Source: Kiritimatiellia bacterium (GTDB taxonomy: Bacteria; Verrucomicrobiota; Kiritimatiellia; RFP12; UBA1067). Taken from it: 51,301 nt of DNA. The stretch covers positions 1-51,301 of the forward strand of contig JAGBTH010000029.1 of the NCBI GenBank assembly GCA_017631385.1, written 5' to 3'. Each line of letters opens with the position of its first letter. The stretch's first letter is position 1. Both the position numbers and the translations under genes were made by a program. Below the pieces are notes generated by a model. The model did not search any database. It saw only the letters and a list, made by a program, of their open reading frames with translations, and had not been told where the DNA came from. This document shows positions 1 through 51,301 of this stretch, in pieces.

Positions 1-381
1 AAAAAGGGTAAGACGATTTAAATTTATATCTTGTTTTGTCGGATTCGTAAGAGTAACCATACCGCGCAAGTACACGACTGACGGCGCTTCCTGAGGAGTG
101 TTCATCTTTAACCCTGAGGCATAAGTCGTATAAGTAACATCCATCGGGCCAAGTTTATCTTTTGTTACGATAGCTTCACGGTCCGACCGTTCCGAAAGGC
201 GCGCGGCAGAAACATTGCCTTTAAGAACGGTCGTCTTCCCCTTGCTCTTAAAGCGCGCATTATCCGCAGCGGTATAAATTTGATTTTCTGCGGTAGTCAC
301 TTCAATGGAAGTATCAAATAAATCGGTATTGTTAGCGATAGTTAGCAGTAATGCTGCAAGCAGGTTAGAAATTGAGATCAT
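1..381 (-). CDS. First 127 codons of a gene running off the left edge; hydrophobic N-terminus, product unknown (weak OstA/LptA-LptC-like strand pattern)
   Basis: ATG at 381-379 on the minus strand, frame open to nt 1 (MISISNLLAALLLTIANNTDLF...). Missing from the ORF track because no stop lies in the window. Confidence 0.4.
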   Translation of the reverse strand, partial: MISISNLLAALLLTIANNTDLFDTSIEVTTAENQIYTAADNARFKSKGKTTVLKGNVSAARLSERSDREAIVTKDKLGPMDVTYTTYASGLKMNTPQEAPSVVYLRGMVTLTNPTKQDINLNRLTLF

Positions 382-508
382 AACTGTAGTTCCTATTTAT
401 TTGTCTTGATTGTATCAAAAATCATTTCACATCGCAATGTTTCGGCATATAGACGGCAGGATATCCTGAATAAAATCAGCGGCTTTATATCATCCGTACA
501 TTCCCAAC

Positions 509-545
509 TTAAAAAATGCACAGAGAGGAATCCCCCTCTGCGCAC
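509..545 (-). terminator. Rho-independent terminator of the 567..3917 gene
   Basis: Imperfect GC-rich hairpin at 517-544, followed on the minus strand by TTTTTT (511-516), about 20 nt after the stop codon. Confidence 0.7.
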
Positions 546-566
546 CTCACTAACATAGCTCACGCA

Positions 567-3500
567 TCAGCGGATGCGGATATAAAAATATTTCGGCGAC
601 ACTTTATATCTAATATTTCCATTTGCCATCTCGGTTCTTACAACCTGCATTTTTTCAACTTCCGTCGTAACTGTTCCCCGATAACCACAATCAGGCAACA
701 TCTCGATCACTCCGCCATTCAAAACAAGGGCTCCGGAAAATCCATCCATACGCCCAGCAAAAATAACCGTACCAGCGCCCCATTTCACAAGCTTGTCACC
801 GCCTTTGACTGCAGGCTCAAGAGTCAACACGGCATTACGCCCGACAGAAATGCCAGCTCCTTTTCCACCATATCCGCCATTGCCATCATTCCCAAGATAG
901 AAGGCCTTCACTTCAGCATTTCCATTTGTGGAAATCGTTGCCGATCCTTCAGGAAGCTGAATCTGAGCCAACTCTGCGCTATCCGCTCCACCATAAAGAA
1001 TCTGTGCTCTATCCGCAGAATCCTGCACCACTACCGTTGAAGCTCCATCTCCAATCACGATATGGTCACGGAAGAAGCGAGAACCGCCATTGGCAGCAAG
1101 ATTCAATGTGCCGTTATTTATAATCCACCCATGCTCAGTGACATCTCCATTCCAACCAGAAAAATCGCGGAGAGCAAGAGTCAAAGTAGAACCACTCTCA
1201 ACCTTGATGACAGGATCCGCCTTCGAATCATTTTCACAGAACGAAAAAGCGTTGTCGCCAACAATTTTAATGGTATTTGTTCCCTTGCGCGAAACAAATC
1301 TCGCTTGAGTATTTACGTGCTTACCTAAATCAAGTGTAGTACCGTCGAGAAAGACCTTAGAAAACCCTCCTGCGCCAGTTCGAACAAGCGTATTCCCATT
1401 CCCGATGCCACCACTCATCTCCAACAAAGCGCCTTCATCAATCTTCGCATTGCATGTTTCTGTTCGCACACGGAGATAACCCGTAATTTTGGCAATGTTT
1501 GACGCGTCTTCCTTATCCGAAAGATGAACCTGCAAAATATCACCGCCACGGTAAAAATCAAAGATTCCGTTTACGCCATTATTCCCATCTCCTCGCCCGC
1601 ACATCTCGGAGCCGCCATAAAGATGAAGAACACTATTACCGCCGAAAGTCCAGCGCGAATCGGCCATATTCAACTTACCGTAAACGTGGACTATCGTTTC
1701 GGTGTTGGCGTCATAAGCTACAGCGTCGCTCGACTTATTAATCCATTCAGCTCCCTCACGGATGTATATCGCTCCCTTTATGGACTTGTCACTCGCCTTG
1801 GTCACCTCAACGCATCCATCAAGGACATCCACAACGCCATCAGATGTAAGGGTCATTGACAGATATCCTGTTGTTTTCAAGACCTCTCCTGCTGCAACAG
1901 TAATATTACCAAAGGCCACCATCTCTTCTGCAGATGCGCCGCCCTCCAAAAGTCTCTCTTTCTTATTTTCAATAACGAGAACGCCGTTTTCATATTTCTT
2001 GGCAACACTCAAATTTTCTGCATCTGCATAAACCTCGATATCATCAACGCTTTCCAGACCTATAACATTCAACGCAACCATCAAATCCACCGGCAAAAGC
2101 TTCACTTTCAGCTTGCCGCCTTCAAGAACAATCGAAGCGGTTCTGCATGTGCCAATATCAAAGACAACTCCTTCACCCACCGTAATTGTCTTCCCTTCCG
2201 GAACTGTCAACCTAGCAGCGGAAACAATCACCTCGCCTTCCGTTTCAGAATCTTTCTCAAATGAGGCATTGCCCGCCAGCTCAAAAGATGTGCCAACGGT
2301 CAGATTGCCAGAAAGAGTAGCCGTAACACCATCCCAAAATCTAAGTTTCTTTGGCGTTCCATAGCCAAAAAACTTAGATTTAACGCCAAGACCCTGCTGG
2401 TTATCCGCGATAATAGCAAGCCCACCCAACAATTGTAATTCGTCAACTGGAATTACGCGATCCGTTGTATTTACAAACTCGGAATTTTCGCGAAGAATAA
2501 GCTTCGTTTCTCCGCCGGCACTATTGAGATTATTCCATGTTGCTACGCTCAATATACCGCTATTCATATCAATAGTTCCAGACCCGGGAGTATTCATGTT
2601 AACGCCACGCACTGCGCCGGTACCAATTTTAGTAAGCGCATACCCCTGCAAATAAAGGTAATATCCAGTGCCGCCAGCACCAATCTTAATATCATAAGCG
2701 CCACCGATAGTTGCATGGTCAGTTAGATAAAGTCCGCCGCAAATGCTACCTGAAGCCCCACTAGACGAGGTAAGTGCCCAAGGCCAATTACCAGTGCCCG
2801 CGCCAGCAATGTGCACAGCCGTAGAAGCATGTATCGTCTGCCCATTCATGTCAAACGTAGCTCCATTGGCGACCTCAAGAACAGGCGTTGCACCCAAAAC
2901 GCTCGCCGACCCCTGCTTCAATACGCCAGAATTTACAATAACTTTTCTAGACGCGACGAACGATCCTCCCTCGCCTAACACAAGCGTTAAAACGGCATCA
3001 TCAGCGCCATTTACGATAAGCATTTCAAGTGATACAACCGCATCAATAGTAAGCGTGGCCGATGCAGCAAGATTCACTGTCACAATTCCAGAAGCAGGAG
3101 CGGACAGCCCACTCCAACTTGCCTCCGAGCCCTCTATCGTCACCGTAGTCCAAGAAAATCCATTCCTTTCCTCGTCTGTTAAGAGCCCTTTATAAACAGC
3201 AATACCCGTAATCTTCATGCCGCTCGCGGAAGGAAGAAGATCAGAACCATCTTTAGCCCTCTCTCCACCAATCGCGCAACCTGTAAGATTAGAATCACTA
3301 CTTGATTTCAAGTTGTTTTTATTATAAATTTCGGTAGCTCCGGATTGCAGATAATAAAGCGAAGTACCTTCTGCGCTGCCATAGCAAAAGGCCAACACGC
3401 CAGAAGTTTTATCCAAAGTAGCACCAGAATTACCCCAATCAGCAGTATTCCAAATGCCTTTAGATGTATTATTATCCTCGCTCAAATAAACTCCAGTTCT

Positions 3501-3917
3501 ATTTACATCTCCTGCACAGCAAGATGTTGCGATAACCTGCTTTTGTCCCAACGTAAGATTAGAATACTTGAAAACCACAGTCATCTGAGAGCCAAAATTT
3601 TCAGGAAAATCCACATTGACACCAACATTCTGAGTAATACTTATATTGGATTTATCTTCGCTAACTGTATTATCTTTAAGATCAATTGTAACCTCATTCT
3701 GCGTAAGCTGAGAGAAATCACCATCCCAGAGAGCGACCAATTCGGCCGCATATGCGCTAGCCGTCCATGCGCCACTCATCACAATTGTAAAAACAATCGA
3801 AAGAATAAACGATAATAAAGAATGAAAATTGAAGCCTCCAACTCTTCCATCTTCACTCTTCATACTTAACGCTAATCTACCCCCGCCCTTGTTTTCTTTG
3901 CAAGTTATAAGGCTCAT
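567..3917 (-). CDS. Large secreted surface protein: signal/anchor, LamG/ConA-like lectin domain, long beta-helical region with autotransporter-associated (PATR-type) beta-strand repeats
   Basis: 1116-aa ORF. Hydrophobic segment FHSLLSFILSIVFTIVMSGAWTASAYA. Gly/Asn/Thr-rich repetitive beta-strand sequence. C-terminal KWGAGTVIFAGRMDGFSGALVLNGGVIEM resembles the PATR repeat. An alternative start MKSEDG lies at 3863. Confidence 0.8.
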   Translation of the reverse strand: MSLITCKENKGGGRLALSMKSEDGRVGGFNFHSLLSFILSIVFTIVMSGAWTASAYAAELVALWDGDFSQLTQNEVTIDLKDNTVSEDKSNISITQNVGVNVDFPENFGSQMTVVFKYSNLTLGQKQVIATSCCAGDVNRTGVYLSEDNNTSKGIWNTADWGNSGATLDKTSGVLAFCYGSAEGTSLYYLQSGATEIYNKNNLKSSSDSNLTGCAIGGERAKDGSDLLPSASGMKITGIAVYKGLLTDEERNGFSWTTVTIEGSEASWSGLSAPASGIVTVNLAASATLTIDAVVSLEMLIVNGADDAVLTLVLGEGGSFVASRKVIVNSGVLKQGSASVLGATPVLEVANGATFDMNGQTIHASTAVHIAGAGTGNWPWALTSSSGASGSICGGLYLTDHATIGGAYDIKIGAGGTGYYLYLQGYALTKIGTGAVRGVNMNTPGSGTIDMNSGILSVATWNNLNSAGGETKLILRENSEFVNTTDRVIPVDELQLLGGLAIIADNQQGLGVKSKFFGYGTPKKLRFWDGVTATLSGNLTVGTSFELAGNASFEKDSETEGEVIVSAARLTVPEGKTITVGEGVVFDIGTCRTASIVLEGGKLKVKLLPVDLMVALNVIGLESVDDIEVYADAENLSVAKKYENGVLVIENKKERLLEGGASAEEMVAFGNITVAAGEVLKTTGYLSMTLTSDGVVDVLDGCVEVTKASDKSIKGAIYIREGAEWINKSSDAVAYDANTETIVHVYGKLNMADSRWTFGGNSVLHLYGGSEMCGRGDGNNGVNGIFDFYRGGDILQVHLSDKEDASNIAKITGYLRVRTETCNAKIDEGALLEMSGGIGNGNTLVRTGAGGFSKVFLDGTTLDLGKHVNTQARFVSRKGTNTIKIVGDNAFSFCENDSKADPVIKVESGSTLTLALRDFSGWNGDVTEHGWIINNGTLNLAANGGSRFFRDHIVIGDGASTVVVQDSADRAQILYGGADSAELAQIQLPEGSATISTNGNAEVKAFYLGNDGNGGYGGKGAGISVGRNAVLTLEPAVKGGDKLVKWGAGTVIFAGRMDGFSGALVLNGGVIEMLPDCGYRGTVTTEVEKMQVVRTEMANGNIRYKVSPKYFYIRIR

Positions 3918-4013
3918 TGGATAATCCTTTCTTTAACATTTTGTTTAATTTTATCAAATTACACCATTGCCTGCAATGGTAATTTAAATTTAAATTCGCG
4001 CAGTAAAGCACCC

Positions 4014-4041
4014 AAGAATTTTCCGCATAAAATTCTCATTT
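4014..4041. repeat. Left copy of a perfect 28-bp inverted repeat (AAGAATTTTCCGCATAAAATTCTCATTT), itself containing the palindrome AGAATTTT-N6-AAAATTCT
   Basis: Exact reverse complement of 5393-5420. Lies 97-124 bp upstream of the start of the surface-protein gene. Confidence 0.9.
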
Positions 4042-4319
4042 CCAAAATCCTTCACAGGCTTCTTTTTCCAAAAGACACTAAGAAATTCTCTTCCGTACCC
4101 AAAACTTCTTCTCTTCTTCCAACAAAATCCAGTTCCACCCCACCCCATCATCGCACTATTCCCCTAGACCAACCTCTTCACCATATCCCTTTCCAATAAA
4201 AAGCCTTTCAATCCAATAAAAACCACGTAATAAAACAACAAAATCCCGATTTTTAACAATACTTCCCCATCGCGATAAACTTCTCATCGCGTCATAACTT
4301 GAAAATTTTCAATTCGGGA

Positions 4320-5264
4320 TTACGTTTTCGCCCGCCGCCGCACCTTACTTCGCCGCTCATTCCCCTTCCGCTGCTCTTTCCGCACCTTCGGCGCATCGAG
4401 CATCACCGTCTCGGGCGCGAGCATATACTCAAGCGCCGCAAAAACATGCGAGAAAATCGGCTTCTCGTCCGCTAATATAGTCTTTACCGCCTCATGATAA
4501 GGCTTCTTAAGCAACTTCGACGTCGGCTTCGGATCTTTAGTCTCCGTCACCTGTCTCAACCTCACAGCAAGAGCCTTATAGCGCATAAGCGTCTTATACT
4601 TCGCCGAAAGCTCGGGCATATTGTCCCTAAGCCATCCTCGAATCCCGCGATTGCGCCCGACAACCTTACCGTTTTCATCGATTTTCAGATAATTATCGAC
4701 ATAACATTCCAAATCGTGAATCATCCCGCCAAGTCGAATCATCGCCTCGCGGGAAGTTTTACGCTCATCCCACGCCTTAAGAAGTTCTTCCGGAGTAGGC
4801 ATAGATGCAGTCGTTCTGCGGCGATTGATTTTACGCCGCTCTATGGCCAATTGACGTCGGCGCTCGACTTCACGGGCATAATAAAACGGGCGACGAATAC
4901 GGCGCAAATCACGCATAAGTTCGCGCTTTATCCTGTCGCGTTCGACCGGGTCGGTGAGTTTGCGAACAGTATCACGCATAGCGATACCAATATCAACCGC
5001 AGCACAAGCCAGCAAAACAAGCGGATTAAATGAAGAATCGAACTCCTTTGAAGAATTCTGATACTTAAACCAATCTTTACTGTTCCACACGCCGTCCGCC
5101 CTTTCACGCATCCGAGGACGATATGTATGCTTATCGAGATACTTCCCGGTATATGTACGCGCTTCGCTGTACGTCCATCCGTAATGATAGGCGTAGTAAT
5201 AAGCGGAATGTTGATATTTTTTACGCATAGATTTTATTTTGCGGTTGCTTTCATGACAAAACAT
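4320..5264 (-). CDS. Hypothetical highly basic protein (Arg/Lys-rich; possible nucleic-acid binding)
   Basis: 314-aa ORF with no family recognised by eye. An alternative start MRKKYQ lies at 5228. Sits between the two 28-bp inverted repeats. Confidence 0.6.
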   Translation of the reverse strand: MFCHESNRKIKSMRKKYQHSAYYYAYHYGWTYSEARTYTGKYLDKHTYRPRMRERADGVWNSKDWFKYQNSSKEFDSSFNPLVLLACAAVDIGIAMRDTVRKLTDPVERDRIKRELMRDLRRIRRPFYYAREVERRRQLAIERRKINRRRTTASMPTPEELLKAWDERKTSREAMIRLGGMIHDLECYVDNYLKIDENGKVVGRNRGIRGWLRDNMPELSAKYKTLMRYKALAVRLRQVTETKDPKPTSKLLKKPYHEAVKTILADEKPIFSHVFAALEYMLAPETVMLDAPKVRKEQRKGNERRSKVRRRAKT

Positions 5265-5392
5265 TACTAAAAAAAAGCGGTTTTCTTAGAGTTGCGAATT
5301 TCTTAGGAATAGAATTTTCTATATCCCTAATTTACCCTATAAAGACCCTTCTTTGAAGTTAAGATTTTATCAACTGAGAACAGTATATCATA

Positions 5393-5420
5393 AAATGAGA
5401 ATTTTATGCGGAAAATTCTT
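5393..5420. repeat. Right copy of the perfect 28-bp inverted repeat
   Basis: AAATGAGAATTTTATGCGGAAAATTCTT is the reverse complement of 4014-4041. Lies 129-156 bp upstream of the 4320..5264 start. Confidence 0.9.
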
Positions 5421-5503
5421 TGCCTAAAACGCTCGCCTAAATAGTCGTCACCTTAATCCTAAAGTATGTGCAAGTTTCTCATGCGTTTACCATCCAAGAT
5501 TTC

Positions 5504-5848
5504 TCACAATCGAAAAATAAAATATGATAATATACCAATGAAAACAGGAGGGGAAGAACCCCCTCTGGTATCATATGAAGTATATGCTGCAGTATCTGCA
5601 TTTCCAAACCAGACACAATTTGTAAATGCGGAATTACCACAAGCCCCAGTTAATTTAACAATACCGCCATATTTGCCACCTTTATTCTCCTTCCCTATAA
5701 ATTTGCAACCGATAGCGACAACAGGCGAATTGGCAGAAAAGGCAGCTCCGCCAGTAGCATCACGCATATTTGCAGTCGATCCATTACCCACAAATGAACA
5801 ATCATTAAGAATAATTTTTTTCAATGATTTATACGAATGGCTTACCAT
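5504..5848 (-). pseudogene. Fragment of a right-handed beta-helix (Pmp-like GGA / FxxN repeat) surface protein
   Basis: 114-aa ORF with GGAAFSANS...FIGKEN...FTNCVWFGN motifs. It has no signal peptide and is far shorter than typical members. Confidence 0.35.
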
Positions 5849-5950
5849 TACTGCTATTAAAATTAAATTCTACATCGTCTTCAATAATAACAGGAGCTCC
5901 TTGGGCAAAACTTTTAGAAGCACTTCAAGCGAGAAAGTGTTTGACAGGGG

Positions 5951-6817
5951 TTAGAGCAAATCCAAAACCCGTACAGCTCCAATATTCGGTTGAGCTGGGT
6001 CTGCGTAGTATTTAGTAATAGTTTTAATATCATCACCGGAAATAGACACCGCCATTTCTGCGCCAAACTTCTGATAGATATGGTCGATACAAATCTTTCT
6101 AAGCTCATACGCCGCCTTTGAGCCATGAAAGCCGAGATTCCTTAAATCGCGATTTATATCATCGAATGTCTCTTTTGTAACATCCAGCCCCGACAATCGC
6201 CCATAATCATCGAACTTCTGCCATATCTCAGGATGAATAGGCCAATAAACCCGCCGCGCCGATGTAAGTTCCGTCTTATGCGGCGTATATGACAAAAACT
6301 TTCCATTCTCATTCTCTACGAAATTAGAATCCTTAAGTCTCAGTACATCTCCATTTCTCATTGCAAACTCGAGCATCATTGTTGCCGCAAACCAATACTC
6401 ACCTTCTTGCAATCTGTACCAGTTTTTAACCCTTGCTAACAACTCACTCGACGGTCTAATATAACGCGGCGCCTGCGCTCGAAACGCCGGTAACTCCAAC
6501 TTTGGAATCTCCCAACCAGCATCTTTATAATACGGTAGACACCATTTAGCGAAAAGTCCCCTTAATTTACAAATATAGCTCCACGCAGATAGTCGCGTCA
6601 TACCCCTAACCATAAAATCAGCAAGAGCCCTATCAATCGCCCTTCGCGTCAACGCCTCTACACTATCGCCCAATGCTACACCAGCAGCATTACAAACGGC
6701 AACCGTTCCTCTCAAAACATTTTTCTTCGTCCCTTCCCCAGGCCGACCAGTCTTCGCCCGCTCAATATCAGCGATTATTTTGTAGCATTTCAGTACTTGC
6801 ACAATCGTTGGTGTCAT
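5951..6817 (-). CDS. Divergent tyrosine-recombinase-like protein (288 aa)
   Basis: The track ORF 5951..7684 is trimmed to the ATG at 6817, which is preceded by AGGAGAG. Motif pattern: AMRNGD (Arg I), HKTELTSARRVYWPIHPEI (Lys strand), AAYELRK in place of HxLRH, SGDDIKTITKYY in place of LGHSxxxxTxxY. Confidence 0.5.
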   Translation of the reverse strand: MTPTIVQVLKCYKIIADIERAKTGRPGEGTKKNVLRGTVAVCNAAGVALGDSVEALTRRAIDRALADFMVRGMTRLSAWSYICKLRGLFAKWCLPYYKDAGWEIPKLELPAFRAQAPRYIRPSSELLARVKNWYRLQEGEYWFAATMMLEFAMRNGDVLRLKDSNFVENENGKFLSYTPHKTELTSARRVYWPIHPEIWQKFDDYGRLSGLDVTKETFDDINRDLRNLGFHGSKAAYELRKICIDHIYQKFGAEMAVSISGDDIKTITKYYADPAQPNIGAVRVLDLL

Positions 6818-7615
6818 ATATCTCTCCTTTTTGTCTTCTATTTTACATTTTATTACTGTGTTGCAGTAACGTTCGGATTGGAGTCCGCGAATATTGTTGG
6901 ATACCAGAATCAGGATTTGACTGGATCGCAGTACAATTCTGTTGGTGCTACTTTTGTCTCGGCTGGCAAGGATACATTCAAGCTCGGCGACATTACGGTT
7001 GAGGGCTTCCAGTATGATACTGAAATTCTTCAGGTTCTCAGCACTGAAAATGCGGCTACGATTGCACAATATGTCTATGTCACTCCTGAATGGGATGAAG
7101 AAGACTTTGATGGCGATGGCGCGGCAGTTGGCTGGTGGATTAAGGGCATGGAAGGCGAAGACGAAGGTCGTGCTGACAATATTGAGTTTGCTCCAGGCCA
7201 GGCGTTTCTTGCCAATTTTGTTTATAAGAAAGCTAAAATGACATATGCTGGCGAAGTAAAGCAAGGTGCTACTGAGCTCGATTTTACTGGTAAGCAGTAT
7301 GTTTTGGTAGCTAACTTCCTCCCGAAGGACATCAAGCTTGGAGAAGTTGCTGTTGAAGGTTTCCAGTATGACACCGAAATTCTTCAGGTTTTGAGCGCTT
7401 CTAATGCGGCTACGATTGCGCAATATGTTTATGTCACTCCTGAATGGGACGAGGAAGACTTTGATGGTGATGGCGCGGCAGTTGGCTGGTGGATCAAGGG
7501 TATGGAAGGTGAAGAGGGCGGCTCTGCCAATGATGTCGTTTGGAAGGCTGGCCAGGCAATGCTCGGCAACTTTGTGTACAAGAAAGCAAAGATGACCTTC
7601 CCCTCCGCTCTCTAA
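6797..7615 (+). CDS. Tandem two-domain 'IVGY-family' protein, cassette 1 gene 1 (function unknown); 31-codon hydrophobic leader then NIVGY
   Basis: 272-aa ORF. Internal direct duplication with a 354-bp period (EGFQYDTEILQVLS...GAAVGWWIKGMEGE twice). Paralogous to 16356..17075 and to the partial gene at the window end. The start overlaps the 5' end of the recombinase-like gene, so the true start is uncertain. Confidence 0.7.
   Translation: MHNRWCHISLLFVFYFTFYYCVAVTFGLESANIVGYQNQDLTGSQYNSVGATFVSAGKDTFKLGDITVEGFQYDTEILQVLSTENAATIAQYVYVTPEWDEEDFDGDGAAVGWWIKGMEGEDEGRADNIEFAPGQAFLANFVYKKAKMTYAGEVKQGATELDFTGKQYVLVANFLPKDIKLGEVAVEGFQYDTEILQVLSASNAATIAQYVYVTPEWDEEDFDGDGAAVGWWIKGMEGEEGGSANDVVWKAGQAMLGNFVYKKAKMTFPSAL
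6889..6903 (+). repeat. 15-bp core GAATATTGTTGGATA, identical to 51156-51170 (candidate att core or recombination site)
   Basis: Exact direct repeat. In both copies it encodes (x)NIVGY, lies 70-125 bp from a divergent recombinase start, and is exactly 31 codons after an in-frame ATG. Confidence 0.6.
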
Positions 7616-7670
7616 GAGAATTTCGTACGATGCATAGTGTATCGTGCTAAAACAAAAAAGGAAACAAAAA

Positions 7671-8201
7671 ATGAAGAAAATCATGATTATGCTTAGTGCG
7701 ATCGCTCTCGCTGTTTGCGCTAATGCTGCTTCAGTAAACTGGCAGTCCGGCGCTGTCTATACGACAGACGGTACCGCTAAGGTTGGCAAGGGCAACACCG
7801 ATTACCTCGTTACCATCAACTTCTTTACGGATGCTGCTGGTGCGAACGCCGTTACTGGTTTGACGGGCGATCTTTCGCTCGGTCAGGCGGGAACTGGCTC
7901 CAAGTATTCGGGCACGGTTGATGGCTTTGCCGCTGGTACAACCTACTATACTCAGATCCTCATTACGACCGAAGGTTTTGAGGCAAAGTCTGCGATCGTC
8001 GCATTCACGACTCCCTCTAACGGAAATGTCGCCTTGAACTTCTCCGATGGTGGTGGTTTTGATACCGAGTATACCTTCAGCACTCAGACTGCTGGTGCTT
8101 GGCAGGCTACTGGTTCTTCGGGCGATGTCCCGGAGCCGACTTCTGGTCTCCTTCTCCTCGTTGGTGCTGCTGCCCTCGCTCTCAAGCGTAAGGTTGCTTA
8201 A
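7671..8201 (+). CDS. PEP-CTERM sorting-domain secreted protein (cassette 1 gene 2)
   Basis: AAGGAAA RBS. Signal peptide MKKIMIMLSAIALAVCANA. C-terminal VPEPTSGLLLLVGAAALALKRKVA is a PEP motif plus TM helix plus basic tail. Confidence 0.85.
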   Translation: MKKIMIMLSAIALAVCANAASVNWQSGAVYTTDGTAKVGKGNTDYLVTINFFTDAAGANAVTGLTGDLSLGQAGTGSKYSGTVDGFAAGTTYYTQILITTEGFEAKSAIVAFTTPSNGNVALNFSDGGGFDTEYTFSTQTAGAWQATGSSGDVPEPTSGLLLLVGAAALALKRKVA

Positions 8202-8223
8202 TCCAATAGGATAAACAAACCAT

Positions 8224-8262
8224 AAGGCCCGACCGCATCGCGCGGGCGGGCCTTTGACATTT
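8224..8262 (+). terminator. Rho-independent terminator after the PEP-CTERM gene
   Basis: 12-bp GC-rich stem with one mismatch (aaggcccgaccgc / gcgggcgggcctt) and a 5-nt loop, followed by a T-containing tail. Confidence 0.65.
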
Positions 8263-8277
8263 TAGGGGCGAAGCGTA

Positions 8278-9294
8278 ATGACATGGCAAGTTACATACAG
8301 AGATAAAAACGGATCTCGCGCATACGAATATATTGAAGCCGATTCCAAGAATGCGGTTTTTGCTGTTTTGAAGGAAAAAGGCATAAATGCGATTTCAGTA
8401 GTGGAATCTAATTCCAAGGTCAAGCGCAAGCAACCTAAAGCACGAAAGGTTTCGTCTTTCGGCATAAGGCCACCTTATATTTTAGCAGTCGGATTTTTGG
8501 CGGCCAGTGCGATATTTTTGGCAGTGTTCGTTGACTGGGGCGAAAAAGACAAAAGCACGAACGAAGAGATAAAACCCACCCCCCCAAAAAAAGAGCTCAG
8601 CGCAGTTCCGAAACATATTGAGGCACCGCGTGAACCGAAGGAAGAGTACATCAAACCTGAAGAGCCAAAGCATGTCATGGTTGACGGCAGAAAGGTTTAC
8701 AGAAGCGCGACCAATGATGTCGGCAAGGTTGTCACCAATGCATTCGGCAAGACCATGATCATTGAGCGGGTTGTTACGCCCAGCGGTCCCATGAAAAACG
8801 GAGAATCGTTGACTCCGCGCAGGATTTTCAAATATGACAGTGAAGTCGCCATCGATACGCTGATGAACATGGATGTCGGATACAAATCCCTTATGATGCT
8901 ACCAGCGAACATGGATGAAGACTTCAAGAAGGCTTTAGCGGAGAAGATTGAAATTCTGCCCGAGGACAGCGAAGATGAAATTCGGCGCAAGAACGAAATG
9001 ATAGAACTTAAAAAGGAACTTGGACAACGAATAGCAGCCGGAGAAAAGATTTCGCAGATTGCTGCCGAAACTCTCGCACATTACAATAAAATCGCAAATA
9101 TCCGCGATACTCTTTTGCAGGAAATCATCAAGTCGGAGGATGAGGGCATGAGCGGAGATGAGCTGGAGGATCTTTACGAGGCGGCAAATACGATGCTCAA
9201 GGAATATGACGCGCTGCCGATTCATTCACCGAAGGTTCGCAAAGCCATCATCAGAGAGAGGCTTGAGCGCAACAAGGCAAGGCGTAGGCAATAA
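8278..9294 (+). CDS. Single-pass membrane protein with a GspF/PilC-N-terminal-like beta-alpha-beta domain and a conserved C-terminal helical domain (cassette 1 gene 3)
   Basis: 338 aa. N-terminus MTWQVTYRDKNGSRAYEYIEADSKNAVFAVLKEKGINAISV. TM helix PPYILAVGFLAASAIFLAVFV. The C-terminal ...EILPEDSEDE...IAAGEKI pattern is shared with 10106, 12580 and 14243. Confidence 0.7.
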   Translation: MTWQVTYRDKNGSRAYEYIEADSKNAVFAVLKEKGINAISVVESNSKVKRKQPKARKVSSFGIRPPYILAVGFLAASAIFLAVFVDWGEKDKSTNEEIKPTPPKKELSAVPKHIEAPREPKEEYIKPEEPKHVMVDGRKVYRSATNDVGKVVTNAFGKTMIIERVVTPSGPMKNGESLTPRRIFKYDSEVAIDTLMNMDVGYKSLMMLPANMDEDFKKALAEKIEILPEDSEDEIRRKNEMIELKKELGQRIAAGEKISQIAAETLAHYNKIANIRDTLLQEIIKSEDEGMSGDELEDLYEAANTMLKEYDALPIHSPKVRKAIIRERLERNKARRRQ

Positions 9295-9329
9295 CAATAG
9301 AAAGAATTTAACATTAAAGGAGATTCACC

Positions 9330-10109
9330 ATGAAAACACTTATTGCGTTTTTGACAGCTTCTATGGTTACTGTCGTTTTCGCGGCAGAAGATGTCAAAGC
9401 CGAAAAGAACCAGGAAGCCAAAAAGCCAAGCATAGCACAGCGCGTAGGAGGATTTTTGATCGACTACAAGGCAGCCAGGGGCAAATACATGTTCATCAAC
9501 TGCCAGGACAAGCTCGATATGAAATTGATCAACGGTTTGGCTGTTGGACTCAAAAACGATTATTCGTGGCTTTTCGAGTGTGTTGACGGCGAAAAGTCGG
9601 TCCGTACAATCAAGGAGGTCGTGGCTCTGAAAGCGAAGCATGGCGCACTCGCAGCGACAGCGTTCGTATATTGTGACGATTTGCCTTTTGCACTTACCGT
9701 ACCAGAAGCAAATCTGTCGATTGTAAACGTAAAAGAGCTTATGGCTGACAATCCAAAGGCGATTTTGCTTGAAAACCGTCTGGTAAGAGCAACCTTGCGA
9801 GCTTTTGCCTTTTCTCTCGGAGCCGGCTATACGACTTTTGAAGCGGGAGTAATGCAACCTATCGCATCTGTGGCAGATCTCGACAGATTTTCTTCGAATT
9901 TCATTCCTCCGGACACAGCAAATGCCGCGCTTCAAAATGGAGGCAAAATCGGTTTCAAGCCATATCGCAGAACTACTTACAAGAGAGCATGCAAAGAAGG
10001 ATGGGCACCCGCGCCTACGAACGAGTTTCAAAAGGCAGTTTGGGATAAGGTACACGCTACGCCCAAAAATCCTTTGAAGATTGAATTTGACCCTAAGAAA
10101 GGTCGATGA
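9330..10109 (+). CDS. Secreted protein of unknown function (cassette 1 gene 4)
   Basis: AAAGGAG RBS and signal peptide MKTLIAFLTASMVTVVFAAE. The C-terminus EGWAPAPTNEFQKAVWDKVHATPKNPLKIEFDPKKGR is nearly the same in the paralog 13374..14225. Confidence 0.75.
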   Translation: MKTLIAFLTASMVTVVFAAEDVKAEKNQEAKKPSIAQRVGGFLIDYKAARGKYMFINCQDKLDMKLINGLAVGLKNDYSWLFECVDGEKSVRTIKEVVALKAKHGALAATAFVYCDDLPFALTVPEANLSIVNVKELMADNPKAILLENRLVRATLRAFAFSLGAGYTTFEAGVMQPIASVADLDRFSSNFIPPDTANAALQNGGKIGFKPYRRTTYKRACKEGWAPAPTNEFQKAVWDKVHATPKNPLKIEFDPKKGR

Positions 10110-10897
10110 AATATACATACGCATATAAGACCTCTGATGGGGTGCGGCATGAAGAAACAATGAATGCCGCATCTCGCGAAGAGGTTTTTACTGCGCTTCG
10201 AGCTAAGGGCATAAAGGCGATTAAGGTTGTCGCCGCTGACGGATCTAAAGCTAATGGTGAGATACGCGGCATCCGTAAACGAGTAGTTGCGGCGATTGTA
10301 ATTGCCGTTGCAGCTGCTGTTGGTGCTATAGCGTATTTCGGCGGCTCACGCTCCAAAACTAATAGCATTTCAAGCACAACCTCTAACGAAAATTCCAATG
10401 CTATTGCAGTCATCGAGACTCCATCTCAAGACAATACGAGACGACAGGTTATTGGTGATGTCGCTATAATCGAAAAAGGCATCCGCAACGGATGGAGCGA
10501 CGTCTTTGAGCTTGAGGGCGATAGGTTTCTCGCTTCATTCGCTATACCTGGCGTTAAGGCTGGACAGCGTAATACTACCGAAAAGGAATTTGCGACAGCC
10601 CTTGAGAATAAATGCGAGATTAAGCCTAACGACTCAATCGAAGTTAAACAGATAAAAGCAATGGTCGAGGGAATGAAAGAGGAGGCTCGCCGTTACATCG
10701 CTGCCGGTGGATCAATTGTCTCTTATGGTAAAAGACTTACCGAGAGACAGGACGCGGAAATTGCCATTTATGAGAGGATAAAAACTGACCTCGAAAAGGC
10801 TCATTCATCTATGAGCGAAGATGAATACATGATTTACTGGGAAAAGCGGAATGACGAACTTAGAAATCTCGGGATTAAGACGATTGGATTGGAGTGA
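10106..10897 (+). CDS. Single-pass membrane protein with a GspF-N-like domain (cassette 1 gene 5)
   Basis: 263 aa with an ATGA overlap onto the upstream gene. MKYTYAYKTSDGVRHEETMNAASREEVFTALRAKGIKAIKV followed by a TM helix. Roughly 70-80% identical by eye to 12580..13377. Confidence 0.8.
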   Translation: MKYTYAYKTSDGVRHEETMNAASREEVFTALRAKGIKAIKVVAADGSKANGEIRGIRKRVVAAIVIAVAAAVGAIAYFGGSRSKTNSISSTTSNENSNAIAVIETPSQDNTRRQVIGDVAIIEKGIRNGWSDVFELEGDRFLASFAIPGVKAGQRNTTEKEFATALENKCEIKPNDSIEVKQIKAMVEGMKEEARRYIAAGGSIVSYGKRLTERQDAEIAIYERIKTDLEKAHSSMSEDEYMIYWEKRNDELRNLGIKTIGLE

Positions 10898-10948
10898 GGG
10901 GCGGTAGAAGGTTTTAGGTGAAGGTTAGAGGTGAAGGTGAACAGCGGA
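10884..10948 (+). repeat. Direct-repeat copy A: last codons of gene 10106..10897 plus a GGTGAAGG-type purine array
   Basis: TTGGATTGGAGTGAGGGGCGGTAGAAGGTTTTAGGTGAAGGTTAGAGGTGAAGGTGAACAGCGGA recurs with a few changes at 12048-12115, and inverted at 12534-12588. Confidence 0.85.
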
Positions 10949-10960
10949 TTTTGAGATTTT

Positions 10961-11006
10961 CCCTCTTCCCTTTTCCCACTTCCCAATTCCCTCTTCCCTC
11001 TTCCCC
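10961..11006. repeat. Orphan pyrimidine array (CCCTCTTCCC-type; complement GGGAAGAG repeats)
   Basis: ccctcttcccttttcccacttcccaattccctcttccctcttcccc. No complementary partner was found nearby. Confidence 0.8.
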
Positions 11007-11052
11007 ATTTTTTTTGGTAAAATAGAGGCGTAATTTAGGTGGTAAATAAGTT

Positions 11053-11274
11053 ATGCTCAAATCTGATAAAATTTCATTTGCTGACGTATGTGCGATGGTT
11101 GACGACTATCGTAGTATGTGCTTTTGGAATATGGCTGAAGATTTTAAGCCTAAAAATGCTGGCCATTTAAAACTTGTAGCCGAGAGATTAGAAAATTACG
11201 GCGATATGGTGGCGTACAGATTCGCAGGAAGGATTAGAGAATGGCTCTCTCAGAATTCCAATCTTCAACATTAA
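11053..11274 (+). CDS. Small partner protein of the AbiEii-like nucleotidyltransferase (putative antitoxin)
   Basis: 73-aa ORF overlapping the downstream NTase gene by 34 nt. Assigned from two-gene architecture only. Confidence 0.45.
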   Translation: MLKSDKISFADVCAMVDDYRSMCFWNMAEDFKPKNAGHLKLVAERLENYGDMVAYRFAGRIREWLSQNSNLQH

Positions 11275-12047
11275 AACTCCTTGCGAAAAATAGACGAGTC
11301 AGTGAAGGTAGTTATGTCGCTGGCGGGTTAGCTCTTAATCATAGCCTTAAAACGCCGCGCCTTTCTCGAGATATTGATATTTTTAATGATTCGATTGAGG
11401 CTATGCATACGAGCTGGCGCTTAGATCGTGAAACTCTGATTAATGAAGGCTACTCAGTAAAGGTTCTGCGTGAAATACGAACATTTATTGAAGCTGAAGT
11501 TTCTAAGGGCTCTGAACGTACTGAAATTCAATGGGGTACTGATAGTTCGTTTAGATTTTTTCCATTGTGTGAAGATGAAACTACAGGCTTTACGCTTCAT
11601 CCAATAGATTTAGCGGCTAATAAACTTTCAGCATTGGTTGGTAGGACTGAGCCTAGAGATTGGATTGATGTAATTGAGAGTGTTAAAAATCTTCAACCCT
11701 TGGTTTATCTGTTATCAGCTGCTTGTGGTAAGGATCCAGGTTTTTCGCCGGCATCTATGTTGGAGTATGCTGCAAGAAGGCGATATACACAGATTGAAAT
11801 TGATGAAAATATCATTCCATCAGGAATCTATGATGCCGCCGAACTGTGTAAATTTTGGCGCGAAGCGGTCGATCATGCTAGAGAAGAAGTGTTGTTGTTT
11901 CCTCGCGATAAAGCTGGGACATGTGTTCTTGATAAATTCGGTAATCCATTTCGCGGTGATATGACGGAACTTTGTTCGGCTATTGATTCTGGTGATGTTA
12001 TCTTTCACGAGGGCCATATTTGCGGCGCATGGCCTAGAATAATATAG
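11241..12047 (+). CDS. Nucleotidyltransferase AbiEii/AbiGii (DUF1814) family toxin-like protein
   Basis: YVAGGLALNHSLKTPRLSRDIDIFND matches the GG(T/L)AL...R.S.D(I/L)D(F/I) NTase motif of the family. 268 aa is the typical size. Confidence 0.7.
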   Translation: MALSEFQSSTLKLLAKNRRVSEGSYVAGGLALNHSLKTPRLSRDIDIFNDSIEAMHTSWRLDRETLINEGYSVKVLREIRTFIEAEVSKGSERTEIQWGTDSSFRFFPLCEDETTGFTLHPIDLAANKLSALVGRTEPRDWIDVIESVKNLQPLVYLLSAACGKDPGFSPASMLEYAARRRYTQIEIDENIIPSGIYDAAELCKFWREAVDHAREEVLLFPRDKAGTCVLDKFGNPFRGDMTELCSAIDSGDVIFHEGHICGAWPRII

Positions 12048-12115
12048 TTGGATTGGAGTGAGGGGGTAGATTGGAAGGTTTTAGGTGAAGGTAAAAGGTG
12101 AAGGTGAACAGTGGA
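12048..12115 (+). repeat. Direct-repeat copy B (includes the pseudo gene end TTGGATTGGAGTGA); its inner 38 bp (12074-12111) is the left arm of a perfect inverted repeat
   Basis: See 10884-10948. 12074-12111 (GAAGGTTTTAGGTGAAGGTAAAAGGTGAAGGTGAACAG) is the exact reverse complement of 12534-12571. Confidence 0.9.
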
Positions 12116-12159
12116 ATTGAAGATTTTTAAGAGGTGAAGGTGAAAGGTGAAGGTGAACA

Positions 12160-12564
12160 GTGGAAGATTTTGGTTATAGAAAATTAATAGTTTGGCAAAA
12201 GTCGGTTGAGCTTGTAGGCCTTGTGTATGAGGAAATTAAGAAATTTCCTTTAGATGAGCGCTTTGCATTAATAGATCAGCTTCGTAGGTCGGTGCTGTCG
12301 ATTCCTTCAAATATAGCTGAGGGCAATGGACGGATGACGAATAAGGATTACGCGCATTTTCTCGCTATTGCTAGAGGCTCATTATATGAAACTATGACGC
12401 AGCTTGAGATTGCGAAAAATCTTGGATATCTTTCAAGTATCGAGAAAATTGAGAGCGTTGCTGTAGAAATTGGACGTATGTTAGGGGCAATGCTTAAGAA
12501 ATATGGATCAATTCAAGAAAAGATACCCCACCTCTGTTCACCTTCACCTTTTACCTTCACCTAA
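12160..12564 (+). CDS. Four-helix-bundle protein, 23S rRNA intervening-sequence protein family (TIGR02436/PF05635-like)
   Basis: GTG start. YRKLIVWQKS...IDQLRRSVLSIPSNIAEGNGR...FLAIARGSLYETMTQLEIAKNLGY is the family signature. The C-terminal tail is translated from the repeat arm. Confidence 0.85.
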   Translation: MEDFGYRKLIVWQKSVELVGLVYEEIKKFPLDERFALIDQLRRSVLSIPSNIAEGNGRMTNKDYAHFLAIARGSLYETMTQLEIAKNLGYLSSIEKIESVAVEIGRMLGAMLKKYGSIQEKIPHLCSPSPFTFT

Positions 12565-12588
12565 AACCTTCTATCGCCCTTACTCCAA
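12534..12588. repeat. Right inverted arm (perfect for 38 bp, imperfect extension into the stop of gene 12580..13377)
   Basis: CTGTTCACCTTCACCTTTTACCTTCACCTAAAACCTTC... is the reverse complement of 12074-12111. Confidence 0.9.
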
Positions 12589-13377
12589 ACCTACCGTCTT
12601 AATTCCTAAATTTCTTAGCTCTTCGTTGCGACGCTCCCAGACGTCCATGAACTCGTCTTCGCCGAGGGTATCTTTAGCTTTTTCAATTTCTGACTTAATC
12701 CGTTCATAGATTGCAATCTCCGCGTCTTGGCGTTCGGTGAGGCGTTTACCGTAGTCGACGATTGTGCCGCCTGCTGCGATATATTGCCGCGCTTCGTCTT
12801 TCATACCCTCGACCATCGCCTTAATCTGCTGCGCTTCAGGGGAGTCAGTAGGATTTATCTCGCACTTTGAATTTATCGCAGCTTCAAATTCTTTAAGCGA
12901 AGTATTGCGCTGACCAGCCTTAACGCCTGGTATTGCGAATGAAGCTAAGAACCTATCACCTTCGAGTGTGAAGACGTCCGCCCAACCTGTGCGAATACCC
13001 TTAGCTACGATAGCTTCATCGCCAAATACCTGACGACGCGTTTTATCGACATTCGCCAAGTTCGCATAGGGATTACTCTCAGCCTTACCTAATGATTCTT
13101 TGGTACTCTCAGGCGCGTTGGTTGCCGCACTCTTGCTTCCGCTTAAGTAGGCTACAACTCCTACACCAAGCGCAACAAACGCCACCAGAGCCGCTACAAA
13201 GCGCTTTCTAAGGCCACGAACCTCGCCGTTAGCTTTAGAGCCGTCAGCAGCGACCACTTTAATCGCTTTTATGCCGCGTTTACGCAATTCAGCGAACACC
13301 TCTTCTCTCGAAGAGGCGTTCGTTGTGTCTTCATGACGTATTCCGTCACTCGACTTATATGCGTAAGTGTATTTCAT
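12580..13377 (-). CDS. Single-pass membrane protein with a GspF-N-like domain (cassette 2 gene 5)
   Basis: 265 aa, paralog of 10106..10897 (MKYTYAYKSSDGIRHEDTTNASSREEVFAELRKRGIKAIKV...). Confidence 0.8.
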   Translation of the reverse strand: MKYTYAYKSSDGIRHEDTTNASSREEVFAELRKRGIKAIKVVAADGSKANGEVRGLRKRFVAALVAFVALGVGVVAYLSGSKSAATNAPESTKESLGKAESNPYANLANVDKTRRQVFGDEAIVAKGIRTGWADVFTLEGDRFLASFAIPGVKAGQRNTSLKEFEAAINSKCEINPTDSPEAQQIKAMVEGMKDEARQYIAAGGTIVDYGKRLTERQDAEIAIYERIKSEIEKAKDTLGEDEFMDVWERRNEELRNLGIKTVGLE

Positions 13378-14225
13378 CGACCTTTCTTAGGATCGAATTC
13401 AATCTTCATTGGATTTTTGGGGGCGGCGCGGACTTCGTCCCAGATTGCTTTCTGGTACTCGTTCGTTGGCTGGGGCGCCCAGCCTTCCATAACAGCGAGT
13501 TTGTAGGGGATGTGACGCGCTCTTTTAACGCCGAACTTAGCCATTTGAGCATACATCTTTTGGAAGTTCATTGGCTGCATAACCTGATATACGAGCGCAT
13601 CGAGTTCCTTAAGATTATAGACAGGCTGGAGTACATCGTTCTTATAAGGCGCATAACCGATACCACCTACAAAGCCGAGCGCTCTCCAAACTTCCTTAAT
13701 AAGTCTCGTTTCAGGTGCTACGGGGTCATTACCGCCGAGATAACGCTTAGCATTGATAACAGCGATACGCTCCTCGGGCATTACGCAAAGACCAGGGCAA
13801 TCGCTCGATTCAGCGATGAGAATCACATACGCGGCATTATTAGCCTTAAGCGCGGCGAGCGCTTTGGCGTATGGCTTTTCATTCGCGTTAAGCTTAGACT
13901 TATCAATCTTAACATTCGTCTTAGATAAATCGCCGAATACTTCGGCGAAGCGATCTGCCGCGATGCCGGGCTTTTCGCGTGTATCGACTACGACAACGCT
14001 TACGCCAACTGCCGCGACATCGAGAAAGCCGCCTGTCTTTTTAAGAACAGCTGGGCGATTTTCAAGTTCAGCGCGTGTTTGCTTTTTATCAGCCTTTTTC
14101 TGGCCTTCAGCCGCCTTTAGAGCTGCTGCTTCAGCCATCTTTTTAATTTGGTCTTCTTGCGAGTTGTTAGCGAGAATGGGAGCCGTGATAAGAAGCGCGG
14201 CGATTATGGCTAGTGTTGCTTTCAT
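13374..14225 (-). CDS. Secreted protein of unknown function (cassette 2 gene 4)
   Basis: 283 aa with signal peptide MKATLAIIAALLITAPILA. C-terminus shared with 9330..10109. Confidence 0.75.
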   Translation of the reverse strand: MKATLAIIAALLITAPILANNSQEDQIKKMAEAAALKAAEGQKKADKKQTRAELENRPAVLKKTGGFLDVAAVGVSVVVVDTREKPGIAADRFAEVFGDLSKTNVKIDKSKLNANEKPYAKALAALKANNAAYVILIAESSDCPGLCVMPEERIAVINAKRYLGGNDPVAPETRLIKEVWRALGFVGGIGYAPYKNDVLQPVYNLKELDALVYQVMQPMNFQKMYAQMAKFGVKRARHIPYKLAVMEGWAPQPTNEYQKAIWDEVRAAPKNPMKIEFDPKKGR

Positions 14226-14242
14226 ATTGTGAACCTTTAATC

Positions 14243-15118
14243 TTAATTGGAGTTTTTATGAGCGTCAATAATATCATTAATGTGTTTAGGAATTTTAGCG
14301 TCGGGTAAGCCTAATTCTCTAAACTTCTGATTTAAAGTGTCGCGATAAAGCGCGGCGGATTTAGCATCACCTTTTTTTAGAAATCCAACGATATCCTTTA
14401 AGGTTGACGCGGTTAAGCCCTTTTGAATAGTAGCGGTTTGGCGCATTTCCATTACAAAATCATCAAAGCTCGCGCCAGTAGTTTCCATATAATCGAGGGC
14501 GAGTTCCTTAACTTCGGCAGCTGCTGTCTTTTTACGAATGACCTCTTCTGAATCATCAGGGTTAATTGTAACAGGTTTACGAAGCATTTTCATAACTTCA
14601 GCTTTATCTAAGCCCATAAGCATTCCAGGGATAAAGTTGCCATCTTGGAGATTCATGCCGATAAGATTCTCTTCAAAGGCGTTATCGAATACTGGCTTAG
14701 GAGTAATATCTACCCAATTACCCTCGTGATCGCATTTATAGACAGCTCCATGAGAGTGTACAGTTCTAAATTCACCAGGAGCAGGAACGGGGAAGGTCAA
14801 AACGCGACCATCGGGCGTTTGCATTGTGCCAGGCTTCTTAACAAATGGGGGCTTTTCTTTTTTAGGCGCGGCGATGGGCTTCTCGGTCTTTTTAACGAGA
14901 TGGGTCGAAGCCTTAGGCGCGGGAGTGCGCTTTTTAGGGGTGTCGGTTTGCGCAATGGGCGCGGATTCGGGCTTAGAGAGGAAGAAATAAAGCACGATGG
15001 CGCCAAATAGCGCGACAAGAGCGCAAATAGCGTATGGTAGAGCGCGCAGTTTGCGCGTCAATTTAGGTGTCTCATTTTTAGGCGAATTATTCGCTCTATC
15101 TGATCCGTTCCAGCCCAT
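14243..15118 (-). CDS. Single-pass membrane protein (cassette 2 gene 3); has the C-terminal domain of the family but lacks the GspF-N-like domain
   Basis: 291 aa with TM helix LPYAICALVALFGAIVLYFFL. ...INPDDSEEVIRKK... aligns with ...ILPEDSEDEIRRK... of 8278..9294. Confidence 0.7.
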   Translation of the reverse strand: MGWNGSDRANNSPKNETPKLTRKLRALPYAICALVALFGAIVLYFFLSKPESAPIAQTDTPKKRTPAPKASTHLVKKTEKPIAAPKKEKPPFVKKPGTMQTPDGRVLTFPVPAPGEFRTVHSHGAVYKCDHEGNWVDITPKPVFDNAFEENLIGMNLQDGNFIPGMLMGLDKAEVMKMLRKPVTINPDDSEEVIRKKTAAAEVKELALDYMETTGASFDDFVMEMRQTATIQKGLTASTLKDIVGFLKKGDAKSAALYRDTLNQKFRELGLPDAKIPKHINDIIDAHKNSN

Positions 15119-15350
15119 AAGTTTTCTTTCTCTTTATTTTTTTATGTCTCACGCGAGATGCGCCGAAGATGAGCGAAGCGAATCGGAGGGTAGATTCGGC
15201 GAAGCCGAACCCGAAGGGTGCTCAAGCATCCGCGTTCGCTTTCTTTCGCGAAGTTTTTAGTGGTGGTTAGATTTTTTTGTTTGTTGTTATTTTAACGCAG
15301 AGGCGCAGAGACGCAGAGTTTTTTAATGGATTATTTAATTTTTTCTTTTT

Positions 15351-15580
15351 TTAATTAACTCCGATGGTTGTTCAAAGGGCTTACGCTAACGCTTCAGCTA
15401 GAGCTTCGCACCTTTCAACCACATTCTGTAGACTCCATAGTGTAGTTATTAGAGCGGCCTTCGGCCGAATTATGCGACGAAGTCGCACCCTTAAAAAATT
15501 TAATCCAGCACATATATAGTCGTTAGATAGTGCGAAGCAGTGAAGCGGTAGCGAGAACCCAAACGCTCGGAGTTAATTTA
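15351..15580. other. About 230-bp long imperfect hairpin (MITE-like element or structured RNA), strand undetermined
   Basis: Outer stem AATTAACTCCGA (15353-64) / TCGGAGTTAATT (15567-78). Inner helices GCTAACGCTTCAG..GCTTCGCAC / GTGCGAAGC..TGAAGCGGTAGC. Two apical mini-hairpins (CGGCC-TTC-GGCCG and TGCGAC-GAA-GTCGCA). Confidence 0.5.
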
Positions 15581-15659
15581 ATAAAATCAAAAATCTTTAA
15601 CATTCCTTTAAAAACTTTGCGGACTTCGCGTACTTTGCGTGAGTTATTTCGGACCTCTC

Positions 15660-15699
15660 AACAAAGTTAGAAAGCCCGCCCGAATAATCGGACGGGCTT
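15660..15699 (-). terminator. Rho-independent terminator after the cassette 2 PEP-CTERM gene
   Basis: Stem aagcccgcccg / cggacgggctt with one mismatch and a 6-nt loop, followed by a T-rich stretch on the minus strand. Same position as the cassette 1 terminator. Confidence 0.6.
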
Positions 15700-15755
15700 A
15701 CCGTTTTGAATACTAATGACTAATCACTAACGACTAATCACTAATACTTAACCTA

Positions 15756-16286
15756 TTAGGCGCGGCGGCGACGGAGAGCGAGGCCAGCAACGCCGAGGAG
15801 GAGGAGAAGACCAGAGGTCGGCTCCGGAGCAACCTCGAACTGGTTAGCAGCGAGATTGGCCTGCTGGTTAGCAAAACCGAAGGTCTTACCAGTGTCATTG
15901 TTATAGAGCGTCTGAGAAGCAACAGACGTGTAAGAAGCAGTCTTACCGTCAGCAGCATACATAAGAATGAACGCCTGATAAGTGTTAGCAGCATCGCCAC
16001 CAGCAGCATCATAGGTGATGCTCTTGCCAGAGTTTGCAGCAGTTGTAGTTGCAGCACCTGTTGAGCCAACCGTTCCGCTAGCGAACTGGTAAGCAGAGAT
16101 ATCCTTACCATCCTTAGCGAGAGCAGCGATTTGAGCAACAGATTCTACGCCGTTCATACCGATAATATAAACGCCATAGTCACCACCAGCGTAGTTCTTA
16201 GCACCAGCGCAGGTCCAACCTACCGCAGCAGCGTTAGCCGCAATGCCAAGCATAACAGCAACAGCCGCAATCATGATTTTCTTCAT
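15756..16286 (-). CDS. PEP-CTERM sorting-domain secreted protein (cassette 2 gene 2)
   Basis: AAAGGAAAAA RBS, signal peptide MKKIMIAAVAVMLGIAANA, C-terminal APEPTSGLLLLLGVAGLALRRRRA. Confidence 0.85.
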   Translation of the reverse strand: MKKIMIAAVAVMLGIAANAAAVGWTCAGAKNYAGGDYGVYIIGMNGVESVAQIAALAKDGKDISAYQFASGTVGSTGAATTTAANSGKSITYDAAGGDAANTYQAFILMYAADGKTASYTSVASQTLYNNDTGKTFGFANQQANLAANQFEVAPEPTSGLLLLLGVAGLALRRRRA

Positions 16287-16355
16287 TTTTATTTTTCCTT
16301 TGTTTTTGTTTTTTAGGCACGTTACACAATGCAACGCACGTAAATTGGTTTAATA

Positions 16356-17075
16356 TTAGTAAGGGCAAGCGATTTCGATATCAAAGGTAAGACCATTCAT
16401 GTTGTCAATTGCAAAACCAGCACCAGGCTGAAGAGTTACATCAACAACATTGCAACCGTCGTCTCCCCAATATGCAGTTGTAGCCTTTTCTTCAGGATCC
16501 ATAGAAGCGTCCCAATAGCAATACATTGTCTCAGGATTACCCTTAGGTCCAACAATCTGCATAACGTCACCCCAACCAACAGAACCTGCACCATCGTCAT
16601 TTAAAACAACAGCACTAAGATTAATAGGAGCGGGGAAGGGATTACCAGTCCAGTTAAGACCTTCGCGAGCGGCAAAAGTAACCTTCTCGGAAGGAACCTG
16701 GCCAGCGTTCTGAATTGCATATTCGTAGGCATTCATGTTATCAAATGCAATTCCATCACCAGCATCAAAGGATACATTAACGGCATAGCAACCATCGTCA
16801 CCCCAATATGCAGTTGTAGCCTTTTCTTCAGGATCCATTGAAGCGTCCCAATAGCAATACATTGTCTCAGGATTACCCTTAGGTCCAACAATCTGCATAA
16901 CATCACCCCAACCAACAGAACCAGCACCGCCGTCATCAAGCTTGATGTCCTGAATGTCAGTCGTGTTAGCACCAACCGTGAAGAACTGAGGAGCATACCA
17001 GTTCAAACCCTCACGAGCAGCCGTGTTATTATACCCAACAAAAGTAGCTATAGTCGAAAAAATGAATGCTGACAC
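16356..17075 (-). CDS. Tandem two-domain 'IVGY-family' protein (cassette 2 gene 1), apparently 5'-truncated
   Basis: The ORF opens only at a GTG immediately after an in-frame TGA. Just 11 residues precede FVGY, and there is no signal peptide or SD. Internal 336-bp-period duplication, about 95% identical by eye. Confidence 0.6.
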   Translation of the reverse strand: MSAFIFSTIATFVGYNNTAAREGLNWYAPQFFTVGANTTDIQDIKLDDGGAGSVGWGDVMQIVGPKGNPETMYCYWDASMDPEEKATTAYWGDDGCYAVNVSFDAGDGIAFDNMNAYEYAIQNAGQVPSEKVTFAAREGLNWTGNPFPAPINLSAVVLNDDGAGSVGWGDVMQIVGPKGNPETMYCYWDASMDPEEKATTAYWGDDGCNVVDVTLQPGAGFAIDNMNGLTFDIEIACPY

Positions 17076-17117
17076 TCATTTCACCCAATAAAAATAGGGG
17101 TGAAATCAATACTGACG

Positions 17118-17170
17118 TTTTCCTTCCCTCGTTTTCCCCGTTCTCGTTTTCTCCCCATTTCTCCCGTTTT
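17118..17170. repeat. Orphan pyrimidine array (CGTTTTCYCCC-type)
   Basis: ttttccttccctcgttttccccgttctcgttttctccccatttctcccgtttt, located immediately outside the truncated end of cassette 2. Confidence 0.7.
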
Positions 17171-17340
17171 ACACGGTTGAAAGATACAGTAATCGTCAGT
17201 AAGCTTCAGAACTGTCAGTAAGCGCTCGAAGCCTTTTTACCCCATGCGCGGTTTTAGGTAGGTCACTATGGCGTACACCTTCTGCCACACCTGGAACATA
17301 CACCAATCCCCTCATCCCCGTCAATGCAAAAGTAAAAAAG

Positions 17341-18678
17341 TTAAATTTTCTTAGGCAGCCTTAAGTTATGAAACACAACCTTTCCCGCAACGCTATCGGG
17401 TTGCATCAAGCCAACCCTTATACACTTTCCTTTATAAGGAATTAGATCTTCATATTTAGGCAAATTTTTTATGGTCGCGCCATCTACAATCTGGCTCAAC
17501 CACTCATAATCTTTTTGATAATCTTCAGATGTATAATTTGGCTTAAAACACAATTTCACCTCACACAAACCCGTTATCGAATCATCACTACAAAAAATCG
17601 AAAAAATATATTTACGCGACAAAGCCCAAAGTTCAATCCATGAAATTTCAAGGCAAACCGTTTTAGTTATTAGATTCTCATTCCAGTTAAAGTCGCTCCC
17701 AACCCTAAACTCCTCCCTATATCTAAAATTCAAAAAATCTACTGTTTTTTTACTCACCTCATCGCTAAATATCTCTTCACAAGAATCTTCCTTAAGTTTT
17801 CTTTTGCGTTCTTCCTGATCGGCTAAATCTTTCGCCCTATACTCCTCCCATTTCTTATGAGCGTCCTTTCGACTTTTTATCCAAGCGCGTTTGTCCTGCT
17901 CCCTCTTTCGATGAGGATCATTATAAGCATCTCTTATTTCTTTCAACTCCCGCTCAAATTCTAATATTGAACCATCAAAACACATGCTTATGAATTTATC
18001 CCTATTCACCCGCGCACAAATACGAAAAGCGTCATCATTGACTTTCGGAACTATACATATTAAATCCTCATCAGACTCTGGATTAAGCATAGTTCCATAA
18101 CAATCTAACCAAAGAAATCTTTGAGAATTCACCCACGCTGACGGTAAGATCTTTTCAAACTGATTTTCCAGGCTCCATAACGATTGATTTGCTTGAGACA
18201 ATCTGTTTTTATGTTTTTCAAACTCCTCTAAAAAATTTCTATCATGTTCATCCCTCGTCATTGAGACGATCCACATCATTGTGTCATAAAAACACTCTCT
18301 TTTTCTCGCCTCCGCCGCAGTCATTGGAGAATATTGTACTTCCAATACAATCCCCATATTAGTCTTAATGTCTGCAATATGCTTGAGAGAATCCCTTTGT
18401 ATTACCACCTCCTGCATTTCTTCTGGAAATTTATTCTGCCAGTACAAATGCCATCGACCTTTAGGCTGATACCAATCATCACATTGGTTATTCTTATCAA
18501 TATGACACCAATGATGAGCTCTTATATCACCCTTTTTTGCAACAAGCCGACTTCCACATAAAGGACAACTTCCATGCTGCGCCCTTTGTGCATCTTCTAT
18601 ATCAAGCCTAACGCCATCAACTATCGCGAAACGCCAGGCGCACCCCAAAGAACAATTTATATTATCTACGTCTGACAT
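17341..18678 (-). CDS. CoiA-like (competence protein CoiA family) nuclease-domain protein with a roughly 250-aa uncharacterised C-terminal extension
   Basis: CPLCGSRLVAKKGDIRAHHWCH zinc-ribbon/His motif, then WHLYWQNKF...HIADIKT...VLEVQYSPM...MMWIV, matching the CoiA PD-(D/E)xK layout. Confidence 0.65.
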   Translation of the reverse strand: MSDVDNINCSLGCAWRFAIVDGVRLDIEDAQRAQHGSCPLCGSRLVAKKGDIRAHHWCHIDKNNQCDDWYQPKGRWHLYWQNKFPEEMQEVVIQRDSLKHIADIKTNMGIVLEVQYSPMTAAEARKRECFYDTMMWIVSMTRDEHDRNFLEEFEKHKNRLSQANQSLWSLENQFEKILPSAWVNSQRFLWLDCYGTMLNPESDEDLICIVPKVNDDAFRICARVNRDKFISMCFDGSILEFERELKEIRDAYNDPHRKREQDKRAWIKSRKDAHKKWEEYRAKDLADQEERKRKLKEDSCEEIFSDEVSKKTVDFLNFRYREEFRVGSDFNWNENLITKTVCLEISWIELWALSRKYIFSIFCSDDSITGLCEVKLCFKPNYTSEDYQKDYEWLSQIVDGATIKNLPKYEDLIPYKGKCIRVGLMQPDSVAGKVVFHNLRLPKKI

Positions 18679-18735
18679 TTTTACTTTTATTGCATATTAC
18701 TCCCATCATAAATATCTTTTCGCTAACAAAACCTT

Positions 18736-18876
18736 CTATATAGTCGCAATAAGAGCATCAAGAGCCTTACGGAGGCGCTCAATTTCTTCAACCTCGTTAT
18801 GCTTAATAGCATACGCCAGGAGTCCTTCAAGACGCCTTATCTGCGCTAAACGCTTATTCTTTTCTTCTTTATTCAT
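18736..18876 (-). CDS. Small 46-aa helical ORF between the DUF3800 and CoiA-like genes
   Basis: MNKEEKNKRLAQIRRLEGLLAYAIKHNEVEEIERLRKALDALIATI. Below the track cutoff and co-oriented with its neighbours. Confidence 0.3.
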   Translation of the reverse strand: MNKEEKNKRLAQIRRLEGLLAYAIKHNEVEEIERLRKALDALIATI

Positions 18877-18906
18877 GCTATGGTTATTATACCATAATCG
18901 AACAAA

Positions 18907-19605
18907 TCAGATTTCTTTGCGCTTAATCCGCTTTAGGATGTTACGTTGGAAATTTCGCTGACCACCGAAAAAGCGATTTTCAGATTTCGTCAATTCGCCC
19001 CCATCCTGGAGCCTAACTTCGATCAGGCGAACTGTACATATCAAATCCGCGACCTGAAGTAATTTATACGAATCCTGACGTACCCCCTGAGCAAATTCGA
19101 GCGGACTCGGTAGATTCTTAGTAAAGACCTCTTCTAATAATCTACTCACCTGCTTCTGGCCTGCATCGTAATAAATCTTTACTTTATCTATACACTCAAA
19201 CAACTCTCGATGTTCTTCAATAAAATCGACAAGCTGCCCCATAAGGCGATCAAAAACCTGCTGTGTCGTATTGATGAATTTAGTATCAACTCCAATGCAG
19301 TGATATTTGAAATCAACCTTGCGTACAAACGTCATCATTCGATCGAGAATCTTACCACGCATTGGACGGCTCATTGCCGCGTATTCATCTTCCTGTCGAA
19401 TCAATGGCCCCATATGAAATCTGAAGGAATCCGAATCAAGACCAAGATCATAATTTGAGCGATTCAACTCTTTTACATACTGTGAAATATCAGCTGTCTG
19501 ATCATGAAAAACAAGCGTCACAATACAATAGCGAGCAGGATCGTCAGGGTCTCCAAAGTTCCCTGATTCATCAACAAAGACGCTCAATATGTTTTGATTG
19601 CTCAT
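18907..19605 (-). CDS. DUF3800 family protein
   Basis: N-terminal VFVDESGNFG and C-terminal LLQVADLICTV are the two hallmark motifs of DUF3800. Confidence 0.7.
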   Translation of the reverse strand: MSNQNILSVFVDESGNFGDPDDPARYCIVTLVFHDQTADISQYVKELNRSNYDLGLDSDSFRFHMGPLIRQEDEYAAMSRPMRGKILDRMMTFVRKVDFKYHCIGVDTKFINTTQQVFDRLMGQLVDFIEEHRELFECIDKVKIYYDAGQKQVSRLLEEVFTKNLPSPLEFAQGVRQDSYKLLQVADLICTVRLIEVRLQDGGELTKSENRFFGGQRNFQRNILKRIKRKEI

Positions 19606-19646
19606 TTTTACAAAAACAAAAGTGACAGGAAGTTATCCCGTCACTT
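19606..19646 (-). terminator. Rho-independent terminator of the phage structural operon (after the giant gene)
   Basis: Stem AAGTGACAGG / CCCGTCACTT with one mismatch and a 7-nt loop, followed on the minus strand by TTTGTTTTTGT. Confidence 0.7.
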
Positions 19647-19755
19647 AAGGCGAAGACGATACCTCCGCGTCCAGATGACTCGGGCGTTAGCCTTTGTCGG
19701 CATAAATTATATCAAAATTTGTTACTAACTTGCAAGGATGCCGAAATTACAAAAA

Positions 19756-22700
19756 TTACTCCTCATCCTCCTCCAGGTTCTCGCTTACTCGTCTTGCGTC
19801 TCTTACAATGGGATTTAAGCCCGCTGCCAAGTCAGCTATAGCGTCGATAAGCTCATCGGTCGTACGCTCCTCGTCAAAGACCGCCTCCATTACCCGTGCC
19901 GAATCGCCTATCGTCCTCTTAACAAACGACTCCATAGGAACCATATCGTTCCTCGATGCCGCCCAACTGCCCTTCAGGAACCTGTCGAGCGTAGCCTTAC
20001 AGCAAAAGCCGAGAACAAATAGAGAGTTATACGGCCCAAGTAAACACCCGACAACCCAGTCCGCTATCTGATCCTCTGGCGGCTCACTCCCCAACATCGC
20101 CTTATAAAGTTCGCCCATCCAGTAATAGAGACTCGAAAGAATGAAATGGTTAAGTATAACGGTATTAGCCACTTTACCGGCATTCTTAAGCGAAGGATCT
20201 GCAATCATCGCCCTAATCGCCTTAACCTCGTACTGAAGATACTGCTGCTGAGTCGTAAGGAACTGATACATCATGCGCCCTAAACGGTTGCGACGCTGTA
20301 CGCTCGTCTGATTCTCCATGCGGCCTGACTGCTGAGTTCGCTCAATAATCATCCATGTTTCAGCCATGGCGTTTTCTTCGCTCATGCCTCGCGCTATACA
20401 ATCACGGTATATCCCCTGGCCGACGACAAGACCGGGAACCAAATCGCCAATCTTATTCGTAATCATCGAAGCTTGCATAAAGCGCTTAAACCATCCCGCG
20501 TCATTCTTAGCGAGCGCGTTCTTAACGGCTTCCGTATTACCGACTTGCCACCTCGTTTTACGCTGCTCTGAGGCGAATAGCTTTTTCATCGCTTCCATCC
20601 CGGCGGGAGTAAACGCCTCTACGACATAGCGGGCAGTTTTAACAAGACCAATTTCAAAACCGAAAGCGGGAATTGAGGTCGTCTGCTTAAAGGTGACGCC
20701 TACATTGCCGCCCAAGGCGCATAACGCGGTCCAGCCTCGGATCTGGTCGCTTACCCACTCGATGCCGTTTGTCGTCCTGTCGTACGCTCCATGGCCTGAA
20801 AGAATATCGGTAATAAAGCCCAAGACAAGCTGATTCGCCCTGTTGCCGTGACTTGCGACAATCGTCTCCTGGAGCATACTTCTGCCGAAGATGCCGCGAA
20901 GCTCCAACCCAAGTTTCGCGTGTCCCTTCCACTGCGCGGCCTCCTCCATTCGACTCGCCCATATAGCGAATATATCCTGAGAGGTATCGAAGTCTCTTAA
21001 GTTAAAGACGCGCGGCGTTAACGCTTTAGGAAAGATAGTCCAGGAAACTCCCTCTACTTTCTCTAAGCCCTGCTTTTCCAAAAGCATCTTAACAGGGAAA
21101 TAGTTAGCCGCTTCGGAGTATACGCCGATACCAAAGAGAGTCTCACTTATATCAGAAAGCTCCTTGCGATTAACCTCATACCACTTGCCTAACCAGTTTA
21201 TGAGGTTCATATCCTCCGCGCTCAATAGCCGCGCTATCTCACTCGCCTGACCCTTTCGACCCCACTTTTTGACATTCTCGAAATAGTGGCTGCCCTCCTT
21301 CTCACCCTGAAGAAGAGAAACTAAAAGCTGCATCGCTCTACCTTTTGTAGGCATAACGCGCTTACCGCCCTTTAGCCCCATGAATTTTTCAAATCGTAAG
21401 TCTTCGCGGTTCATCTCAGACATGACTTTCTTAAAGCTCATGCGATATATCTTCTCAACCGCCTCATGAAAATCATCCCCATGACGCCGCATTTCACTCG
21501 CGCTTCTATCGCCCGCCTTTTGGATCTCGCGCATCAGGTAATTTACAAGCTCCAGAGCCTGAGTCTTATCGCCCTCGGCTGAAAAGCGCATCATATCCTC
21601 CAAGAGCGACGCAAAGCCCATGTGCCCCATGAGATAATTGCCGAGCGCCTGATTAAAGCCCTTCTCGACGGCATGACTTGAACGCGGATTAAAGAACGCT
21701 TTAGCGAATACCGCTGCCGCCGCTTTTGTGCGTCCTTCACGCTCCTCCATCGCCTCAAGAACCTTACCCCTCGCGCCTTGAGCTAATTCCTCCCAATAAC
21801 GCAAAGCAGACTCAATCTCTCCAGGAGTCTTATACTTCAAAGCTCCAAACTCGCGCAAGATAGAGAGCTTCCTAATCGTCTCTACATAAATTCGGCTTTG
21901 CTCAAGCTCACGCCCCGCTTCCTCATATTCAAGCGCCATTGAGGTAAGTTCACGCGACAATTCACTCGCCTCATTACTCGCGGCCTCAGGAGTAAGCCAC
22001 ATTGCATGGAGCATATACCTCGCCCTTAATTCAGCCTCCGCTGTTACCTTGCGCTTAAGCTCCTCCTTATCAGGCTTAAATCGGCCCGTCGCGCCAAACT
22101 CCTTTTTAAGAAGCTGCTCAAGCTTTTTACAAAGTTCTTCCCTCTTCTCGCGAATATGCCGCGCATGGATAATCTCGCCAATGTACGTCATCTGCGAGAG
22201 AATGCCGCGCTCAGTAGGAATATTCTCAAGCTTGAGTATCTGCTTAAAGGCGGTATCTCTGCTTTGAGAATACATAATCGACTTTACGAGCTTCTTATAA
22301 ATATTAGCTGCCGTTTTGCGGAGGAACTGAATAGCGAGACGATTCATCCAGGGATTCGCCCCTTCGGGGAGACCATGCTTTTCTCTCCAATACTTGGCGG
22401 CGAGATCTCGAACGTACTCCGCGAAAACCTTGGGGTTTTCCATCGTCTCGACATTAAGAGACTTTTTCTTTTTCTCCTCTTCACCCTCGGCTCCCGTAGC
22501 TGTTGAAGACGTATCAGCTTCTTCCTCATCTTCCTTCTTTGTCTTCTTACCTAATACGCCGCGCTCATCAGTAAACTTATTATGTAAGGCGTTAAGTAAT
22601 GTCTCTGTAAAGTCGACTCCAGCCCAAGCCTCGAATACATCGCTTTCGATACCCGCCTCAACACGCACCGCCTCATCCATCACCTCGGCTGTACGCCGCT

Positions 22701-25700
22701 CAAACATTGCCTCAGCCTTAGCGCCAAATGCGCCAACCTTCGCGCCCTCCCGCCCTTCGCGGCGCATTTCGCTCATGAACTTAGGCTTTAATGAATCATT
22801 AAGCGCCTTTAATATAGCGCTCTCGCTTACGCCTTTATCGAGACCCGAGCGGATATTACGCGCAATTTTAAGAGTCTCCCCCTGAACTGCTAAGGCGCGA
22901 GACCTAAGCTCATCGCCCGACATAGTTGGATGCGCCTTTTTAACCATCTTCATGACGGTATCAAACTTTAGAGCGCTATTCATTCTATCTTTCTTATCGA
23001 GCGCCAAACGACTCGCCAATGCAGCCGCAATTAGCGAATCATCATCCATTTCCGACAAACGCGGGAATGATGTTGAGAATTGAAATGCCCCCTGCGTCGG
23101 CTTAGTCGTAACCTTCCGACGCTCCTCTTTACTTAAATGTCCGAAGAGGTCTCTATTAGACGCAATTCCGGACGGCGCTTTAGAATCTCCTTCGCCTCGA
23201 CGAGCGACTCCCTTGCTTGCAAAATCGAGCGCAAGCGACGGCGCCGCATTTGAGAACCAATCCTGGATCCCAAATACGCCCGCCGTCCCTTTAACGATAT
23301 ATGCCTGGAGTTCACTACCTGTAGCCTTTCGTAAGTCGATGCCTAAAAACTTATTGGCAGATTCAACGCTATTTATTCTACCCTTTTCAATGACACGTTG
23401 CAATAGCCTCTCAGTAGGCTTAATTCTCGCTCCGTTCGCGGCGGTCGCAAGCGTCGTTACAGCGGAAACTACGCCGCCCTCACGAATAATATACTCCATT
23501 AAAGATACCGTCGTCTGGCCGGTCGTCCATACATCATCGACGATAACATACTGAAAGCCCTTTTCGACCTTACCCGCGAACTGAAATTCTCTTGAAACGC
23601 GCTCTTTTAGGGTAGCTCCCGTATTACGCTCATCGGAGACTTTCATAATGTCGGTCTCGACTTCACCGCCGAAAGCGTCCGCTAAGAGTATAGCGTACGC
23701 TTCAGGTAAACGGTTAGTACGCTTACCGTCGTCGTTTCTTACATATACCCACTTAACAGGCTTAGTAAAATCTACAAAGTCTTTTAAGACAGGGATTCTA
23801 TTTCTTGAAAAACGATGCTTAACAACCTCAAGCGCGTTCTCAATATCCCCATAGTATTTAGCGAGAAGATATTTAGCGAGCCACTTTGATTCTTCTTTCT
23901 TAAGCCACCTATCCACCATCGGCCTTGCCTCATTGAGCATGTACCTATCACGGTAGAACTTAAATAACTCATACTTCTCAGGCTCTTTATCCTGGCCTGT
24001 TAGATGCTGAACGCTCGTAGAAGTAACTACTTTCTCAAGCGATGCGGGTAAACTATCCCAATCAAGCTTTCTCGAGGCGATAGAATACTTTGGATAGTTA
24101 AACAAGTCTTCTGTCGTCTCAGGGTATTCATTCTTCGCTAATGACTCCCATTCGCTCGACATGCTGCCTCTCGCGCTACGTATCTCTGTATCAAACTCAA
24201 AGAACGCATCCATGATAGTTACACCCCTTACTGCAAACGCAGGAGATATAGCCTTAATAATCTTCTTAACTTTACTGGGGACATATTGCCCAGGGCCAAT
24301 ATCAATTAACGCGCTTACGCCCGCACTGTCCTCCGCTCCCAATGTGGCGATTTTTACCCACTCTTCGAGAGTTCCTCCAAACTTTTCATACGCAGGTATT
24401 CGCCTTACGCCTATTGAGACATTATGCGAATTTAAGTAAATAACGTGTCCGCTCTCTCCATCATCGCGAAGGAAGTTGTTTATAAGGTCTTTTACCTGAC
24501 TTATATCCCTAAAACTTTTCGTCTTTTGAGAAATGCCGCTTATCACTTCCCACTCAGGCTGAACGACGTTTTCAGGCGCGTCCATAGTGCACTGATAATT
24601 AAACGAATAGTATTTAGTTCCATCGGTAATGATGTGATCTAAGAGCTTTACGCCTACAGCCTTTAACTCATGCTTTATTGAAGTCGTAAGCGCCTTATCA
24701 GGCTTTGAGGGTGAGGGAACGCCGCTTGGATGGTTGTGAGAGAATATAACATACGCGGTCTTTGCTGGCATATTCCGCAATACCGTACCCTTTCTTATCA
24801 TCGCCTGACCTACCTGACCGATAGTCAGGATTTTTGCATCCAATATCCTACGGCGGCGATCGAGGTAGATAGCCTTGGTTGATTCGATAAATGGGCTTCT
24901 CGCGGTCATGAGAATTGCGGCAGCATCCTCAATACTCTTTACCGACAAGCCTATTAACTCTGTCGTATTAAATTCAGGCTCCCTATAATAATCCTTTAGG
25001 ACATTCGACGCTATAGGCATAGAATGCTTTTCAGCAAAGTCGAGCGCAGCTTTCCAGTTACCTCTTAAGAAAGCATCCTCCATTATCGGACGATAATCCT
25101 TAATGAAGTTAGTGTACTTTTGAGCCTCATCAACCATTACCTTTTTGCGCTCACTCTTAATTTCGCTCCGCTCGGCATATAAATCAAGCTCCATCTGAGC
25201 GATAGCCGATTTGGGGAGAAGTACACTATCGCGTTTAGCGCGATGTAAGCGAACGGAAAACTTAGGTAACTCTATCCCGCCACGCTCCTTATCAGCTTTT
25301 TCTATTACCTCCTGACGCTCTCTTTCAACTTGAGCTAAACGAGACTTAATCATACCCTCTAATCCCTTTATGGCGGGGTACATACGCCCTAACTCCTCAT
25401 TAGTCACCATCGGCTCAGGCTTGCGGTTACTCTCTTCCTCTGTAGCCGCTCTGCCGATTCCAACAGCCTTACCCTCTGACGAAAACCTAAATGTAGTTTT
25501 ATCTGCAAATAAGCCTAACACCTGAGACCAGTTACCGTTTTCATCGTGCCACCAGCTTTTGAAATTAACTATATCACCATTAGAATCAGTCTCCATTATC
25601 TTGGTGATTTTTCCGCTATCATGGTAGCTGATTTCTACAGCGCTTCCATCATCGTTTCCGATAGTAACAGCTGAAATATTCTCAGCAGAGAACCTTACTC

Positions 25701-28700
25701 TATAACGCTTATCGCCCTCTCTAAAGAAAACCTTATTAGGGTAACTTACGCCAGGCTGAAAGTCTACCGAAAGCTCATAATGCTCCCTATCTTCACCATA
25801 AAGACGGTATGAAGAAATCTCACCATCCTCAAAGAAGCTTAAGATTCTCTTTACTCTTTCATCGTCCACATATTCACGGTAAAGCGAAATGGAGTTATCC
25901 CAGAAGTGCAAAGTAGGCCCAATCATTTTACCATTCTCGTCGTACTTCTCACGGCGAGAAATCCGACCTTCCATATCATAAATGATCAAATCGCCTACAG
26001 GCTTACCGCTCTTATACTTAGCGTAGGATCTAACTCCCCCATGACTCCACCAAGTCCAATAATCTCCTTCGAGCTTACCGTTCTTCCAATTCGATACCTC
26101 ACATCTTTGCTCAGGCGAAGACCACTCCTCATACTTTCCGTTAGTCCTGTTACCCTTCCAAAGTTTACCGACGCTGCGCCAAATACCGTTAATGTACTCG
26201 CTTACGCCCATTCTTCCCAACTCATCGCCTGGAATAACCCCAGTTATCGGGATTCCCTCATGGCTCTTATCTTCCCTGTCCCACCATTCTTCAGCAACAA
26301 CCGAAGGTAGGATTTTACTTAAATCCACCTCGGGGTGCGTATGACGTAGCCAGTTAATTTCATTAAGCCCCGTATGAGCGTTATAGTATTCATCTCTCCA
26401 TGGCTCAAAGAACTGATCCCACTTATCAGCCTGCTCCAATGTCATATCGCTTGCGTCTGTAGCCATAAACGCAAGAAGCTTACCATTGCGGAACGCTACC
26501 TTCTTCGGGATTGCGGCGTAATGATGCCAATACTGATATGAGTGTTTAGTTAAGTTTCCATAACCATCGCCCTGCAAAAGGCACCAGGGGCTTGCGTCCT
26601 TGCCCCAATGCGTATTTATAATCTGACGCATGGCGAGCTGCCCGACAGGACGGCGAATAGTACCTAACTCTACTTCGAGGTATCGCTCACTTACGCCAGA
26701 ATCCAATAGAGCTTTAGCCTCTTCGGTTATCTCCTCCGTTTCATCGACATCATAAACGACAAGCCCATTAGGTAGTATCGTCTTATTCGATAGAGCTGAA
26801 ACGGTATCAGGATCTATCGGCTTTTCTTTCGGTAAATGCTGCGGGAACTGAATAAATATATCTTCCGGATTCTTAAACTTAAAAGGATCTACCTTCGCCC
26901 TCTCGGAGGTGAAAATAGCCTTATCAATCTTAAACTCATCTTGAGGTAAGATGATTGCTCCTGTTATCGTCCAATGAACCGCGAGCTTTTCTTTCTTTGT
27001 ATTCTCATATCCGTTAATAATGTCGAGAATCTTCTCTATTTTACTTTCTTCCAAGTCAGGTCGATGCTTGCCGATTAAGCGCGAATACTCCGCTCTCTTT
27101 CTCGCACCAATAGAAAAGCGGCTATTATCTAAAGAAGTATACTCATCCCAATCTACGAGGCTTTCAACCTCATAGCCCGCATCAGGGAAAAATAGTCTCG
27201 CTTTCTTGGAGTTCCCCTTAGGCGGCAAAACCCAACCGCGCGATGGCGCCACATCATCAAACGGCTTATCATTAACATCACGAAATGCACCATCACTTCT
27301 TAAAATACTCCAGGAGTGGAACTTTATATCAAGAAATTCGGCAGCCTCCTTAATCCATTTAATATCCTCTATCTCCTTAATCTCCCCATATGAAGATTGC
27401 CTAATGGGTTCTGTTCTAATAAACGCTACCTTGGGAGCACCCCACCTAATCGCGGTTTTAAGCATTTCTCTCGGGTGCATATTTATATGGTTCATCGTAC
27501 CTAAGAATATAGGTGTCGGCGCTCCCATTGGGATATCGCGATTATCAAGCTGAATCGCCCAAATGGAAATTTGCTCATCGAGCTTATTAAACCAATCAAA
27601 ACCACGATGATTAAAGATATAATAATATGAATAATCAGCAATGTCTCCCGCGCTCTTTAAGGGCTTACGTCTTGCGGTTGAGTACATTTCACCTGTGACG
27701 ACTGACGCGCCCGACTCAGGCATTACGCCTTTATCATACCAGGCTTTAAGGTCTGAGAGAATCTTACCAGTCGAAGTCTTAAGGGTATAAGTAGCTGTAA
27801 AGAGCGTCTCGCCTACTTCATTATCGACATCGACATAAATACTCTCTTCGCCAGAATCCTCGGCCAATTCCTTATTGCGCTCAATGACATCATAGAGAGT
27901 ATCAAACTGCGCCTCTGTCGGACGACGTGCAACTTCAATACCCTCACCCGACTTAATTCTGACGGCGCCTCCGCCAAGGACATCGAGGTAGCTACCCATA
28001 TTGCTTTCGCTATCTTCTCGCGCAATAAGGTTAATTAAACCTTCATGACTTGGAAACTCACCAATCCCGCCTTTAATCATTACGGGCGTGGGGACCTTGC
28101 CGCTCGGCAAAAGCCACTGCGCATGCGTATAGTCGCTTGTCGTACCAAAGCGCTTCTCAACAAAATCAAACTCCTCCTGTGTAGCAGCTCTCGGGACATA
28201 CTTCCTCATCCCGACAGAGTACATCTGCTTACCGTTGCGCCACTTATGAAGCGAGGTGAGCTTCCCGGTATTGTATACGACAAAGATATTACCTAAGCCC
28301 TCGCCCGCGTACTCCTTCGTTCCGTCAATGCCGGCACGAATCATCACATCGGCCATTTCAAGCTTAGTGAGGCTCTCGCCGTCTTCCTTAACGACACGCT
28401 TTAGATATGTCTCAATCCTTATTCCTGTCGTGCGCGTTTCATCCCTAAAGAAGTTCTCAGGAGCCTTCCAGCCCATCATGGCTACAATCTCCTGAACTCT
28501 TTGAGCCGCATCGGGATTAGGGCCTTGAGAGTCGATAAAGGACATCTCATCCCCATCATACTTAAACTGATAGAGATAGACAGGTGAGAAGAACTTACCT
28601 AATTTTGCGATAATCGTATTATGAGAGGGGGCGAAATAACCATATCCTGCGGCAACGTGCCCCCAATACTCGGCATCAACCTTTCTGTCAGTTAAATAAA

Positions 28701-31700
28701 AGCCGTTCCCTTGAGCGGCAAAGCCAGTACCTGAACCTAAATAAGATAGGTCAGGCGTATTAAAGTTAGCTCCACTACCATGCCAGAGCGAGACGGAATA
28801 AAATCCGCTCTTTTCGCGCTGAGTCGTAAGAATCTCATCCTTTGTTGGCGGCGTAAAGTCTCCGAGAAGATCCGCGGTATCGGTATTAGTCGCATAGACA
28901 TTCTTTAGATAAGCTTCAATCTCTTTTATAATTAAGTCTTGCGCCCTTTTGCGTCCCGCCTTTGTATCGCTCTCACCGTCAGACTGAAAACTTCTTAACT
29001 CCTGCGACGCGGCGAAAAGGTCTCCTAAGATGGATGCAGCAGGGCCAGGCTTGGAGAACATATCCCCCTTATAATTTACCCACGCCGTCGGACGGGACTT
29101 ATTCTTGCGCCATTCGGTTTTATTCTTACCCGCCTTTGCGCGAGCGTCCTCATCCTGATTGCGCCACTCTTGATACCAGGTAAGCGCTTCTAAGATGTCA
29201 GGCCTTAAATCATATTCCTTCTTCGCGGGATCACTTACAAGCTTTAGAAGCTCTGGCGCTAAACGCATTAAAGCTCTCATCTCATTTTCCATATCGAGAT
29301 GAATTTGCTTTTCCATAATAGCCTGCACGACTTTAGGATTAGTGCCGCCCAGGAGCGCAGCTAAAATACCATTCATCAGCCGCTTTTGACCCTCTTCAGT
29401 AATATGCCCATCATCATCGACGATACCCTGAGCGCGAGAAAGCTGACGAAAGACCCCAATCGGATTTACTGCGGCGCCTCCCGACTTCTTCTCTTCCTCA
29501 TCTTTAATAAGACCTGTCTCAGGATCTATCTGAAATAGAGGAATCAAATTTTTAGAGATAAGTATTCTCGCATCCTTAGCGGCGGTCTCAAATACATTAA
29601 GCCCGCGCTGAACAGTATCATTCGTATCTTCCGCTATCTCGGCAATCGTGGGTACTCTCTCGCCCTCCTTTACTTCGACAGATACAAATCTACAAATTAT
29701 AATCGGGGCTTCTGCCGCGTGTTCAGAAACCTCAAGTCCGCGCTCTTTCGCTTCCTCAAGGACTTGCGCCTTAAAGCGCTCAATCTTCTCGCCTCCACGC
29801 TCATACGCAAGCTGCAAGCCTCTCATGTGATGGTTACCGTCCAATACATCGCCAGTGGGAGATACAAGCGGAGCACCAGAGCCGGTAAACTCCATTACTC
29901 GACCGCCCTTTGAATAATCAGGGTCAGCCGCAATTTCTTCTACGAGCGCATGAGAATCATCGCTTGTTATGTCGCGTCCCTGATTTGCCGCGTCGAATCC
30001 CTCGCTCCAGCTTGTCCTGATGCCGTCAAAGATATTAACGACTTCAAGCTTCGCATGAATTTTGTAACTCTTCTTAGGAACGCGCTTTATTACATAATCG
30101 CCCTTATCCCATTCAGGACGCGTTATCTTGGAGGTATCAGGTATCGGGGATCGGGGATCAGAGGAGTCAGAGGGATGAGGTATGGGGGATGAGGGATGAG
30201 GGGAGACATCTTCCTTTGCAGGGGCTATCGGAAGCTCATCGTCTTTTCTCATCCCCTCTTTCTGATCCCTGATACCTGATCCCTGATCCCTAACAACTAT
30301 CTTGTCGATTCCTAATTCTCCCGAACCAAGTTTACCAGCCAAGACGGCATCATAAAAACTTCTTAAATTAAAGCTCCTACCCTCACCCATCATCTGACCT
30401 ATAATGGTCTCACGCGATTTACTCGTAGCGTCTCTTACCTCATTTACGCCCATCGAACCAAAGACCTTCGCCGCCCATGCCTGGAAGCGCTCGAATGCCG
30501 TAGACATGGAATTTACGACATAATGCCCGCTTGCGTATTCTTCCATCTGATGCGCCATAGCTTCATCAAGTCGCCCCTCCCAACCTTCGGAATTAGTATC
30601 TATTCCAAGACCTGAAGCTAAACGCTTTTGCTCTTCCTCTGTAACAATTTCTTTTGCAAACTTCCAGAGCGCATGGAAAGTCTCATGTCGTACCGTCGAC
30701 TGCCTCGCCGCCATACCATAGCCGATGTCACCCAATCGGCCAGTCGCGAGGTTAATAATGGCGTCGGCAGAAACCGAAACTTCCGTACCATCCTTTCGGC
30801 GCATGGCGATAGTACCAGACCCGCCCGTATAGCCGTTGACGACCATAAGCGCCTCCCTACGGCGCTCCGCGTCGCTAAGTTCTCCCCAGGTTCGAGCGTT
30901 GTTGCCATTTGCGCGAACGCGCTCATCGTACGAAACGCCTAAAGTAGAATCGAGAGCTGCGGCCTTAGAAAGCTCAACCTCGTTAATACTCCCGTCGGCA
31001 TTAAAGAATACTCCATCCTGCCTACGGTAAACGATAGTCTTTTGCCCCTTCTTAATCCATCCTTCATCACTCTTTCGACCGACTCTGACCCTCGCGACAT
31101 AAATGCCGCGCTCCTCGTCAGCTTCAAAACTCCCTTTAATATAACCAGGCAACAAAGACTCAATGGTCGACTCGTTGATTCTCACTCCCGAAAAGAATTG
31201 GTCGACCATACTTCTCGCTCTTGGATCGAACCTCGCGGTCTCCTCCTCTTCCTCAAGAAGTTGCGCTACCGCCTCAGCGGTTTTCACGTCTACGCGCATT
31301 TCCTCAGCAAGCCTGAAAACAATATCGCTCTGACCGTCATCTTCTTCATAAATCGTCCTCGCCCGCGTCAAAGCGTCCATAACCTCGACTTCTCTTTTAT
31401 TCTCCTCCTGCTCCTGACTAACCCCTGACTCCTCGCCCTTAACTCCTGCGCCTTCGCCGCCCTCATCCGTCTTCCTCCTTCTTTCATCACTCATCCGCCA
31501 GGCTTCTTCAATTGAGCGCCTAACATCCATTTCACGCTGATAAAGGTTAATAATCCCCTCATCGTAATTATTTAAGCCCGTAAGCTTTTTACCAAGTGCG
31601 TTTCTCACTCTACGCCTTACAAGCTGCCCAGGAACAGACGTTACACCAAATGCGACAGATCCTGGTAGCATATCTTCGACAGTCAACAAATAAGTCTTCA

Positions 31701-33588
31701 AGTCTTCCGTCGAGAAAGATAAGAGGCGCTTAATTTCAGGAATGATCCTTTTATCGAGAGGCTTGCCGTCCTTGGTAAGTTCATGCGCGAGCTGATCTAC
31801 CGCGATACCATGACGCCTTACTATTTCCTGCAACGGTTCTTCTACCCAACCTTCAGTAATACCGACTCTTAAGCCCTCGGTGATATACTTACTCATGAAG
31901 TTCTTAGCATACTGTCCAAATGTCCCTTCCTGCAAGCTTCGCCGCATAGCGTTAAACCCAAGAGACTTTAATTCCGCTTTCGTAAGTGACGACTCCAACC
32001 CAGGAATAACGAGATGCTCGATTCTATCGTTAATTAGTCCCACCCATAAGGCAGTCCATACAGACTCCTCACGGCTTACACCTGCGAGAGTGGCAGCATC
32101 AATATACTCCTGAGCGAATGACGAAAAGGCGCTACCTCTCGCTACAAGCCAAGCGGCATCTAATCCACCCTTCGCAGCGGAATACGCCGTTCGCATTCTT
32201 TTAAGTTGCTGAAGTTCTCTTGTATACTTATCTACAGAAATCAACAACCTGTTGATGGTTTCATTAGTATACTTTGATCCCCCTGCCATGGGAGAGAGGC
32301 GGCTAAATAAAGAGACATTGAGCATATCCTTTAAGGCCGCAGTCTTAGCAGCTTTCTTAACGTCGGCTAAATTGTCGATAGCGGCGATAGTCTTTGAGAC
32401 CTTACCTCCCTTTGTCGCTATCTTACCCGCGCCACCGTATGGAATAATCCAATGTACATTTTCCATAAATACCTGGTAAGCCTCACCTCCAAAGCTTTGA
32501 GCATCAGGTAATGACTGCTGTTCGTAAAGTTTCGCCTGTTCAATAAGATTATAAGCTTTATAGAAGTCTTCACGCTCCTTAGCATCAAGCTCGATTTTCG
32601 CCCAGGCTCCGATTGCGGTATCTTTAGCTAATCCATATAAGTCAGTACCAAGTGAGACAATAGACTGCTGAAGACCATATAGACCCATCTGAAATCTATC
32701 GCCCATCGTGCCGGTCGAGAAGTCTGTTTCGATGCCAAGAATACTACCCTTCTTTAAGTCTCCTCTCATCTGCGCGAATGTAGTCATAACCTTTAGACGC
32801 TCTTCCTCCTCAAGCGCCATGAGACCGTCGACATCGAGCTTTCCCTCAGCATAACTCTTAGCTAAGATATAACCCGCTAAGTCAGAAATATCTTGAACCA
32901 TCGTTAAGTATCTTACGAGCGGCTCACGCTTAGCGAGTTTAAGCTCATAGTCCCTAATTACATCAGCTTCATACTTGCGCTTCTCTTCATCGTTCATGCC
33001 GTTATAATGAAGAGTTCTTTGAGTCTTCTCTACGAGCTTACGCCCTTCGGGGTCTTTATCCTTCATGAGGTTATACCCTAAATCCTGCGTAGCGCACGTA
33101 GCTACAACAATCTCGCCCAATGTCGGCCCGCGCTCACCGTTTAAGGTGCTTGCTACCTTATTAAGTTTAGATTCACGGTCACGCGCATACTTAAACTTTT
33201 CTTCCCATGTCTTTTTACGCCACTCTTCAGCCTCAGGATCTTCAATAAGCCTATACTCCCCCTTAAAAAAGCGCCGCAATAACTCTACATTATTGCGCAT
33301 ATTATCAGACTTTCTTTTGCCGAAAAAGCTGCCGTCTTTATCTTCCATTCCCCATACGCCGCCGGTGACGCTTCGATAGAGAGCCGCTACTCCCTCATCC
33401 GTAAGACGCGAAATGTCAGTTTCAAAAAGCATATCGACGCTCGCTTTCCTGAGCGCCTTTGCTTCAAGCTTACTTTGATCCGCTTCAGTGCGGGTATAAT
33501 AATTTATCTGCGGCTCTCTAAGCCCGGTCTCATAAACCGTAGGCTTTCTTTCATTTAGACGCTTCTCCAGATTTTCCTTCTTGAACAT
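19756..33588 (-). CDS. Giant (about 4610 aa) polyvalent internal-virion/ejection protein in the gp16 position
   Basis: Uninterrupted 13.8-kb ORF. Start chosen at the ATG at 33588, preceded by AAGGAG; the track start at 33627 is also possible. Multiple enzymatic motifs are listed as sub-features. The C-terminal third contains hydrophobic segments. Confidence 0.85.
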   Translation of the reverse strand: MFKKENLEKRLNERKPTVYETGLREPQINYYTRTEADQSKLEAKALRKASVDMLFETDISRLTDEGVAALYRSVTGGVWGMEDKDGSFFGKRKSDNMRNNVELLRRFFKGEYRLIEDPEAEEWRKKTWEEKFKYARDRESKLNKVASTLNGERGPTLGEIVVATCATQDLGYNLMKDKDPEGRKLVEKTQRTLHYNGMNDEEKRKYEADVIRDYELKLAKREPLVRYLTMVQDISDLAGYILAKSYAEGKLDVDGLMALEEEERLKVMTTFAQMRGDLKKGSILGIETDFSTGTMGDRFQMGLYGLQQSIVSLGTDLYGLAKDTAIGAWAKIELDAKEREDFYKAYNLIEQAKLYEQQSLPDAQSFGGEAYQVFMENVHWIIPYGGAGKIATKGGKVSKTIAAIDNLADVKKAAKTAALKDMLNVSLFSRLSPMAGGSKYTNETINRLLISVDKYTRELQQLKRMRTAYSAAKGGLDAAWLVARGSAFSSFAQEYIDAATLAGVSREESVWTALWVGLINDRIEHLVIPGLESSLTKAELKSLGFNAMRRSLQEGTFGQYAKNFMSKYITEGLRVGITEGWVEEPLQEIVRRHGIAVDQLAHELTKDGKPLDKRIIPEIKRLLSFSTEDLKTYLLTVEDMLPGSVAFGVTSVPGQLVRRRVRNALGKKLTGLNNYDEGIINLYQREMDVRRSIEEAWRMSDERRRKTDEGGEGAGVKGEESGVSQEQEENKREVEVMDALTRARTIYEEDDGQSDIVFRLAEEMRVDVKTAEAVAQLLEEEEETARFDPRARSMVDQFFSGVRINESTIESLLPGYIKGSFEADEERGIYVARVRVGRKSDEGWIKKGQKTIVYRRQDGVFFNADGSINEVELSKAAALDSTLGVSYDERVRANGNNARTWGELSDAERRREALMVVNGYTGGSGTIAMRRKDGTEVSVSADAIINLATGRLGDIGYGMAARQSTVRHETFHALWKFAKEIVTEEEQKRLASGLGIDTNSEGWEGRLDEAMAHQMEEYASGHYVVNSMSTAFERFQAWAAKVFGSMGVNEVRDATSKSRETIIGQMMGEGRSFNLRSFYDAVLAGKLGSGELGIDKIVVRDQGSGIRDQKEGMRKDDELPIAPAKEDVSPHPSSPIPHPSDSSDPRSPIPDTSKITRPEWDKGDYVIKRVPKKSYKIHAKLEVVNIFDGIRTSWSEGFDAANQGRDITSDDSHALVEEIAADPDYSKGGRVMEFTGSGAPLVSPTGDVLDGNHHMRGLQLAYERGGEKIERFKAQVLEEAKERGLEVSEHAAEAPIIICRFVSVEVKEGERVPTIAEIAEDTNDTVQRGLNVFETAAKDARILISKNLIPLFQIDPETGLIKDEEEKKSGGAAVNPIGVFRQLSRAQGIVDDDGHITEEGQKRLMNGILAALLGGTNPKVVQAIMEKQIHLDMENEMRALMRLAPELLKLVSDPAKKEYDLRPDILEALTWYQEWRNQDEDARAKAGKNKTEWRKNKSRPTAWVNYKGDMFSKPGPAASILGDLFAASQELRSFQSDGESDTKAGRKRAQDLIIKEIEAYLKNVYATNTDTADLLGDFTPPTKDEILTTQREKSGFYSVSLWHGSGANFNTPDLSYLGSGTGFAAQGNGFYLTDRKVDAEYWGHVAAGYGYFAPSHNTIIAKLGKFFSPVYLYQFKYDGDEMSFIDSQGPNPDAAQRVQEIVAMMGWKAPENFFRDETRTTGIRIETYLKRVVKEDGESLTKLEMADVMIRAGIDGTKEYAGEGLGNIFVVYNTGKLTSLHKWRNGKQMYSVGMRKYVPRAATQEEFDFVEKRFGTTSDYTHAQWLLPSGKVPTPVMIKGGIGEFPSHEGLINLIAREDSESNMGSYLDVLGGGAVRIKSGEGIEVARRPTEAQFDTLYDVIERNKELAEDSGEESIYVDVDNEVGETLFTATYTLKTSTGKILSDLKAWYDKGVMPESGASVVTGEMYSTARRKPLKSAGDIADYSYYYIFNHRGFDWFNKLDEQISIWAIQLDNRDIPMGAPTPIFLGTMNHINMHPREMLKTAIRWGAPKVAFIRTEPIRQSSYGEIKEIEDIKWIKEAAEFLDIKFHSWSILRSDGAFRDVNDKPFDDVAPSRGWVLPPKGNSKKARLFFPDAGYEVESLVDWDEYTSLDNSRFSIGARKRAEYSRLIGKHRPDLEESKIEKILDIINGYENTKKEKLAVHWTITGAIILPQDEFKIDKAIFTSERAKVDPFKFKNPEDIFIQFPQHLPKEKPIDPDTVSALSNKTILPNGLVVYDVDETEEITEEAKALLDSGVSERYLEVELGTIRRPVGQLAMRQIINTHWGKDASPWCLLQGDGYGNLTKHSYQYWHHYAAIPKKVAFRNGKLLAFMATDASDMTLEQADKWDQFFEPWRDEYYNAHTGLNEINWLRHTHPEVDLSKILPSVVAEEWWDREDKSHEGIPITGVIPGDELGRMGVSEYINGIWRSVGKLWKGNRTNGKYEEWSSPEQRCEVSNWKNGKLEGDYWTWWSHGGVRSYAKYKSGKPVGDLIIYDMEGRISRREKYDENGKMIGPTLHFWDNSISLYREYVDDERVKRILSFFEDGEISSYRLYGEDREHYELSVDFQPGVSYPNKVFFREGDKRYRVRFSAENISAVTIGNDDGSAVEISYHDSGKITKIMETDSNGDIVNFKSWWHDENGNWSQVLGLFADKTTFRFSSEGKAVGIGRAATEEESNRKPEPMVTNEELGRMYPAIKGLEGMIKSRLAQVERERQEVIEKADKERGGIELPKFSVRLHRAKRDSVLLPKSAIAQMELDLYAERSEIKSERKKVMVDEAQKYTNFIKDYRPIMEDAFLRGNWKAALDFAEKHSMPIASNVLKDYYREPEFNTTELIGLSVKSIEDAAAILMTARSPFIESTKAIYLDRRRRILDAKILTIGQVGQAMIRKGTVLRNMPAKTAYVIFSHNHPSGVPSPSKPDKALTTSIKHELKAVGVKLLDHIITDGTKYYSFNYQCTMDAPENVVQPEWEVISGISQKTKSFRDISQVKDLINNFLRDDGESGHVIYLNSHNVSIGVRRIPAYEKFGGTLEEWVKIATLGAEDSAGVSALIDIGPGQYVPSKVKKIIKAISPAFAVRGVTIMDAFFEFDTEIRSARGSMSSEWESLAKNEYPETTEDLFNYPKYSIASRKLDWDSLPASLEKVVTSTSVQHLTGQDKEPEKYELFKFYRDRYMLNEARPMVDRWLKKEESKWLAKYLLAKYYGDIENALEVVKHRFSRNRIPVLKDFVDFTKPVKWVYVRNDDGKRTNRLPEAYAILLADAFGGEVETDIMKVSDERNTGATLKERVSREFQFAGKVEKGFQYVIVDDVWTTGQTTVSLMEYIIREGGVVSAVTTLATAANGARIKPTERLLQRVIEKGRINSVESANKFLGIDLRKATGSELQAYIVKGTAGVFGIQDWFSNAAPSLALDFASKGVARRGEGDSKAPSGIASNRDLFGHLSKEERRKVTTKPTQGAFQFSTSFPRLSEMDDDSLIAAALASRLALDKKDRMNSALKFDTVMKMVKKAHPTMSGDELRSRALAVQGETLKIARNIRSGLDKGVSESAILKALNDSLKPKFMSEMRREGREGAKVGAFGAKAEAMFERRTAEVMDEAVRVEAGIESDVFEAWAGVDFTETLLNALHNKFTDERGVLGKKTKKEDEEEADTSSTATGAEGEEEKKKKSLNVETMENPKVFAEYVRDLAAKYWREKHGLPEGANPWMNRLAIQFLRKTAANIYKKLVKSIMYSQSRDTAFKQILKLENIPTERGILSQMTYIGEIIHARHIREKREELCKKLEQLLKKEFGATGRFKPDKEELKRKVTAEAELRARYMLHAMWLTPEAASNEASELSRELTSMALEYEEAGRELEQSRIYVETIRKLSILREFGALKYKTPGEIESALRYWEELAQGARGKVLEAMEEREGRTKAAAAVFAKAFFNPRSSHAVEKGFNQALGNYLMGHMGFASLLEDMMRFSAEGDKTQALELVNYLMREIQKAGDRSASEMRRHGDDFHEAVEKIYRMSFKKVMSEMNREDLRFEKFMGLKGGKRVMPTKGRAMQLLVSLLQGEKEGSHYFENVKKWGRKGQASEIARLLSAEDMNLINWLGKWYEVNRKELSDISETLFGIGVYSEAANYFPVKMLLEKQGLEKVEGVSWTIFPKALTPRVFNLRDFDTSQDIFAIWASRMEEAAQWKGHAKLGLELRGIFGRSMLQETIVASHGNRANQLVLGFITDILSGHGAYDRTTNGIEWVSDQIRGWTALCALGGNVGVTFKQTTSIPAFGFEIGLVKTARYVVEAFTPAGMEAMKKLFASEQRKTRWQVGNTEAVKNALAKNDAGWFKRFMQASMITNKIGDLVPGLVVGQGIYRDCIARGMSEENAMAETWMIIERTQQSGRMENQTSVQRRNRLGRMMYQFLTTQQQYLQYEVKAIRAMIADPSLKNAGKVANTVILNHFILSSLYYWMGELYKAMLGSEPPEDQIADWVVGCLLGPYNSLFVLGFCCKATLDRFLKGSWAASRNDMVPMESFVKRTIGDSARVMEAVFDEERTTDELIDAIADLAAGLNPIVRDARRVSENLEEDEE
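23430..23800 (-). other. ComF/type-I phosphoribosyltransferase-like domain
   Basis: RNTGATLKERVSREFQFAG...QYVIVDDVWTTGQTTVSLMEYIIREGG, with the PRPP-binding loop VDDVxTTGxT at 23521-23547. Confidence 0.65.
24600..24900 (-). other. RadC-like JAB/MPN metalloprotease domain with an intact motif
   Basis: AYVIFSHNHPSGVPSPSKPDKALTTSIKHELKAVGVKLLDHIIT, with HNHPSG at 24721-24738. Confidence 0.75.
25470..26190 (-). other. MORN / YwqK-like repeat region
   Basis: Repeated G(K)xxGxxxxW/Y units: NGKYEEWSS...NGKLEGDYWTWWSHGGVRSYAKYKSGKPVGDLIIYDMEGRISRREKYDENGKMIGP... Confidence 0.5.
27380..27500 (-). other. Degenerate (probably inactive) RadC-like JAB domain
   Basis: GTMNHINMHPREMLKTAIRWGAPKVAFIRTEP follows the RadC pattern G(T)...VHPREVFK.A...A..vil.HNHPSG, but with the metal motif replaced. 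Confidence 0.35.
28500..28810 (-). other. PARP-like (H-Y-[EDQ] clade) ADP-ribosyltransferase domain
   Basis: SLWHGSGANFNTPDL...GNGFYLTD parallels PARP catalytic LWHGSRTTNFAGIL...GKGIYFAD. The third catalytic position is uncertain (YLYQFKYD). Confidence 0.55.
29760..29920 (-). other. ParB/sulfiredoxin-like domain motif region
   Basis: GDVLDGNHHMRGLQLAY (motif at 29815-29841) resembles the DGxHR box of ParB N-terminal domains. Confidence 0.45.
30133..30290. repeat. Nested inverted octamer-repeat structure lying in frame inside the giant gene
   Basis: GGTATCAGGTATCGGGGATCGGGGATCAG plus GGGATGAGGTATGGGGGATGAGGGATGAGGGG (30133-30203), opposed by CTCATCCCCTC (30248-58) and CTGATCCCTGATACCTGATCCCTGATCCC (30262-90). 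Translated as ...RDQGSGIRDQ...SPHPSSPIPHPSDSSDPRSPIP... Confidence 0.85.
30520..30730 (-). other. Zincin-like metallopeptidase motif region of the giant protein
   Basis: VRHETFHALWKF, with HExxH at 30673-30687, and downstream acidic EAMAHQMEEY. Confidence 0.55.
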
Positions 33589-35248
33589 TAAGATTCTCCT
33601 TTGCTTTATAATTTCTTTGAATATCAATTAAATCCTGAACTCTCGCGCTGCGATTCGCGTTGAAATCACCTACGAACCAATCGGTTTTCATCTTCGATAT
33701 TACCTTTTCCATCGCCTCAGGACGATAAACCTCAGAATCCAACTCCTTTAAGGTTCTTAAAAACGATTCTCCAAGCTCAAATAACTTCCAGCCCCTAATC
33801 CGCTCCGACTCAGCGGGGACTAAAAAATTAACCTGACCAAACGCCTTTTGTGAACTTGCTGGAACATACCCTTCTTTATCAAGTTCTCCCGTATAACCGA
33901 AAGCGGAATAGAACATTCTCATCGCCCGCGCTTCCTGTTCGGTAAGATTGGTTTTAAGTCTCCTCCCGAAAGTTTGTGCGAAACTATCCGAAACCTTCCC
34001 CTCAATCATAGCGGCCTTATATTCACGCCAAATTTCAGCCTGGTCAGTTGCAATCTTCTGCGGATCGTACGTTCCTTCAGCCTGACAAAACATATTCCAC
34101 GTCAACCTACGCGAAAGCTCTTCTTCAAAGTGGCCTTGCTTGGCGCGTTCAATCTGATTATCCTTCTTCTCTAAAGCGTCCTTAATTCTCGTATAGGTCT
34201 CTAAATACTTTAAGGCTACCTCAGGGGCTAACTTCCGTAACTCCACATCATCGGCCATCTTCTTATATTCGAGCATATACTCACTATCAGGTAAGTCCTT
34301 ACCCATCAAATCAAGCTCGAACTGTACGCACTTCGCTTTTAGTGCGTCTCTATCCTTTTTTAGCTGATGCTCTTTTTCGCCTATTTTCCCTAACTTCGCA
34401 TCCTCCACCTTCTTTATGAGTCCTTTCATAAAATCATCTGGCAAGAGCTTTGTACTTACCTGAACAGAGGTAAGTTCACCCTTAAGAGAGGGTAAATCTT
34501 TTAAGTACGTCTCAGGATCTTCCTTAAGCCTCTTAAGAATAGCGTCAAAATGAACTTCCTCCGTTGCCCCGCGAAGGTCAAACAACACCAAATCCGCGTA
34601 TCTCGAGAGCGCCCAATCGCGGATGTACGCCTCGCGCTCGGGACCCGACCACTCCGTATGAAGATTCATCGCGTGATTTCTATTCTGTATCGCCCTTTGA
34701 GCGGATGTATTATTCATCGCCCCCATCGCCCAATCAAGCGAATCGCTCTTAACAAGCTCATCAGCGGCGCGAATCGAAGAGGCTCTTAACTCACGCGCCT
34801 CTTGCTGCATTAAAGAGCCTAAAAGAGTATCTCTTTGAGGCGCGAGCATAAGCTTAAGGCGGTTTTGGTGCTCTTCGGACTTTTCGCCCGCAATAGCTAT
34901 CATATCATTTTCAAAAGCCTCTCCCGCCTCCGCAGATACACCGTCTGCGCCAACACCCTGGCGATGAACATAACCGTTTTTAGGGTTTGTCATTCTTTGG
35001 CGCCAAATCTTTTTTATTTCGGTAGCGTCTATGGCAAGTTCTCTATCTTCCTTCTCTTTCTTTATCGCGGCTAAATCGACGATTAGATTCTGAAACCCGC
35101 GCCCAATATCGCGCCCAAACCCCGCGACACTTTGCCCTAACTTTGCCGCCGCATGAGCGCTCGATTGTAAATCAGGTAATTCTACTTTTCTTACCTCACC
35201 TAAATTACCGAGGCTTACGCGTCTTCTTGTATAGTCCCCTGTACCCAT
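33551..35248 (-). CDS. Internal virion protein (gp15-position)
   Basis: 565-aa helical protein between the gp14-like and giant genes. Assigned by synteny only. Confidence 0.5.
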   Translation of the reverse strand: MGTGDYTRRRVSLGNLGEVRKVELPDLQSSAHAAAKLGQSVAGFGRDIGRGFQNLIVDLAAIKKEKEDRELAIDATEIKKIWRQRMTNPKNGYVHRQGVGADGVSAEAGEAFENDMIAIAGEKSEEHQNRLKLMLAPQRDTLLGSLMQQEARELRASSIRAADELVKSDSLDWAMGAMNNTSAQRAIQNRNHAMNLHTEWSGPEREAYIRDWALSRYADLVLFDLRGATEEVHFDAILKRLKEDPETYLKDLPSLKGELTSVQVSTKLLPDDFMKGLIKKVEDAKLGKIGEKEHQLKKDRDALKAKCVQFELDLMGKDLPDSEYMLEYKKMADDVELRKLAPEVALKYLETYTRIKDALEKKDNQIERAKQGHFEEELSRRLTWNMFCQAEGTYDPQKIATDQAEIWREYKAAMIEGKVSDSFAQTFGRRLKTNLTEQEARAMRMFYSAFGYTGELDKEGYVPASSQKAFGQVNFLVPAESERIRGWKLFELGESFLRTLKELDSEVYRPEAMEKVISKMKTDWFVGDFNANRSARVQDLIDIQRNYKAKENLNVQEGKSGEASK

Positions 35249-35264
35249 GACTAATACCCTTTAT

Positions 35265-35840
35265 TTAAGCCAGTTTCGTAAATGTCCCGTAGCTCGATAA
35301 GCCCATACCGATTAAGGACCCAGCTCCGCTTAAGGAAGTTCCAAGAGCATTATACTTAGCCGCTTTTCTCGCGTTAGATCCCGAAATGATATTATTCTCA
35401 GCGCTTGCTAAAAGCGAGTTAGCATTAGATTTATAAGTCCATACATCAATTAACGCATTATTGCGGATAGTTGAAATATCAGCTTCTCCCTCCTGAACGG
35501 TCGAACTTAAAACATTACCGAAAGTATCTTTACTCTTATCAACGAGTAACCCGCTCCCCGCCCAGTTGGCGTATTGTGTCCCGATTTCAGCTGCGAGAAG
35601 TCTTGAGCGTTTCTCCGCTTCCTGCTCACCCTGGAGCTGCGCAATCGCGCTACGCTCATTCATAAGTTGAGCCTGATAACGGTTCTCAGCCGCTGCCGCA
35701 TTAGCCTGCTGTTCAGCGGCTTTACCCTCCTCATAACTTGAGTACGCGCTAAACGCCGTTCCTGCGATAATCGCCGCATCTGCCGCTACTGCCGCGAGTG
35801 TCCACCACCCGGCTCCCGCTGCTACTGCCGCCGCTGTCAT
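35265..35840 (-). CDS. Internal virion protein (gp14-like)
   Basis: 191 aa. Ala-rich hydrophobic N-terminus, then a Gln/Ala-rich helical region, similar in size and composition to T7 gp14. Synteny supports the call. Confidence 0.5.
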   Translation of the reverse strand: MTAAAVAAGAGWWTLAAVAADAAIIAGTAFSAYSSYEEGKAAEQQANAAAAENRYQAQLMNERSAIAQLQGEQEAEKRSRLLAAEIGTQYANWAGSGLLVDKSKDTFGNVLSSTVQEGEADISTIRNNALIDVWTYKSNANSLLASAENNIISGSNARKAAKYNALGTSLSGAGSLIGMGLSSYGTFTKLA

Positions 35841-36325
35841 CCTAAAGCCTCCTTTCGGGTAATTCCAAATAAAACAAAATTTGCGTTAGAAAAACTAACC
35901 TTATCTATTCTTCTCATCTTAAGGACTCTTTCATGCCAAAGGACGCTACCTACATAATCTTCATTAGGTAGCGACATAAATATATCTACATATTCGGGAG
36001 TTTCAGCAATAATCGCTTTCATTACCTTTCTTGAAAGCTTTACATAAGAAATCTTATACTTATTCGCGTTCTCGCAGCTCATATAGCATAGCCACCTCTT
36101 ATTTGAGTAGAATGTCTCGCCATAAGGCGGCATAACGCCACAATAGCCGATAATCTCGCCTTTATGCCTTACCGTCCAGCAATCCTCAAAAATCTTAATA
36201 AGTGTGCGCCCACCATCTAAACTTTCATGCTCAAGCCTATCGCCCTCACGAAAGTTAGTCTCTACATAATCTATATCCTCCTGAGTCGAAGGCTCAAGAG
36301 TTGTAAATTCATCTATCTCAATCAT
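35837..36325 (-). CDS. gp13-position internal virion protein, possible GNAT-like fold
   Basis: 162 aa. WTVRHKGEIIGYCGV pattern. Position immediately after the nozzle gene. Confidence 0.4.
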   Translation of the reverse strand: MIEIDEFTTLEPSTQEDIDYVETNFREGDRLEHESLDGGRTLIKIFEDCWTVRHKGEIIGYCGVMPPYGETFYSNKRWLCYMSCENANKYKISYVKLSRKVMKAIIAETPEYVDIFMSLPNEDYVGSVLWHERVLKMRRIDKVSFSNANFVLFGITRKEALG

Positions 36326-39198
36326 TGCGCTCCTTCGGATGTCTTATTGGCAAGCTCAATCTGATATGTAGTCGTAAGCGAAAGTATCGTTAAAGGCCAT
36401 GGCTTTAAGTGAGTAAGAATAATTCTCCCATCGCGCTTATTAGCTCCATAGAGAGTCTTTCTTATATCACCCTCATATAACTCTACTGTACCCTCGTCAG
36501 TTGACATTGGCTCAAACTCAAAGCTCCTATCATACTTTTCATCTACACCAAATTGATTCATCTTAAATGAACTACCCTCTATTACTCTAACTTCAAGTTC
36601 GGTAGCATTTTGGATTTCAGCCTGAATCGTCTCTTTAGGATCCCCCTCAGGGCGAACAGTCACCATCTTTGATAAAAACTGATAACCTACCGCCTCAAGA
36701 TCGAGACCTAAATATACCCCTATCGCCCCTTCGGGATTATCGTCTCTATCTACGCAAGTATCATAATAGCGCATCCCATCCATCGAAACTAAGCCTTTAG
36801 AGTCTCTTTTCCCCGCGTCGCTCTTAAGCCTCCAAATGCGCCAATCTCCATCGCGCTCAACGAGTAAGGCTACCTCATCTGCTCCATCTATAATTGCTTT
36901 TGAGTTAGCAATTCCCCGCGCTAAATACCCCCCTCCCAAAACCTGCTTGCTCCAGGCTACCATTTCATGCTCTTTCATGTAGACGAGAACAGCTAATGTC
37001 CCGTCCTCCAAGACACACCATACGAGCGAATCAGGCTCCTGCTGATATGCAAACTGGCGAATGGGATTACCGCGCGTTAAATCGCGGCTCAAGACCGACA
37101 AGTCGCTCGTCTCGTAGCCGTCAGTCGCGAAGCTATAGCGCGTCGCTCTAAGGGTTCTTCCTCCCCTATCTGCAAATATAATCTCATCTGCAACGCGAAC
37201 AGGCTTAAGCTCTTTAGCGCATCCTAACGAAGACTGCATTTTAGCGGTAACGGTCTTATAAGAAATCGCGTTCCCGCTTACAGGGGCTACCTCCCACTCT
37301 CCGGAATCACAAAAGAGCATAATATTCTTACACTCTAAAATGTGGTTAATCTCCGGAAACTCAGTCGCTGAAAGAGTAAAAGATAACGCATCATCCTCGC
37401 GGATCGAATCATGAACATCAAAGTTGTATAAGTCCCCTACGCAACTCATCCACATTGTAAACGGCTCATTTCGGCTCGAGGCAAAACAAAGACGCTGCTG
37501 ATTTACAGCTACGCATCCAGGATAATCGCCCGCCTTATCAAAGTGCGTCGCTACCGAGGGCGGCGTAATAGTCATGTCAGGCGAAATATAATCATCCTGA
37601 AAAACCTTCTTTATTCCCCAGGACGACTCAAACGACACTCCCTGAAAACATAAATACCCTGTCGTCTTTTCTGTCGAATCGGTAAAAGCCTCAATTTTGA
37701 TGTATCTTGTTTCAATCTTCTTCTTTGTCGAAGATGAAGTATTAGCAGCATCGGAGTATCCCGCATTCGTTAAAAGATCCTTGAAAGTTGCTGAAACGCG
37801 CCTTACAAGCTTTGCGCTATACTCTACAGCTGCAATTTGATTGCCGATACCGATCTCATTTAGTCCAGGATTAAGCGAATACCCAGTATCTCCAAAGTGA
37901 CCTGTAAGATTAACAGAAGTCGGGGCGGGAGAGTCGACGCTCTTCGATACCGTTTTCGTTGTCGCGCTTCCTACCTCGCCATAGCCCATAGTGATTTTAA
38001 GACGCTGCGAAGTAACTCCAATTCCGATAATATGCCTAAAGGTCAAATTCGGCGGGGGTCTAACCTGATTCATCTGAAGAGTAATCGCGAAATCCAATAG
38101 AAGCGAAATATCAGTTATTACTTTACCGTAGTTACTCCCAAAGTTGAGAGTAACCGCGCTTCCCCATAAAGCCCCTGTAGCGTCAGAGGGATAAATTAAA
38201 CCATCGAATGTCTCACCTGAATACTCGCTACGGTTAAGTACGCTCGATATATCAGATGTCGCCATAGTGCCTGAAGTATTGTTTCCTCGATAACGCGTGA
38301 GAGTCGATGAACTTGGATAAGCTAATACAGGTGACTTTGTGCCAGTTGTCGCGATAATACCAAAGCTTGTCGACTCCTTTTTATAAATGTTGAAGTAATC
38401 AGGATCTTCAGCATTATTTCCGTTATCTACCTCAAGTTCAAGGCGGCATGTATTCCCCCATGGAAGCTGATAAGAATACTGAAACTCCGCTGACGGCTCT
38501 GACTCTATACCGTCCTTAACGTATGTCGCAACATAGCTTACCGTCTTTGTCGAAGACGATGTACCCCAAGTTCCAGACTGCTTAATAGATAAAATGCGCG
38601 GCGGGAACCAGGTCTTATTGTTAAACTGAAGAATGTTATATTTAACTTCTTCACCTTCAAATACGATGCTCGCGGGAGGGTAATTCTTATGGACTAAAAA
38701 GACGGTATCGCCCGACTGCGCAAAATCAATCTCACTTAAATCATCATCCGCATAAGGGATTTGGCAATAAAAAGGCCTCACCTCTCCCTCACCATCCTCT
38801 ACCGCTACCGCTTCCCCTTCCAAATACTGATAAGGCGCAATATCGCGCGTCCAGGTACCGTCGGATAATTTAATACCTTCTGATCCGATTAGAAACGCCC
38901 TCATGCCCGTAAGCAAAATAAAATACCCCTTTTTCTTTTCGTATACAAGAGGAATAAGTCGAGCCTTATTTATGCTGTTATGGATAAACTGATCGTCACT
39001 TACCTGATAGCCGAGAAGATTCTTAAGGTTAACAAGCTCATCGCTCCCGCGTCGCTTGGATATGGCGCCCGTACGCCTTACGATAAAGTTCTCAAGGGTA
39101 GTCGCAGCCTCAGGATATTTCGCAAGGTCCGCTCTACCCATCAGCTCACGGTCGAATACACCGCCCTTCCAACTGCACTGTGTACGCTTAAAAAGCAT
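36322..39198 (-). CDS. Tail tubular protein B / nozzle (T7 gp12-like)
   Basis: N-terminal SWKGGVFDRELMGRADLAKYPEAATTLENFIVRRTGAISKRRG parallels gp12 KNLKGGISQQPDILRYPDQ...GLQKRPP. Later blocks (GDLYNFD, EDDALSFTL, LFCDSGEWEV, FADRGGRTLRATRY) parallel gp12 blocks recalled from memory. Confidence 0.7.
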   Translation of the reverse strand: MLFKRTQCSWKGGVFDRELMGRADLAKYPEAATTLENFIVRRTGAISKRRGSDELVNLKNLLGYQVSDDQFIHNSINKARLIPLVYEKKKGYFILLTGMRAFLIGSEGIKLSDGTWTRDIAPYQYLEGEAVAVEDGEGEVRPFYCQIPYADDDLSEIDFAQSGDTVFLVHKNYPPASIVFEGEEVKYNILQFNNKTWFPPRILSIKQSGTWGTSSSTKTVSYVATYVKDGIESEPSAEFQYSYQLPWGNTCRLELEVDNGNNAEDPDYFNIYKKESTSFGIIATTGTKSPVLAYPSSSTLTRYRGNNTSGTMATSDISSVLNRSEYSGETFDGLIYPSDATGALWGSAVTLNFGSNYGKVITDISLLLDFAITLQMNQVRPPPNLTFRHIIGIGVTSQRLKITMGYGEVGSATTKTVSKSVDSPAPTSVNLTGHFGDTGYSLNPGLNEIGIGNQIAAVEYSAKLVRRVSATFKDLLTNAGYSDAANTSSSTKKKIETRYIKIEAFTDSTEKTTGYLCFQGVSFESSWGIKKVFQDDYISPDMTITPPSVATHFDKAGDYPGCVAVNQQRLCFASSRNEPFTMWMSCVGDLYNFDVHDSIREDDALSFTLSATEFPEINHILECKNIMLFCDSGEWEVAPVSGNAISYKTVTAKMQSSLGCAKELKPVRVADEIIFADRGGRTLRATRYSFATDGYETSDLSVLSRDLTRGNPIRQFAYQQEPDSLVWCVLEDGTLAVLVYMKEHEMVAWSKQVLGGGYLARGIANSKAIIDGADEVALLVERDGDWRIWRLKSDAGKRDSKGLVSMDGMRYYDTCVDRDDNPEGAIGVYLGLDLEAVGYQFLSKMVTVRPEGDPKETIQAEIQNATELEVRVIEGSSFKMNQFGVDEKYDRSFEFEPMSTDEGTVELYEGDIRKTLYGANKRDGRIILTHLKPWPLTILSLTTTYQIELANKTSEGAQ

Positions 39199-40185
39199 TT
39201 ACCGCCTCCTTCGCCTCATTGAGGGGCCCTTACGCATTTGCTCCACATAGTAATTCTTACCCCAAATGTCTTCAGGCGAAGGCTTAGATTGTCTCGTATC
39301 TTTTAGTTTCGCGGTCGCTAAACTGTCGCGATAGAGTTTCTCACCCAACTCTGCACCGCTTAACGCTCCAATCGCCTTTGTAATATCAGCTGAAATCCTA
39401 AGTACGACAAGCCTTAAAACATCACTTGAAAACTCTTCTATATCCTCTACATCGCGAATATAAAGTATTCTCGCGATGGGAGATTTTGCTCTAACCTCTC
39501 CCGACGTAATCTGCCAGGAGAGAACTTCACCGTCTGCGCCATATACCGTAACAACCTTAAGTAGGTCATGAGGCAACTGCACCGAATGAACATAACCACC
39601 AAGGCCCGGGAGCGTCAGCCTCACCGATGGCGTAAAGTCTTCATCTAAAGCAAAGCTCCACGGATGCGAGGAGACTACTTCTTTTATTACGCTCGATCTA
39701 ATTACGCGTATCTTCTTTAGGATATACTCTATCGACCTTGGTAGCGCCTTATCCTCAGTCGAGAACGCGCCTACCATAGTGGCGATAACCTCAGCCTCCA
39801 ACGGATCTTCTACAGGCTCCTCCGATAAATCCTTAATTCGAGCGTCGGTTAAGAGACCAGAATAAATCGCATGAAGATTCTTTAAGTCCTCAGTCCTTCC
39901 TGCAATCTGAACAGACAGCTCACGCGCTAACTGATAAACCAAGAGCTTACGTATATTATCTGGCCAAAGTGATATATCATCTTTCGCGGCAGGATTCTTT
40001 CTAATAAAGTACCAGTCATGCGAAGATAAGACTTCGCTTACCGCGAACGTGAACGCCTTTTTACATTTAACCCATTCCATGCTCGTATCGTTTTGAGCAT
40101 CTTCTATTTTAGGTAGCGTCACATCCTGACGGATGAGATAGAGCGCCTCCTCGCAAACTTCGAGCATGGATTGGTTAATGTTCAT
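39199..40185 (-). CDS. Tail tubular protein A / adaptor (gp11-position)
   Basis: 328 aa immediately upstream of the nozzle gene. The N-terminal helix pattern is like podovirus adaptors. Confidence 0.5.
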   Translation of the reverse strand: MNINQSMLEVCEEALYLIRQDVTLPKIEDAQNDTSMEWVKCKKAFTFAVSEVLSSHDWYFIRKNPAAKDDISLWPDNIRKLLVYQLARELSVQIAGRTEDLKNLHAIYSGLLTDARIKDLSEEPVEDPLEAEVIATMVGAFSTEDKALPRSIEYILKKIRVIRSSVIKEVVSSHPWSFALDEDFTPSVRLTLPGLGGYVHSVQLPHDLLKVVTVYGADGEVLSWQITSGEVRAKSPIARILYIRDVEDIEEFSSDVLRLVVLRISADITKAIGALSGAELGEKLYRDSLATAKLKDTRQSKPSPEDIWGKNYYVEQMRKGPSMRRRRR

Positions 40186-40190
40186 GTTTT

Positions 40191-40505
40191 TTAATTAAGC
40201 TTAATTGTTGCAAATACAATCTGTACAAGAGTTCTTAAAAGCGTATTGGCCGCCTGTTTACCTGAAGCCAATCCGTTTGCCTTTAAGATATTAACCGCGT
40301 CGTTAAGCGCCTGATTGCCGGTGACGCCGCTTTTCATGACGGAGATAATCGCGTTTTCAGCAGCTTCACGGTTTTTAGGATTATTAACGAACTCGTTAAG
40401 CGTCTCGCTCGCAGTATCGAGTATCGCGTCTTTAGCCTTAGCGACATTCTCGAGCGTCTTCCTGGAGAAGAGGCCCAGGAACCAGTTTTTGATTTTTGCC
40501 CACAT
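40191..40505 (-). CDS. Small phage protein (104 aa from the internal ATG with an AAGGA RBS)
   Basis: MWAKIKNWFLGLFS... Starting at 40505 removes the overlap with the upstream ORF. Confidence 0.5.
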   Translation of the reverse strand: MWAKIKNWFLGLFSRKTLENVAKAKDAILDTASETLNEFVNNPKNREAAENAIISVMKSGVTGNQALNDAVNILKANGLASGKQAANTLLRTLVQIVFATIKLN

Positions 40506-40525
40506 TAGTTTTTTCCTTTCTTTTG

Positions 40526-40873
40526 TTACTTCGCCTCGGCTGCGTTCAAGAGCCTTGTCATGACGCCCCTCGGCAAAATCCACTCTACGGTCTCACTCGT
40601 ATTAGTGTGTACGCCTCCAGGCTGTAAGGCTATCGCCTTATCACCCTCTCGAACATATACCGTTCGAGCGCTAAAACAGCCTAAGAGAAAGAAAAATGAA
40701 ACGATAATAACTAAACCTACCTTAGAAATACGCGCATTAACTTTATCCTCATCGCCTCGCGCAACCTCATCGGCTACCTTCTCACGCTCGGCTTTCTCTT
40801 TAGCCTTAGCGCGACTTTCAGAAAATAGCCAGGTTACTACCGAACACGCAGCCTTAATAATCCAGCTCCACAT
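40526..40873 (-). CDS. Membrane protein with an internal lipobox-like LLGC (possible spanin- or lysis-related)
   Basis: N-terminal hydrophobic segment, a charged coil, then VGLVIIVSFFFLLGCFS. Confidence 0.4.
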   Translation of the reverse strand: MWSWIIKAACSVVTWLFSESRAKAKEKAEREKVADEVARGDEDKVNARISKVGLVIIVSFFFLLGCFSARTVYVREGDKAIALQPGGVHTNTSETVEWILPRGVMTRLLNAAEAK

Positions 40874-40886
40874 AATTTATTCCTCC

Positions 40887-41102
40887 TTATTTAATTGCTA
40901 CACCGACGAGACTTCCAATAATCCCGATTAAAGCGCCTACGAGCCATTGAAGCCACTTCTTGTCGGATCCCTCCTGACGGTCGCACTTTTCGAGATTGCA
41001 GATTCGCTTTTCCCGCTCACAGCAAAGCCCCTTTATTTCAGAGACGTCGCTTTGAATATTATCGAGCCGCTCGAAGATGCGTCTAATATTACTCTCTCCC
41101 AT
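40887..41102 (-). CDS. Small C-terminally anchored membrane protein (holin-like candidate)
   Basis: 71 aa with TM helix WLQWLVGALIGIIGSLVGVAI. Confidence 0.4.
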   Translation of the reverse strand: MGESNIRRIFERLDNIQSDVSEIKGLCCEREKRICNLEKCDRQEGSDKKWLQWLVGALIGIIGSLVGVAIK

Positions 41103-42349
41103 TACTGTACCCCCAAGAGAGTTTTAAGTTCAGCTAACTCTGTAGCGCTAAGGCCTTTAATGAGATCAATAAGCGTACTTGGCTTAAGCCGCTCTGACGG
41201 CACCTTACCTTGAGCGTCTATTATCTGATAATCCCTAAACTGCAATGTATCATTATTTGGATTTTTACCATTGCCTAATTGAAATGCCCTTAAGCCTGTA
41301 ACTTCAGCTCCGGCGCCAAGCGCAAGTGACGGACGCGCTAACTTCAGGTCAACATCGTCAACTAAAGCTATTACTCCATCTCTACCTTTCGGTAATTCCA
41401 TATAGTGACTTCCTCCGTCAGTAGTAATTTCGCCTGTTGCCGTAGCTATTTCTAATCCACCAACTCCAAGACGGATAAAATCATCACCAGCCGAAAAGAA
41501 GGTACTCGTTATAAAATCAGCTCCATATATAGCCCAAGGATCATCACCCTTACCGCTATTAGGATATATTGCAATATCATTTGTAAGGCAAATATAATTA
41601 GGGTACCAGTCCTTCTTAATTCCCCTTACGCACAAATTTAGATCCTCTTCGAGCGCAAGCGTACCTTCTCTATCAGGCAAGTAAAATAGATTCCTACCCT
41701 TAAAAAGCGCATATTCACCAGAATTAAGCCCCCATTCACCCCAAAAGGAAAGTCCCTCCTGACTTAGACAATAAAACTCCGTCTCTATAAAATCTCCATC
41801 TATCGTCAAATCAGCGTATCTACCTTTTTGTACAACCTTATTGGTAAAGACTACCGCATCATCCCACTTCTTAATTCCGCTATAACCTTTTTTCACTCTC
41901 GGAAAATTATCTTCTACCCAATCATAATCAAACGCTTGAGTGTTGCTATTAGTCTTAATACTTTCAGATAACTCAGTTAATGACTCTTGAACCCACGCCC
42001 TATCTGCCGCGCTCATCGTTTCAACTTTATTCGATAAAGTATTTAACGACTCTACCACCCATGCCCTGTCAGTTGCACTTTGCTGAGTAATCATAGCTCT
42101 TAAAGGCGCAATAGAATCGGTATACATGACCTTATTAGTTACGACTTGGGTGTCGTTAGTTGAAACGATAAGCTTCTCTGCCTTACCTTCAAGCGACTTT
42201 TCCATCCACGCTCTGTCTGTCGCGCTTTGCTTCTCGACACTTTCAGACAAAGACTTTAGCGACTTCTCAACCCATGCCCTATTAGCGGTTCTATCGCCAA
42301 ATGCGACAGACGCTAAAATCAAAAATGCTGCCATCATCAGTTTTTTCAT
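41102..42349 (-). CDS. Fibre/receptor-binding-like protein with a Sec-type signal peptide and four DRAW(V/M)xxSL repeats
   Basis: MKKLMMAAFLILASVAFG. Repeats TANRAWVEKSL, ATDRAWMEKSL, ATDRAWVVESL and AADRAWVQESL. Confidence 0.5.
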   Translation of the reverse strand: MKKLMMAAFLILASVAFGDRTANRAWVEKSLKSLSESVEKQSATDRAWMEKSLEGKAEKLIVSTNDTQVVTNKVMYTDSIAPLRAMITQQSATDRAWVVESLNTLSNKVETMSAADRAWVQESLTELSESIKTNSNTQAFDYDWVEDNFPRVKKGYSGIKKWDDAVVFTNKVVQKGRYADLTIDGDFIETEFYCLSQEGLSFWGEWGLNSGEYALFKGRNLFYLPDREGTLALEEDLNLCVRGIKKDWYPNYICLTNDIAIYPNSGKGDDPWAIYGADFITSTFFSAGDDFIRLGVGGLEIATATGEITTDGGSHYMELPKGRDGVIALVDDVDLKLARPSLALGAGAEVTGLRAFQLGNGKNPNNDTLQFRDYQIIDAQGKVPSERLKPSTLIDLIKGLSATELAELKTLLGVQ

Positions 42350-42359
42350 TTATTACTCC

Positions 42360-42560
42360 TTATTCTTTGTTAATAACTAAATCAATACCGTCCGCATCAT
42401 CGGCTATATCGAGCGTATACTTTACCCCGCTTTTTTCGACCACAAGAGGCAGCTTTAACGCTTTAAGCGACTCTTCAATTCTCGCAATACCCTCACGCGC
42501 TACCGCGTCTTTGACATTATGGGTATTAGAGCCAATTATAATTTTAGATATATCAGCCAT
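42360..42560 (-). CDS. Small phage protein
   Basis: 66-aa ORF packed tightly within the operon. Confidence 0.45.
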   Translation of the reverse strand: MADISKIIIGSNTHNVKDAVAREGIARIEESLKALKLPLVVEKSGVKYTLDIADDADGIDLVINKE

Positions 42561-42572
42561 ACTTCACCTTTT

Positions 42573-43175
42573 TTACGATACGGTTATAGTGCTCTTCTCC
42601 CCGGTGAAAATAGGCTCACCCGCCCAGATTTGAATCTTTGTCATAGCCTTAACACTACTTGTCGTTATCTTCAAAGTCTCACTTTCACTATCTACGCTAA
42701 AAGTAACATGGCTTACTGTAGCGGTCGACGGCGAATTAGTAACATTAGGCTTGCTAATTTTTCCTTTGGGCGTATAACTCACGCTCGCTGAATCTTTGAA
42801 TGCTAATGCTCGTAATGTCCCCGTAGAGCCTAATTCACTCCATTTAGATCCAGTCCAAATAAACTCTATCGAAGTCGCAGCGTCTAAGACACTCTTCTTT
42901 GCTACTACAAAATCACCTACATTCGCGATAACATCCTCGCCGTCAACTTGGACCTTCCTTAATTGGCTACCATCATATAAATCTGAGGTCGTAACACCTA
43001 TAAAGCGAGTACCATTCTTTATAGTTTCTAATATCTCCTGAATGGCATTCGCATTAGCGCCGATTTGACTTTTAGTCTCCTTTAGAGCTGCATCAAGCTC
43101 CTGATCCTTAATATGATGAACTTTACCGTCAGGAGTCCTAATTGCGCTAATATAAGATTTATCTTCATTTTCCAT
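42573..43175 (-). CDS. Putative fibre/structural protein
   Basis: 200 aa with an N-terminal coiled segment and a beta-rich C-terminus. Confidence 0.45.
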   Translation of the reverse strand: MENEDKSYISAIRTPDGKVHHIKDQELDAALKETKSQIGANANAIQEILETIKNGTRFIGVTTSDLYDGSQLRKVQVDGEDVIANVGDFVVAKKSVLDAATSIEFIWTGSKWSELGSTGTLRALAFKDSASVSYTPKGKISKPNVTNSPSTATVSHVTFSVDSESETLKITTSSVKAMTKIQIWAGEPIFTGEKSTITVS

Positions 43176-43189
43176 TTGTTTAGCCTCCT

Positions 43190-43810
43190 TTAAGACTCAT
43201 AACTAAATGAAAGAACTCCATCTATCTCGCGCTTACAGGTAATGCGGGCTTTAAGCCAATCTACCTTAAGCCCTGTACCTTTAAGCTCAATGCCGCTTTC
43301 ATCAACCATAACGATGCTTTTAGGCTCTATAGGCTCTTTTATGGCGTTATCTCCCTTATCCCCATCATCGCCCTTCTCACCCTTCATGGTAACGGGAGTA
43401 CCGTCGACCTTAAAGTAGACCGGCGAATATTCGAGCTGGAATATACCTTGAGCTACTACCTCGCGCTCTTCTTCATTCCATAGGTAGGCATAAAGGAAAA
43501 CTGATGAGCCTAACTTAAACTCCCCCGTAGAGAATATATCCAATATCTCTTGAGTTGAAAGGTTAAGTGTCATTACCCCACCCTCATTCGTAGAAGTAGC
43601 AACACACCTAATCCCCTCCGCCGGAAATACCCTCACTCTCGGCGCGATATTAGGCTCGGTAAATACGCGCCTATCGAGATAATATAAAGCGAGCGTTGAA
43701 GGCTCGTTGTAGCCTAAAAGAGTAACGGTTAGCTTACTGCCCGCAAAAACCGCCTTGGCGAATTTAAGCCGACCCTTTTTAACATCAACTTTAACTTCAA
43801 GCTCGCTCAT
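43190..43810 (-). CDS. Structural protein with a short collagen-like GxY stretch
   Basis: 206 aa containing GEKGDDGDKGD. Confidence 0.45.
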   Translation of the reverse strand: MSELEVKVDVKKGRLKFAKAVFAGSKLTVTLLGYNEPSTLALYYLDRRVFTEPNIAPRVRVFPAEGIRCVATSTNEGGVMTLNLSTQEILDIFSTGEFKLGSSVFLYAYLWNEEEREVVAQGIFQLEYSPVYFKVDGTPVTMKGEKGDDGDKGDNAIKEPIEPKSIVMVDESGIELKGTGLKVDWLKARITCKREIDGVLSFSYES

Positions 43811-43816
43811 ATTTTT

Positions 43817-44185
43817 TTACTCCCCGATACGATCTAAGAGCAAATCGCAAAGCTTATCAATCGACATCTCGGAATTAAACGGAATAGAGAACTCCGCGAG
43901 CTGCTCCTTAACTCCGTCTTCACCCAATTTATCGAGCAAAGCTTTACGCTCTTCTTTGCGCTTTACTTCCTGCTCCGCGAGAAGTTCCTCTTTAGTCTTC
44001 TTAAGTAACTCAGGCTGTGAGGCCTGAGCTTTCTTAGAAGGCTTAAGTCGCGAATCATCAGCGGCATTCAAGAAGTTTGCGGCGATACGCTCATCAATCT
44101 TATCTTTCGCGTAGTCGATTACAGTACCGCGCCTGACGATGCCGTAACCGGGGAGCTGAACATTGGCCGTAGCGACAATCTTCAT
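43817..44185 (-). CDS. Phage protein downstream of the capsid gene (unknown)
   Basis: 122-aa ORF in the operon. Confidence 0.45.
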   Translation of the reverse strand: MKIVATANVQLPGYGIVRRGTVIDYAKDKIDERIAANFLNAADDSRLKPSKKAQASQPELLKKTKEELLAEQEVKRKEERKALLDKLGEDGVKEQLAEFSIPFNSEMSIDKLCDLLLDRIGE

Positions 44186-44709
44186 TATTCACCCTCCTCC
44201 TCGGATGCGGGCGGAACTTCATATTCCTCCTCGTTCATCTTGCGCTTAAGCTCTCGAACCGCGGCCTGGAAGTTTTCAATTTCCCCCGCGTCGCGATAGC
44301 CACCCTGCATGGTAATCACCTTCTCGCTTTCGTCGAGCTTCTCAACCAATCCCGCCTCGATGACAGGCGCTGTCTCGAATGTACCTGAAAGCTCGTACGT
44401 GAGCGCGAGAAAGTTCTTAAGGCCGTCGGGGACACGACAAGCCATAAGGATTTTGCCAGGTTCAAGCGCGGTTATGAGCGGGAACGCTCCAAGCTCCTCC
44501 CACGCTTCACCGTCGCGCGAAGTCCAGAAGTGAACCTTAACGCCCGCCGAGGCGGGGCCAGGCTGATTCCTGACAACGCCCCAAAGCTTGAGGACATCAT
44601 GCTTAATATCCCCATTAAAGCGGCGAGGAATCACGTATTCAGCAACCTGAATCTTCTGAGTCTTGTCGAGCTTCTGCTCACGCGAGAATCTAAGCCACAT
44701 ATCATCCAT
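44185..44709 (-). CDS. Phage protein (possible capsid decoration)
   Basis: 174-aa ORF 17 nt downstream of the capsid gene. Confidence 0.45.
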   Translation of the reverse strand: MDDMWLRFSREQKLDKTQKIQVAEYVIPRRFNGDIKHDVLKLWGVVRNQPGPASAGVKVHFWTSRDGEAWEELGAFPLITALEPGKILMACRVPDGLKNFLALTYELSGTFETAPVIEAGLVEKLDESEKVITMQGGYRDAGEIENFQAAVRELKRKMNEEEYEVPPASEEEGE

Positions 44710-44726
44710 GAGTTTTCTCCCTTCTT

Positions 44727-45818
44727 TTATGCCGCGAACGGATCGACGAGCGACTCCTTAACCTGCATAGCGTCGGACTCACGTACAGGAATATCAAAGA
44801 GCGTAGTGACGTTAGCGCGTCCCAAATACTCCTTAACCTCCATCGCACGTCCGCGAACCTGGCTTTCAATCATCGCCTTAATATTCTTCTTCATCGTGCG
44901 ATCCATATACCAAGCGCAGCGTCCACCTTCGCGCTTAACCGATTCGGACATAAGCGAAATAAGGTCGACAAAGCGATCACGCTTCGCACGATTGGAGTCA
45001 AGAAGCATAAGGTGACGCGAAATATTGCAGATACGCCCACCCGCGTTAACATCACCGCATGCAAGACCCATCTGCCAGTAAAGCTCACGCTCGAACGTCT
45101 TGATATTAGTTCCCGGCTTCTTCGGGTCAGGCATTTCAGACTCGACCATCTCATCTACGTCAATGCCGGTCGAAAGCCCCTGCGGATGGCAACCCGTCCA
45201 ACCTTCGCGTCCCCACGATACGAGATAGATGGAGCCGACGTCAGCAGCTGCATTATCACCCTCAAAGACAGCTCCGTTAAAGACGGTCGAAGCCGCTTTC
45301 ATATCGTCAGAGCAAAGTACGCTCCCGTCGCGCCCATCAAAGCCGTAGCGGGAATACGCTTTTTCAAGGCCGTTAAAGCCTTTCGGGTTATCTCTGAGCC
45401 TACCGTAAATAACCATCTCCTCCATCGCAAGGCGCATACCGCGCATTGTCTTGGTGAGACGCTCATCGACCAGCTGATCGGCATGCAGCTTACCGCGCTT
45501 CTTCGCATCGCGGAAAAGCTTACGCGGAATGACGAGCTTTGTACCCATCATGGCGCACTTAACCTGATACGAATCGCTGGAGGTCTTGCCGCCTCTCAAG
45601 CCTTCGTTGTACCCTACCCACTCAGGCCAGGGTATTTCTGTTTCCACTTTGACGGTCATGGCGCTTCCATCGTCGCACTCCAGGATCGTCATATCGTCGC
45701 ACATCGGCGTATGTTTAGCCAATTTGTCGACGACTTTCATGACGAAGTTATCGCCAATCTCACGGTTCTTCAAGAAGTCCATGAGCGTGAACGCTTCTTC
45801 GCCCTGTATCGTTTGCAT
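44727..45818 (-). CDS. Major capsid protein (HK97-fold candidate)
   Basis: 363 aa following a scaffold-like gene. Size and position are typical, but there was no search. Confidence 0.7.
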   Translation of the reverse strand: MQTIQGEEAFTLMDFLKNREIGDNFVMKVVDKLAKHTPMCDDMTILECDDGSAMTVKVETEIPWPEWVGYNEGLRGGKTSSDSYQVKCAMMGTKLVIPRKLFRDAKKRGKLHADQLVDERLTKTMRGMRLAMEEMVIYGRLRDNPKGFNGLEKAYSRYGFDGRDGSVLCSDDMKAASTVFNGAVFEGDNAAADVGSIYLVSWGREGWTGCHPQGLSTGIDVDEMVESEMPDPKKPGTNIKTFERELYWQMGLACGDVNAGGRICNISRHLMLLDSNRAKRDRFVDLISLMSESVKREGGRCAWYMDRTMKKNIKAMIESQVRGRAMEVKEYLGRANVTTLFDIPVRESDAMQVKESLVDPFAA

Positions 45819-45899
45819 AGGTTTTTCTCCTTTTGCTTTTGTTATTGACCGTCCTGGCGGCGAGAGGCACCCGCCTCTCTGGAAACCACCAGACGGAAA

Positions 45900-46682
45900 T
45901 TAGACTCCCATGAACGAATCGGAGAGTGACTTAGTTTCTCCCGCTCCTGCGGCGCCACTGCCATTGCGTACATTATCCTTAGGTAGACGCTCACCTACGA
46001 AATGCAACATGGTCAAAAGCTCCTTATCGACGCCAACTTCAGTTTTAACGAGCGTGTGCCAAAGAGCTGAATCCTTCGTAACGAAATGCTTTACCGCTCT
46101 ACTGATAGTATCTCTGGCGGGCTTATCGAAATCGCGGTAATAAGCCTCGTTCATTTTCTCAAATTCAGCCATACGCGCTTCATGAGCCTTCTTCATCTCT
46201 TCAAGCTGCGTCTCTGAAGCCTTCTTCTGCATAGCGGCAAACTCATTGGCCATCTGATTAGCCTTTTCGGGATCAATACCGTGACGCTTAAAGAACGCGG
46301 GCATTTCCTTACGATAAAAAGGATCGAAGTCTGTCTTGCCGTAAATCTTCTCATCGAGCTTAATTGCGTCGTTATACGCTTTAGCCTCTTCAGATGTAAG
46401 CTCGCCCTCTTTAGGCTTCTCAGAAGTCTCATCAGCCTTTCCTGACGACTCTGAAGGTTTTTCATTAGACTTACCTTCACCCTCGCCGTCGGGATTGGTT
46501 TTTTCGCCTCCCTCGCTGGAATTTAGCTCATCAGCAAGCGCATTAGGCTTTTCTTCAACGCTACCTTCTCCTCCTTCGGCACCACCATCTCCGCCCTCAC
46601 CGCCTGTAGGCTGAGGAGTCCCGCCACCGCCCTCGGATCCGGCTTCATCCATGAAAATCCTACCAATCAACCAATCTTTCAT
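45900..46682 (-). CDS. Scaffolding protein
   Basis: 260 aa, acidic, Gly/Glu-rich N-terminus and helical remainder, located between the portal and capsid genes. Confidence 0.55.
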   Translation of the reverse strand: MKDWLIGRIFMDEAGSEGGGGTPQPTGGEGGDGGAEGGEGSVEEKPNALADELNSSEGGEKTNPDGEGEGKSNEKPSESSGKADETSEKPKEGELTSEEAKAYNDAIKLDEKIYGKTDFDPFYRKEMPAFFKRHGIDPEKANQMANEFAAMQKKASETQLEEMKKAHEARMAEFEKMNEAYYRDFDKPARDTISRAVKHFVTKDSALWHTLVKTEVGVDKELLTMLHFVGERLPKDNVRNGSGAAGAGETKSLSDSFMGV

Positions 46683-47032
46683 TTGTTTTCTCCTTTATCT
46701 GAATTAAGGTTAATAAAATGCTCAGTCATAATCTCAGCAACAAACTCTTTACCCTCATCAGCTCTCGCCAAATCGGCACAGATGGAGTAAATCGTCATTC
46801 CGTGCGCCTGACCCGCGTCGGTCTTAAGGCCGTTATTAAAGCAACCTCCATGAAGATTAAAAGTACGCTTAAACCAGCGCTTAAATACTTCGCTCTTACA
46901 TAGAACGCTAATATCGCTGAGTTCAGCTTTACGCTTCTCTAAGCGAAGTTCCTCTATTTTCTTTGCCGCCTTTGAATCTGTTTTGGCAAAGATTTCATCT
47001 GTCTGATGGCCTAATGGCGCAATTCGTGACAT
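46679..47032 (-). CDS. Small phage protein (117 aa from the ATG at 47032)
   Basis: The start MSRIAPLGHQ lies directly after the portal stop (TAA-T-ATG). Confidence 0.45.
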   Translation of the reverse strand: MSRIAPLGHQTDEIFAKTDSKAAKKIEELRLEKRKAELSDISVLCKSEVFKRWFKRTFNLHGGCFNNGLKTDAGQAHGMTIYSICADLARADEGKEFVAEIMTEHFINLNSDKGENK

Positions 47033-47033
47033 A

Positions 47034-48809
47034 TTATGCCCCCAATCCTGTTGCGGCTCTTGCAAGCGGAGCTAAGAGCCTGTCTTCTGTTATTTGTGTA
47101 TTACCAAGCTTATTTACCACATCTGCGCCCCTATCGAGTATCTCGGCGTTCTGCGCCGTCTGCGCGGCCTCCTGGCGCTTCGTGCGCGTAGCCTCGACAA
47201 TCTTATTGTCAATCATACACTCTGTAGGCACATTAAGAATTTCAGCCATTCTTAAGTTAATCTGATCAGCATTAACTATATCAGCGGGATCGTTTATGGG
47301 ATCCTGCTTTAATTCCTTCGTAACGGCTACATTCTGTAACCAAGCCTGAATACCGTTCATCTCAGCTAAACGCCGTGCCTGATGAATATTAGATACATAT
47401 TCTGGAGAGACGACCTTAACCATCTCGCCTATAATCGCGATAGTGTTATCATCAATCGGCGCTACCTTCGCTTTAATAGCCCATCTCCAGATTGTATTTA
47501 CGAGGATATTAAGAAACTCTACTTCGCAGTTCGATACCATCGCGCCAAGCTTCTGCATACCTTCAGCTTTAGCGTAATTGATCTGCGTCGCTGTTACCTT
47601 ACCCATACTATCCCGAAATAGATCCATCGCGGTAAACGCATCAATGTAAAATAGCGTCTCAAGTTCTGCCTTAGCGATTATCTCGCAGTTTCTCGTATCT
47701 TCCATTGAGGGAGGATTGGGCAATACCGGCACAACAAAGCCCTGGCGCTGCTCGCCCATGCGGGTATAGTTTATATCGCCTCTACCGATACCAATACCGT
47801 CTTCCTTAAATTCACTTGAAACTATAAGAGCGGGCTGTGCCTTATCGCCTGAAATCTTATATTCATCATACCTGAACGACTGCAAACCACGCGCGAGATC
47901 CAAGCCGTCGAGACCTAAGCCGCGACCATATACATCGCCATATTCGCAATCAAGGCGAGGAGCGATAATGGGATTTACATCATACCCGTCTACTGCGAGA
48001 ACTCCCCTATGAGAATCATTCTCATTCTTTGATCCTCCGTCCACCCAATATATCGAGCGCCAGAGACATTCATCGGATAATTCGCAAGCCGAAGATACTA
48101 CATCAAATTCACGCTCTTTACCGACGGTATTAGGCTCAATGAGATTCCATACTACAATATGCTTCTCACTACCAGCTTTTGCTGCTTCTCGAATCCATTT
48201 AGGAGTATTATCGACTCCAAATTCTTTTATAATATCTAAGGGCTTCCAAGCGAACTTTCGAGCTACGCTGCATACTCTGCCGCTCTTACCTATATCGAGC
48301 GCGTATGTGCCAGGGCGCAAGGTATACGCCTCAATAATCTCTCCTGAATCTTCCTCGGCTGCCGCTATGAGCATACACCCGAAGCCGTTTACGAGATAGT
48401 GCATAAAGAGACGGTAAATGGCGCTATAGACGTTTGAACGCGCCATTAAATATCTCGCGCCCTCGGTAAGCTTCTCTAATGCGAGCTTACGCTCACGCGA
48501 TATACCATCCCTTAGAACCTTAGGTACTGAAAGATAAAACCAAGGTTGGCCTTTGCTCGTTAAGTTCTGAAGCATTCCCGCCGCCGCTTTTCTCGCGGTC
48601 ATAATAGGTAGAGTCGTTAATACCCGATGATCATCATCGTGATACCCTTTATCAGCGAGAGACTCTACCCCCTTCTCCCATCCCGCCTTGCCGAGCGGAT
48701 AAAACTCCGTCGCTACAGCGAGCATATCTTCGCGAAGAGGCGCTAACCGCGCAAACAGCCTTTTAGCTGTTTTCGAGCTGTGGTCTAATATTATCTTATA
48801 ATCTCTCAT
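47034..48809 (-). CDS. Portal (head-to-tail connector, podovirus type)
   Basis: 591 aa. GKVTATQINYAKAEGMQKLGAMVSNCEVEFLNILVNTIW matches the portal (M)TATE(V)...LGP...L..E.L.P pattern. First gene of the structural block. Confidence 0.75.
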   Translation of the reverse strand: MRDYKIILDHSSKTAKRLFARLAPLREDMLAVATEFYPLGKAGWEKGVESLADKGYHDDDHRVLTTLPIMTARKAAAGMLQNLTSKGQPWFYLSVPKVLRDGISRERKLALEKLTEGARYLMARSNVYSAIYRLFMHYLVNGFGCMLIAAAEEDSGEIIEAYTLRPGTYALDIGKSGRVCSVARKFAWKPLDIIKEFGVDNTPKWIREAAKAGSEKHIVVWNLIEPNTVGKEREFDVVSSACELSDECLWRSIYWVDGGSKNENDSHRGVLAVDGYDVNPIIAPRLDCEYGDVYGRGLGLDGLDLARGLQSFRYDEYKISGDKAQPALIVSSEFKEDGIGIGRGDINYTRMGEQRQGFVVPVLPNPPSMEDTRNCEIIAKAELETLFYIDAFTAMDLFRDSMGKVTATQINYAKAEGMQKLGAMVSNCEVEFLNILVNTIWRWAIKAKVAPIDDNTIAIIGEMVKVVSPEYVSNIHQARRLAEMNGIQAWLQNVAVTKELKQDPINDPADIVNADQINLRMAEILNVPTECMIDNKIVEATRTKRQEAAQTAQNAEILDRGADVVNKLGNTQITEDRLLAPLARAATGLGA

Positions 48810-48831
48810 ACGGCTGTTTGGCGGTTATCTT

Positions 48832-48906
48832 AGGGATGAGGGATGGGGGATGAGGGATGAGAGAAGATAAAGGGATGAGGAAAGAGGGATGAGGGATGAG
48901 AGAAGA
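48832..48906. repeat. G-rich arm (GGGATGAG-type octamers) left of the second four-helix-bundle gene
   Basis: agggatgagggatgggggatgagggatgagagaagataaagggatgaggaaagagggatgagggatgagagaagaa. Largely complementary to 49283-49389. Confidence 0.85.
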
Positions 48907-48924
48907 ATTTGATATAATAATGAA

Positions 48925-49281
48925 ATGAAAACAGATGCAATGTACAAAGAGTTGATAGTTTGGCAGCAGTCAATGGATCTTGTAGACATAATCTACAAAT
49001 TGATAAAGACTTTCCCAAAGACAGAAAACTACCGACTATGTGACCAACTCTCACGAGCAGCAGTTTCGATACCCTCAAACATTGCCGAAGGGAATGGACG
49101 CGGTACAAGACAGGACTACGCACGATTCCTTTCAATCGCGAGAGGCTCATTGTACGAAACAATGACGCAAGTCGAGATAGCCAGAAGACAAGGCTACATT
49201 GATGACATTTCAGAGATTGAATCACTCGCTGACTCAATCCGTCGAATGTTAAACTCAATGATTCATAAATTATCATCTTAA
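48925..49281 (+). CDS. Four-helix-bundle protein, 23S rRNA intervening-sequence protein family (second copy)
   Basis: YKELIVWQQS...CDQLSRAAVSIPSNIAEGNGR...FLSIARGSLYETMTQVEIARRQGY. Antisense to the phage operon. Confidence 0.85.
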   Translation: MKTDAMYKELIVWQQSMDLVDIIYKLIKTFPKTENYRLCDQLSRAAVSIPSNIAEGNGRGTRQDYARFLSIARGSLYETMTQVEIARRQGYIDDISEIESLADSIRRMLNSMIHKLSS

Positions 49282-49282
49282 C

Positions 49283-49389
49283 TCTCCTCTCATACCTCAT
49301 ATCTCATCCCTCATACCTCTTTTCTCATACTTCTTCCCTGCGGCGTAGCCGCTCCCCTCTCATCCCTCATACCTCATCCCTCATCCCTT
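49283..49389. repeat. C-rich arm (CTCATCCC/CTCATACC octamers) in two blocks split by a GCGGC-GTA-GCCGC mini-hairpin
   Basis: tctcctctcatacctcatatctcatccctcatacc...ctctcatccctcatacctcatccctcatccc. Confidence 0.85.
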
Positions 49390-49597
49390 ATCTTCCCCCA
49401 AGCGTCGAGTTACCAGAATTCTGTGACGCGCTTGAATATCGGCGATAAGTCTGACTTATCCCTCTCAGACGCTCTCGCTCCTGGGCTTGAAGAAGCTGTG
49501 CGCTCTCGTTATCTGCCGCTATGGATTTTGCAATAGCCGGAGTTACAGACGGCTCTGGTGCCGCTGTTGCGACTCTGCTACTTGAACCTTTACCCAT
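49388..49597 (-). CDS. Small phage protein (69 aa from MGKGSSS)
   Basis: The track ORF is trimmed because its N-terminal 26 residues are translated from the repeat arm. Confidence 0.45.
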   Translation of the reverse strand: MGKGSSSRVATAAPEPSVTPAIAKSIAADNESAQLLQAQERERLRGISQTYRRYSSASQNSGNSTLGGR

Positions 49598-49603
49598 GGC
49601 TTT

Positions 49604-49640
49604 AGAGGGATGAGGGATGAGTAAAGAGGGATGAGAGAAG
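49604..49640. repeat. G-rich arm of a gene-less stem
   Basis: agagggatgagggatgagtaaagagggatgagagaag, complementary in type to 49735-49799. Confidence 0.8.
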
Positions 49641-49734
49641 ATGCTTACGCACCATCTTGTTACTCTTAAGGACACTTTCGTTTTTCATGTTTATTCCTCC
49701 TATGATTTTATAAATTCGCGTTTTGCTCTCACGG

Positions 49735-49799
49735 CTTTTCTCATCCCCCATACCTCATACCTTCCAAAACTCCCCTCTCATCCCTCATACCTCATCCCT
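49735..49799. repeat. C-rich arm of the gene-less stem
   Basis: cttttctcatcccccatacctcataccttccaaaactcccctctcatccctcatacctcatccc, followed by small GC hairpins (TGCGCC-AAA-GGCGCA and GCCGC-GTCA-GCGGC). Confidence 0.8.
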
Positions 49800-49944
49800 G
49801 CGCCAAAGGCGCAAGCCGCGTCAGCGGCACTATTATCTCATAGGTTTTTTACAAGTTTCTTTTAATGTCTTTTTAAGTTCCTTTGGCTTCTCTTGGTGTC
49901 TCTTTGTGAGTTGAAAATAATAGGGAGAAAGTGTTTGACAGAGG

Positions 49945-51033
49945 TTAAAGATTAGGTATCGCATTCACTGCCATTCTAAGCGAATCTACGTTTTCGTGGT
50001 AATAATGCCGCGTCATCGCTGTAGACTCATGACCGACGATAGATTGTACGATGTGTAGCGGAACTCCTGCATTTGCAGCGAGTGAAACGAATGTATGGCG
50101 GAGTGAGTGAAATGTTGCCTCTGGTGTTTTTCTGCTACGCCCCTCAAGTAGTATCGAGGTTGTAATATTAGCTGAATCGAATATCTGAGCTATCCCCTGA
50201 CTTATTTTCCATCGAGCGCCAGTATAATCATTAGCTATTTCGGGAATAACAAAAACTCCCCTTTCAGCCTCTGGAATCTCAGAGAGTATTTCCCGTAAGG
50301 CTGGATGCAAAGGAATCGTTATTGGCCTACCGTGACTATGGCGCTTAGTCTTTCTTGGGATAAGCTGGATAATCCCTGATAGCATATTAACGCTTCTCCA
50401 TTCAAGGCGGCAACAGTCCCCAAGACGAAGCCCGGTATAAACTCCGATAGTAAAGAGAGTCTTCCACTCTTTACCCTTTAGTTCTGCGCATAGCATAAGA
50501 CGCTTTAATTCCTCTACAGTCAACTCTCTACGGCTATGAGAATCATCAGGGCGAAGCTTAACGCCTTCCCACGGATCTTCGTCGATGCCGGCTTTCTGCG
50601 CGAGGATATGGAAAATCTCACGTAATACACATACGCGATTATTATATGTTGACGCGCAATGATCGACGCGAAGACACGCGAGATACTCCGCTATAGCGTC
50701 ATGAGTAATTCCTGCTAAGTCATTTACTTCAAGATGATTCTCCTCCATCCACTTAGCAAAGTGCATCCAAACAACACGCTTTGCTGTCATTGTAGAGGGA
50801 GCGAGTTCGTTGCGGTTAGGCGACTTAATATACTCAAGCCATACCTCCGCTAAGGGTAAGCGGCGCTCCCCCAAGCCAAACGGAGCTAAGAACTTTTGCA
50901 AAAACCTCTCTGCCTTAGCCTTATCTCTTGTTCGGGTTGATCGAGAGAAGCGTTTACCGTTTATGCAGACTCTCATAGTCCAACGACCGCTTTTCTCTTG
51001 TTGTAGGTTACCCATACCTTTTTCTCGTGCCAT
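49945..51033 (-). CDS. int: Phage tyrosine integrase
   Basis: N-terminal arm-binding-type domain (GRWTMRVCINGKRFSRSTRTRDKAKAE). Catalytic region TGLRLGD...HSLRHTFVSLAANAGVPLHIVQSIVGHESTAMTRHYYH. Confidence 0.9.
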   Translation of the reverse strand: MAREKGMGNLQQEKSGRWTMRVCINGKRFSRSTRTRDKAKAERFLQKFLAPFGLGERRLPLAEVWLEYIKSPNRNELAPSTMTAKRVVWMHFAKWMEENHLEVNDLAGITHDAIAEYLACLRVDHCASTYNNRVCVLREIFHILAQKAGIDEDPWEGVKLRPDDSHSRRELTVEELKRLMLCAELKGKEWKTLFTIGVYTGLRLGDCCRLEWRSVNMLSGIIQLIPRKTKRHSHGRPITIPLHPALREILSEIPEAERGVFVIPEIANDYTGARWKISQGIAQIFDSANITTSILLEGRSRKTPEATFHSLRHTFVSLAANAGVPLHIVQSIVGHESTAMTRHYYHENVDSLRMAVNAIPNL

Positions 51034-51063
51034 ATTTCCTCCTTTAGTGTTGATTTTGAAAAT

Positions 51064-51301
51064 ATGAGTTTACCACACATTCCACACTTTACTGCACATC
51101 TTCTGCACTTTGAGGTGGTGATAAGAGGGTTGTTTTACTGCCATTTTCTGCACAGGAATATTGTTGGATATTCCACGCAGTCAATGCTTGCGGAAACTGG
51201 CTACAACTTCATTATTCCTACGTTTGTTGATGTTGGCGCCGACACTGCTACTTATGACCTCCAGAACCTGAAATTGGTTAATGCTCCTGGCGATGGCATG
51301 A
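51064..51301 (+). CDS. Partial 'IVGY-family' gene running off the right edge, with a 31-codon element-derived leader
   Basis: ATG at 51064, frame open to the window end: MSLPHIPHFTAHLLHFEVVIRGLFYCHFLHR-NIVGYSTQSMLAETGYNFIIPTFVDVGADTATYDLQNLKL... The YDLQNLKL segment resembles TDIQDIKL of 16356..17075. Confidence 0.55.
   Translation, partial: MSLPHIPHFTAHLLHFEVVIRGLFYCHFLHRNIVGYSTQSMLAETGYNFIIPTFVDVGADTATYDLQNLKLVNAPGDGM
51088..51153 (+). promoter_or_regulatory. Candidate integrase arm-type sites (direct repeats TTTACTGCACATCTTCTGCAC / TTTACTGCCATTTTCTGCAC)
   Basis: Two similar ~20-mers at 51088-51108 and 51134-51153, between the int start and the core. Confidence 0.4.
51156..51170 (+). repeat. 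15-bp core GAATATTGTTGGATA (candidate attR core), identical to 6889-6903
   Basis: Exact match. Family similarity of the downstream IVGY gene begins here. Confidence 0.6.

Follow-up and report, generated by a model that had tools for sequence, protein, structure and literature searches.

Convergent twin copies of a five-gene envelope cassette in a Kiritimatiellia bacterium as the probable body of a site-specific DNA switch

Introduction

A 51,301-nt stretch of DNA from a Kiritimatiellia bacterium (contig JAGBTH010000029.1, referred to here as the window) carries two convergent, diverged copies of a five-gene envelope cassette, raising the question of why the same operon should be kept twice, tail to tail. 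Analysis of the window and related contigs indicates that the two arms are most probably alternative versions of one operon, which together, tail to tail, would make up the body of a site-specific DNA switch, and we read the locus as an operon-scale shufflon for surface variation. If this is true, one promoter-and-leader would drive alternative surface proteins in uncultured gut bacteria of the Kiritimatiellae/Lentisphaerae.

Results and discussion

Organisation and conservation of the cassettes

The left arm, on the plus strand, comprises genes L1 (6878-7615, a 245-aa gene call), L2 (7671-8201), L3 (8278-9294), L4 (9330-10109) and L5 (10106-10897), and the right arm mirrors this order on the minus strand with R1 (17075-16356), R2 (16286-15756), R3 (15118-14243), R4 (14225-13374) and R5 (13377-12580), in agreement with the mirrored layout and the 4-nt overlap of genes 4 and 5 described in the initial annotation. 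The terminator proposed after gene 2 was found in each arm as a strong hairpin followed by a U-rich tail, at 8221-8256 on the plus strand 3' of L2 (dG -23.8 kcal/mol, z -4.2) and at 15672-15702 on the minus strand 3' of R2 (dG -26.1 kcal/mol, z -5.2), the latter region having 46 nt 100% identical to locus L001. The arms are asymmetric in detail, with a gap between genes 2 and 3 of 76 nt in the left arm versus 637 nt in the right. Between them lies a variable centre (10899-12579) containing purine-rich repeats (10899-10947, 12074-12176 and 12531-12579), a 73-aa ORF, an AbiEii-type toxin gene (11241-12047) and a 23S_rRNA_IVP gene (12160-12564); in related strains different TA/Abi genes occupy this position.

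The genes of the cassette are co-conserved elsewhere, since a search for the 1-2-3-4-5 synteny found dozens of loci, supporting the earlier proposal of a dedicated envelope module. Conserved copies are present in gut and rumen Kiritimatiellae/Lentisphaerae MAGs, often as convergent pairs (the window, L001, L007, L014, L016, L017, L024, L070, L073, L076 and L078). At eight further loci (L018, L033, L035, L036, L038, L045, L050 and L087), arrays of gene 1-gene 2 mini-cassettes in both orientations lie beside a single set of genes 3-4-5, and most of these arrays also adjoin a recombinase gene.

The initial annotation had named no family beyond the PEP-CTERM signal. The signal itself was confirmed, with both gene-2 proteins passing TIGR02595 (L2 22.2 bits, R2 23.4 bits, cut-off 16) and L2 made up of a signal peptide, a variable region and a PEP-CTERM anchor, and further families can be named for genes 3, 4 and 5. 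Homologues of genes 3 and 5 have precomputed matches to PF28597 (T2SSF_N), and the two families overlap via a common N-terminal domain. L3 is a bitopic membrane protein with a GspF/PilC-N-terminal-like cytoplasmic module. L5, the most conserved gene, combines a T2SSF_N-like module with weak GspF and PilC N-terminal matches, a TM helix and a helical C-terminal domain; it has 2,616 homologues and was found at 67 genome loci, largely in Kiritimatiellae/Lentisphaerae MAGs. The secreted L4 has a predicted structure (pLDDT 90.8) of archaemetzincin-like fold, as evidenced by Foldseek matches to 3zvs, 2x7m, 3lmc and 4axq (E 3e-7 to 3e-6, TMt 0.6-0.65) and a profile match to 2x7m (E 0.019). The zinc-binding HExxH motif is absent from L4, where the active-site helix reads RATLRAFAFSLG, and on the predicted model the gene-4 product appears to be a catalytically dead metzincin-like protein.

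Tandem domains in gene 1, also proposed previously, were borne out, each gene 1 containing an internal tandem duplication of 184-207 nt (87-89% identical). The AlphaFold model of L1 (pLDDT 78) displays two tandem beta-sandwich domains and gave no significant match in PDB or BFVD, nor any significant similarity to viral proteins.

Leaderless gene-1 copies, recombination sites and recombinase genes

L1 lacks a start codon and an MKKL-type signal peptide. R1, likewise leaderless, has a stop codon immediately upstream and an N-terminus reading VSAFIFSTIATF|VGY. The 5' part of a third leaderless copy (51157-51301, plus strand) runs off the window and is, according to L087, the first of four gene 1-gene 2 mini-cassettes in an array, one of which has a full leader (E'). 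The window thus contains three gene-1 copies, all of them leaderless. In a hand tally of 69 gene-1 copies, about a third (~20) keep a start codon and signal peptide (an MKK... leader), and truncation falls just ahead of C(A/G)(A/T)V in ~23 and at VGY in ~24. These truncations fall in frame at two discrete points across many species, and the bodies are intact ORFs.

Both points coincide with palindromes at the gene-1 5' end. The first, core1, is a TACTG-N5-CAGTA palindrome in the "CAAVT" codons, the last of the signal peptide, and is of a type also present in other lineages; in L1 it reads TTACTG-TGTTG-CAGTAAC (6853-6870, plus strand) in "CVAVT" signal-peptide codons. The second, core2, is an AATAT-TGTTGG-ATATT palindrome in the IVGY codons, represented in L1 by GAATAT-TGTTGG-ATACC (6889-6905, plus strand) in "NIVGY" codons. 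R1 has a core2-type junction, ACTTTT|GTTGGGTAT (17028-17045, minus strand), which is degenerate on both arms and takes its upstream flank from a phage-like block, whereas the copy at 51157 has a perfect core2 palindrome, GGAATAT-TGTTGG-ATATTCC (51155-51174, plus strand), just after CTGCAC repeats at 51092, 51103 and 51148 (region 51092-51174).

A gene missed in the initial annotation, overlapping the long antisense ORF noted there, lies divergent from L1 (5951-6817, minus strand) and encodes a 288-aa divergent tyrosine-recombinase-like protein, int-like. It has no sequence match in Pfam or PDB, and both conserved histidines of the tyrosine-recombinase pentad are absent. The family alignment conserves R154, K181, Y-E-L-R240, G-D-D and Y270/Y271 and aligns with bona fide integrases in hhalign (E 9.2e-5, 225 columns). 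Distant members of the family come close to PF00589, P0427 scoring 26.8 bits (cut-off 27.1). A canonical tyrosine integrase (PF00589, E 1e-24) is encoded at 49945-51033 on the minus strand. Each recombinase type is paired with one truncation point: int-like lies at most 1.4 kb upstream of 10 gene-1 copies, 10/10 of which are cut at core1, and integrase homologues lie 146-169 bp upstream of gene-1 copies in L017, L023 and L087, 3/3 loci being cut at VGY. Going by adjacency, core1 would be the target of int-like and core2 that of the canonical integrase.

At L001, L070 and L073, inverted core1 sites bracket the double cassette, with flank X on the int-like side and flank E on the leader side. 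The window contains no leader and lacks the partner of its core1 site; leader E2, whose core1 variant matches (the identical TGTGTTGCAGTAAC, on contigs from the same study), and the core2 leader E' both lie outside it. The L1, R1 and 51157 copies would accordingly all be in the silent state, L1 being parked beside int-like, and the window copy may have been rewired in part by the adjoining phage-like block. A sigma-70 promoter scan scored no better than shuffles.

Alternative junctions in related contigs

The suggestion that the arms are alternative versions gained support from related contigs drawn from different samples or strains (MAGs and metagenome contigs), in which one double cassette occurs in both orientations and one gene-1 body stands behind up to five contexts. 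Comparison of L073 with L098/L099 revealed an 11.3-kb double cassette that lies either way round next to a fixed promoter/leader flank (98.6-99.96% identity): fucosidase-PDDEXK_3-E is joined to gene-1 body A1 in L099, and E to A1 and beyond in L098, whereas in L073 the same E-Y flank is joined to B1 and A1 adjoins int-like. At core1 the alignments have 20 bp in common, and the inversion breakpoints fall inside this core1-homologous stretch. A1 was found behind X (21 contigs), Z(c) (7), E (3), E2 (6) and E3 (1), and B1 behind E (19), X (15) and Z(c) (2). The L1 body of the window (95-98% identity) stands behind three other flanks, in L097, L104 and L105; L097 matches the window from 6896 onward (98.2%) and differs in its upstream flank. 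L093 and L094, from a single assembly, have the same 141-nt leader node and split right after the core2 spacer, exactly after ...AATATTGTTGG. The right end of contig L082, an assembly break, is 1 bp outside a core1 site. Mis-joining across a 14-20-bp repeat cannot account for the alternative junctions seen at 99.9% identity, which come from k=141 assemblies.

The gene-1 5' end thus bears two nested recombination sites, core1 and core2. In the mechanism that we propose, each genome would have few expression sites, in which a promoter and start codon are followed by the N-terminal portion of the signal peptide as far as core1 or core2, together with many silent leaderless gene-1 bodies, each with its own downstream genes. 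Recombination at inverted sites would flip the entire double cassette and therefore fuse the other arm in frame to the leader, and recombination with more distant sites would move bodies among leaders. Presumably only leader-fused copies are expressed. Genes 1 and 2 would form a variable exported pair, the former secreted with two beta-sandwich domains and the latter PEP-CTERM-anchored, and genes 3-4-5 a conserved membrane/periplasm module in which the products of genes 3 and 5 are bitopic with GspF/PilC-N-terminal-like cytoplasmic modules. As for cassette function, the products probably form a surface structure whose variation may help against phages or the host.

Alternative explanations

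It is also conceivable, and in our assessment unlikely, that core1 and core2 are attachment sites of integrative elements rather than parts of a phase-variation switch, the junctions being products of integration and excision in different strains. On this reading the gene-1 5' end would be the integration target of a temperate podophage and perhaps of another element with int-like and beta-helix tailspike-like genes. Consistent with this, the window holds a T7/epsilon15-like structural block (19756-49300; portal PF12236, capsid GP7 and a gp14-like protein) whose portal is 23-25% identical to phiV10/AF-type phages; a terminase lies beyond the gene 1-gene 2 array, core2 junctions bound the block from 17076 to ~51150, and the CTGCAC repeats on the integrase-side flank resemble arm-type sites. 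Flank X encodes a 1116/1153-aa Pel9A-like beta-helix protein, and Z(c), which adjoins a flavodoxin gene, and E-Y are different chromosomal contexts. However, L033, L045, L050 and L018 combine int-like with inverted mini-cassettes compactly and without phage genes, the classic shufflon layout, and L073 versus L098/L099 is a clean inversion between two inverted sites with both flanks conserved. Moreover, the phage block is bounded by core2 sites in inverted orientation, where simple insertion would leave direct ones, and the cassettes are nearly absent from viral collections (1 IMG/VR contig, 0 INPHARED records). The attachment-site and switch readings are not mutually exclusive. Some of the contexts, Z(c) among them, point to long-range or inter-locus events, which could instead be integrations.

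The similarity between the arms bears on a further proposal of the initial annotation, that of a 10-kb imperfect palindrome whose arms stay alike at the centre because gene conversion or hairpin (cruciform)-mediated exchange is still going on. Only ~1 kb (9996-10947 versus 13487-12531, 71-75%) and two islands (7619-7688/16346-16269, 82%; 8130-8183/15827-15774, 85%) align as DNA, so that what is palindromic is the synteny and the protein families rather than 10 kb of sequence. The graded similarity held in protein comparisons: the arms share 69% of residues in gene 5 over the full length (E 6e-135), 41% in gene 4 over the C-terminal 143 aa (E 3e-38) and 28% in gene 3 over 72 aa (E 1e-3), gene-2 similarity is confined to the C-terminal tag, and BLASTP detected no significant similarity between the gene-1 products. 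The innermost genes are thus the most similar, as exchange would have it, and a 49-nt inverted repeat (10899-10947/12531-12579, 92%) lies just outside both gene-5 stop codons. That single repeat is what remains of the claimed nearly identical non-coding arms, and it is a member of a small repeat family also flanking the inserted 23S_rRNA_IVP gene. At the DNA level L5 and R5 share 66% identity and no identical stretch longer than 14 nt (gene 4: 50% and 18 nt), and L5 is as close to gene 5 of other species (61-72%) as to R5. The gradient instead tracks family-wide constraint, with mean pairwise amino acid identities of 43% for gene 5, 30% for gene 4 and 25% for gene 1, and exchange at the centre is highly improbable. 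Exchange is located at the outer ends, the gene-1 5' end, by site-specific recombination.

Static paralogous duplication, with the leaderless copies as decaying pseudogenes or assembly artefacts and no ongoing rearrangement, might draw on the degenerate R1 site and on data mostly from MAGs and short metagenome contigs, but is scarcely credible given the in-frame truncations at two points in many species, the intact gene bodies and the k=141 junctions, and it is contradicted by the two orientations seen in L073 versus L098/L099.

Comparison with known invertible systems

The proposed switch resembles the G segment of phage Mu and the C segment of P1, in which two alternative gene sets also lie tail to tail in one invertible segment, with the constant 5' part and promoter outside it, the crossover site within the first gene and a recombinase gene adjacent. 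Gin and Cin are serine invertases, whereas the candidate enzymes here are of tyrosine-recombinase types, and the Mu products are tail-fibre proteins, unlike the products here with export signals and a PEP-CTERM anchor.

In the R64/IncI shufflon, a tyrosine recombinase (Rci) likewise adjoins a cluster of segments in both orientations and yields alternative versions of an exported adhesin-type protein; that system swaps C-terminal ends of pilV, whereas the switch proposed here would keep the N-terminal leader constant and exchange entire genes or operons, and the R64 sfx sites are unrelated in sequence to core1 and core2 (PMC9045228, PMC11852207). The vsa locus of Mycoplasma pulmonis, as summarised in PMC2268961, has a single expression site (promoter, ribosome-binding site and 5' coding part), silent genes without a 5' end, inversion at an intragenic site that fuses a silent body to the expression site, and an adjoining gene for the tyrosine recombinase HvsR. 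Compared with that summary, the switched unit here is an operon of two or five genes instead of a single lipoprotein gene, two nested sites and two different candidate recombinases are present, and the hosts are Gram-negative PVC bacteria with PEP-CTERM/secreted products, not lipoproteins. The Bacteroides PUL or susC-susD shufflons (B. thetaiotaomicron BT1033-52; B. fragilis) also shuffle entire operons behind one promoter through a short site at the first gene's 5' end in gut bacteria (bioRxiv 10.1101/521070). Their proteins are unrelated (TonB-dependent transporters, versus the cassette of genes 1-5 here), the phylum differs, and neither a tail-to-tail twin-operon flip nor a dual-site design is described in that study, whose authors propose that shuffling serves evasion of phages targeting surface proteins.

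Twin operons and their similarity

The two arms, with genes 1-5 denoted L1-L5 on the plus strand and R1-R5 on the minus strand, were delineated from the ORF listing of the window and from gene calls taken from the source contig (ENA ERZ28653726 scaffold_212). The left arm consists of gene 1 (6878-7615), gene 2 (7671-8201), gene 3 (8278-9294), gene 4 (9330-10109) and gene 5 (10106-10897), and the right arm of gene 1 (17075-16356), gene 2 (16286-15756), gene 3 (15118-14243), gene 4 (14225-13374) and gene 5 (13377-12580). In agreement with the initial annotation, genes 4 and 5 overlap by 4 nt in both arms, the gene 2 products of both arms score above the TIGR02595 cut-off for PEP-CTERM proteins, and each gene 1, the source of the tandem IVGY domains, is internally duplicated with 87-89% DNA identity. 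The terminator proposed 3' of gene 2 was also recovered in both arms as a strong hairpin with a U-rich tail upon RNA folding, which was used in place of a promoter/terminator scan that gave no enrichment over shuffles and missed the gene 2 terminators because their T-runs are interrupted. The mirrored synteny is correct; however, as DNA only ~1 kb (the end of gene 4 and gene 5) aligns between the arms, at 71-75% identity, and the description of a 10-kb palindrome was therefore overstated.

The similarity between the arms is indeed graded, with gene 5 the most alike (69% AA identity over the full length), followed by gene 4 (41% over the C-terminal 143 residues) and gene 3 (28% over 72 residues), while the likeness of gene 2 is confined to the anchor and the signal-peptide/RBS region and that of gene 1 is not significant by BLASTP. 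Gene conversion at the centre, offered to explain this gradient, found no support, as L5 and R5 are 66% identical at the DNA level with a longest identical run of 14 nt, and the two gene 4 copies 50% with a longest run of 18 nt. L5 is 61-72% identical to gene 5 of other species, as close as to R5, and the family-wide mean pairwise identities (43% for gene 5, 30% for gene 4 and 25% for gene 1) rank in parallel with the arm gradient. Together, the low DNA identity, the equal closeness across species and the family-wide ranking indicate that the gradient reflects unequal constraint on the genes, not gene conversion. The two domains within L1 (6978-7515), and likewise the two within R1 (16394-16936), are 87-89% identical to each other as DNA, with only ~22% protein identity between L1 and R1, and other gene-1 paralogues behave in this way too; each gene 1 shows concerted evolution of its tandem halves.

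Two palindromic sites at the start of gene 1

Every gene-1 homologue was extended upstream in frame, giving 69 copies that were tallied by hand. About 20 of these carry a leader, that is, a start codon and signal peptide such as MKKLMFAATAAV-CAAVTFGLESANIVGY, against about 47 that are leaderless, a division into putative expression sites and silent copies; the loci L033 and L087 contain one leader and three silent copies apiece. The upstream sequences diverge at two positions, exactly before C(A/G)(A/T)V in ~23/69 copies (core1) and exactly at VGY in ~24/69 (core2). Core1, in the signal-peptide codons, is a palindrome with the sequence GTTACTG-TGCCG-CAGTAAC in the lineage of the window and TACTG-N5-CAGTA in other lineages, and core2 is likewise palindromic and lies around the IVGY codons, its best copies reading GGAATAT-TGTTGG-ATATTCC. 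Inverted core1 pairs are located at both borders of the double cassette in three related loci (L001, L070 and L073).

The window holds only one core1 (6853-6870), together with three core2-type sites. L1 (plus strand) has this core1 and a core2 at 6889-6905 and lacks a leader, R1 (minus strand) meets an unrelated flank at VGY (17028-17045), where a stop codon immediately precedes it, and a third gene 1, starting at 51157, is leaderless behind a perfect core2. A search across the whole window revealed no gene-1 leader. The TGTTG spacer of the window core1 was considered as a disabling mutation and dropped, since an expression leader with the identical variant exists. Between the divergent recombinase-like gene (int-like) and core1, L001 (16344-16410) contains an extra 47 bp bounded by two TTACTGT half-sites, where the window (6836-6856) has a single half-site; in the window, the loss of these 47 bp creates an in-frame ORF that starts at TTG 6797 and has a hydrophobic N-terminus, which is probably fortuitous.

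Rearrangement between related contigs

Contigs from many samples that encode a gene 5 product 90% identical to L5 were compared. Their flanks were named X (with int-like), E (promoter and leader), Y (the chromosomal genes beside E, PDDEXK_3 and fucosidase) and Z(c) (beside a flavodoxin gene), and the two cassettes of this related locus A and B. At least seven of these contigs have the order X / A -> ... <- B. Where the far end is reached (L073, L074 and L077), B leads into E-Y and the core1 sites at the two borders are inverted relative to each other, and the far end of L075 is Z(c), not E-Y. Conversely, fucosidase-PDDEXK_3-E is joined to A1 in L099, and E is joined to A1 in L098 and continues for 7.6 kb through A and the centre. 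With alignments of L099 and L098 to L073 at 99.96% and 98.6-99.9% and a 20-bp overlap at core1, L098/L099 are precisely what inversion of the 11.3-kb double cassette yields. Both orientations and alternative junctions of the same DNA were thus seen across samples or inside a single metagenome assembly, not in one clone.

The exchange extends beyond this pair of orientations. The B1 body (gene 1 less its leader) was found behind E in 19 contigs, X in 15 and Z(c) in two, and the A1 body behind X in 21, Z(c) in seven, E in three, a second leader E2 in six and a third leader E3 in one. The crossover to X in L078 lies exactly at core1, with B1-specific sequence beginning directly after it, and the Z(c) joints of L075, L076 and L078 lie at VGY. 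DNA 95-98% identical to L1-L2 of the window itself follows Z(c) in L097 (breakpoint at window position 6896), an X flank carrying the TGCCG spacer in L105 and another silent flank in L104. The E2 leader (MKKMMLGLAASL-CVAVT) shares the core1 variant TGTGTTGCAGTAAC with window L1, the contigs being from the same study. Two contigs of one metagenome assembly have an identical 141-nt node (leader, core1, ...AATATTGTTGG) followed by different gene-1 bodies, and a third gene-1 body adjoins int-like in that assembly. As judged from these sequence comparisons, a DNA-rearrangement mechanism, in the manner of the shufflon-type site-specific inversions that underlie phase or antigenic variation, is well supported.

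Because of the switch sites, these regions fragment in metagenome assemblies; contig L082, for instance, has one end 1 bp outside core1 and the other 41 bp into the X flank. The conserved site sequences could be used directly to detect switching in the reads of existing gut metagenomes.

Recombinases paired with the sites

The int-like ORF (5951-6817, minus strand) is divergent from L1 and lies 36 bp from core1, and a canonical integrase with a PF00589 match is encoded at 49945-51033 (minus strand). Across loci, int-like is found at most 1.4 kb upstream of 10 gene-1 copies, all of which (10/10) are cut at core1, and the integrase is found 146-169 bp upstream of gene-1 copies in three loci, all VGY-cut. 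The two sites are nested, and each is apparently served by a recombinase type of its own. In the flanks of VGY-cut copies, repeated (T)TTACTGCAC/TTCTGCAC motifs look like arm-type sites.

Int-like gave no match to Pfam even at E<=1, failing the PF00589 family model, and none to PDB in sequence and profile searches. Its family keeps Arg, Lys, Y-E-L-Arg, G-D-D and Tyr-Tyr with the spacing of tyrosine recombinases; in the catalytic register set by our own alignment to the window integrase, R154, K181, R240 and Y270/271 are invariant and the two His positions are occupied by Tyr237 and Asp262. Alignment with bona fide integrases in hhalign covered 225 columns over both domains (E 9.2e-5, probability 59%), indicating remote homology to tyrosine recombinases, and two distant family members approach PF00589 directly (P0427 with 26.8 bits and E 5e-6, just under the 27.1 cut-off, and P0309 with E 0.003). 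The family is small, with 182 representatives among 1.84 billion clusters.

A 29-nt direct repeat (5928-5956 / 49922-49950, 26/29 identical), the copies of which are 44 kb apart, takes in the stop codon and 3' flank of each recombinase gene; the repeat motif CTGTCAAACACTTTCTC is confined to the lineage of the window. A recombinant-looking copy in L001 (17290-17334) has the int-like side of one copy joined to the far flank of the other. The repeat is unconvincing as the ends of a 44-kb prophage, with a terminase absent inside and the integrase outside.

Proteins of the cassette

Searches of the ten arm proteins against Pfam, NCBIfam and PHROGs returned only PEP-CTERM above threshold. The gene 2 products have a C-terminal PEP motif, a TM helix and a basic tail, as in PEP-CTERM substrates, and match TIGR02595 with 22.2 and 23.4 bits (cut-off 16) and PF07589 at its threshold; no exosortase was found among the scanned ORFs of the window. 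Sequence and profile searches of PDB with genes 5 and 4 gave nothing significant, gene 4 showing a weak archaemetzincin match only. Structural modelling of the gene 4 product (a confident model, pLDDT 90.8) yielded an archaemetzincin-like fold, with Foldseek matches to 3zvs, 2x7m, 3lmc and 4axq (E 2.6e-7 to 3.3e-6, probability 1.0, TMt 0.59-0.65). The HExxHxxGxxH zinc motif is absent, the corresponding helix being RATLRAFAFSLG, and the family consensus is R..KE..RAFA...G without a conserved His; the modelled protein is probably a binding protein rather than a protease.

The gene 1 model contains two beta-sandwich domains (pLDDT 78) and gave no Foldseek match at E<=1e-3 against PDB and viral structures (BFVD), which lends no support to a relationship with tail-fibre or receptor-binding proteins. 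Genes 3 and 5 encode a common N-terminal module of ~60 residues like the start of GspF/PilC (TIGR02120, E 0.13; PilC 3jc8, E 0.58; PF28597 T2SSF_N, with weak or faint matches in homologues); beyond this module are a single TM helix and a helical domain. The polytopic arrangement with two GspF domains (TIGR02120 / PF00482) was not found, and both proteins have a module in common with GspF/PilC but are not members of that family. Genes 3-5 may provide an inner-membrane/periplasmic assembly module for the exported and anchored gene 1-gene 2 pair. Together the genes make up a large uncharacterised envelope cassette that combines single-pass proteins bearing a GspF-N-like module with a probably inactive metzincin and a PEP-CTERM protein as partner.

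Distribution and architectures

Gene 5 has 2,616 database homologues and 67 loci in species-representative genomes, the named loci being mostly from gut or rumen Kiritimatiellae/Lentisphaerae MAGs of yak, goat, sheep, deer and human. HMM maps of the five-gene synteny in other genomes, which the initial annotation had proposed to search for, revealed that convergent five-gene pairs recur as a layout. Type I loci, with such pairs or alternating arrays, are the window, L001, L007, L014, L016, L017, L024, L070, L073, L076 and L078. In Type II loci (L018, L033, L035, L036, L038, L045, L050 and L087), arrays of gene 1-gene 2 mini-cassettes in both orientations lie beside a single gene 3-4-5 set, and a recombinase gene adjoins in most. 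The two architectures suggest that genes 1-2 are the variable module and genes 3-5 the constant module, and the variability of the cassette makes it a likely target of phages or host immunity.

A phage-like block beside the right arm

A podophage-like structural block (19756-49300) encodes a portal, a capsid, a gp14-like protein and a 4623-aa protein, the portal being 23-25% identical to those of epsilon15/phiV10-type phages. The 4623-aa ORF (19756-33627, minus strand) occupies the position of a T7 gp16-type internal virion protein and is unusually large for a podophage module; its near-identical counterpart on the source contig has precomputed ddrB-ParB and RadC domain matches. Inverted core2-type junctions border the block, at R1 on its left and at the gene 1 starting at 51157 on its right. 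Past the right end of the window (L087), the integrase, four gene 1-gene 2 mini-cassettes (1/4 with a leader, E'), a gene 3-4-5 set and a terminase-like ORF follow in order.

The main rival reading, which also underlies the proposal that follows, is that the phage may use core2 as its attachment site or may have been trapped by the shufflon. As the block (~17076-51150) carries the core2 integrase and its own gene 1-gene 2 mini-cassette beside an arm-site-like flank, the phage could use the host IVGY as attB and its own gene 1 as attP. Integration into an expression site would then replace the expressed gene 1-gene 2 pair of the host by the phage-borne version, a lysogenic conversion by leader capture, after which the integrase would keep shuffling host and phage cassettes. 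If phages used the gene 1-gene 2 pair as their receptor, such a device would combine superinfection exclusion with antigenic variation. We nevertheless regard the coupling of the inversion switch with a temperate podophage as unlikely, and infer both the cassette function and the phage link. That the cassettes are generally phage-borne was rejected, with one contig in IMG/VR and none in INPHARED.

Downstream of int-like lie genes for a 314-aa protein and a 1116-aa protein (567-3917, minus strand), followed on the source contig by those for 571-aa, 256-aa, 1525-aa (Laminin_G_3) and Tle1-like proteins. A 1153-aa counterpart of the 1116-aa protein in L073 (1944-5405) has weak Pel9A-like beta-helix matches and is tailspike- or depolymerase-like. 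The same phage-like element could extend to these genes as its tail-fibre end.

Relation to known inversion systems

Programmed DNA inversion as a means of varying surface structures is well known from Bacteroides, mycoplasmas, enterobacterial plasmids and phages, and Kiritimatiellae/Lentisphaerae are abundant, almost uncultured glycan degraders of animal guts. The tail-to-tail geometry of the Mu G segment matches that of the twin operons here. The switching logic of the DNA-rearrangement mechanism matches the expression-site system of M. pulmonis vsa (PMC2268961), as well as the PUL shufflon of Bacteroides, where the site of operon exchange lies in the 5' end of susC (bioRxiv 10.1101/521070). 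The system is a variant of a known switch type; the initial observation is real, and there is more to it than first described. A targeted literature search found no report of such a switch in Kiritimatiellae/Lentisphaerae or with PEP-CTERM proteins, and we came across no earlier description of the taxon, the cassette, the operon-scale twin flip, the divergent recombinase family or the two nested signal-peptide-region sites that each go with one recombinase type. With this locus, the inversion principle would reach the PVC group, apply to whole five-gene operons, involve two nested sites within signal-peptide codons, each apparently with its own recombinase, and include a recombinase family too divergent for standard models.

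Centre, gaps and repeats

A family of purine-rich repeats frames what separates the arms, namely a 73-aa ORF and the genes for an AbiEii-type toxin and 23S_rRNA_IVP. This interval between the convergent gene 5 copies (10899-12579) varies among loci as an islet of toxin-antitoxin and abortive-infection genes, containing AbiEii in the window, AbiEii/AbiEi_4 plus AAA_14/DUF4143 in L070 (10868-13973), and two ParE/Phd pairs, AbiEi_4, an extra gene 5 and DUF3800 in L073 (10722-14977); DUF3800 genes adjoin cassettes repeatedly (n=8 loci). Two 23S_rRNA_IVP (four-helix-bundle) genes, at 12160-12564 and 48830-49300, are 60% identical to one another and framed by inverted purine-rich short-period repeats (regions 12074-12579 and 48832-49806). 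The first repeat set is of GGTGAAG type (arms 12074-12114 / 12531-12571, 98% complementary) and the second of GGGATGA type, with a related block inside the 4623-aa ORF (30132-30291). In L009 and L012 an IVP gene is placed between genes 4 and 5. The IVP gene with its repeats looks like a small repeat-bounded insertion cassette.

The non-coding gap between R2 and R3 (15119-15755) measures 637 nt, compared to 76 nt in the left arm. An Rfam search of 5000-20000 gave only one sub-threshold RcsR1 match, in this gap (29.7 bits; gathering score 60), and 46 nt within it (15663-15708) are 100% identical to L001, where both arms carry them. Immediately upstream of R1, a hairpin (17077-17105; 9-bp stem ATTTCACCC...GGGTGAAAT, dG -11.6 kcal/mol, z -3.9) is 96.6% conserved in L001, ~275 bp upstream of a leader-bearing gene 1. 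Finally, a perfect 28-nt inverted repeat, AAGAATTTTCCGCATAAAATTCTCATTT, at 4014-4041 / 5393-5420 (1351 nt apart) brackets the 314-aa ORF (4320-5264), a unit that could be another invertible or mobile one.

Follow-up and report, generated by a model that had tools for sequence, protein, structure and literature searches.

The locus and its gene copies

The window, by which we mean the whole 51,301-nucleotide stretch of DNA analysed here, contains two exact copies of GAATATTGTTGGATA, both on the plus strand (6889-6903 and 51156-51170), as an earlier note on this DNA had reported. With two mismatches permitted, two matches to this sequence were reached in 0 of 100 shuffles. Both copies encode an in-frame (x)N-I-V-G-Y, the Asn codons starting at 6890 and 51157, and upstream of each a recombinase gene is transcribed divergently, from 6817 (YR-A) and 51033 (YR-B). 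The genes entered by the 15-mers belong to a family that we refer to as IVGY. Its product is a secreted protein of two beta-sandwich domains, and the gene is usually the first of a five-gene operon, followed by a gene for a PEP-CTERM protein and three for membrane or secreted proteins. Native homologues carry a signal peptide ending in ...(E/S)SAN-IVGY. The genes and features at the locus are as follows:

5951..6817, minus strand: YR-A, a divergent tyrosine-recombinase-like gene of 288 aa
6797..6889, plus strand: leader A, 31 codons from a TTG start, the first 21 nt overlapping the start of YR-A on the opposite strand
6889..6903, plus strand: 15-mer copy 1, encoding (A)NIVGY, within a 54-nt conserved block
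6890..10897, plus strand: cassette A, a five-gene operon assigned from open reading frames, with the IVGY body (6890-7615), the PEP-CTERM protein (7644-8201; Pfam and TIGRFAM) and the membrane or secreted proteins X, Y and Z (8278-9294, 9330-10109 and 10106-10897)
12580..17075, minus strand: cassette C, an inverted second operon (open reading frames; inverted repeats I1, I2 and I5), with Z, Y and X (12580-13377, 13374-14225 and 14243-15118), the PEP-CTERM protein (15756-16334) and IVGY-C (16356-17075; N-terminus MSAFIFSTIATFVGYNN, without a signal peptide)
17032..17041, minus strand: core of copy C, TTGTTGGGTA, in the orientation opposite to that of the 15-mers
49945..51033, minus strand: YR-B, 362 aa, Pfam Phage_integrase (PF00589, 1.2e-24)
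51034..51155, plus strand: leader B, without homology to native genes; motifs CACTTTACTGCAC at 51085-51097 and the second TTTACTGC at 51134-51141
51157..51301, plus strand: beginning of IVGY copy D4, truncated by the window end; contig L009 has the gene in full, with the remaining array

The five-gene order of cassette A recurs elsewhere behind intact signal-peptide genes. L009 overlaps the window by 11,357 nt at 100% identity and holds an array of four copies, D1 to D4, one of which (D1) has a promoter, start codon and signal peptide. D1 is encoded on the minus strand, approximately 5.5 kb beyond the right end of the window, in the orientation opposite to that of the two 15-mers. A native 5' end is missing from at least five copies, of which A and C lie within the window, D4 straddles its right edge and D2 and D3 follow shortly beyond it. 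In D2, D3, D4 and C homology begins at (AATA)TTGTTGGATA, directly after a terminator or an unrelated leader, and the D copies share hundreds of bases at 87-98% identity to the right of the core. The 15-mer is not confined to recombinase-proximal copies: the 14-mer AATATTGTTGGATA also occurs in the intact gene just beyond the window; TTGTTGGATA is present in two more IVGY copies without an adjoining recombinase.

The leaders had been described as equal in length, each opened by an ATG 31 codons before the Asn. The start at 51064 is indeed ATG, whereas that at 6797 is TTG. The starts are also placed unequally, that of leader A overlapping YR-A by 21 nt and that of leader B lying 31 nt from YR-B, and the matching lengths are a coincidence, given that leaders beside orthologous recombinases span 1 to >40 codons. 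The last 12 codons of leader A match half a native signal peptide: its CVAVTFGLESA corresponds to the C-terminal half of native signal peptides, MKKMMLGLAASLCVAVTFGLESAN being an example. The hydrophobicity of leader A seems sufficient for a signal-peptide role. Because leader A possibly works as a signal peptide, copy A may not be silent. Leader B has no signal-peptide features. The TTTAC and TTACTG words reported upstream of the 15-mers do exist, as two occurrences of TTTACTGC in leader B and a TTACTG-TGTTG-CAGTAA dyad in leader A. Where a YR-B orthologue adjoins the core in three further genomes (L007/L008, L012 and L013), CTGCACTTTAC[T/G]GC is kept 60-90 nt 5' of that core; a fourth, L037, has only a loose relative of it, ACTGACCTTACTGAC.

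The two recombinases

YR-B has a shorter C-terminus than its orthologues (407-438 aa), which share 58-68% identity with it and occur in Kiritimatiellae/'Verrucomicrobia' MAGs. In four other genomes these orthologues face an IVGY copy that lacks a signal peptide, with the joint at N-x-V-G-Y. YR-A had zero matches in Pfam and NCBIfam and a weak match to the PHROG_1 integrase (3e-4). Profile-profile alignment with the YR-B family (hhalign) gave a probability of 55% and an E value of 1e-4, with the Arg/Lys/Arg/Tyr catalytic motifs in register, and a Foldseek comparison of its AF2 model (pLDDT 69) with the PDB returned tyrosine recombinases for all of the top 30 matches (Cre, XerH, lambda Int, IntI and the like). 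YR-A is thus a predicted tyrosine recombinase, recognised by profile and fold comparison only.

Homologues of YR-A fall into 747 clusters at 90% identity, and both clusters with a named source are from Kiritimatiellae MAGs. Within 450 nt of YR-A homologues, an IVGY 5' end was found in 15 of 64 5' flanks and 17 of 71 3' flanks; in these the joint falls at the CTG-N5-CAGTA motif. Since an IVGY gene is present in only about a quarter of the flanks, the YR-A family probably has further targets. A separate classical inverton with 28-nt repeats adjoins YR-A.

Two types of joint

The 5' limits of homology fall at two positions:

6853..6869, plus strand: site type 1, dyad TTACTG-TGTTG-CAGTAA, an instance of C[T/G]G-N5-CAGTA
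6856..6909, plus strand: conserved block CTGTGTTGCAGTAACGTTCGGATTGGAGTCCGCGAATATTGTTGGATACCAGAA, 54 nt, comprising the C-terminal half of the signal peptide and NIVGYQ(N)
51155..51174, plus strand: site type 2 at D4, dyad GGAATAT-TGTTGG-ATATTCC, which holds 15-mer copy 2 (51156-51170)

Similarity to the IVGY family was said to begin exactly at the 15-mer. This is correct at 51156, where the homology of D4 begins at the type-2 site, but at 6889 the DNA homology to an intact expression site begins at 6856, 34 nt 5' of the 15-mer. Site type 1 is the left limit of homology in copies adjoining YR-A. CTGNNNNNCAGTAA has three matches in the window against 0.18 expected, two of the three being both strands of the leader A dyad. 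The type-1 motif lies 37-46 nt 5' of the xVGY codon in many YR-A loci and is present in 9/70 5' and 11/74 3' YR-A flanks (background, 0.009 per 200 nt). Copy A, L019 and the intact expression site of L100/L099 have near-identical versions of the 54-nt block; the DNA on either side of it is unrelated, and it leads into three different gene bodies. An expression site matching the type-1 block of copy A was found only in the close relative L100/L099, and not in the examined DNA of the window's own genome.

In four other genomes the joints on the YR-B side lie at AAC[G/A]TTGTCGGCTAT (N-x-V-G-Y), which in L012 is also the precise end of the contig. Of the two 15-mers, the one at 51156 is itself a type-2 joint, and that at 6889 sits in the conserved block to the right of a type-1 joint; for copy A, exchange is possible at the type-2 core as well. 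The type-2 core DNA varies with synonymous codon usage, three variants coexisting in one species. A classical tyrosine recombinase normally requires identity in the overlap region, and this variation weighs against exchange by such an enzyme. Across many independent leaders and species the joint positions are constant, and they sort by the type of the adjoining recombinase.

Rearrangements between assemblies

Alternative linkages, each from a different sample or strain, were seen at these joints. L100/L099, with a promoter and a full signal peptide, and L101/L102, with a leader ending in ...SATIQPFN, precede one common operon: starting at the Val codon their identity is 100% over 3 kb or more, and upstream it is 23-27%. 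In L103 the leader of L101/L102 is joined to the A body of the window (98% identity over 1.1 kb). The only sequence common to the joints of L100-L103 and the window is GTNGGNTAY(CAGAA). The promoter and signal peptide of L002 are 98-100% identical to those of L011, identity falling to approximately 70% past the core, and within clusters formed at 90% identity a single body occurs with four or five distinct N-termini. In addition, a segment of approximately 950 nt, which includes the promoter plus the signal peptide's N-terminal half and stands between two divergent IVGY genes, is inverted in L081 relative to L075, with collinear flanks. Contigs break at or just 5' of the cores, and YR-A contigs are mostly just 1-1.5 kb long; both are as variable junctions would give. 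Among four assemblies of the window's own strain there was no rearrangement except a homologous exchange between D1 and D4, whose C-terminal halves are exchanged between assemblies that are otherwise 100% identical, without inversion of the intervening DNA.

A proposed model and its alternatives

In the reading that we propose, and to which we assign a probability of about 0.78, the two 15-mers mark joints in a shufflon-type system that shuffles DNA among multiple genes by means of tyrosine recombinases. This reading corresponds to one of three alternatives in the earlier note, in which the cores are the recombination sites of cassette switching, and it is supported by a single expression site with at least five copies lacking a native start, by bodies and flanks of 98-100% identity that occur in changing combinations with the break at the core, and by the inverted promoter segment. 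In our model, conservative site-specific recombination at short sites in the first ~35 codons would place another gene body on the expression site, changing the exported variant. Between oppositely oriented sites the outcome would be inversion, and between direct sites excision or re-insertion. The type-2 exchange, beside YR-B, would take place at the N-x-V-G-Y codons, just past the likely signal-peptide cleavage site, with a crossover within GTNGGNTAY that overlaps the 3' end of the 15-mer. The type-1 exchange, beside YR-A, would use C[T/G]G-N5-CAGTA in the hydrophobic part of the signal peptide, ~40 nt upstream. From the sequence comparisons, YR-A and YR-B probably catalyse these exchanges, each at the type of site that it adjoins; switching may be reversible and frequent within a population, and export would be limited to the copy at the expression site.

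The exchange could be real and yet come from general homologous recombination of the RecA type, or from gene conversion, acting on the conserved 5' sequences; Campylobacter fetus sap and Neisseria pilE/pilS are examples of such exchange. YR-A and YR-B would then serve other targets, for example the inverton with 28-nt repeats, and the 15-mer would be a mere edge of homology. The exchange of D1 and D4 C-terminal halves without inversion, the extended identity among the D copies, the synonymous variation in the core and the presence of the separate inverton beside YR-A are all consistent with this. However, the partners at the L103, L101, L100 and window joints have only ~9-14 nt in common, with unrelated DNA on both sides, which is too short for efficient homologous recombination; the type-1 block is merely 54 nt long and non-homologous on either side; and joint positions are constant across leaders and species and sorted by recombinase type. 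We therefore regard this explanation as unlikely.

For the two other alternatives in the earlier note a second pair of direct repeats is relevant, which brackets nearly the same 44 kb as the 15-mers (90% identity over 29 nt, 17 nt exact, 43,994 nt apart):

5928..5956: first 29-nt repeat, extending over the stop codon of YR-A and including the exact 17-mer GAGAAAGTGTTTGACAG at 5931-5947
49922..49950: second 29-nt repeat, extending over the stop codon of YR-B and including the exact 17-mer at 49925-49941

The first holds that each recombinase is the integrase of an element inserted into the 5' end of an IVGY gene, with the 15-mer as att core and an element-borne leader replacing the 5' end. A core lies beside each recombinase, the cores are direct, the 29-nt repeats follow both recombinase stop codons, and a phage structural block lies between the cores. 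Nevertheless, orthologues of the two recombinases stand in tandem in the chromosome of L013 and next to each other in L018, both places free of phage genes, the YR-B orthologue of L012 is followed by the ribosomal protein genes rplM/rpsI, and IMG/VR contains no relative of either recombinase. The same joint is present at D2, D3 and C, all without an integrase, and leader A is half a native signal peptide rather than element DNA. The interval contains no terminase, a search for tRNA genes gave none, and no empty/occupied site pair or presence/absence pattern of an element was found. Integrated elements are thus a very improbable source of these joints.

The second holds that the 44 kb is a single composite unit, carrying the phage-like block, that loops out and re-inserts through the direct cores or the direct 29-mers. 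Nearly the same interval is bracketed by both repeat pairs, tyrosine recombinases excise between direct sites, and looping-out between the two direct cores could in principle occur. The sole TerL-like gene lies outside the interval, beyond the D array; the separation of the phage block from it by the D array and YR-B indicates that rearrangements have moved these pieces. The content is mixed, however, comprising two host-type IVGY operons, AbiE, toxin-antitoxin genes and, of phage genes, structural ones only. The arrangement is unchanged in independent overlapping assemblies (L001, window 1-17615; L009/L010, 39945-51301), and no assembly missing the interval was found, so that we give this alternative little credence.

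That nothing moves, the 15-mer being conserved coding sequence of paralogues and A and D4 ordinary genes with unusual starts, accords with the family-wide conservation of NIVGY at the protein level, the in-frame starts of both copies and the hydrophobic leader A, but is scarcely credible given identical bodies after unrelated flanks, identical flanks before unrelated bodies, the inversion between L075 and L081, a leader B without signal-peptide features, and intact family members that start otherwise than with either leader plus NIVGY.

Relation to known systems

The shuffling system that we propose closely resembles the susC shufflon of Bacteroides thetaiotaomicron (BT1032-BT1053), in which the tyrosine recombinase BT1041 is associated with a 7 bp core near the 5' end and all combinations have been observed (Porter et al., bioRxiv 10.1101/521070). 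Both have paralogous surface-protein operons of which a single one has a full 5' end, the others being 5'-truncated, a tyrosine recombinase gene within the locus, and a very short 5'-proximal core. In contrast to the SusC/D operons of another phylum, the operons here are IVGY/PEP-CTERM operons of Kiritimatiellae, what is swapped on is a promoter with a signal peptide and not an anti-sigma contact domain, there are two recombinases very different in sequence and two joint positions, and the copies are spread across tens of kilobases, a phage-like block lying between them. Compared with the susC shufflon, the recombinase dependence proposed here is read from sequence.

The variable lipoprotein systems of Mycoplasma (M. 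pulmonis vsa/HvsR, M. agalactiae vpma/Xer1 and M. bovis vsp) likewise have one expression site as the source of the signal peptide, start codon and promoter, numerous silent genes that lack all three, a conserved site at the 5' end of every copy and an adjacent tyrosine recombinase. In those systems one Xer-like tyrosine recombinase inverts the DNA between sites of a single type, of ~30-34 bp and well conserved, whereas the type-2 core here is down to 9-14 nt with synonymous variation, and a second site lies inside the signal-peptide coding region. The S-layer inversion of C. fetus sap is RecA-dependent and uses ~600 bp of conserved 5' sequence. It shares with L081, L075 and L092 an invertible segment with an outward promoter between opposed homologues with conserved 5' ends; unlike sap, several joints here have 9-54 nt in common, and dedicated tyrosine recombinases are linked to the loci. 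In the R64 shufflon, Rci acts at sfx sites to swap C-terminal segments of PilV on a plasmid. A tyrosine recombinase, multiple asymmetric sites with one conserved arm and the reshuffling of variable parts of a surface protein gene are common to both, but at the present locus it is N-terminal expression parts that are exchanged, and they are joined to entire chromosomal operons.

Gene-altering invertons, some of them intragenic, are common in gut bacteria according to metagenomic surveys (PMC9881135, PMC10028968). As at our loci, their inverted repeats lie within coding sequence and inversion recodes or reconnects genes; PMC9881135 makes no mention of Kiritimatiellae, Verrucomicrobia, PEP-CTERM or signal peptides.

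The principle is already known; what is new is the bacterial group, the gene family and one of the two recombinases, and both the IVGY family and the YR-A recombinase family appear to be undescribed so far. For an uncultured gut bacterium of the Kiritimatiellae, the system would mean that one copy bearing a promoter and an export signal receives alternative versions of a secreted protein.

IVGY genes and their expression site

Homologues of the gene at 6890-7615 typically carry a signal peptide ending in ...(E/S)SAN directly before IVGY, for example MKKLIALAAVATCGAALAVESAN/IVGYQN, and since these signal peptides end at SAN-IVGY, NIVGY most likely opens the mature protein, the cleavage point being judged by eye. 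An IVGY gene is usually the first of a five-gene operon; a PEP-CTERM gene comes second, and the other three genes encode membrane or secreted proteins, of which two have a T2SSF_N-like N-terminus. The IVGY genes, recombinase genes and joint sequences of the window are as follows:

5951-6817, minus strand: YR-A, tyrosine-recombinase-like gene
6853-6869: dyad TTACTG-TGTTG-CAGTAA, containing the type 1 joint motif CTGTGTTGCAGTA
6890-10897, plus strand: operon A, an IVGY operon
12580-17075, minus strand: operon C, an IVGY operon inverted relative to A
17032-17041, minus strand: start of copy C, ...ACTTTT followed by GTTGGGTAT
49945-51033, minus strand: YR-B, recombinase gene
51155-51174: dyad GGAATAT-TGTTGG-ATATTCC at the core of copy D4, read directly from the sequence
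Right edge, first 145 nt in the window: D4, the third IVGY gene

Across 11,357 nt contig L009 matches the window at 100% identity, and it reveals the DNA past 51301, namely D4 with its PEP-CTERM gene and then the oppositely oriented pairs D3, D2 and D1. Among the D copies only D1 has a start codon and signal peptide (MNIKNFAMASVLGLAAAVTVNAEAEGVSSAN/IVGYSTQ...). D2 and D3 follow directly on the terminator of the gene before them, their homology starting at (TATG)TTGTTGGATA, and D4 follows leader B, the DNA 5' of its core, its homology starting at AATATTGTTGGATA; A, C, D2, D3 and D4 have no native start. All six IVGY copies carry (AATA)TTGTTGGATA or TTGTTGGGTA at the same 5' position, on the plus strand of the window frame in A and D4 and on the minus strand in C, D1, D2 and D3. 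Judged from the layout of A and C in the window and of D1-D4 in L009, the genome has a single expression site, and at least five other copies lack a native start.

The model of mature IVGY-A is of high confidence (pLDDT 89) and predicts two beta-sandwich domains; a fold search with it gave no significant match in the PDB. Inside each IVGY gene a stretch is duplicated in tandem with 87-89% DNA identity (6978-7161/7332-7515 and 16394-16600/16730-16936), which agrees with the two predicted domains. Elsewhere in L009, at 989-1558 between a TerL-like gene and the X-Y-Z genes, a signal peptide is followed by NPIVGSEN and an unrelated 171-aa body. NPIVGSEN resembles SAN-IVGY, and this gene may belong distantly to the IVGY family or be one more target of the proposed switch.

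Two types of joint beside two recombinases

The 15-mer GAATATTGTTGGATA, singled out in the earlier note, occurs exactly twice in the window, at 6889-6903 and 51156-51170, both on the plus strand and both inverted relative to D1, and none of 100 shuffles contained two matches, even with two mismatches allowed. As the note also stated, NIVGY is read in frame from the 15-mer in both places (Asn codons at 6890 and 51157). Similarity to the family was said to begin exactly at the 15-mer, which is true at 51156 but not at 6889, because a 54-nt block running from 6856 to 6909 is common to copy A, to contigs L100/L099 and to contig L019. This block is nearly identical in copy A, in the intact expression site of L100/L099 and in L019, with unrelated DNA to its left, YR-A in the window and L019 versus the promoter and N-terminal signal-peptide half in L100/L099, and three different bodies to its right. 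Leader A, the DNA 5' of the core of copy A, ends in ...YYCVAVTFGLESAN, of which CVAVTFGLESAN corresponds to the second, C-terminal half of signal peptides in native genes, for example MKKMMLGLAASLCVAVTFGLESAN; leader A is hydrophobic and could conceivably act as a signal peptide. Where an ATG had been placed at 6797 the in-frame start is TTG, and the equal 31-codon leaders are a coincidence, leaders beside orthologous recombinases spanning from 1 to more than 40 codons.

YR-B orthologues with 58-68% identity occur in MAGs of Kiritimatiellae and 'Verrucomicrobia' from gut and rumen. Three other genomes repeat the layout of the window beside YR-B: the start codon, about 70 nt, CTGCACTTTAC[T/G]GC, 60-90 nt and then AAC[G/A]TTGTCGGCTAT, which encodes N-x-V-G-Y and leads into an IVGY body without a signal peptide. 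A fourth genome, L037, has the same core beside YR-B, with a leader motif that is no more than loosely related. For YR-A we compared 80 metagenomic loci, counting only those with enough 5' (64) or 3' (71) flank: an IVGY 5' end lies within 450 nt of YR-A in 15 of the 64 5' flanks and 17 of the 71 3' flanks, and three loci have outward-pointing IVGY 5' ends on both sides. In these copies the edge of homology falls in the signal-peptide region, at the motif C[T/G]G-N5-CAGTA. The motif precedes the xVGY codon by 37-46 nt and is found in 9/70 and 11/74 YR-A flanks against a background of 0.009 per 200 nt. Given these different homology edges beside YR-A and YR-B, there are two types of joint, type 1 in the signal-peptide region and type 2 at the N-x-V-G-Y codons, each linked with one recombinase family, and the linkage between recombinase and IVGY copy is kept in other genomes for both. 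In L013 a YR-A orthologue (70% identity) lies 66 nt after YR-B, with IVGY operons around and phage genes absent; the two orthologues are also neighbours in L018, and in L012 rplM and rpsI come after YR-B.

YR-A as a tyrosine-recombinase-like protein

The recombinase reported beside each core is clear for YR-B, which matches PF00589 (Phage_integrase, 1e-24), and less so for YR-A, which has no Pfam or NCBIfam match. YR-A and YR-B share no BLASTP similarity, and the link between them came only from profile-profile comparison and a fold search. The family profiles align over 214 columns (probability 55%, E 1e-4), pairing MRNGD with LRLGD, PHKT with PxKTK, ELRK with SLRH and RYY with RHYY, such that Arg154, Lys181, Arg240 and Tyr270/271 of YR-A align with YR-B counterparts among the catalytic R-K-H-R-H/W-Y, the two classical His positions apparently being Tyr237 and Asp262/263. 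In an alignment of 27 homologues Arg154, Lys181, Tyr237-Glu-Leu-Arg240 and Tyr270/271 are invariant or nearly so. The AlphaFold model of YR-A (32 sequences) is of moderate confidence (pLDDT 69, C-terminal third weak) and has the predicted two-domain fold of the Cre/Xer/lambda Int type. In a Foldseek search of the PDB its top 30 matches are tyrosine recombinases throughout, among them Cre/Tre, XerH, XerA, lambda Int, IntI and the P2 and Brujita integrases, with topoisomerase IB next; the top 27 have probabilities of at least 0.9 and TM scores of 0.32-0.48. An hmmsearch of PDB sequences with the YR-A profile gave no match, as with Pfam. We accept YR-A as a divergent tyrosine-recombinase-like protein. 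Its family comprises at least 747 clusters at 90% identity, none with a Pfam domain, and source names are attached to two clusters only, both from Kiritimatiellae MAGs. From the alignments, the active-site positions of this family are apparently non-canonical.

Alternative linkages

Between samples or strains, the only level at which alternative linkages are seen, the same operon stands behind a promoter and full signal peptide in L100/L099 and behind a leader ending in ...LFPIILPSATIQPFN in L101/L102. Starting at the Val codon of VGY, L100 and L101 agree at 100% over 3 kb or more, versus 23-27% upstream of it, which is the random level, and the same genes continue for more than 8 kb. In L103 the leader of L101/L102, here the IQPF leader, is joined to GTCGGGTAC and the A body, the body being 98% identical to 6896-7995 of the window; the A body is known behind two flanks and the IQPF leader before two unrelated bodies. 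The only DNA in common at the joint of L100-L103 and the window is GTNGGNTAY(CAGAA), and the core codons come in mixed sets (GTA GGG TAT, GTC GGA TAT, GTC GGG TAC and GTT GGA TAC), as expected if crossovers lie inside GTNGGNTAY. Within protein clusters at 90% identity, one body has four or five different N-termini, including two or three different complete signal peptides, and L002 and L011 share promoter and signal peptide at 98-100% identity and are about 70% identical just past the core.

One inversion is seen between contigs. L081 and L075, which are about 90% identical, differ in the orientation of a segment of about 950 nt between divergent IVGY genes, with both flanks collinear; the segment contains the promoter, the N-terminal signal-peptide half and an NYN-domain gene, and L092 has the same layout. 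Contigs often stop at the cores or a little way before them (exactly at ...GTTGTCGGCTAT in L012), and YR-A contigs are mostly 1-1.5 kb long; breaks at the cores are only an indirect hint of reversible, recombinase-dependent switching.

In four assemblies of the window's own strain no other arrangement was found beyond an exchange between D1, the expression site, and the silent D4, which have swapped their C-terminal repeat halves (L009 4278-5090 and 9155-9970; L010 1370-2065; P0081). The exchange lies between assemblies that are 100% identical nearby, and the intervening DNA is not inverted, so homologous exchange or gene conversion adds mosaics on top of the proposed cassette switching.

Repeats near the recombinase genes

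A 29-nt direct repeat (5928-5956 and 49922-49950; 90% identity, 17 nt exact, 43,994 nt apart) overlaps the stop codons of YR-A and YR-B. With 45-75 aa fewer than its orthologues, YR-B looks as though the 3' flank of YR-A had taken the place of its own tail. In another species a motif akin to the repeat lies after an orthologue of YR-A (L086) and after a fragment of YR-B (L018), and in L019, whose YR-A is 95% identical, similarity ends at TAACCCCTG.

A perfect 28-nt inverted repeat (4014-4041 and 5393-5420) surrounds a 1.35-kb segment (4042-5392) with a basic 314-aa ORF (4320-5264, minus strand) that has no family match, and each repeat holds a lox-like dyad, AGAATTTT-CCGCAT-AAAATTCT. L046 (about 73% identical DNA) conserves 27 of the 28 nt and has the ORF in the opposite orientation relative to YR-A. 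Repeats and segment probably make up an inverton of their own, immediately upstream of the gene for a 1116-aa surface protein (567-3917). Sequences like the spacer and arm of the repeat (GATTTTTCCGCATTGAATTC) occur at about 4128 in L054 and about 389 in L057, in leaders upstream of IVGY copies beside YR-A in another species, which hints at a relationship between this inverton site and the leaders of IVGY genes.

Further repeats lie in the regions 48832-49806, 30132-30291 and 10899-12579. Short G-rich repeats, AGGGATG-like and GAAGGTG-like, form arrays around both genes that encode four-helix proteins of the 23S-rRNA-IVS (bAvd-like) kind (12160-12564 and 48925-49281), and the AGGGATG-like repeat is also found within the giant gene, there encoding peptide repeats of the SPIPHPS type. 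A 49-nt inverted repeat (92%; 10899-10947 and 12531-12579) brackets the AbiEii and IVS genes between cassettes A and C.

Discussion

We propose that conservative site-specific recombination at short sites would reconnect IVGY gene bodies to the expression site. Inverted sites would give inversions, D1 with D4 over about 5.5 kb and D1 with A over about 50 kb, and excision would follow from sites in direct orientation, as the two 15-mers are. The locus has the make-up of a shufflon-type system for multigene phase variation by 5'-end swapping: one promoter-linked paralogue, a short conserved 5' site in both orientations, a recombinase in the locus and alternative linkages. We infer that YR-A and YR-B catalyse the exchange, and which of the two takes which site; their operon arrangement in L013 suggests that they act together. 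Such switching would presumably be reversible and frequent within a population, and export would presumably be limited to the expression-site copy.

RecA-type homologous recombination at the joints, as in cassette exchange of the sap or pilE/pilS type, is a less likely alternative. It also acts on these genes, given that homology of hundreds of bp holds among the D copies, where D1 and D4 are mosaics, and that their C-terminal halves were exchanged without inversion. However, it cannot easily explain the short joints: where the A body, body 6, the expression site and the IQPF leader are joined, only 9-54 nt are common, the flanks are unrelated, and the long homology that RecA-dependent cassette exchange has at its exchange point is absent.

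The view that the recombinases are integrases of elements inserted in the 5' ends of IVGY genes is weakened. Direct repeats are present, but the orthologues of both recombinases are chromosomal, tandem and away from phage genes, the joint is also found at copies without an integrase, no empty site was found, and scans of IMG/VR with YR-A and YR-B returned no relatives; the window has no tRNA genes. The features of an integrative element or prophage, that is a discrete element, att repeats and empty sites in relatives, were not found together. The suggestion that the 44 kb between the cores form one composite unit is weakened by the same facts on the recombinases and, like the integrase view, by what the interval holds: two operons of host type, genes for AbiEii and for toxin-antitoxin systems, and a structural block of podovirus type.

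This podovirus-type block and a TerL-like gene occupy 19756-49300 of the window and 1-916 of L009, respectively. The block encodes a portal, a scaffold-like protein, a capsid, the two tail tube proteins (A and B), internal proteins and a polyvalent protein of 4623 aa in which RadC/JAB-like and PRTase-like motifs occur, and has no terminase or replication genes. The 44-kb interval likewise has no terminase, the only TerL-like gene (a weak Terminase_6C match) lying in L009 about 10 kb to the right, with the D array and YR-B between it and the portal. Relatives of the portal include phiV10 and Pelagibacter podophages, and those in IMG/VR are distant (21-22% identity), with surroundings that were uninformative. 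No single inversion between known cores restores the TerL-portal order. We rejected a prophage with YR-B as its integrase, because YR-B orthologues lie in chromosomes free of phage genes and the TerL-like gene lies outside the interval; for the same reasons, the 29-nt repeats after both stop codons are unsupported as att sites used by YR-A.

A bolder reading, which we consider unlikely, is a two-tier combinatorial switch in which two tyrosine recombinases act at two nested sites in one gene family and also move prophage DNA. The recombinases, unrelated-looking and encoded as an operon in some relatives, would include one from a large undescribed family with an active site apparently unlike the classical one. 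The sites would be nested within the first 35 codons, one swapping promoters and signal-peptide halves and the other mature bodies. With copies separated by tens of kilobases, large stretches of the chromosome, the phage-derived structural block among them, would likewise be inverted or looped out through these sites. If this were true, the shufflon would double as a mover of prophage DNA.

The logic of a single expression site is shared with Mycoplasma vsa, vpma and vsp and with C. fetus sap. Mycoplasma and Bacteroides already provide established cases in which a tyrosine recombinase swaps a promoter and 5' end onto alternative bodies. Of the systems described, the BT1032-53 shufflon of B. 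thetaiotaomicron is the closest, with two of three susC genes 5'-truncated, a tyrosine recombinase in the locus and crossover within 7 bp (10.1101/521070). A systematic survey of gene-altering inversions mentions neither Kiritimatiellae nor the IVGY family (PMC9881135), and we found no description of the present system in the literature. What is new is the phylum and the family of genes involved, a YR-A family so far unrecognised, and the two nested joint positions with two recombinases.

The finding exposes a large recombinase family (at least 747 clusters) missed by current domain libraries. It also accounts for the assembly breaks at these loci, and the junction sequences can be searched for in existing long-read metagenomes. 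Furthermore, it names the family that is varied, a secreted two-beta-sandwich protein with no solved relative and a PEP-CTERM protein next to it. This would be the first described programmed antigen or surface variation in Kiritimatiellae, which are common in gut and rumen and essentially uncultured.

Follow-up and report, generated by a model that had tools for sequence, protein, structure and literature searches.

The window, a stretch of 51,301 nt from contig JAGBTH010000029.1 (assembly GCA_017631385.1), carries what, judged from its sequence, is a prophage of about 44 kb, belonging to an epsilon15/BPP-1-type podovirus (T7 supergroup) of a gut Kiritimatiellia bacterium. The virion genes relevant here lie on the minus strand:

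44727..48809, minus strand: major capsid protein, head protease/scaffold and portal (phrog_212, phrog_458 and phrog_332)
36322..40185, minus strand: tail tubular proteins B (958 aa; phrog_376, 2e-99) and A (328 aa; phrog_394, 1e-21)
35837..36325, minus strand: internal virion protein (IVP) A, gp13-like, 162 aa (phrog_308, 2e-7; epsilon15 gp13, E 4e-3)
35265..35840, minus strand: IVP-B, gp14-like, 191 aa (phrog_418, 1e-14; epsilon15 gp14, E 3e-6)
33551..35248, minus strand: 565-aa protein in the IVP-C slot, that of T7 gp15, epsilon15 gp15 and bbp11 (phrog_1044, 2.5e-5, weak)
19756..33588, minus strand: giant gene, 4,610 aa, ~520 kDa, pI 6.0 (stop codon at 19756-19758)

The giant gene closes the tail and ejection operon, after the genes for IVP-A, IVP-B and the IVP-C slot. 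The synteny of this module, which is common to epsilon15, BPP-1 and the Manatee Spring podovirus MW202473, places it in the slot of gp16, the last ejection protein (IVP-D), as an initial annotation of this DNA had proposed. That annotation had also likened the gene order to T7 gp11 to gp15; a podovirus virion module is indeed present, but it resembles those of epsilon15 and BPP-1 and is not T7-like in the strict sense. Pairwise similarity of the module proteins was found to epsilon15 gp13 and gp14 and none to T7 gp11 and gp12, and tail tubular protein B gave tblastn matches to its counterparts in pelagiphage, BPP-1 and a Yersinia phage. The 565-aa protein is weakly similar in its N-terminal part to epsilon15 gp15 and bbp11; its gene is kept upstream of the giant gene in relatives, in which the upstream IVP genes are co-conserved as well. 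No lytic transglycosylase domain was detected in this protein or in the giant protein. Relatives of the giant gene sit on IMG/VR viral contigs of 42.8-47.7 kb. In the window, no terminase was found using PHROG, Pfam, tblastn or a Walker-A scan, so the prophage may be defective. Of two repeats considered as att sites, the one of 26 bp (5931 and 49925) is the better candidate; the other, of 15 bp (51156 and 6889), was set aside as probably due to chance.

The giant gene makes up ~31% of the ~44-kb prophage. Counted from the first TTG, its frame is open without a break from 33627 to 19756, but translation probably begins at the ATG at 33588, which is preceded by a putative AGGAGA ribosome-binding site; the gene then shares 38 nt with the 565-aa gene upstream. 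The single uninterrupted 13.8-kb minus-strand ORF that had been annotated was thus borne out, and unbroken orthologues of ~3,570 to more than 4,248 aa are present in 11 independent MAG and IMG/VR assemblies from different samples (L008, L009, L011, L013, L014 and L016-L021). The ORF is therefore not an assembly artefact. In three relatives (L001, L002 and L003) the gene appears split into two or three ORFs, which would fit an assembly chimera or a decayed fusion of several genes. However, the split in L001 is a scaffold gap, a run of N; the C-terminal junction in L002 is a frameshift within homologous sequence; and that in L003 is one in-frame stop. Apart from the first junction of L002, these splits are apparently artefacts or mutations. 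At that first junction, which follows the N-terminal module and is either a frameshift or a true gene boundary, the module lies in a separate frame and is possibly a 749-aa gene of its own. Since proteins of up to 5,642 aa also occur in the protein representative library, the chimera or decayed-fusion reading is effectively refuted.

Comparison with relatives divides the giant protein into three blocks: a conserved N block (aa 1-1595), a variable cassette region (aa 1596-3470) and a conserved, all-helical C block (aa 3470-4610). The N block consists of a helical module, an invariant HExxH...E motif and a ddrB-ParB domain:

31369..33588, minus strand: N-terminal module, aa 1-740, 35-52% identical to all relatives (BLASTP)
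30289..31071, minus strand: zincin-like region, aa 840-1100, with HETFH at 30673-30687 and LDEAMAH at 30550-30570
29695..30057, minus strand: ddrB-like ParB domain, aa 1178-1298 (PF18763, 37.4-40.3 bits versus a cut-off of 27.6)
28804..29694, minus strand: conserved post-ParB region and end of the N block, aa 1299-1595; alignments to all relatives end at aa 1591-1595

The N-terminal module matched no known family in Pfam, PHROG, NCBIfam or the PDB. Of the HExxH zincin motif annotated at 30673-30687, the motif itself stands: HET[FW]H and LDExMA are invariant across 8 relatives of the giant protein, and 10-11 distant family members, with 20-23% identity, all keep the H, E and H of HExxH and an E further downstream. 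Profiles did not identify the region as a zincin; it has no Pfam match, and a profile search of PDB sequences gave nothing meaningful. One of 11 family members has, somewhere along its chain, a match to the metallopeptidase family DUF6782. The ParB-like DGNHH box is present at 29827-29841, in a domain that scores above the PF18763 cut-off, and podovirus MW202473 has a region homologous to this ParB-containing part (E 1e-15 to 1e-23). Against reference phages, narrow and broad N-block profiles matched in the ParB region alone or not at all. A word-index search gave only one homologue for aa 1-1170 and none for the middle region (aa 1590-2860); homologues of both were found only by exhaustive profile search and DNA-level locus scans.

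The middle of the protein is an array of putative effector cassettes:

23182..28803, minus strand: effector-cassette array, aa 1596-3469, shuffled or unalignable in relatives
28222..28803, minus strand: ART-like cassette, aa 1596-1789, with H1603, Y1631 and D1755 in LWHGS, GFYLTD and AGIDG
27295..27567, minus strand: degenerate RadC/JAB cassette, aa 2008-2098 (PF04002, E 6e-5, 23.3 bits versus a cut-off of 22.1)
26302..27111, minus strand: unnamed alpha/beta cassette, aa 2160-2429 (AlphaFold2 pLDDT mostly 80-97)
25450..26202, minus strand: MORN/YwqK-like repeat region, aa 2463-2713 (AlphaFold2 beta-hairpin ladder, pLDDT up to 87)
24598..24936, minus strand: intact RadC/JAB domain, aa 2885-2997 (PF04002, 1.2e-29, 103 bits)
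23299..23880, minus strand: ComF-like PRTase cassette, aa 3237-3430 (phrog_22413, 3e-23)

Each cassette of the array is found again at other positions in other family members; homologous prophages, whose comparison had been suggested, thus differ by shuffled cassettes between conserved ends. All motifs that the initial annotation had named are in the sequence, at most about 12 nt from where it had placed them, but they differ in how far profiles support the domains. Those above cut-off in the giant protein are the ddrB-ParB domain and both RadC domains, one degenerate and one intact as annotated. In the intact RadC, the metal site HNHPSG...PSPSKPD is whole (HNHPSG at 24721-24738), and there are further matches to PDB entry 2qlc (8e-9) and phrog_10276; the degenerate one has lost the HxH motif and also matches TIGR00608 (E 1e-4). 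The ComF-like PRTase is borderline: its PRPP loop VDDVWTTGQT is present at 23512-23541 and is matched by 11 NCBIfam PRTase models, and the PHROG match is strong, whereas PF00156 scores 16-18.9 bits, below the cut-off of 26.3. The orthologous cassette of relative L011 scores 26.9 bits.

The ART, MORN and zincin assignments in the giant protein rest on motifs or fold only. For the PARP-like ART core, LWHGS (28774-28788) and GFYLTD (28687-28704) are in place, and the three motif blocks are collinear with the ART-PolyVal domain of relatives. Profiles did not bear it out: there is no PF18760 match, an ART-PolyVal HMM built from relatives is negative on the giant protein, hhalign gives a probability of 10.6%, and the sole profile match is a weak one to DUF3990 (E 0.003). 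The AlphaFold2 confidence for this part is low to moderate. The annotated MORN/YwqK-like repeats are matched by the predicted hairpin ladder and by no Pfam or NCBIfam model; Foldseek found weak matches to the single-layer sheet of OspA (E 3e-4) and to SET7/9 (E 5e-3), the N-terminal domain of which we take to be of the MORN type. The unnamed alpha/beta cassette has homologues in 14 family members. The relatives themselves carry ART-PolyVal, LPD3, LPD23, LPD1, MuF_C, PBECR5, Zeta toxin, RadC and PRTase domains.

The C block closes the protein:

19759..23181, minus strand: all-helical C block, aa 3470-4610, 48-64% identical to relatives

Its last ~350 residues (~aa 4230-4590, nt ~19819-20901) are homologous to the C-terminus of BPP-1 Bbp10 (HMM E 1.8e-17; hhalign 96.9% over 322 columns; pairwise match over aa 4245-4505, nt 20074-20856). 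Bbp10 was found with a broad C-block profile of 115 sequences and missed by a narrow HMM of 17. The block also aligns with the giant protein of MW202473 (~590 columns, hhalign 83%) and with the 'structural protein' gp74 of Tenacibaculum phage Gundel_1 (hhalign 99.1%). The family defined by this C module comprises 1,182 clusters, in which it forms the C-terminal end of mostly giant proteins of 2,000-5,642 aa, equipped with canonical domains of polyvalent proteins. A tblastn search of 50,697 phage records with the C block gave no match, a profile search of PDB sequences nothing meaningful, and a PHROG scan of 19 divergent C-module proteins no consistent family. The AlphaFold2 model of the block is almost all helix according to DSSP, with a low confidence (pLDDT 58.6); by Foldseek, it matches nothing in the PDB below E = 1. 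Of the hydrophobic segments annotated in the C-terminal third, one was found, a single 19-residue window with a Kyte-Doolittle mean above 1.5 (aa 4511-4530).

Bbp10 has been listed as a homologue of IVP-D, the candidates for which are all-helical (Hardies et al. 2016, PMC4819975, Table 2). The gp16-like region that had been annotated holds in the sense that the C block is homologous to this IVP-D member; it does not extend to detectable similarity with T7 gp16 itself (hmmsearch E 0.69; hhalign 0.4% with single-sequence templates; no match by PDB profile or Foldseek). Nor did HMM, hhalign, PDB profile or Foldseek searches reveal similarity to T7 gp15, epsilon15 gp16 or gp17, the N4 gp50 C-terminus or pelagiphage IVPs. 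Because no direct similarity was detected, the link to T7 gp16 is only transitive, through one published table and synteny.

We propose that the giant protein is an internal virion (ejection) protein of the polyvalent kind, belonging to the epsilon15/BPP-1-type prophage, a reading to which we assign a probability of about 0.7. The genomic context speaks strongly for packaging and ejection of the protein, which we infer on that ground. The conserved end modules would build a few copies into the capsid core, and at infection the protein would be extruded via the tail, either ahead of the DNA or together with it. T7 gp15 and gp16 contribute to a trans-envelope conduit; here the helical C block may do likewise, the N module and the 565-aa protein possibly taking part as well. 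The enzymatic cassettes (the ParB-like NTPase or nuclease, ART-like, RadC and PRTase) would enter the cytoplasm before phage gene expression and could there modify host proteins, nucleic acids or nucleotides, blunting defence and taking over the cell. The protein would then be a well-delimited example of a podovirus loading pre-made enzymes ahead of its DNA.

Whether the C block takes part in a conduit bears on an unlikely variant of this proposal, in which the protein is packaged and ejected as cargo only. Its end modules would then be packaging or docking signals and its C block only an analogue of gp16, while the conduit would be formed by the two smaller proteins, of 191 and 565 aa. The lack of detectable similarity to T7 gp16 and the single clearly hydrophobic segment agree with this variant, and the packaged effectors of the P1 Dar system and T4 Alt are not channel parts (PMC5512222). 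On the other hand, the giant gene lies exactly in the IVP-D slot, which no other large helical protein is there to occupy; its C block is homologous to a protein assigned to IVP-D; and the conservation of this block is far above that of the cargo.

Still less probable, and to our minds very much so, is that the protein is not injected at all, being either a late cytoplasmic multi-enzyme or an external tail protein (central fibre or tape-measure-like) in the structural operon. It is true that neither the window nor the relatives have a tail-fibre gene after the giant gene, and that the C block has weak BFVD matches to a 'minor tail protein' and a 'tape measure protein' (E 0.009-0.04). Yet the stretch from the capsid gene to that for tail tubular A includes three ORFs (415, 200 and 206 aa) that are candidates for fibre genes, and the strong BFVD matches of the C block are all polyvalent proteins; its 42 fold matches fall on end pieces of viral proteins that are polyvalent or labelled 'crystallin-motif'. 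Moreover, enzyme domains directed at NAD, nucleotides and nucleic acids have no plausible role outside the cell.

The giant protein falls into a class that has already been described, the 'polyvalent' virion proteins (Iyer, Burroughs, Anand, de Souza and Aravind 2017, J Bacteriol, PMC5512222), of which it is a real but large member. Members of this class likewise combine many unrelated enzymatic domains and are encoded among late virion genes; their vocabulary of ddrB-ParB, RadC, PRTase, ART, zincin and LPD domains matches that of the giant protein and its relatives, with the PRTase, ART and zincin of the giant protein counted as putative, and their predicted injection and processing by zincins match as well. 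The annotation as a polyvalent protein was supported: the chain joins at least two disparate activities, with ddrB-ParB and two RadC domains above cut-off, it is encoded next to virion genes, and the signature vocabulary is found in it (ddrB-ParB) and in its relatives (LPDs and others). Its supposedly unusual size and domain combination were not borne out, the C-module family consisting mostly of giants and PRTase, ART-PolyVal and RadC occurring together in relatives L011 and L014. Indeed, PRTase had already been reported in prophage polyvalent proteins of Verrucomicrobia (PMC5512222). The one rarity is the MORN-like segment, which a single representative out of 146 has. The published survey puts its emphasis on versions linked to MuF, portal and N4 vRNAP, and no link to gp16 or BPP-1 was found in its text; the C module of the giant protein is not among the matching Pfam LPD families.

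The closest counterparts by position are BPP-1 Bbp10 (NP_958679, 2,052 aa) and MW202473 UOF77183.1 (2,480 aa), which occupy the same slot after tail tubular B, IVP-B and an SLT/IVP-C-slot gene, and the latter of which also shares the ParB-containing region. They differ in being half the size, in showing no variable ART/RadC/PRTase array and in being followed by a tail-fibre gene; bbp11 has an SLT domain, unlike the 565-aa neighbour. T7 gp16 (IVP-D, 1,318 aa) follows gp13-, gp14- and gp15-like genes in the same way, and the all-helical C block and presumed ejectosome role are further points of likeness, but the giant protein is 3.5 times larger and has no N-terminal lytic transglycosylase. IVPs 'variably host ... 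domains destined for the cytoplasm' (PMC4819975). Giant IVP-D-slot proteins with such enzymes are coliphage N4 gp50 (3,500 aa), with an IVP-D-like C-terminal domain after an embedded RNA polymerase, and Pseudomonas phage H66 gp60 (PMC4819975). Their cargo is one RNA polymerase and one methylase site, respectively, as opposed to a shuffled array, and we detected no sequence similarity between the N4 gp50 C-terminus and the giant protein. Another large podovirus polyvalent protein, gp47 of Stx phage phi24B (2,811 aa), is encoded at the end of the late operon and of the genome, was found in virions by proteomics and has been proposed to be an ejection protein (bioRxiv 10.64898/2026.04.10.717836). 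Its LPD domains differ from the domains of the giant protein, and since both the C block and the N block are absent from it, we regard it as an analogue and rejected it as a homologue. Polymorphic toxins (Rhs, CDI) also combine conserved delivery modules with rapidly exchanged enzymatic cassettes. The cassettes of the giant protein differ in being internal rather than C-terminal and several at once, with no immunity genes, and delivery would use the phage tail.

A short peptide punctuates the cassette boundaries. The motif R[FY]S[IV] was observed 154 times versus 10.3 expected, an enrichment of ~15-fold, and 148 of the 154 occurrences lie outside the terminal 1,000-aa zones. The fuller family boundary peptide reads ...(N/D)(G/P)D-I-R-[F/Y]-S-[V/I]...; the giant protein has a degenerate core, [R/K/M][F/Y]S[I/V/T], at aa 1789, 1968, 2157, 2776 and 3167, and FYSV near aa 1586, directly before the array. 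This motif is new in this analysis; a term search of PMC5512222 did not find it. More speculatively, the invariant putative zincin or the head protease might cut at the [R/K/M][F/Y]S[I/V] boundaries and free single effectors. We put forward only tentatively, and with more doubt than belief, that the C-module giants are polymorphic effector arrays, in which invariant ejection or anchor modules at the ends, with the putative zincin, frame exchangeable cassettes and the boundary peptide is a cleavage or hand-off site, in the capsid or after injection. If so, one gene, ~31% of the genome, would be a self-processing polyprotein of injected anti-host enzymes; and if the motif is a processing site, the hypothesis that zincins process polyvalent proteins becomes testable by peptide mapping.

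Shared with Bbp10-type proteins and present in more than 1,000 protein clusters, the C module appears to be a common end module for very different cargo and offers a practical handle for finding injected anti-defence effectors in metagenomes. We know of no studied phages of the phylum to which Kiritimatiellia belongs; the giant-gene loci document temperate podoviruses of this gut and rumen lineage. In relative L001, the giant ORF had been called as genes on the opposite strand, which shows that the giant genes of Kiritimatiellia podoviruses partly escape gene callers.

The giant gene encodes a polyvalent protein in the slot of the internal virion protein IVP-D (T7 gp16), a known kind of protein. 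As the initial annotation had claimed, it is one open frame on the minus strand, running from a first TTG at 33627 to a stop at 19756. Translation probably starts at the ATG at 33588, with AAAGGAGAATCTTA just before it; this start yields 4,610 aa (~520 kDa) and a 38-nt overlap with the upstream 565-aa gene. All motifs named in that annotation were found at, or a few codons from, where it had placed them, and its observation was largely right.

A scan with one genome per species returned eight related loci (six titled Kiritimatiellae or Kiritimatiellia MAGs, from animal gut wherever a source is given, one 'Lentisphaeraceae' bin and one rumen bin), and IMG/VR six viral contigs of 42.8-47.7 kb with giant-gene relatives. 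Uninterrupted single orthologues of 3,567 to >4,248 codons, present in 11 of these 8 + 6 loci, identify the ORF as genuine and rule out an artefact, a possibility raised at the outset. Apparent gene splits in three metagenome contigs (L001, L002 and L003) were examined. That in L001 reflects a stretch of Ns in the scaffold. In L002, the C-terminal split (~9500) is a frameshift within homologous sequence, and the other junction, after the N module, is either a frameshift or a genuine boundary between genes. L003 has one in-frame stop (9944-9946, read as TAG), giving 1,874 + 1,598 codons. Sequencing errors, decay and recoding are alternatives for the L003 stop and the L002 frameshift. The 3,205-codon frame at 17-9634 of L001 had been missed by the source collection's gene caller, which had placed ORFs of 1,349 and 639 aa on the opposite strand in its stead. 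Protein databases therefore under-represent giant phage ORFs, and this accounts for our near-empty word-index searches.

Alignment to the orthologues by BLASTP shows three blocks in the protein:

aa 19 to ~1595: conserved N block, 35-37% identity (52% to L001), comprising
a first module of 740 aa with no known relatives,
a zincin-like region, HET[FW]H and LDExMA invariant in 8/8 relatives,
a ddrB-like ParB domain above the Pfam cut-off, and
a conserved tail of 300 aa
aa 1596 to ~3470: variable middle, unalignable or out of order relative to orthologues, comprising
aa 1596-1789: ART-like cassette
aa 1790-1968: unnamed cassette
aa 2008-2098: degenerate RadC
aa 2160-2429: unnamed alpha/beta module, confidently folded in prediction
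aa 2463-2713: beta-hairpin repeats
aa 2885-2997: intact RadC (1e-29)
aa 3010-3230: unnamed cassette
aa 3237-3430: ComF-like PRTase
aa 3470/3716-4601: conserved C block, 48-64% identity, predicted all-helical (pLDDT 58.6)

Domain shuffling between homologues, which the initial annotation had considered, is evident in the middle: every cassette of the window protein was found at different positions in other family members. Among 146 family representatives, recurrence was counted for the ART-like cassette (30), PRTase (16), aa 2130-2470 (14), RadC (9), aa 3010-3230 (8), aa 1830-2000 (7) and the MORN-like region (1).

The named domains differ in strength. By their significant profile matches, the ddrB-ParB domain and both RadC copies are solid assignments. 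The PRTase is probable: it lies below the Pfam cut-off, yet matches phrog_22413 at 3e-23, its PRPP loop is matched by 11 NCBIfam PRTase models, and the orthologous cassette of L011, a related locus, exceeds the Pfam cut-off. The ART, MORN and zincin labels, which lack significant profiles, are tentative. For the ART-like cassette the sole profile match is DUF3990 (E 0.003); an ART-PolyVal HMM from the relatives' Pfam-validated domains gives no match to it, and hhalign gives 10.6%. Its blocks LWHGS, GFYLTD..A..Y and AGIDG...FVVY are nonetheless collinear with VYHGT, YF[TS]..A..Y and [YF]DG[IV]...[IV]VF of ART-PolyVal. Most family members carrying the cassette have Thr at the catalytic His position (YTGSAADY), whereas the window protein and its nearest relatives retain His (LWHGS, LYHGS); the subfamily may depart from conventional ADP-ribosyltransferases. 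The MORN-like region has no profile match, and AlphaFold2 predicts a hairpin ladder for which Foldseek found the single-layer sheet of OspA (E 3e-4) and SET7/9 (E 5e-3), whose N-terminal domain is of the MORN type. No profile or PDB match was found for the zincin region, although its motif is conserved: the H, E, H and a downstream E stay invariant in family members that are only 20-23% identical.

Cassette boundaries carry a short motif that the initial annotation overlooked. Across 79 members of the family with at least 2,500 aa, R[FYWH]S[IV] was observed 154 times versus 10.3 expected from shuffles; 148 of the 154 sites lie more than 1,000 residues from either end, although the terminal zones thus excluded make up 55% of the sequence. 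The favoured upstream context is (N/D)(G/P)D-I. At window 23182-28803 (aa 1596-3469), five degenerate forms occur versus 0.96 expected (MYSV 1789, MYST 1968, RFSI 2157, KFSV 2776 and KYSI 3167), with an extra form, FYSV, near aa 1586; all coincide with boundaries set independently by homology and are followed by basic residues. The motif had no match in the literature searched. It could serve as a protease site or a docking peptide, or be simply a conserved linker; a processing site is rather unlikely.

Upstream of the giant gene, PHROG profiles identify a podovirus virion module:

portal: phrog_332, 3e-57
protease/scaffold: phrog_458
capsid: phrog_212
tail tubular A: phrog_394
tail tubular B: phrog_376, 2e-99
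two internal virion proteins: phrog_308 and phrog_418
window 33551-35248: 565-aa protein in the gp15/bbp11 slot, weak match to phrog_1044

The gene order had been read as T7-like; pairwise comparison gave no direct match of the tubular proteins to T7 gp11 or gp12. Because epsilon15 gp13 and gp14 match the small internal proteins pairwise, and tblastn with tail tubular B found pelagiphages, BPP-1, and Yersinia and Vibrio podoviruses at 24-29% identity, the module is epsilon15/BPP-1-like within the wider T7 supergroup. The 565-aa protein lacks the lytic transglycosylase (SLT) domain present in its BPP-1, epsilon15 and podovirus MW202473 counterparts, and a search of the whole ejection operon found no muralytic domain, unless the invariant zincin fills this role. 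Between capsid and tail tubular A lie three ORFs without an assignment, of 415, 200 and 206 aa (window 41102-43810), the only candidates for receptor-binding fibres in the module.

The giant gene takes the slot of the module's last internal virion protein. The order is gp13, gp14, gp15, gp16 in T7; gp13, gp14, gp15 (SLT), gp16, gp17 in epsilon15; bbp12, bbp11 (SLT), bbp10 (2,052 aa) in BPP-1; and coil protein, SLT protein, 2,480-aa protein in MW202473. A 115-sequence C-block profile matched residues 1660-2003 of Bbp10 (E 1.8e-17), and hhalign linked the C block to Bbp10 (96.9%), the MW202473 protein (83% over 586 columns) and gp74 of Tenacibaculum phage Gundel_1 (99.1%), a 2,482-aa 'structural protein'. 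Single C-module family members also match Bbp10 pairwise, and its C-terminus is present in 49 phage records. Bbp10 is the IVP-D (T7 gp16) homologue of BPP-1 according to Hardies et al. 2016 (PMC4819975), who required joined sub-family profiles and a podovirus-only library. No direct link was found between the C block and T7 gp16, epsilon15 gp17 or the N4 gp50 C-terminus by hhalign, HMM, PDB profile or Foldseek; the relationship to gp16 is therefore supported by synteny and one transitive step. The initial interpretation as an ejected protein is right in kind, its mechanism being an unproven proposal.

The middles of relatives hold ART-PolyVal, LPD3, MuF_C, PBECR5, Zeta toxin/AAA_33, RadC and PRTase, a textbook polyvalent-protein vocabulary, which together with ddrB-ParB and RadC in the window protein upholds the polyvalent label. 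An exhaustive C-block profile search returned 1,182 clusters at E <= 1e-3, 249 of them at E <= 1e-30; in nearly all matches the module forms the extreme C-terminus of a protein of 2,000-5,642 aa. Pfam tallies for 11 of the largest members were ddrB-ParB 8, LPD23 7, ART-PolyVal 6, RadC and PRTase 2 each, and PBECR5, DUF6782 metallopeptidase and LPD1 1 each. All 42 Foldseek matches of the C-block model to predicted viral structures (E <= 1e-3) fall on the terminal chunk of a long viral protein; those with a name read 'ART-PolyVal-like', 'Large polyvalent protein associated domain', 'Crystallin beta/gamma motif' or 'Structural protein'. The window protein is thus of ordinary size within a large family that had already been sequenced, and the unusual size proposed for it does not hold. 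Neither does the unusual domain combination: PRTase, ART and RadC also occur together at two related loci (L011 and L014), and Verrucomicrobia prophage polyvalent proteins with PRTase were already reported by Iyer et al. 2017 (PMC5512222). Notable features are its share of the element's genome (~31% of 44 kb), the host phylum, the clean architecture of N block, cassette array and C block, and the boundary motif.

From T7 gp14/15/16, N4 gp50 and the polyvalent-protein proposal, we suggest that the giant protein would assemble into the capsid core via its conserved ends and be extruded through the tail during infection; the helical C block would form part of an envelope-spanning conduit, and the enzymes would act in the cytoplasm ahead of phage transcription. 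The data at hand concern position, conservation pattern and domain content. A functional precedent is phi24B gp47, a polyvalent protein of 2,811 aa encoded at the end of the late operon in this podovirus; proteomics detected it in virions, and it has been proposed as an ejection protein (bioRxiv 10.64898/2026.04.10.717836). It has neither the C nor the N block and is therefore an analogue. Invariance of the zincin in an otherwise variable family suggests a core job, either self-processing, as proposed by Iyer et al. (PMC5512222), or peptidoglycan cleavage, as suggested by the phi24B authors (bioRxiv 10.64898/2026.04.10.717836); the latter would make up for the 565-aa protein's lack of a transglycosylase.

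A 26-bp direct repeat with 2 mismatches, GAGAAAGTGTTTGACAG(G/A)GGTTA(G/A)AG, occurs at window 5931-5956 and 49925-49950, each copy overlapping the stop codon of a recombinase-like gene:

5951-7684: 577-aa recombinase-like ORF
49945-51033: 362-aa integrase

As putative att sites, these repeats would delimit a 44.0-kb element, in agreement with the 42.8-47.7 kb of the IMG/VR relatives. Beyond it lies a minus-strand 1,116-aa ORF (window 567-3917) with no Pfam or PHROG match. Searches of window 1-51301 with PHROG, with Pfam and by tblastn using TerL of BPP-1 and pelagiphages recognised no terminase large subunit, and no window ORF has a Walker A motif; the prophage may be defective, the terminase very divergent, or its gene outside the window. 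In relatives, an integrase homologous to the 362-aa protein lies directly 3' of the giant gene (at ~12744-13650 in L008, L009, L013, L014, L017 and L021, and at ~13248-15946 in L019 and L020), and no tail-fibre gene follows the giant gene. In the window, by contrast, the integrase lies towards the portal gene, and other genes lie 3' of the giant gene:

18907-19605: DUF3800 protein, 232 aa, directly downstream
17341-19605 region: 445-aa ORF, weak CoiA_N match

These two genes are not conserved in relatives; they lie in a low-GC stretch (0.39-0.42) and may be moron or defence cargo.

What the first reader, a model, noticed from the sequence alone, without database searches (positions are those of the whole stretch)
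48832..49389. Second IVS-like 4HB element inserted antisense inside the phage late operon, 22 nt upstream of the portal start
Seen: the 4HB gene 48925..49281 lies on the plus strand between two minus-strand phage genes (49388..49597 and portal 47034..48809). It is bracketed by a G-rich arm (48832-48906) and a C-rich arm (49283-49389) built from GGGATGAG/GGTATGAG units that are largely complementary. The arm sequences differ from those of the first 4HB copy (GGTGAAGG type), yet the architecture is identical. Inference: any transcript running from the upstream phage genes into portal must contain a long stem-loop. The element may therefore act as an intervening sequence that is processed, or as a transcriptional/translational insulator of the structural operon. 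Finding it inside a prophage supports mobility.
Basis: partly seen in the sequence, partly recalled or inferred. Interest (0 to 1): 0.65.

Follow-up and report, generated by a model that had tools for sequence, protein, structure and literature searches.

The report
IVS-type four-helix-bundle cassette in a prophage
A small gene of the "23S rRNA intervening-sequence protein" family, enclosed by two complementary arms of 7-base repeats, was inserted between two phage genes just upstream of portal. The same gene-plus-arms design recurs across many bacterial phyla, which suggests a widespread and barely described kind of insertion cassette.

Summary
48925..49281(+) encodes a PF05635/TIGR02436 four-helix-bundle (4HB) protein (E 1e-38). 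It is bracketed by a G-rich heptamer arm (48832-48906) and a C-rich arm (49283-49389). The arms pair in RNA of either strand (z about -10).

It is an insertion. Five related phages have the small upstream gene abutting or overlapping portal, with nothing between them. These empty sites include the 92%-identical sister of a phage that carries a different 4HB element, with GTGCATC arms, at the same junction.

The design is general:
- 47 of 78 4HB loci from many phyla have inverted arms (period 7 or 14 in 33 of the 42 long enough to score).
- The unit sequence is element-specific.
- The 5' arm is G-rich in 42 of 47.
- The element is usually co-oriented between co-directional genes (34 of 43). Here it is antisense.
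- The canonical Coxiella 23S IVS shares the design and is cut by RNase III.
- Xanthomonas GGGAATC repeats, published as unexplained, flank its 4HB gene between accB and accC.

Best reading: an IVS-type cassette outside rRNA whose stem is processed, or at least insulates. RNA cleavage, 4HB function and the mobility mechanism are untested. It is a new variant of a known kind.

The parts
48825..48831 (.). Left copy of the 7-nt direct repeat TTATCTT that borders the element (candidate target duplication, ambiguous)
   Evidence: Read. The identical heptamer recurs at 49388-49394. It is ambiguous because its reverse complement AAGATAA is also part of the 39-nt arm unit (48865-48871).
48832..48906 (+). 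G-rich arm: two 39-nt units made of AGGGATG-type heptamers. It is the 5' arm in the 4HB sense.
   Evidence: period 7 x 9.3 copies, period 39 x 1.9 copies with 91% matches, G 49% and C 1%. It contains TGA every 7 nt, so all three frames are closed.
48913..48918 (+). TATAAT hexamer 6 nt upstream of the 4HB ATG (possible -10 box, unproven)
   Evidence: Read. The consensus scan found no complete sigma-70 promoter on the + strand.
48925..49281 (+). 4HB gene, 118 aa, of the 23S rRNA intervening-sequence protein / S23p family. It is antisense to the phage late genes.
   Evidence: PF05635 E 1e-38 and TIGR02436 E 1e-38; PDB 2GSC E 6.5e-27; Avd equivalog 20.8 bits against a cut-off of 80.
49283..49339 (+). 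C-rich arm, inner array (CTCATAC/CTCATCC units), starting 1 nt after the 4HB stop codon
   Evidence: pairs with 48871-48909 (39 nt, 79%).
49340..49352 (.). GC mini-hairpin GCGGC-GTA-GCCGC embedded in the C-rich arm
   Evidence: Read. A like hairpin (GCGGCTTCGCCGC) sits at the same end of the unrelated-arm element in L004, and two more lie next to element 2 (49799-49828).
49354..49389 (+). C-rich arm, outer array. Its last bases overlap the stop codon of the small phage gene.
   Evidence: 49357-49388 pairs with 48832-48863 (32 nt, 94%).
49388..49597 (-). Conserved 69-aa phage gene (ends ...NSTLGGR*). In relatives it abuts or overlaps portal.
   Evidence: Alignment of orthologues from L001, L002, L004 and L090. 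Empty junctions are shown.
47034..48809 (-). Portal (head-to-tail connector) gene. Its ATG is 22 nt beyond the arm.
   Evidence: PF12236 E 3e-54. It is a distant relative of phiV10/epsilon15-type connectors.
49604..49806 (.). Element 2: an ORF-less arm pair of the same GGGATGA type (G arm 49604-49641, about 84-nt loop, C arm 49726-49806), lying between integrase and the small gene
   Evidence: z -4.4. It is absent from close strains in two metagenomes, where contigs join 49598 to 49831 through 32 other bases.
30131..30295 (.). Element 3: an ORF-less arm pair (GGGATCA/GGTATCA/GGGATGA units) lying in frame inside the 4623-aa ORF
   Evidence: z -3.75. It sits in the linker before a ddrB-ParB domain.
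12040..12601 (+). First 4HB element: 5' arm 12040-12159 (GGTGAAGG type), gene 12160..12564, 3' arm 12531-12601
   Evidence: 62 Watson-Crick pairs over about 75 nt.

Best explanation
The finding is an IVS-type 4HB cassette located outside rRNA. It consists of a PF05635 (S23p / 'four helix bundle protein') gene held in the loop of a long stem, and the two strands of that stem are complementary arrays of tandem 7-nt units.

It entered this phage lineage by insertion exactly at the junction between a small conserved gene and portal. In relatives those two genes are contiguous or overlapping, and probably translationally coupled.

Because the arms are reverse complements, RNA made in either direction has a G-rich 5' arm and a C-rich 3' arm that close into an interrupted duplex of about 75-100 bp.

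The most likely working principle is that of the rRNA intervening sequences. The duplex is a substrate for RNase III, so a late-operon transcript would be cut in the stem between the small gene and portal. That would remove the foreign (here antisense) insert from the message and leave both cistrons intact, as at the natural intercistronic RNase III sites of T7-like phages. The 4HB gene would be read from the opposite strand on its own, for instance in the lysogen.

Secondary, inferred properties:
- Heptamers that contain TGA or TAG close all three reading frames at the entry to the element.
- 'G-rich arm first' may avoid exposing a C-rich, Rho-loading stretch before its partner is made.
- Tandem units let the stem survive slippage.

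Shown: the identity of the gene, the arms and their pairing, the insertion status, the generality of the design, and the existence of ORF-less derivatives.

Inferred: RNase III cleavage, expression of 4HB, what 4HB does, and how the element moves.
For: Identity and stem.

Insertion:
- The portal tree interleaves occupied sites with empty ones. Occupied: window/L088 with GGGATGA arms, L003/L004 with GTGCATC arms and a 54%-identical 4HB, and L089 with GGGATTA arms. Empty: L001, L002, L090, L091, L092.
- L090 is 92% identical to L003 in portal, yet has TGATG stop/start overlap.

Same design in the experimentally characterised IVS:
- The Coxiella 23S IVS has the S23p ORF in the loop, a 28-bp terminal stem and tandem GACAGAT heptamers of variable number upstream of the ORF.
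- RNase III cleavage in the stem was mapped there by RACE (PMC4990558).

Generality, from 78 loci of many phyla:
- 47 loci have flanking inverted arms at z >= 5.
- The period is 7 or 14 in 33 of 42, and 8 in 6.
- The 5' arm has G > C in 42 of 47.
- The arms abut the ORF (median 24 nt before the start, 3 nt after the stop).
- Neighbours are co-oriented in 34 of 43.
- None of the loci is in rRNA.
- Arm units stay related only when the 4HB proteins are at least about 74% identical.

Stop triplets are enriched in 5' arms: all three frames are closed in 20 of 47, against 5 of 47 in shuffles.

Tolerance in an essential operon: the Xanthomonas citri, X. campestris and Lysobacter 4HB gene sits between accB and accC. 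Its GGGAATC arms start 6-7 nt after the accB stop. In both Xanthomonas the 3' arm ends at the accC ATG; in Lysobacter it ends about 9 nt before it.

ORF-less derivatives and polymorphism: elements 2 and 3 in the window, the absence of element 2 from close strains, and arm-only short-loop copies with 3-5x depth over the arms in related metagenomes.
Against: - There is no RNA evidence for this element.
- Mismatches in the arms show no strand-specific G-U excess: 132 sense against 129 antisense, with 440 other mismatches, in 47 elements. Complementarity may therefore be kept by DNA-level homogenisation or recent origin rather than by selection on one RNA.
- The stems are interrupted (79-94% per segment).
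- In Coxiella the ORF appears unexpressed and decaying. Here, and in most loci, it is intact, so the protein probably does something the IVS model does not explain.
- The antisense orientation is atypical for the family (1 of 43).
- No complete promoter or terminator was detected for 4HB.
Confidence: 0.55

Rival explanations
1. A REPIN/RAYT-like DNA-level system. In this reading the heptamer arrays are the cognate repeats of each 4HB lineage. The 4HB protein, a ring-forming relative of the nucleic-acid-binding Avd, would bind or maintain them and promote their dispersal as ORF-less hairpin doublets. The RNA stem would be a by-product.
For: - The architecture parallels RAYT genes flanked by inverted REPs with many ORF-less doublets (established knowledge).
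- ORF-less pairs of the same GGGATGA type as the resident 4HB element occur in the window and are multi-copy in the same metagenomes.
- In Xanthomonas the arm unit of the 4HB gene (GGGAATC) is the genome's dominant heptamer, with 186 sites and 70 inverted pairs (PMC4692102).
- Arm units co-diverge with the protein.
- There is no strand bias in wobble pairs.
- No target duplication longer than 1 nt is seen at the L003/L090 junction.
Against: - 4HB has no recognisable nuclease or transposase motif and no PADLOC or other catalytic-family match.
- The same GGGATGA unit flanks a very divergent 4HB in L102, so unit and protein are not strictly paired.
- Orphan arrays of other units have no cognate 4HB in the window.
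- No binding data exist.
Confidence: 0.2
2. A moron-like accessory gene with built-in insulators. In this reading the arms are not cut. They act as a bidirectional barrier that stops ribosomes (periodic stop codons) and impedes read-through or antisense interference. The base of the stem brings the upstream stop and the downstream start close together, so that coupling between the small gene and portal is kept.
For: - The element is absent from relatives and sits between conserved late genes on the opposite strand, as morons do.
- Arms begin at or within a few nt of the upstream stop and end at or near the downstream start, here and in many loci.
- Stop triplets are enriched in 5' arms.
- In L102 the upstream gene ends at a TGA inside the arm.
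Against: - No T-run terminator and no consensus promoter were found.
- About a fifth of arms (9 of 47) contain no stop triplet in any frame, for example GTGCAGG and GGATCGT units.
- Long perfect-ish dsRNA is normally an RNase III substrate, and the homologous rRNA element is cut.
Confidence: 0.15
3. A G-quadruplex / i-motif regulatory repeat. The GGG-N4 arrays would act through four-stranded structures in DNA or RNA, and the 4HB gene would merely be nearby.
For: - The left arm has seven G3+ tracts spaced by 4 nt.
- Oligonucleotides of like heptamers (GGGAATC, GGGGAYT) form G4s in vitro (PMC4692102).
Against: - Many arm units cannot form G4s, for example CAGATGC, TTAGTAG, GGTGAAG, GTGCATC.
- The invariant feature is complementarity of the two arms around a 4HB gene, not G-tracts.
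Confidence: 0.05
4. The accessory protein (Avd) of a diversity-generating retroelement carried by the phage.
For: There are weak matches to bAvd (E 3e-4) and to the PHROG 'Avd protein of DGR' (E 4e-10).
Against: - The Avd equivalog scores 20.8 bits against a cut-off of 80, and bAvd 21.6 against 40.
- The neighbours are portal, a 69-aa gene and integrase.
- No reverse transcriptase domain was found in any ORF tested.
Confidence: 0.02

Closest known systems
S23p-encoding intervening sequences of 23S rRNA (Coxiella burnetii, Leptospira; PMC4990558)
   Same: - Same protein family in the loop.
- Terminal complementary sequences close a stem around the ORF.
- Tandem heptamers of variable copy number lie in the stem-forming region upstream of the ORF.
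- Regarded as a selfish insertion.
- RNase III cleavage in the stem has been shown for that element.
   Different: - This element is not in rRNA. It lies between protein-coding phage genes and is antisense to them.
- Its arms are much longer (75-107 nt against 28 bp).
- Its ORF is intact, whereas the Coxiella ORF is decaying.
- Processing has not been demonstrated here.
G-rich heptameric intergenic repeats of Xanthomonas (GGGAATC) and Nostoc (GGGGAYT) (Rehm et al. 2015, PMC4692102)
   Same: - Tandem G-rich heptamers, often in convergent (inverted) pairs between co-directional genes.
[quoted passage not shown] This is the same polarity found here.
- They are transcribed.
   Different: - They were described as unexplained G4-forming simple repeats with no link to any gene.
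- Here the arms enclose a 4HB gene. The Xanthomonas 4HB gene (the XCC0516 family) is itself flanked by GGGAATC arms between accB and accC.
REPIN-RAYT systems
   Same: - A gene flanked by inverted copies of a lineage-specific repeat.
- The repeat also exists as dispersed ORF-less doublets in intergenic regions.
- Repeat and gene co-diverge.
   Different: - RAYT is an HUH tyrosine transposase, whereas 4HB has no catalytic signature.
- REPs are single imperfect palindromes, not tandem heptamer arrays.
Avd of diversity-generating retroelements (bAvd, PDB 4DWL)
   Same: A homologous four-helix-bundle fold. The PDB relative (2GSC) forms a pentameric ring.
   Different: There is no RT and no template or variable repeats. 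The scores are far below the Avd family cut-offs.
Intercistronic RNase III sites of T7-like phages and phage morons
   Same: - A structured element between late cistrons that can separate messages without harming them.
- An extra gene, on its own transcription unit, that is absent from relatives.
   Different: - T7 sites are short native hairpins without a gene.
- Morons usually carry a recognisable promoter and a T-run terminator, which were not found here.

Membership tests
S23p-type 23S rRNA intervening sequence (IVS) | The ORF inside the element encodes a PF05635 / S23p four-helix-bundle protein | tested here: met
   PF05635 E 1e-38 over the full model; TIGR02436 E 1e-38; PDB 2GSC E 6.5e-27.
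S23p-type 23S rRNA intervening sequence (IVS) | Terminal complementary sequences form a stem that encloses the ORF | tested here: met
   Inverted repeats of 32 nt at 94%, 33 nt at 91% and 39 nt at 79%. Folds of both strands close with the arms, z about -10.
S23p-type 23S rRNA intervening sequence (IVS) | Tandem heptamer units in the stem-forming region upstream of the ORF (as described for Coxiella) | tested here: met
   Period-7 array, 9.3 copies, at 48832-48900. Compare the GACAGAT repeats in PMC4990558.
S23p-type 23S rRNA intervening sequence (IVS) | Located in helix 25 or 45 of a 23S rRNA gene | tested here: not met
   No Rfam family, including rRNA, matches anywhere in the window. The flanks are the portal gene and a small phage gene.
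S23p-type 23S rRNA intervening sequence (IVS) | Excised from the precursor RNA by RNase III | not testable with these tools
   No RNA run holds the sequence.
Diversity-generating retroelement (Avd accessory gene) | The protein reaches the Avd family thresholds | tested here: not met
   NF033474 scores 20.8 bits against a cut-off of 80; PF22296 scores 21.6 against 40.
Diversity-generating retroelement (Avd accessory gene) | An adjacent reverse transcriptase | tested here: not met
   The neighbours are portal, a 69-aa gene and integrase. No RT domain was found in 26 ORFs scanned against Pfam. Template and variable repeats were not searched for systematically.
MITE / TIR transposon | Terminal inverted repeats | tested here: met
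MITE / TIR transposon | Target-site duplication | tested here: inconclusive
   The 7-nt repeat TTATCTT borders the window element, but its complement is part of the arm unit. The L003/L004 against L090 comparison shows no duplication longer than 1 nt.
MITE / TIR transposon | Presence/absence polymorphism and multiple copies | tested here: met
   Empty and occupied sister sites. Element 2 is absent from close strains, and arm-only copies and raised depth are seen. Logan contigs can mis-join at repeats.
MITE / TIR transposon | A transposase, in cis or identified in trans | tested here: not met
   The only ORF in the element is the 4HB gene. The nearby tyrosine integrase is also present next to empty sites (L002).
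REPIN-RAYT | A gene flanked by inverted copies of a repeat that also occurs as ORF-less doublets | tested here: met
   Elements 1, 2 and 3 share GGGATGA-type arms.
REPIN-RAYT | The gene encodes an HUH/Y1 transposase | tested here: not met
   The gene is PF05635 only.
Phage moron | An extra gene between conserved phage genes, absent from relatives | tested here: met
Phage moron | Its own promoter and factor-independent terminator | tested here: inconclusive
   Only a lone TATAAT at 48913-48918 was found. There is no consensus promoter on the + strand and no T-run terminator after the gene. The host is probably a Kiritimatiellae relative, whose promoter rules the scan may not cover.

The most novel reading that the evidence does not exclude
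PF05635 four-helix-bundle genes with their complementary heptamer arrays form one widespread family of intercistronic cassettes, and the rRNA IVSs are only its first-noticed special case.

On this reading, each 4HB lineage carries and co-evolves with its own 7-nt unit. It spawns ORF-less hairpin doublets, in the manner of REPINs. It settles exactly between a stop codon and the next start codon, even in essential operons such as accBC and in phage late operons. It is neutralised at the RNA level through its stem.

This would explain three things with a single element: the long-noted excess of heptameric simple repeats in bacterial intergenic regions (Xanthomonas GGGAATC, and possibly the cyanobacterial heptamers), the stray '23S_rRNA_IVP' genes seen inside cas operons, and the rRNA IVSs.
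Probability: 0.35. Interest if true: 0.8.

Novelty: new variant of a known kind. Interest (0 to 1): 0.62.

Why it matters
S23p-type IVS elements have been a curiosity of a few rRNA operons for 30 years, with no known function or origin. This window shows the same element type in a different setting: between phage structural genes, on the opposite strand, with clean empty sites in sister phages.

Following it outward shows that 'gene plus complementary heptamer arms' is the normal state of this protein family across phyla. If that holds, it gives three things:
- a testable model for how bacteria and phages tolerate foreign cassettes inside operons, namely stem-directed RNA processing or insulation;
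- a candidate origin for unexplained heptamer repeats;
- a handle on the function of a very abundant 'hypothetical' protein family related to the DGR protein Avd.

For annotation, it also warns that such arms break assemblies. Several related contigs end in them. They can also be mistaken for simple repeats.

Tried and rejected
- Rfam scan of the whole window: no family at gathering score, so no rRNA and no known structured RNA. No tRNA genes either.
- DGR/Avd reading: rejected on family cut-offs and on the absence of an RT.
- Defence-system reading: no PADLOC match for either 4HB.
- Exact-sequence look-up of the window's 4HB protein: not on record.
- RNA evidence: no RNA run holds the element.
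- Test of element 3 as an insertion, through homologues of the giant protein: a 400-aa fragment found no homologue at E <= 1e-10. Laying metagenome contigs over it gave only ambiguous joints.
- 4HB against 50,697 isolated phage genomes (tblastn, E <= 1e-8): no match. This subfamily is therefore not a usual phage gene. A pattern scan of IMG/VR gave only 3 loci.
- Strand-specific wobble test for RNA-level selection: no bias. It does not discriminate between the models.
- Target duplication: ambiguous (see the membership table).
- Arm comparison by eye among the three accB-accC elements (sequences): no compensatory double changes were seen, so it is uninformative.
- Literature: seven full-text searches found no paper linking PF05635 genes in general to flanking inverted heptamer arrays. 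Only open-access papers and bioRxiv are covered, so prior description elsewhere cannot be excluded.
- Pfam and PHROG scans of ORFs in 1-19 kb: almost all without matches.
Full report
WHAT IS THERE

The window reads as a podovirus-like prophage or phage contig. On the minus strand it carries:
- a tyrosine integrase (49945..51033);
- a 69-aa gene (49388..49597);
- portal (47034..48809, PF12236);
- a scaffold/protease-like gene;
- an epsilon15-type major capsid protein (44727..45818, PF20911);
- tail tubular proteins;
- a lysozyme-domain protein;
- a 4623-aa polyvalent-type protein with ddrB-ParB and RadC/JAB domains.

The portal is only about 23-25% identical to connectors of isolated phages. 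Its closest named relative is from a Kiritimatiellae MAG, and the sequence occurs in ruminant gut metagenomes.

Between the 69-aa gene and portal, on the opposite strand, lies ORF 48925..49281. It is a full-length member of PF05635 / TIGR02436, the '23S rRNA intervening sequence protein' or four-helix-bundle family (E 1e-38). XCC0516 (PDB 2GSC) is the nearest solved structure.

THE ARMS ARE REAL AND THEY PAIR

- GGGATGAG occurs 25 times in the window against 1.6 expected.
- The left arm 48832-48906 consists of two 39-nt units built from AGGGATG-type heptamers. It is 49% G and 1% C.
- The right arm 49283-49389 consists of two CTCAT(C/A)C arrays with no G. They are split by a GC mini-hairpin at 49340-49352.
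- Segments of 32-39 nt are 79-94% complementary.
- As RNA, 48815-49400 folds to -232.8 kcal/mol in the phage sense and -212.6 in the 4HB sense. Both are 10 standard deviations below dinucleotide shuffles, and the arms form the closing helix in each.

Two further arm pairs of the same unit type carry no ORF. One lies at 49604-49641/49726-49806, between integrase and the 69-aa gene (z -4.4). The other lies at 30131-30205/30248-30295 (z -3.75). The second is translated in frame within the giant ORF, in the linker just before its ddrB-ParB domain.

The first 4HB copy (12160..12564) is 59% identical in protein and has GGTGAAGG-type arms that pair over about 75 nt.

IT IS AN INSERTION

I fetched the contexts of portal homologues.
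- Empty sites: in L001 (67% portal identity by the alignment), L002 (68%), L090 (70%), L091 (71%) and the distant L092 (42%), the small gene is followed at once by portal. In three of them (L002, L090, L091) the small gene's stop overlaps the portal ATG, read as TGATG in L002 and L090.
- Same element: L088 (99%) has the same GGGATGA arm, and its contig breaks inside it.
- Different element, same place: L003/L004 (71%) carry an antisense 4HB gene at the same junction. Its protein is only 54% identical and its arms are GTGCATC/GTGCTTC heptamers.
- Contig-end case: L089 starts in a GGGATTA array 5 nt before portal.

On the portal tree, L003/L004 pair with the empty L090 at 92% identity. The window lineage is separated from them by other empty lineages.

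The economical reading is at least two, and probably three, independent acquisitions at one junction. The alternative is repeated replacement and loss by recombination. Either way the element is not an ancestral phage gene.

At the L003/L090 junction nothing longer than 1 nt is duplicated. In the window a 7-nt TTATCTT borders the element on both sides. Its complement is also part of the arm unit, so I leave the question of a target duplication open.

Close strains in two metagenomes lack element 2. There, contigs join 49598 to 49831 through 32 other bases that include a Shine-Dalgarno-like AAGGAGG. The same runs hold arm-only copies with 26-29-nt loops, and depth over the arms is 3-5 times higher. 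Logan contigs can mis-join at repeats, so I treat these observations as supportive only.

THE DESIGN IS GENERAL FOR THE FAMILY

A scan of one genome per species with a 4HB alignment returned 80 loci from many groups: Verrucomicrobia, Bacteroidota, Firmicutes, Acidobacteria, Planctomycetes, Patescibacteria, Nitrospirae, Gemmatimonadetes, Proteobacteria and others. For the 78 loci with enough flank:
- 47 have inverted arms around the gene at z >= 5, and 58 at z >= 3.
- The arm period is 7 or 14 in 33 of 42, and 8 in 6.
- The unit differs from locus to locus (GGATCGT, GTGCAGG, GGGAAGA, CTAGGGG, CAGATGC, TTAGTGG and so on).
- The 5' arm has more G than C in 42 of 47. Because the arms are reverse complements, this holds for both strands.
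- Arms end a median of 24 nt before the start codon and begin a median of 3 nt after the stop.
- The element is co-oriented with long ORFs on both sides in 34 of 43 loci, and antisense to both in 1.
- All but one of the 78 loci have open stretches of 300 nt or more on both sides, so none appears to lie in rRNA.
- Stop triplets are enriched in 5' arms (0.096 against 0.061 per position). All three frames are closed in 20 of 47, against 5 of 47 after shuffling.
- Arm units are recognisably related only when the proteins are at least about 74% identical.

In several loci the arm starts at the upstream gene's stop codon and ends at the downstream ATG.

A 21-nt probe from the window's arm found a soil-type contig (L102). 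There, perfect (AGGGATG)4 arms enclose a very divergent PF05635 gene, and the upstream gene ends at a TGA inside the arm. The same probe found short-loop ORF-less pairs (L111, L112).

LINKS TO THE LITERATURE

The Coxiella 23S IVS is described as having:
- an S23p ORF in the loop of a 28-bp terminal stem;
- tandem GACAGAT heptamers of variable number just upstream of the ORF;
- RNase III cleavage in the stem, mapped by RACE (PMC4990558).

That is the same architecture as here.

Rehm et al. (PMC4692102) reported unexplained G-rich heptamers (GGGAATC) at 186 sites in Xanthomonas campestris, 70 of them as convergent pairs. [quoted passage not shown] That is the polarity I measured. The paper makes no mention of a 4HB gene.

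I therefore fetched the Xanthomonas 4HB gene, which belongs to the XCC0516 family. In X. citri, X. campestris and a Lysobacter it lies between accB and accC, flanked by GGGAATC-type arms. The arms begin 6-7 nt after the accB stop. In both Xanthomonas they end at the accC ATG; in Lysobacter they end about 9 nt before it.

Zhang and Ye (PMC3936711) had noted 18 '23S_rRNA_IVP' genes inside cas operons, for example between cmr3 and cmr2. That fits intercistronic insertion.

In seven full-text searches I found no paper that connects the protein family in general with inverted heptamer arms. The library is open-access only.

HOW IT MOST LIKELY WORKS

Shown:
- A 4HB gene sits in the loop of a long stem formed by element-specific heptamer arrays.
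- It was acquired by insertion at a gene junction.
- The same design occurs across phyla, including in an essential operon.
- ORF-less derivatives exist.

Inferred:
- By homology of design with the rRNA IVSs, the stem is cut by RNase III in any transcript that crosses it.
- For the phage late transcript, this would separate the small-gene and portal messages and discard the antisense insert. That is harmless, as at T7 intercistronic RNase III sites (established knowledge).
- The 4HB gene would be transcribed from the other strand. Only a lone TATAAT at 48913-48918 was found, and no consensus promoter or T-run terminator.

Further inferences, each untested:
- A period of 7 is not a multiple of 3, so a unit containing TGA or TAG closes every frame.
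- 'G-rich first' avoids presenting C-rich, Rho-loading RNA before its partner exists.
- Tandem units keep the arms pairable after slippage.

Against a purely RNA-level account:
- Arm mismatches show no strand-specific G-U excess (132 against 129, with 440 other mismatches).
- The ORF is intact in most loci.
- ORF-less copies share the unit of a resident 4HB element.

These points keep a REPIN/RAYT-like, DNA-level model alive. A non-cleaving insulator or moron model also remains possible. The G-quadruplex and DGR/Avd readings are poorly supported (see the rival explanations).

VERDICT

The 'IVS-like inserted element' reading is supported, but its proposed function (processing or insulation) remains untested.

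As a single locus it is a new variant of a known kind: an S23p-type IVS element outside rRNA, antisense in a phage late operon. The wider pattern it exposes is the more interesting result and deserves a systematic study. That pattern is 4HB genes with cognate complementary heptamer arms as a general intercistronic cassette, which also explains published 'orphan' heptamer repeats.

Noticed in passing
window 30131-30295 (inside ORF 19756..33627, minus strand): An ORF-less heptamer arm pair lies in frame inside the 4623-aa polyvalent-type protein. It is translated as a Pro/Ser/Asp-rich linker just N-terminal of a ddrB-ParB domain (aa 1191-1311); a RadC/JAB domain lies at aa 2898-3010. It looks like an in-frame insertion tolerated in an inter-domain linker.
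   Followed up: partly
window 10893-12114: The 5' arm of the first 4HB element (ttggattggagtgagg...ggtgaaggtgaacag) occurs twice as a direct repeat, at 10893-10955 and 12048-12114. The two copies bracket an AbiEii-like nucleotidyltransferase gene (11241..12047) and an orphan C-rich TTCCCTC array (10957-11011). This may be cargo captured within, or inserted into, an arm.
   Followed up: partly
window 49604-49806 and 49799-49828: The loop of element 2 holds a strong Shine-Dalgarno sequence plus ATG and a 28-codon ORF that runs into the C arm. Two GC mini-hairpins sit next to the arm. Close strains lacking the element have an AAGGAGG directly before the small gene's ATG, which the window has lost.
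   Followed up: partly
window 15293-15641: Arrays of 8-9-nt units (ACGCAGAG / ACTTTGCGT) bracket a spacer of about 290 nt that has its own terminal inverted repeat (ttaattaactccga...tcggagttaatt). There is no Rfam match. This may be another kind of hairpin element.
   Followed up: no
window 3843-3867, 15711-15745: Orphan period-7 arrays (TCTTCA-type and ACTAATC) with no complementary partner within 3 kb.
   Followed up: no
window 1-19600: Of the 13 ORFs scanned against Pfam here, only three matched: AbiEii (11241..12047), DUF3800 (18907..19605) and a weak CoiA_N hit (17341..18678). The ten also scanned against PHROGs gave no match. No terminase was recognised anywhere in the window. Integrase sits directly upstream of the small-gene/portal pair, as in L002, whereas the distant relative L092 has a 514-aa gene there.
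   Followed up: partly
L093/L094 (IMG/VR contigs), 1986-2342: A 4HB gene lies in an alternative reading frame inside a 958-aa PglX / type IIG-like methyltransferase ORF, and that ORF stays open right through it. This suggests an insertion into a coding region that is read through as a linker.
   Followed up: partly
L096, L099, L100 (Xanthomonas citri, Lysobacter, X. campestris): The 4HB gene of the XCC0516 family sits between accB and accC in all three, flanked by GGGAATC arms. This indicates long-term residence in an essential operon.
   Followed up: yes
L102 4035-4512: Perfect (AGGGATG)4 arms, the same unit as in the window, enclose a very divergent PF05635 gene (E 4e-19). The upstream DUF4912 gene terminates at a TGA inside the arm.
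   Followed up: yes
L089 1-35: A G-rich GGGATTA array lies 5 nt upstream of portal on the portal sense strand. That is the opposite of the usual 'C-rich before the start' polarity. The contig ends there, so the element cannot be read.
   Followed up: no
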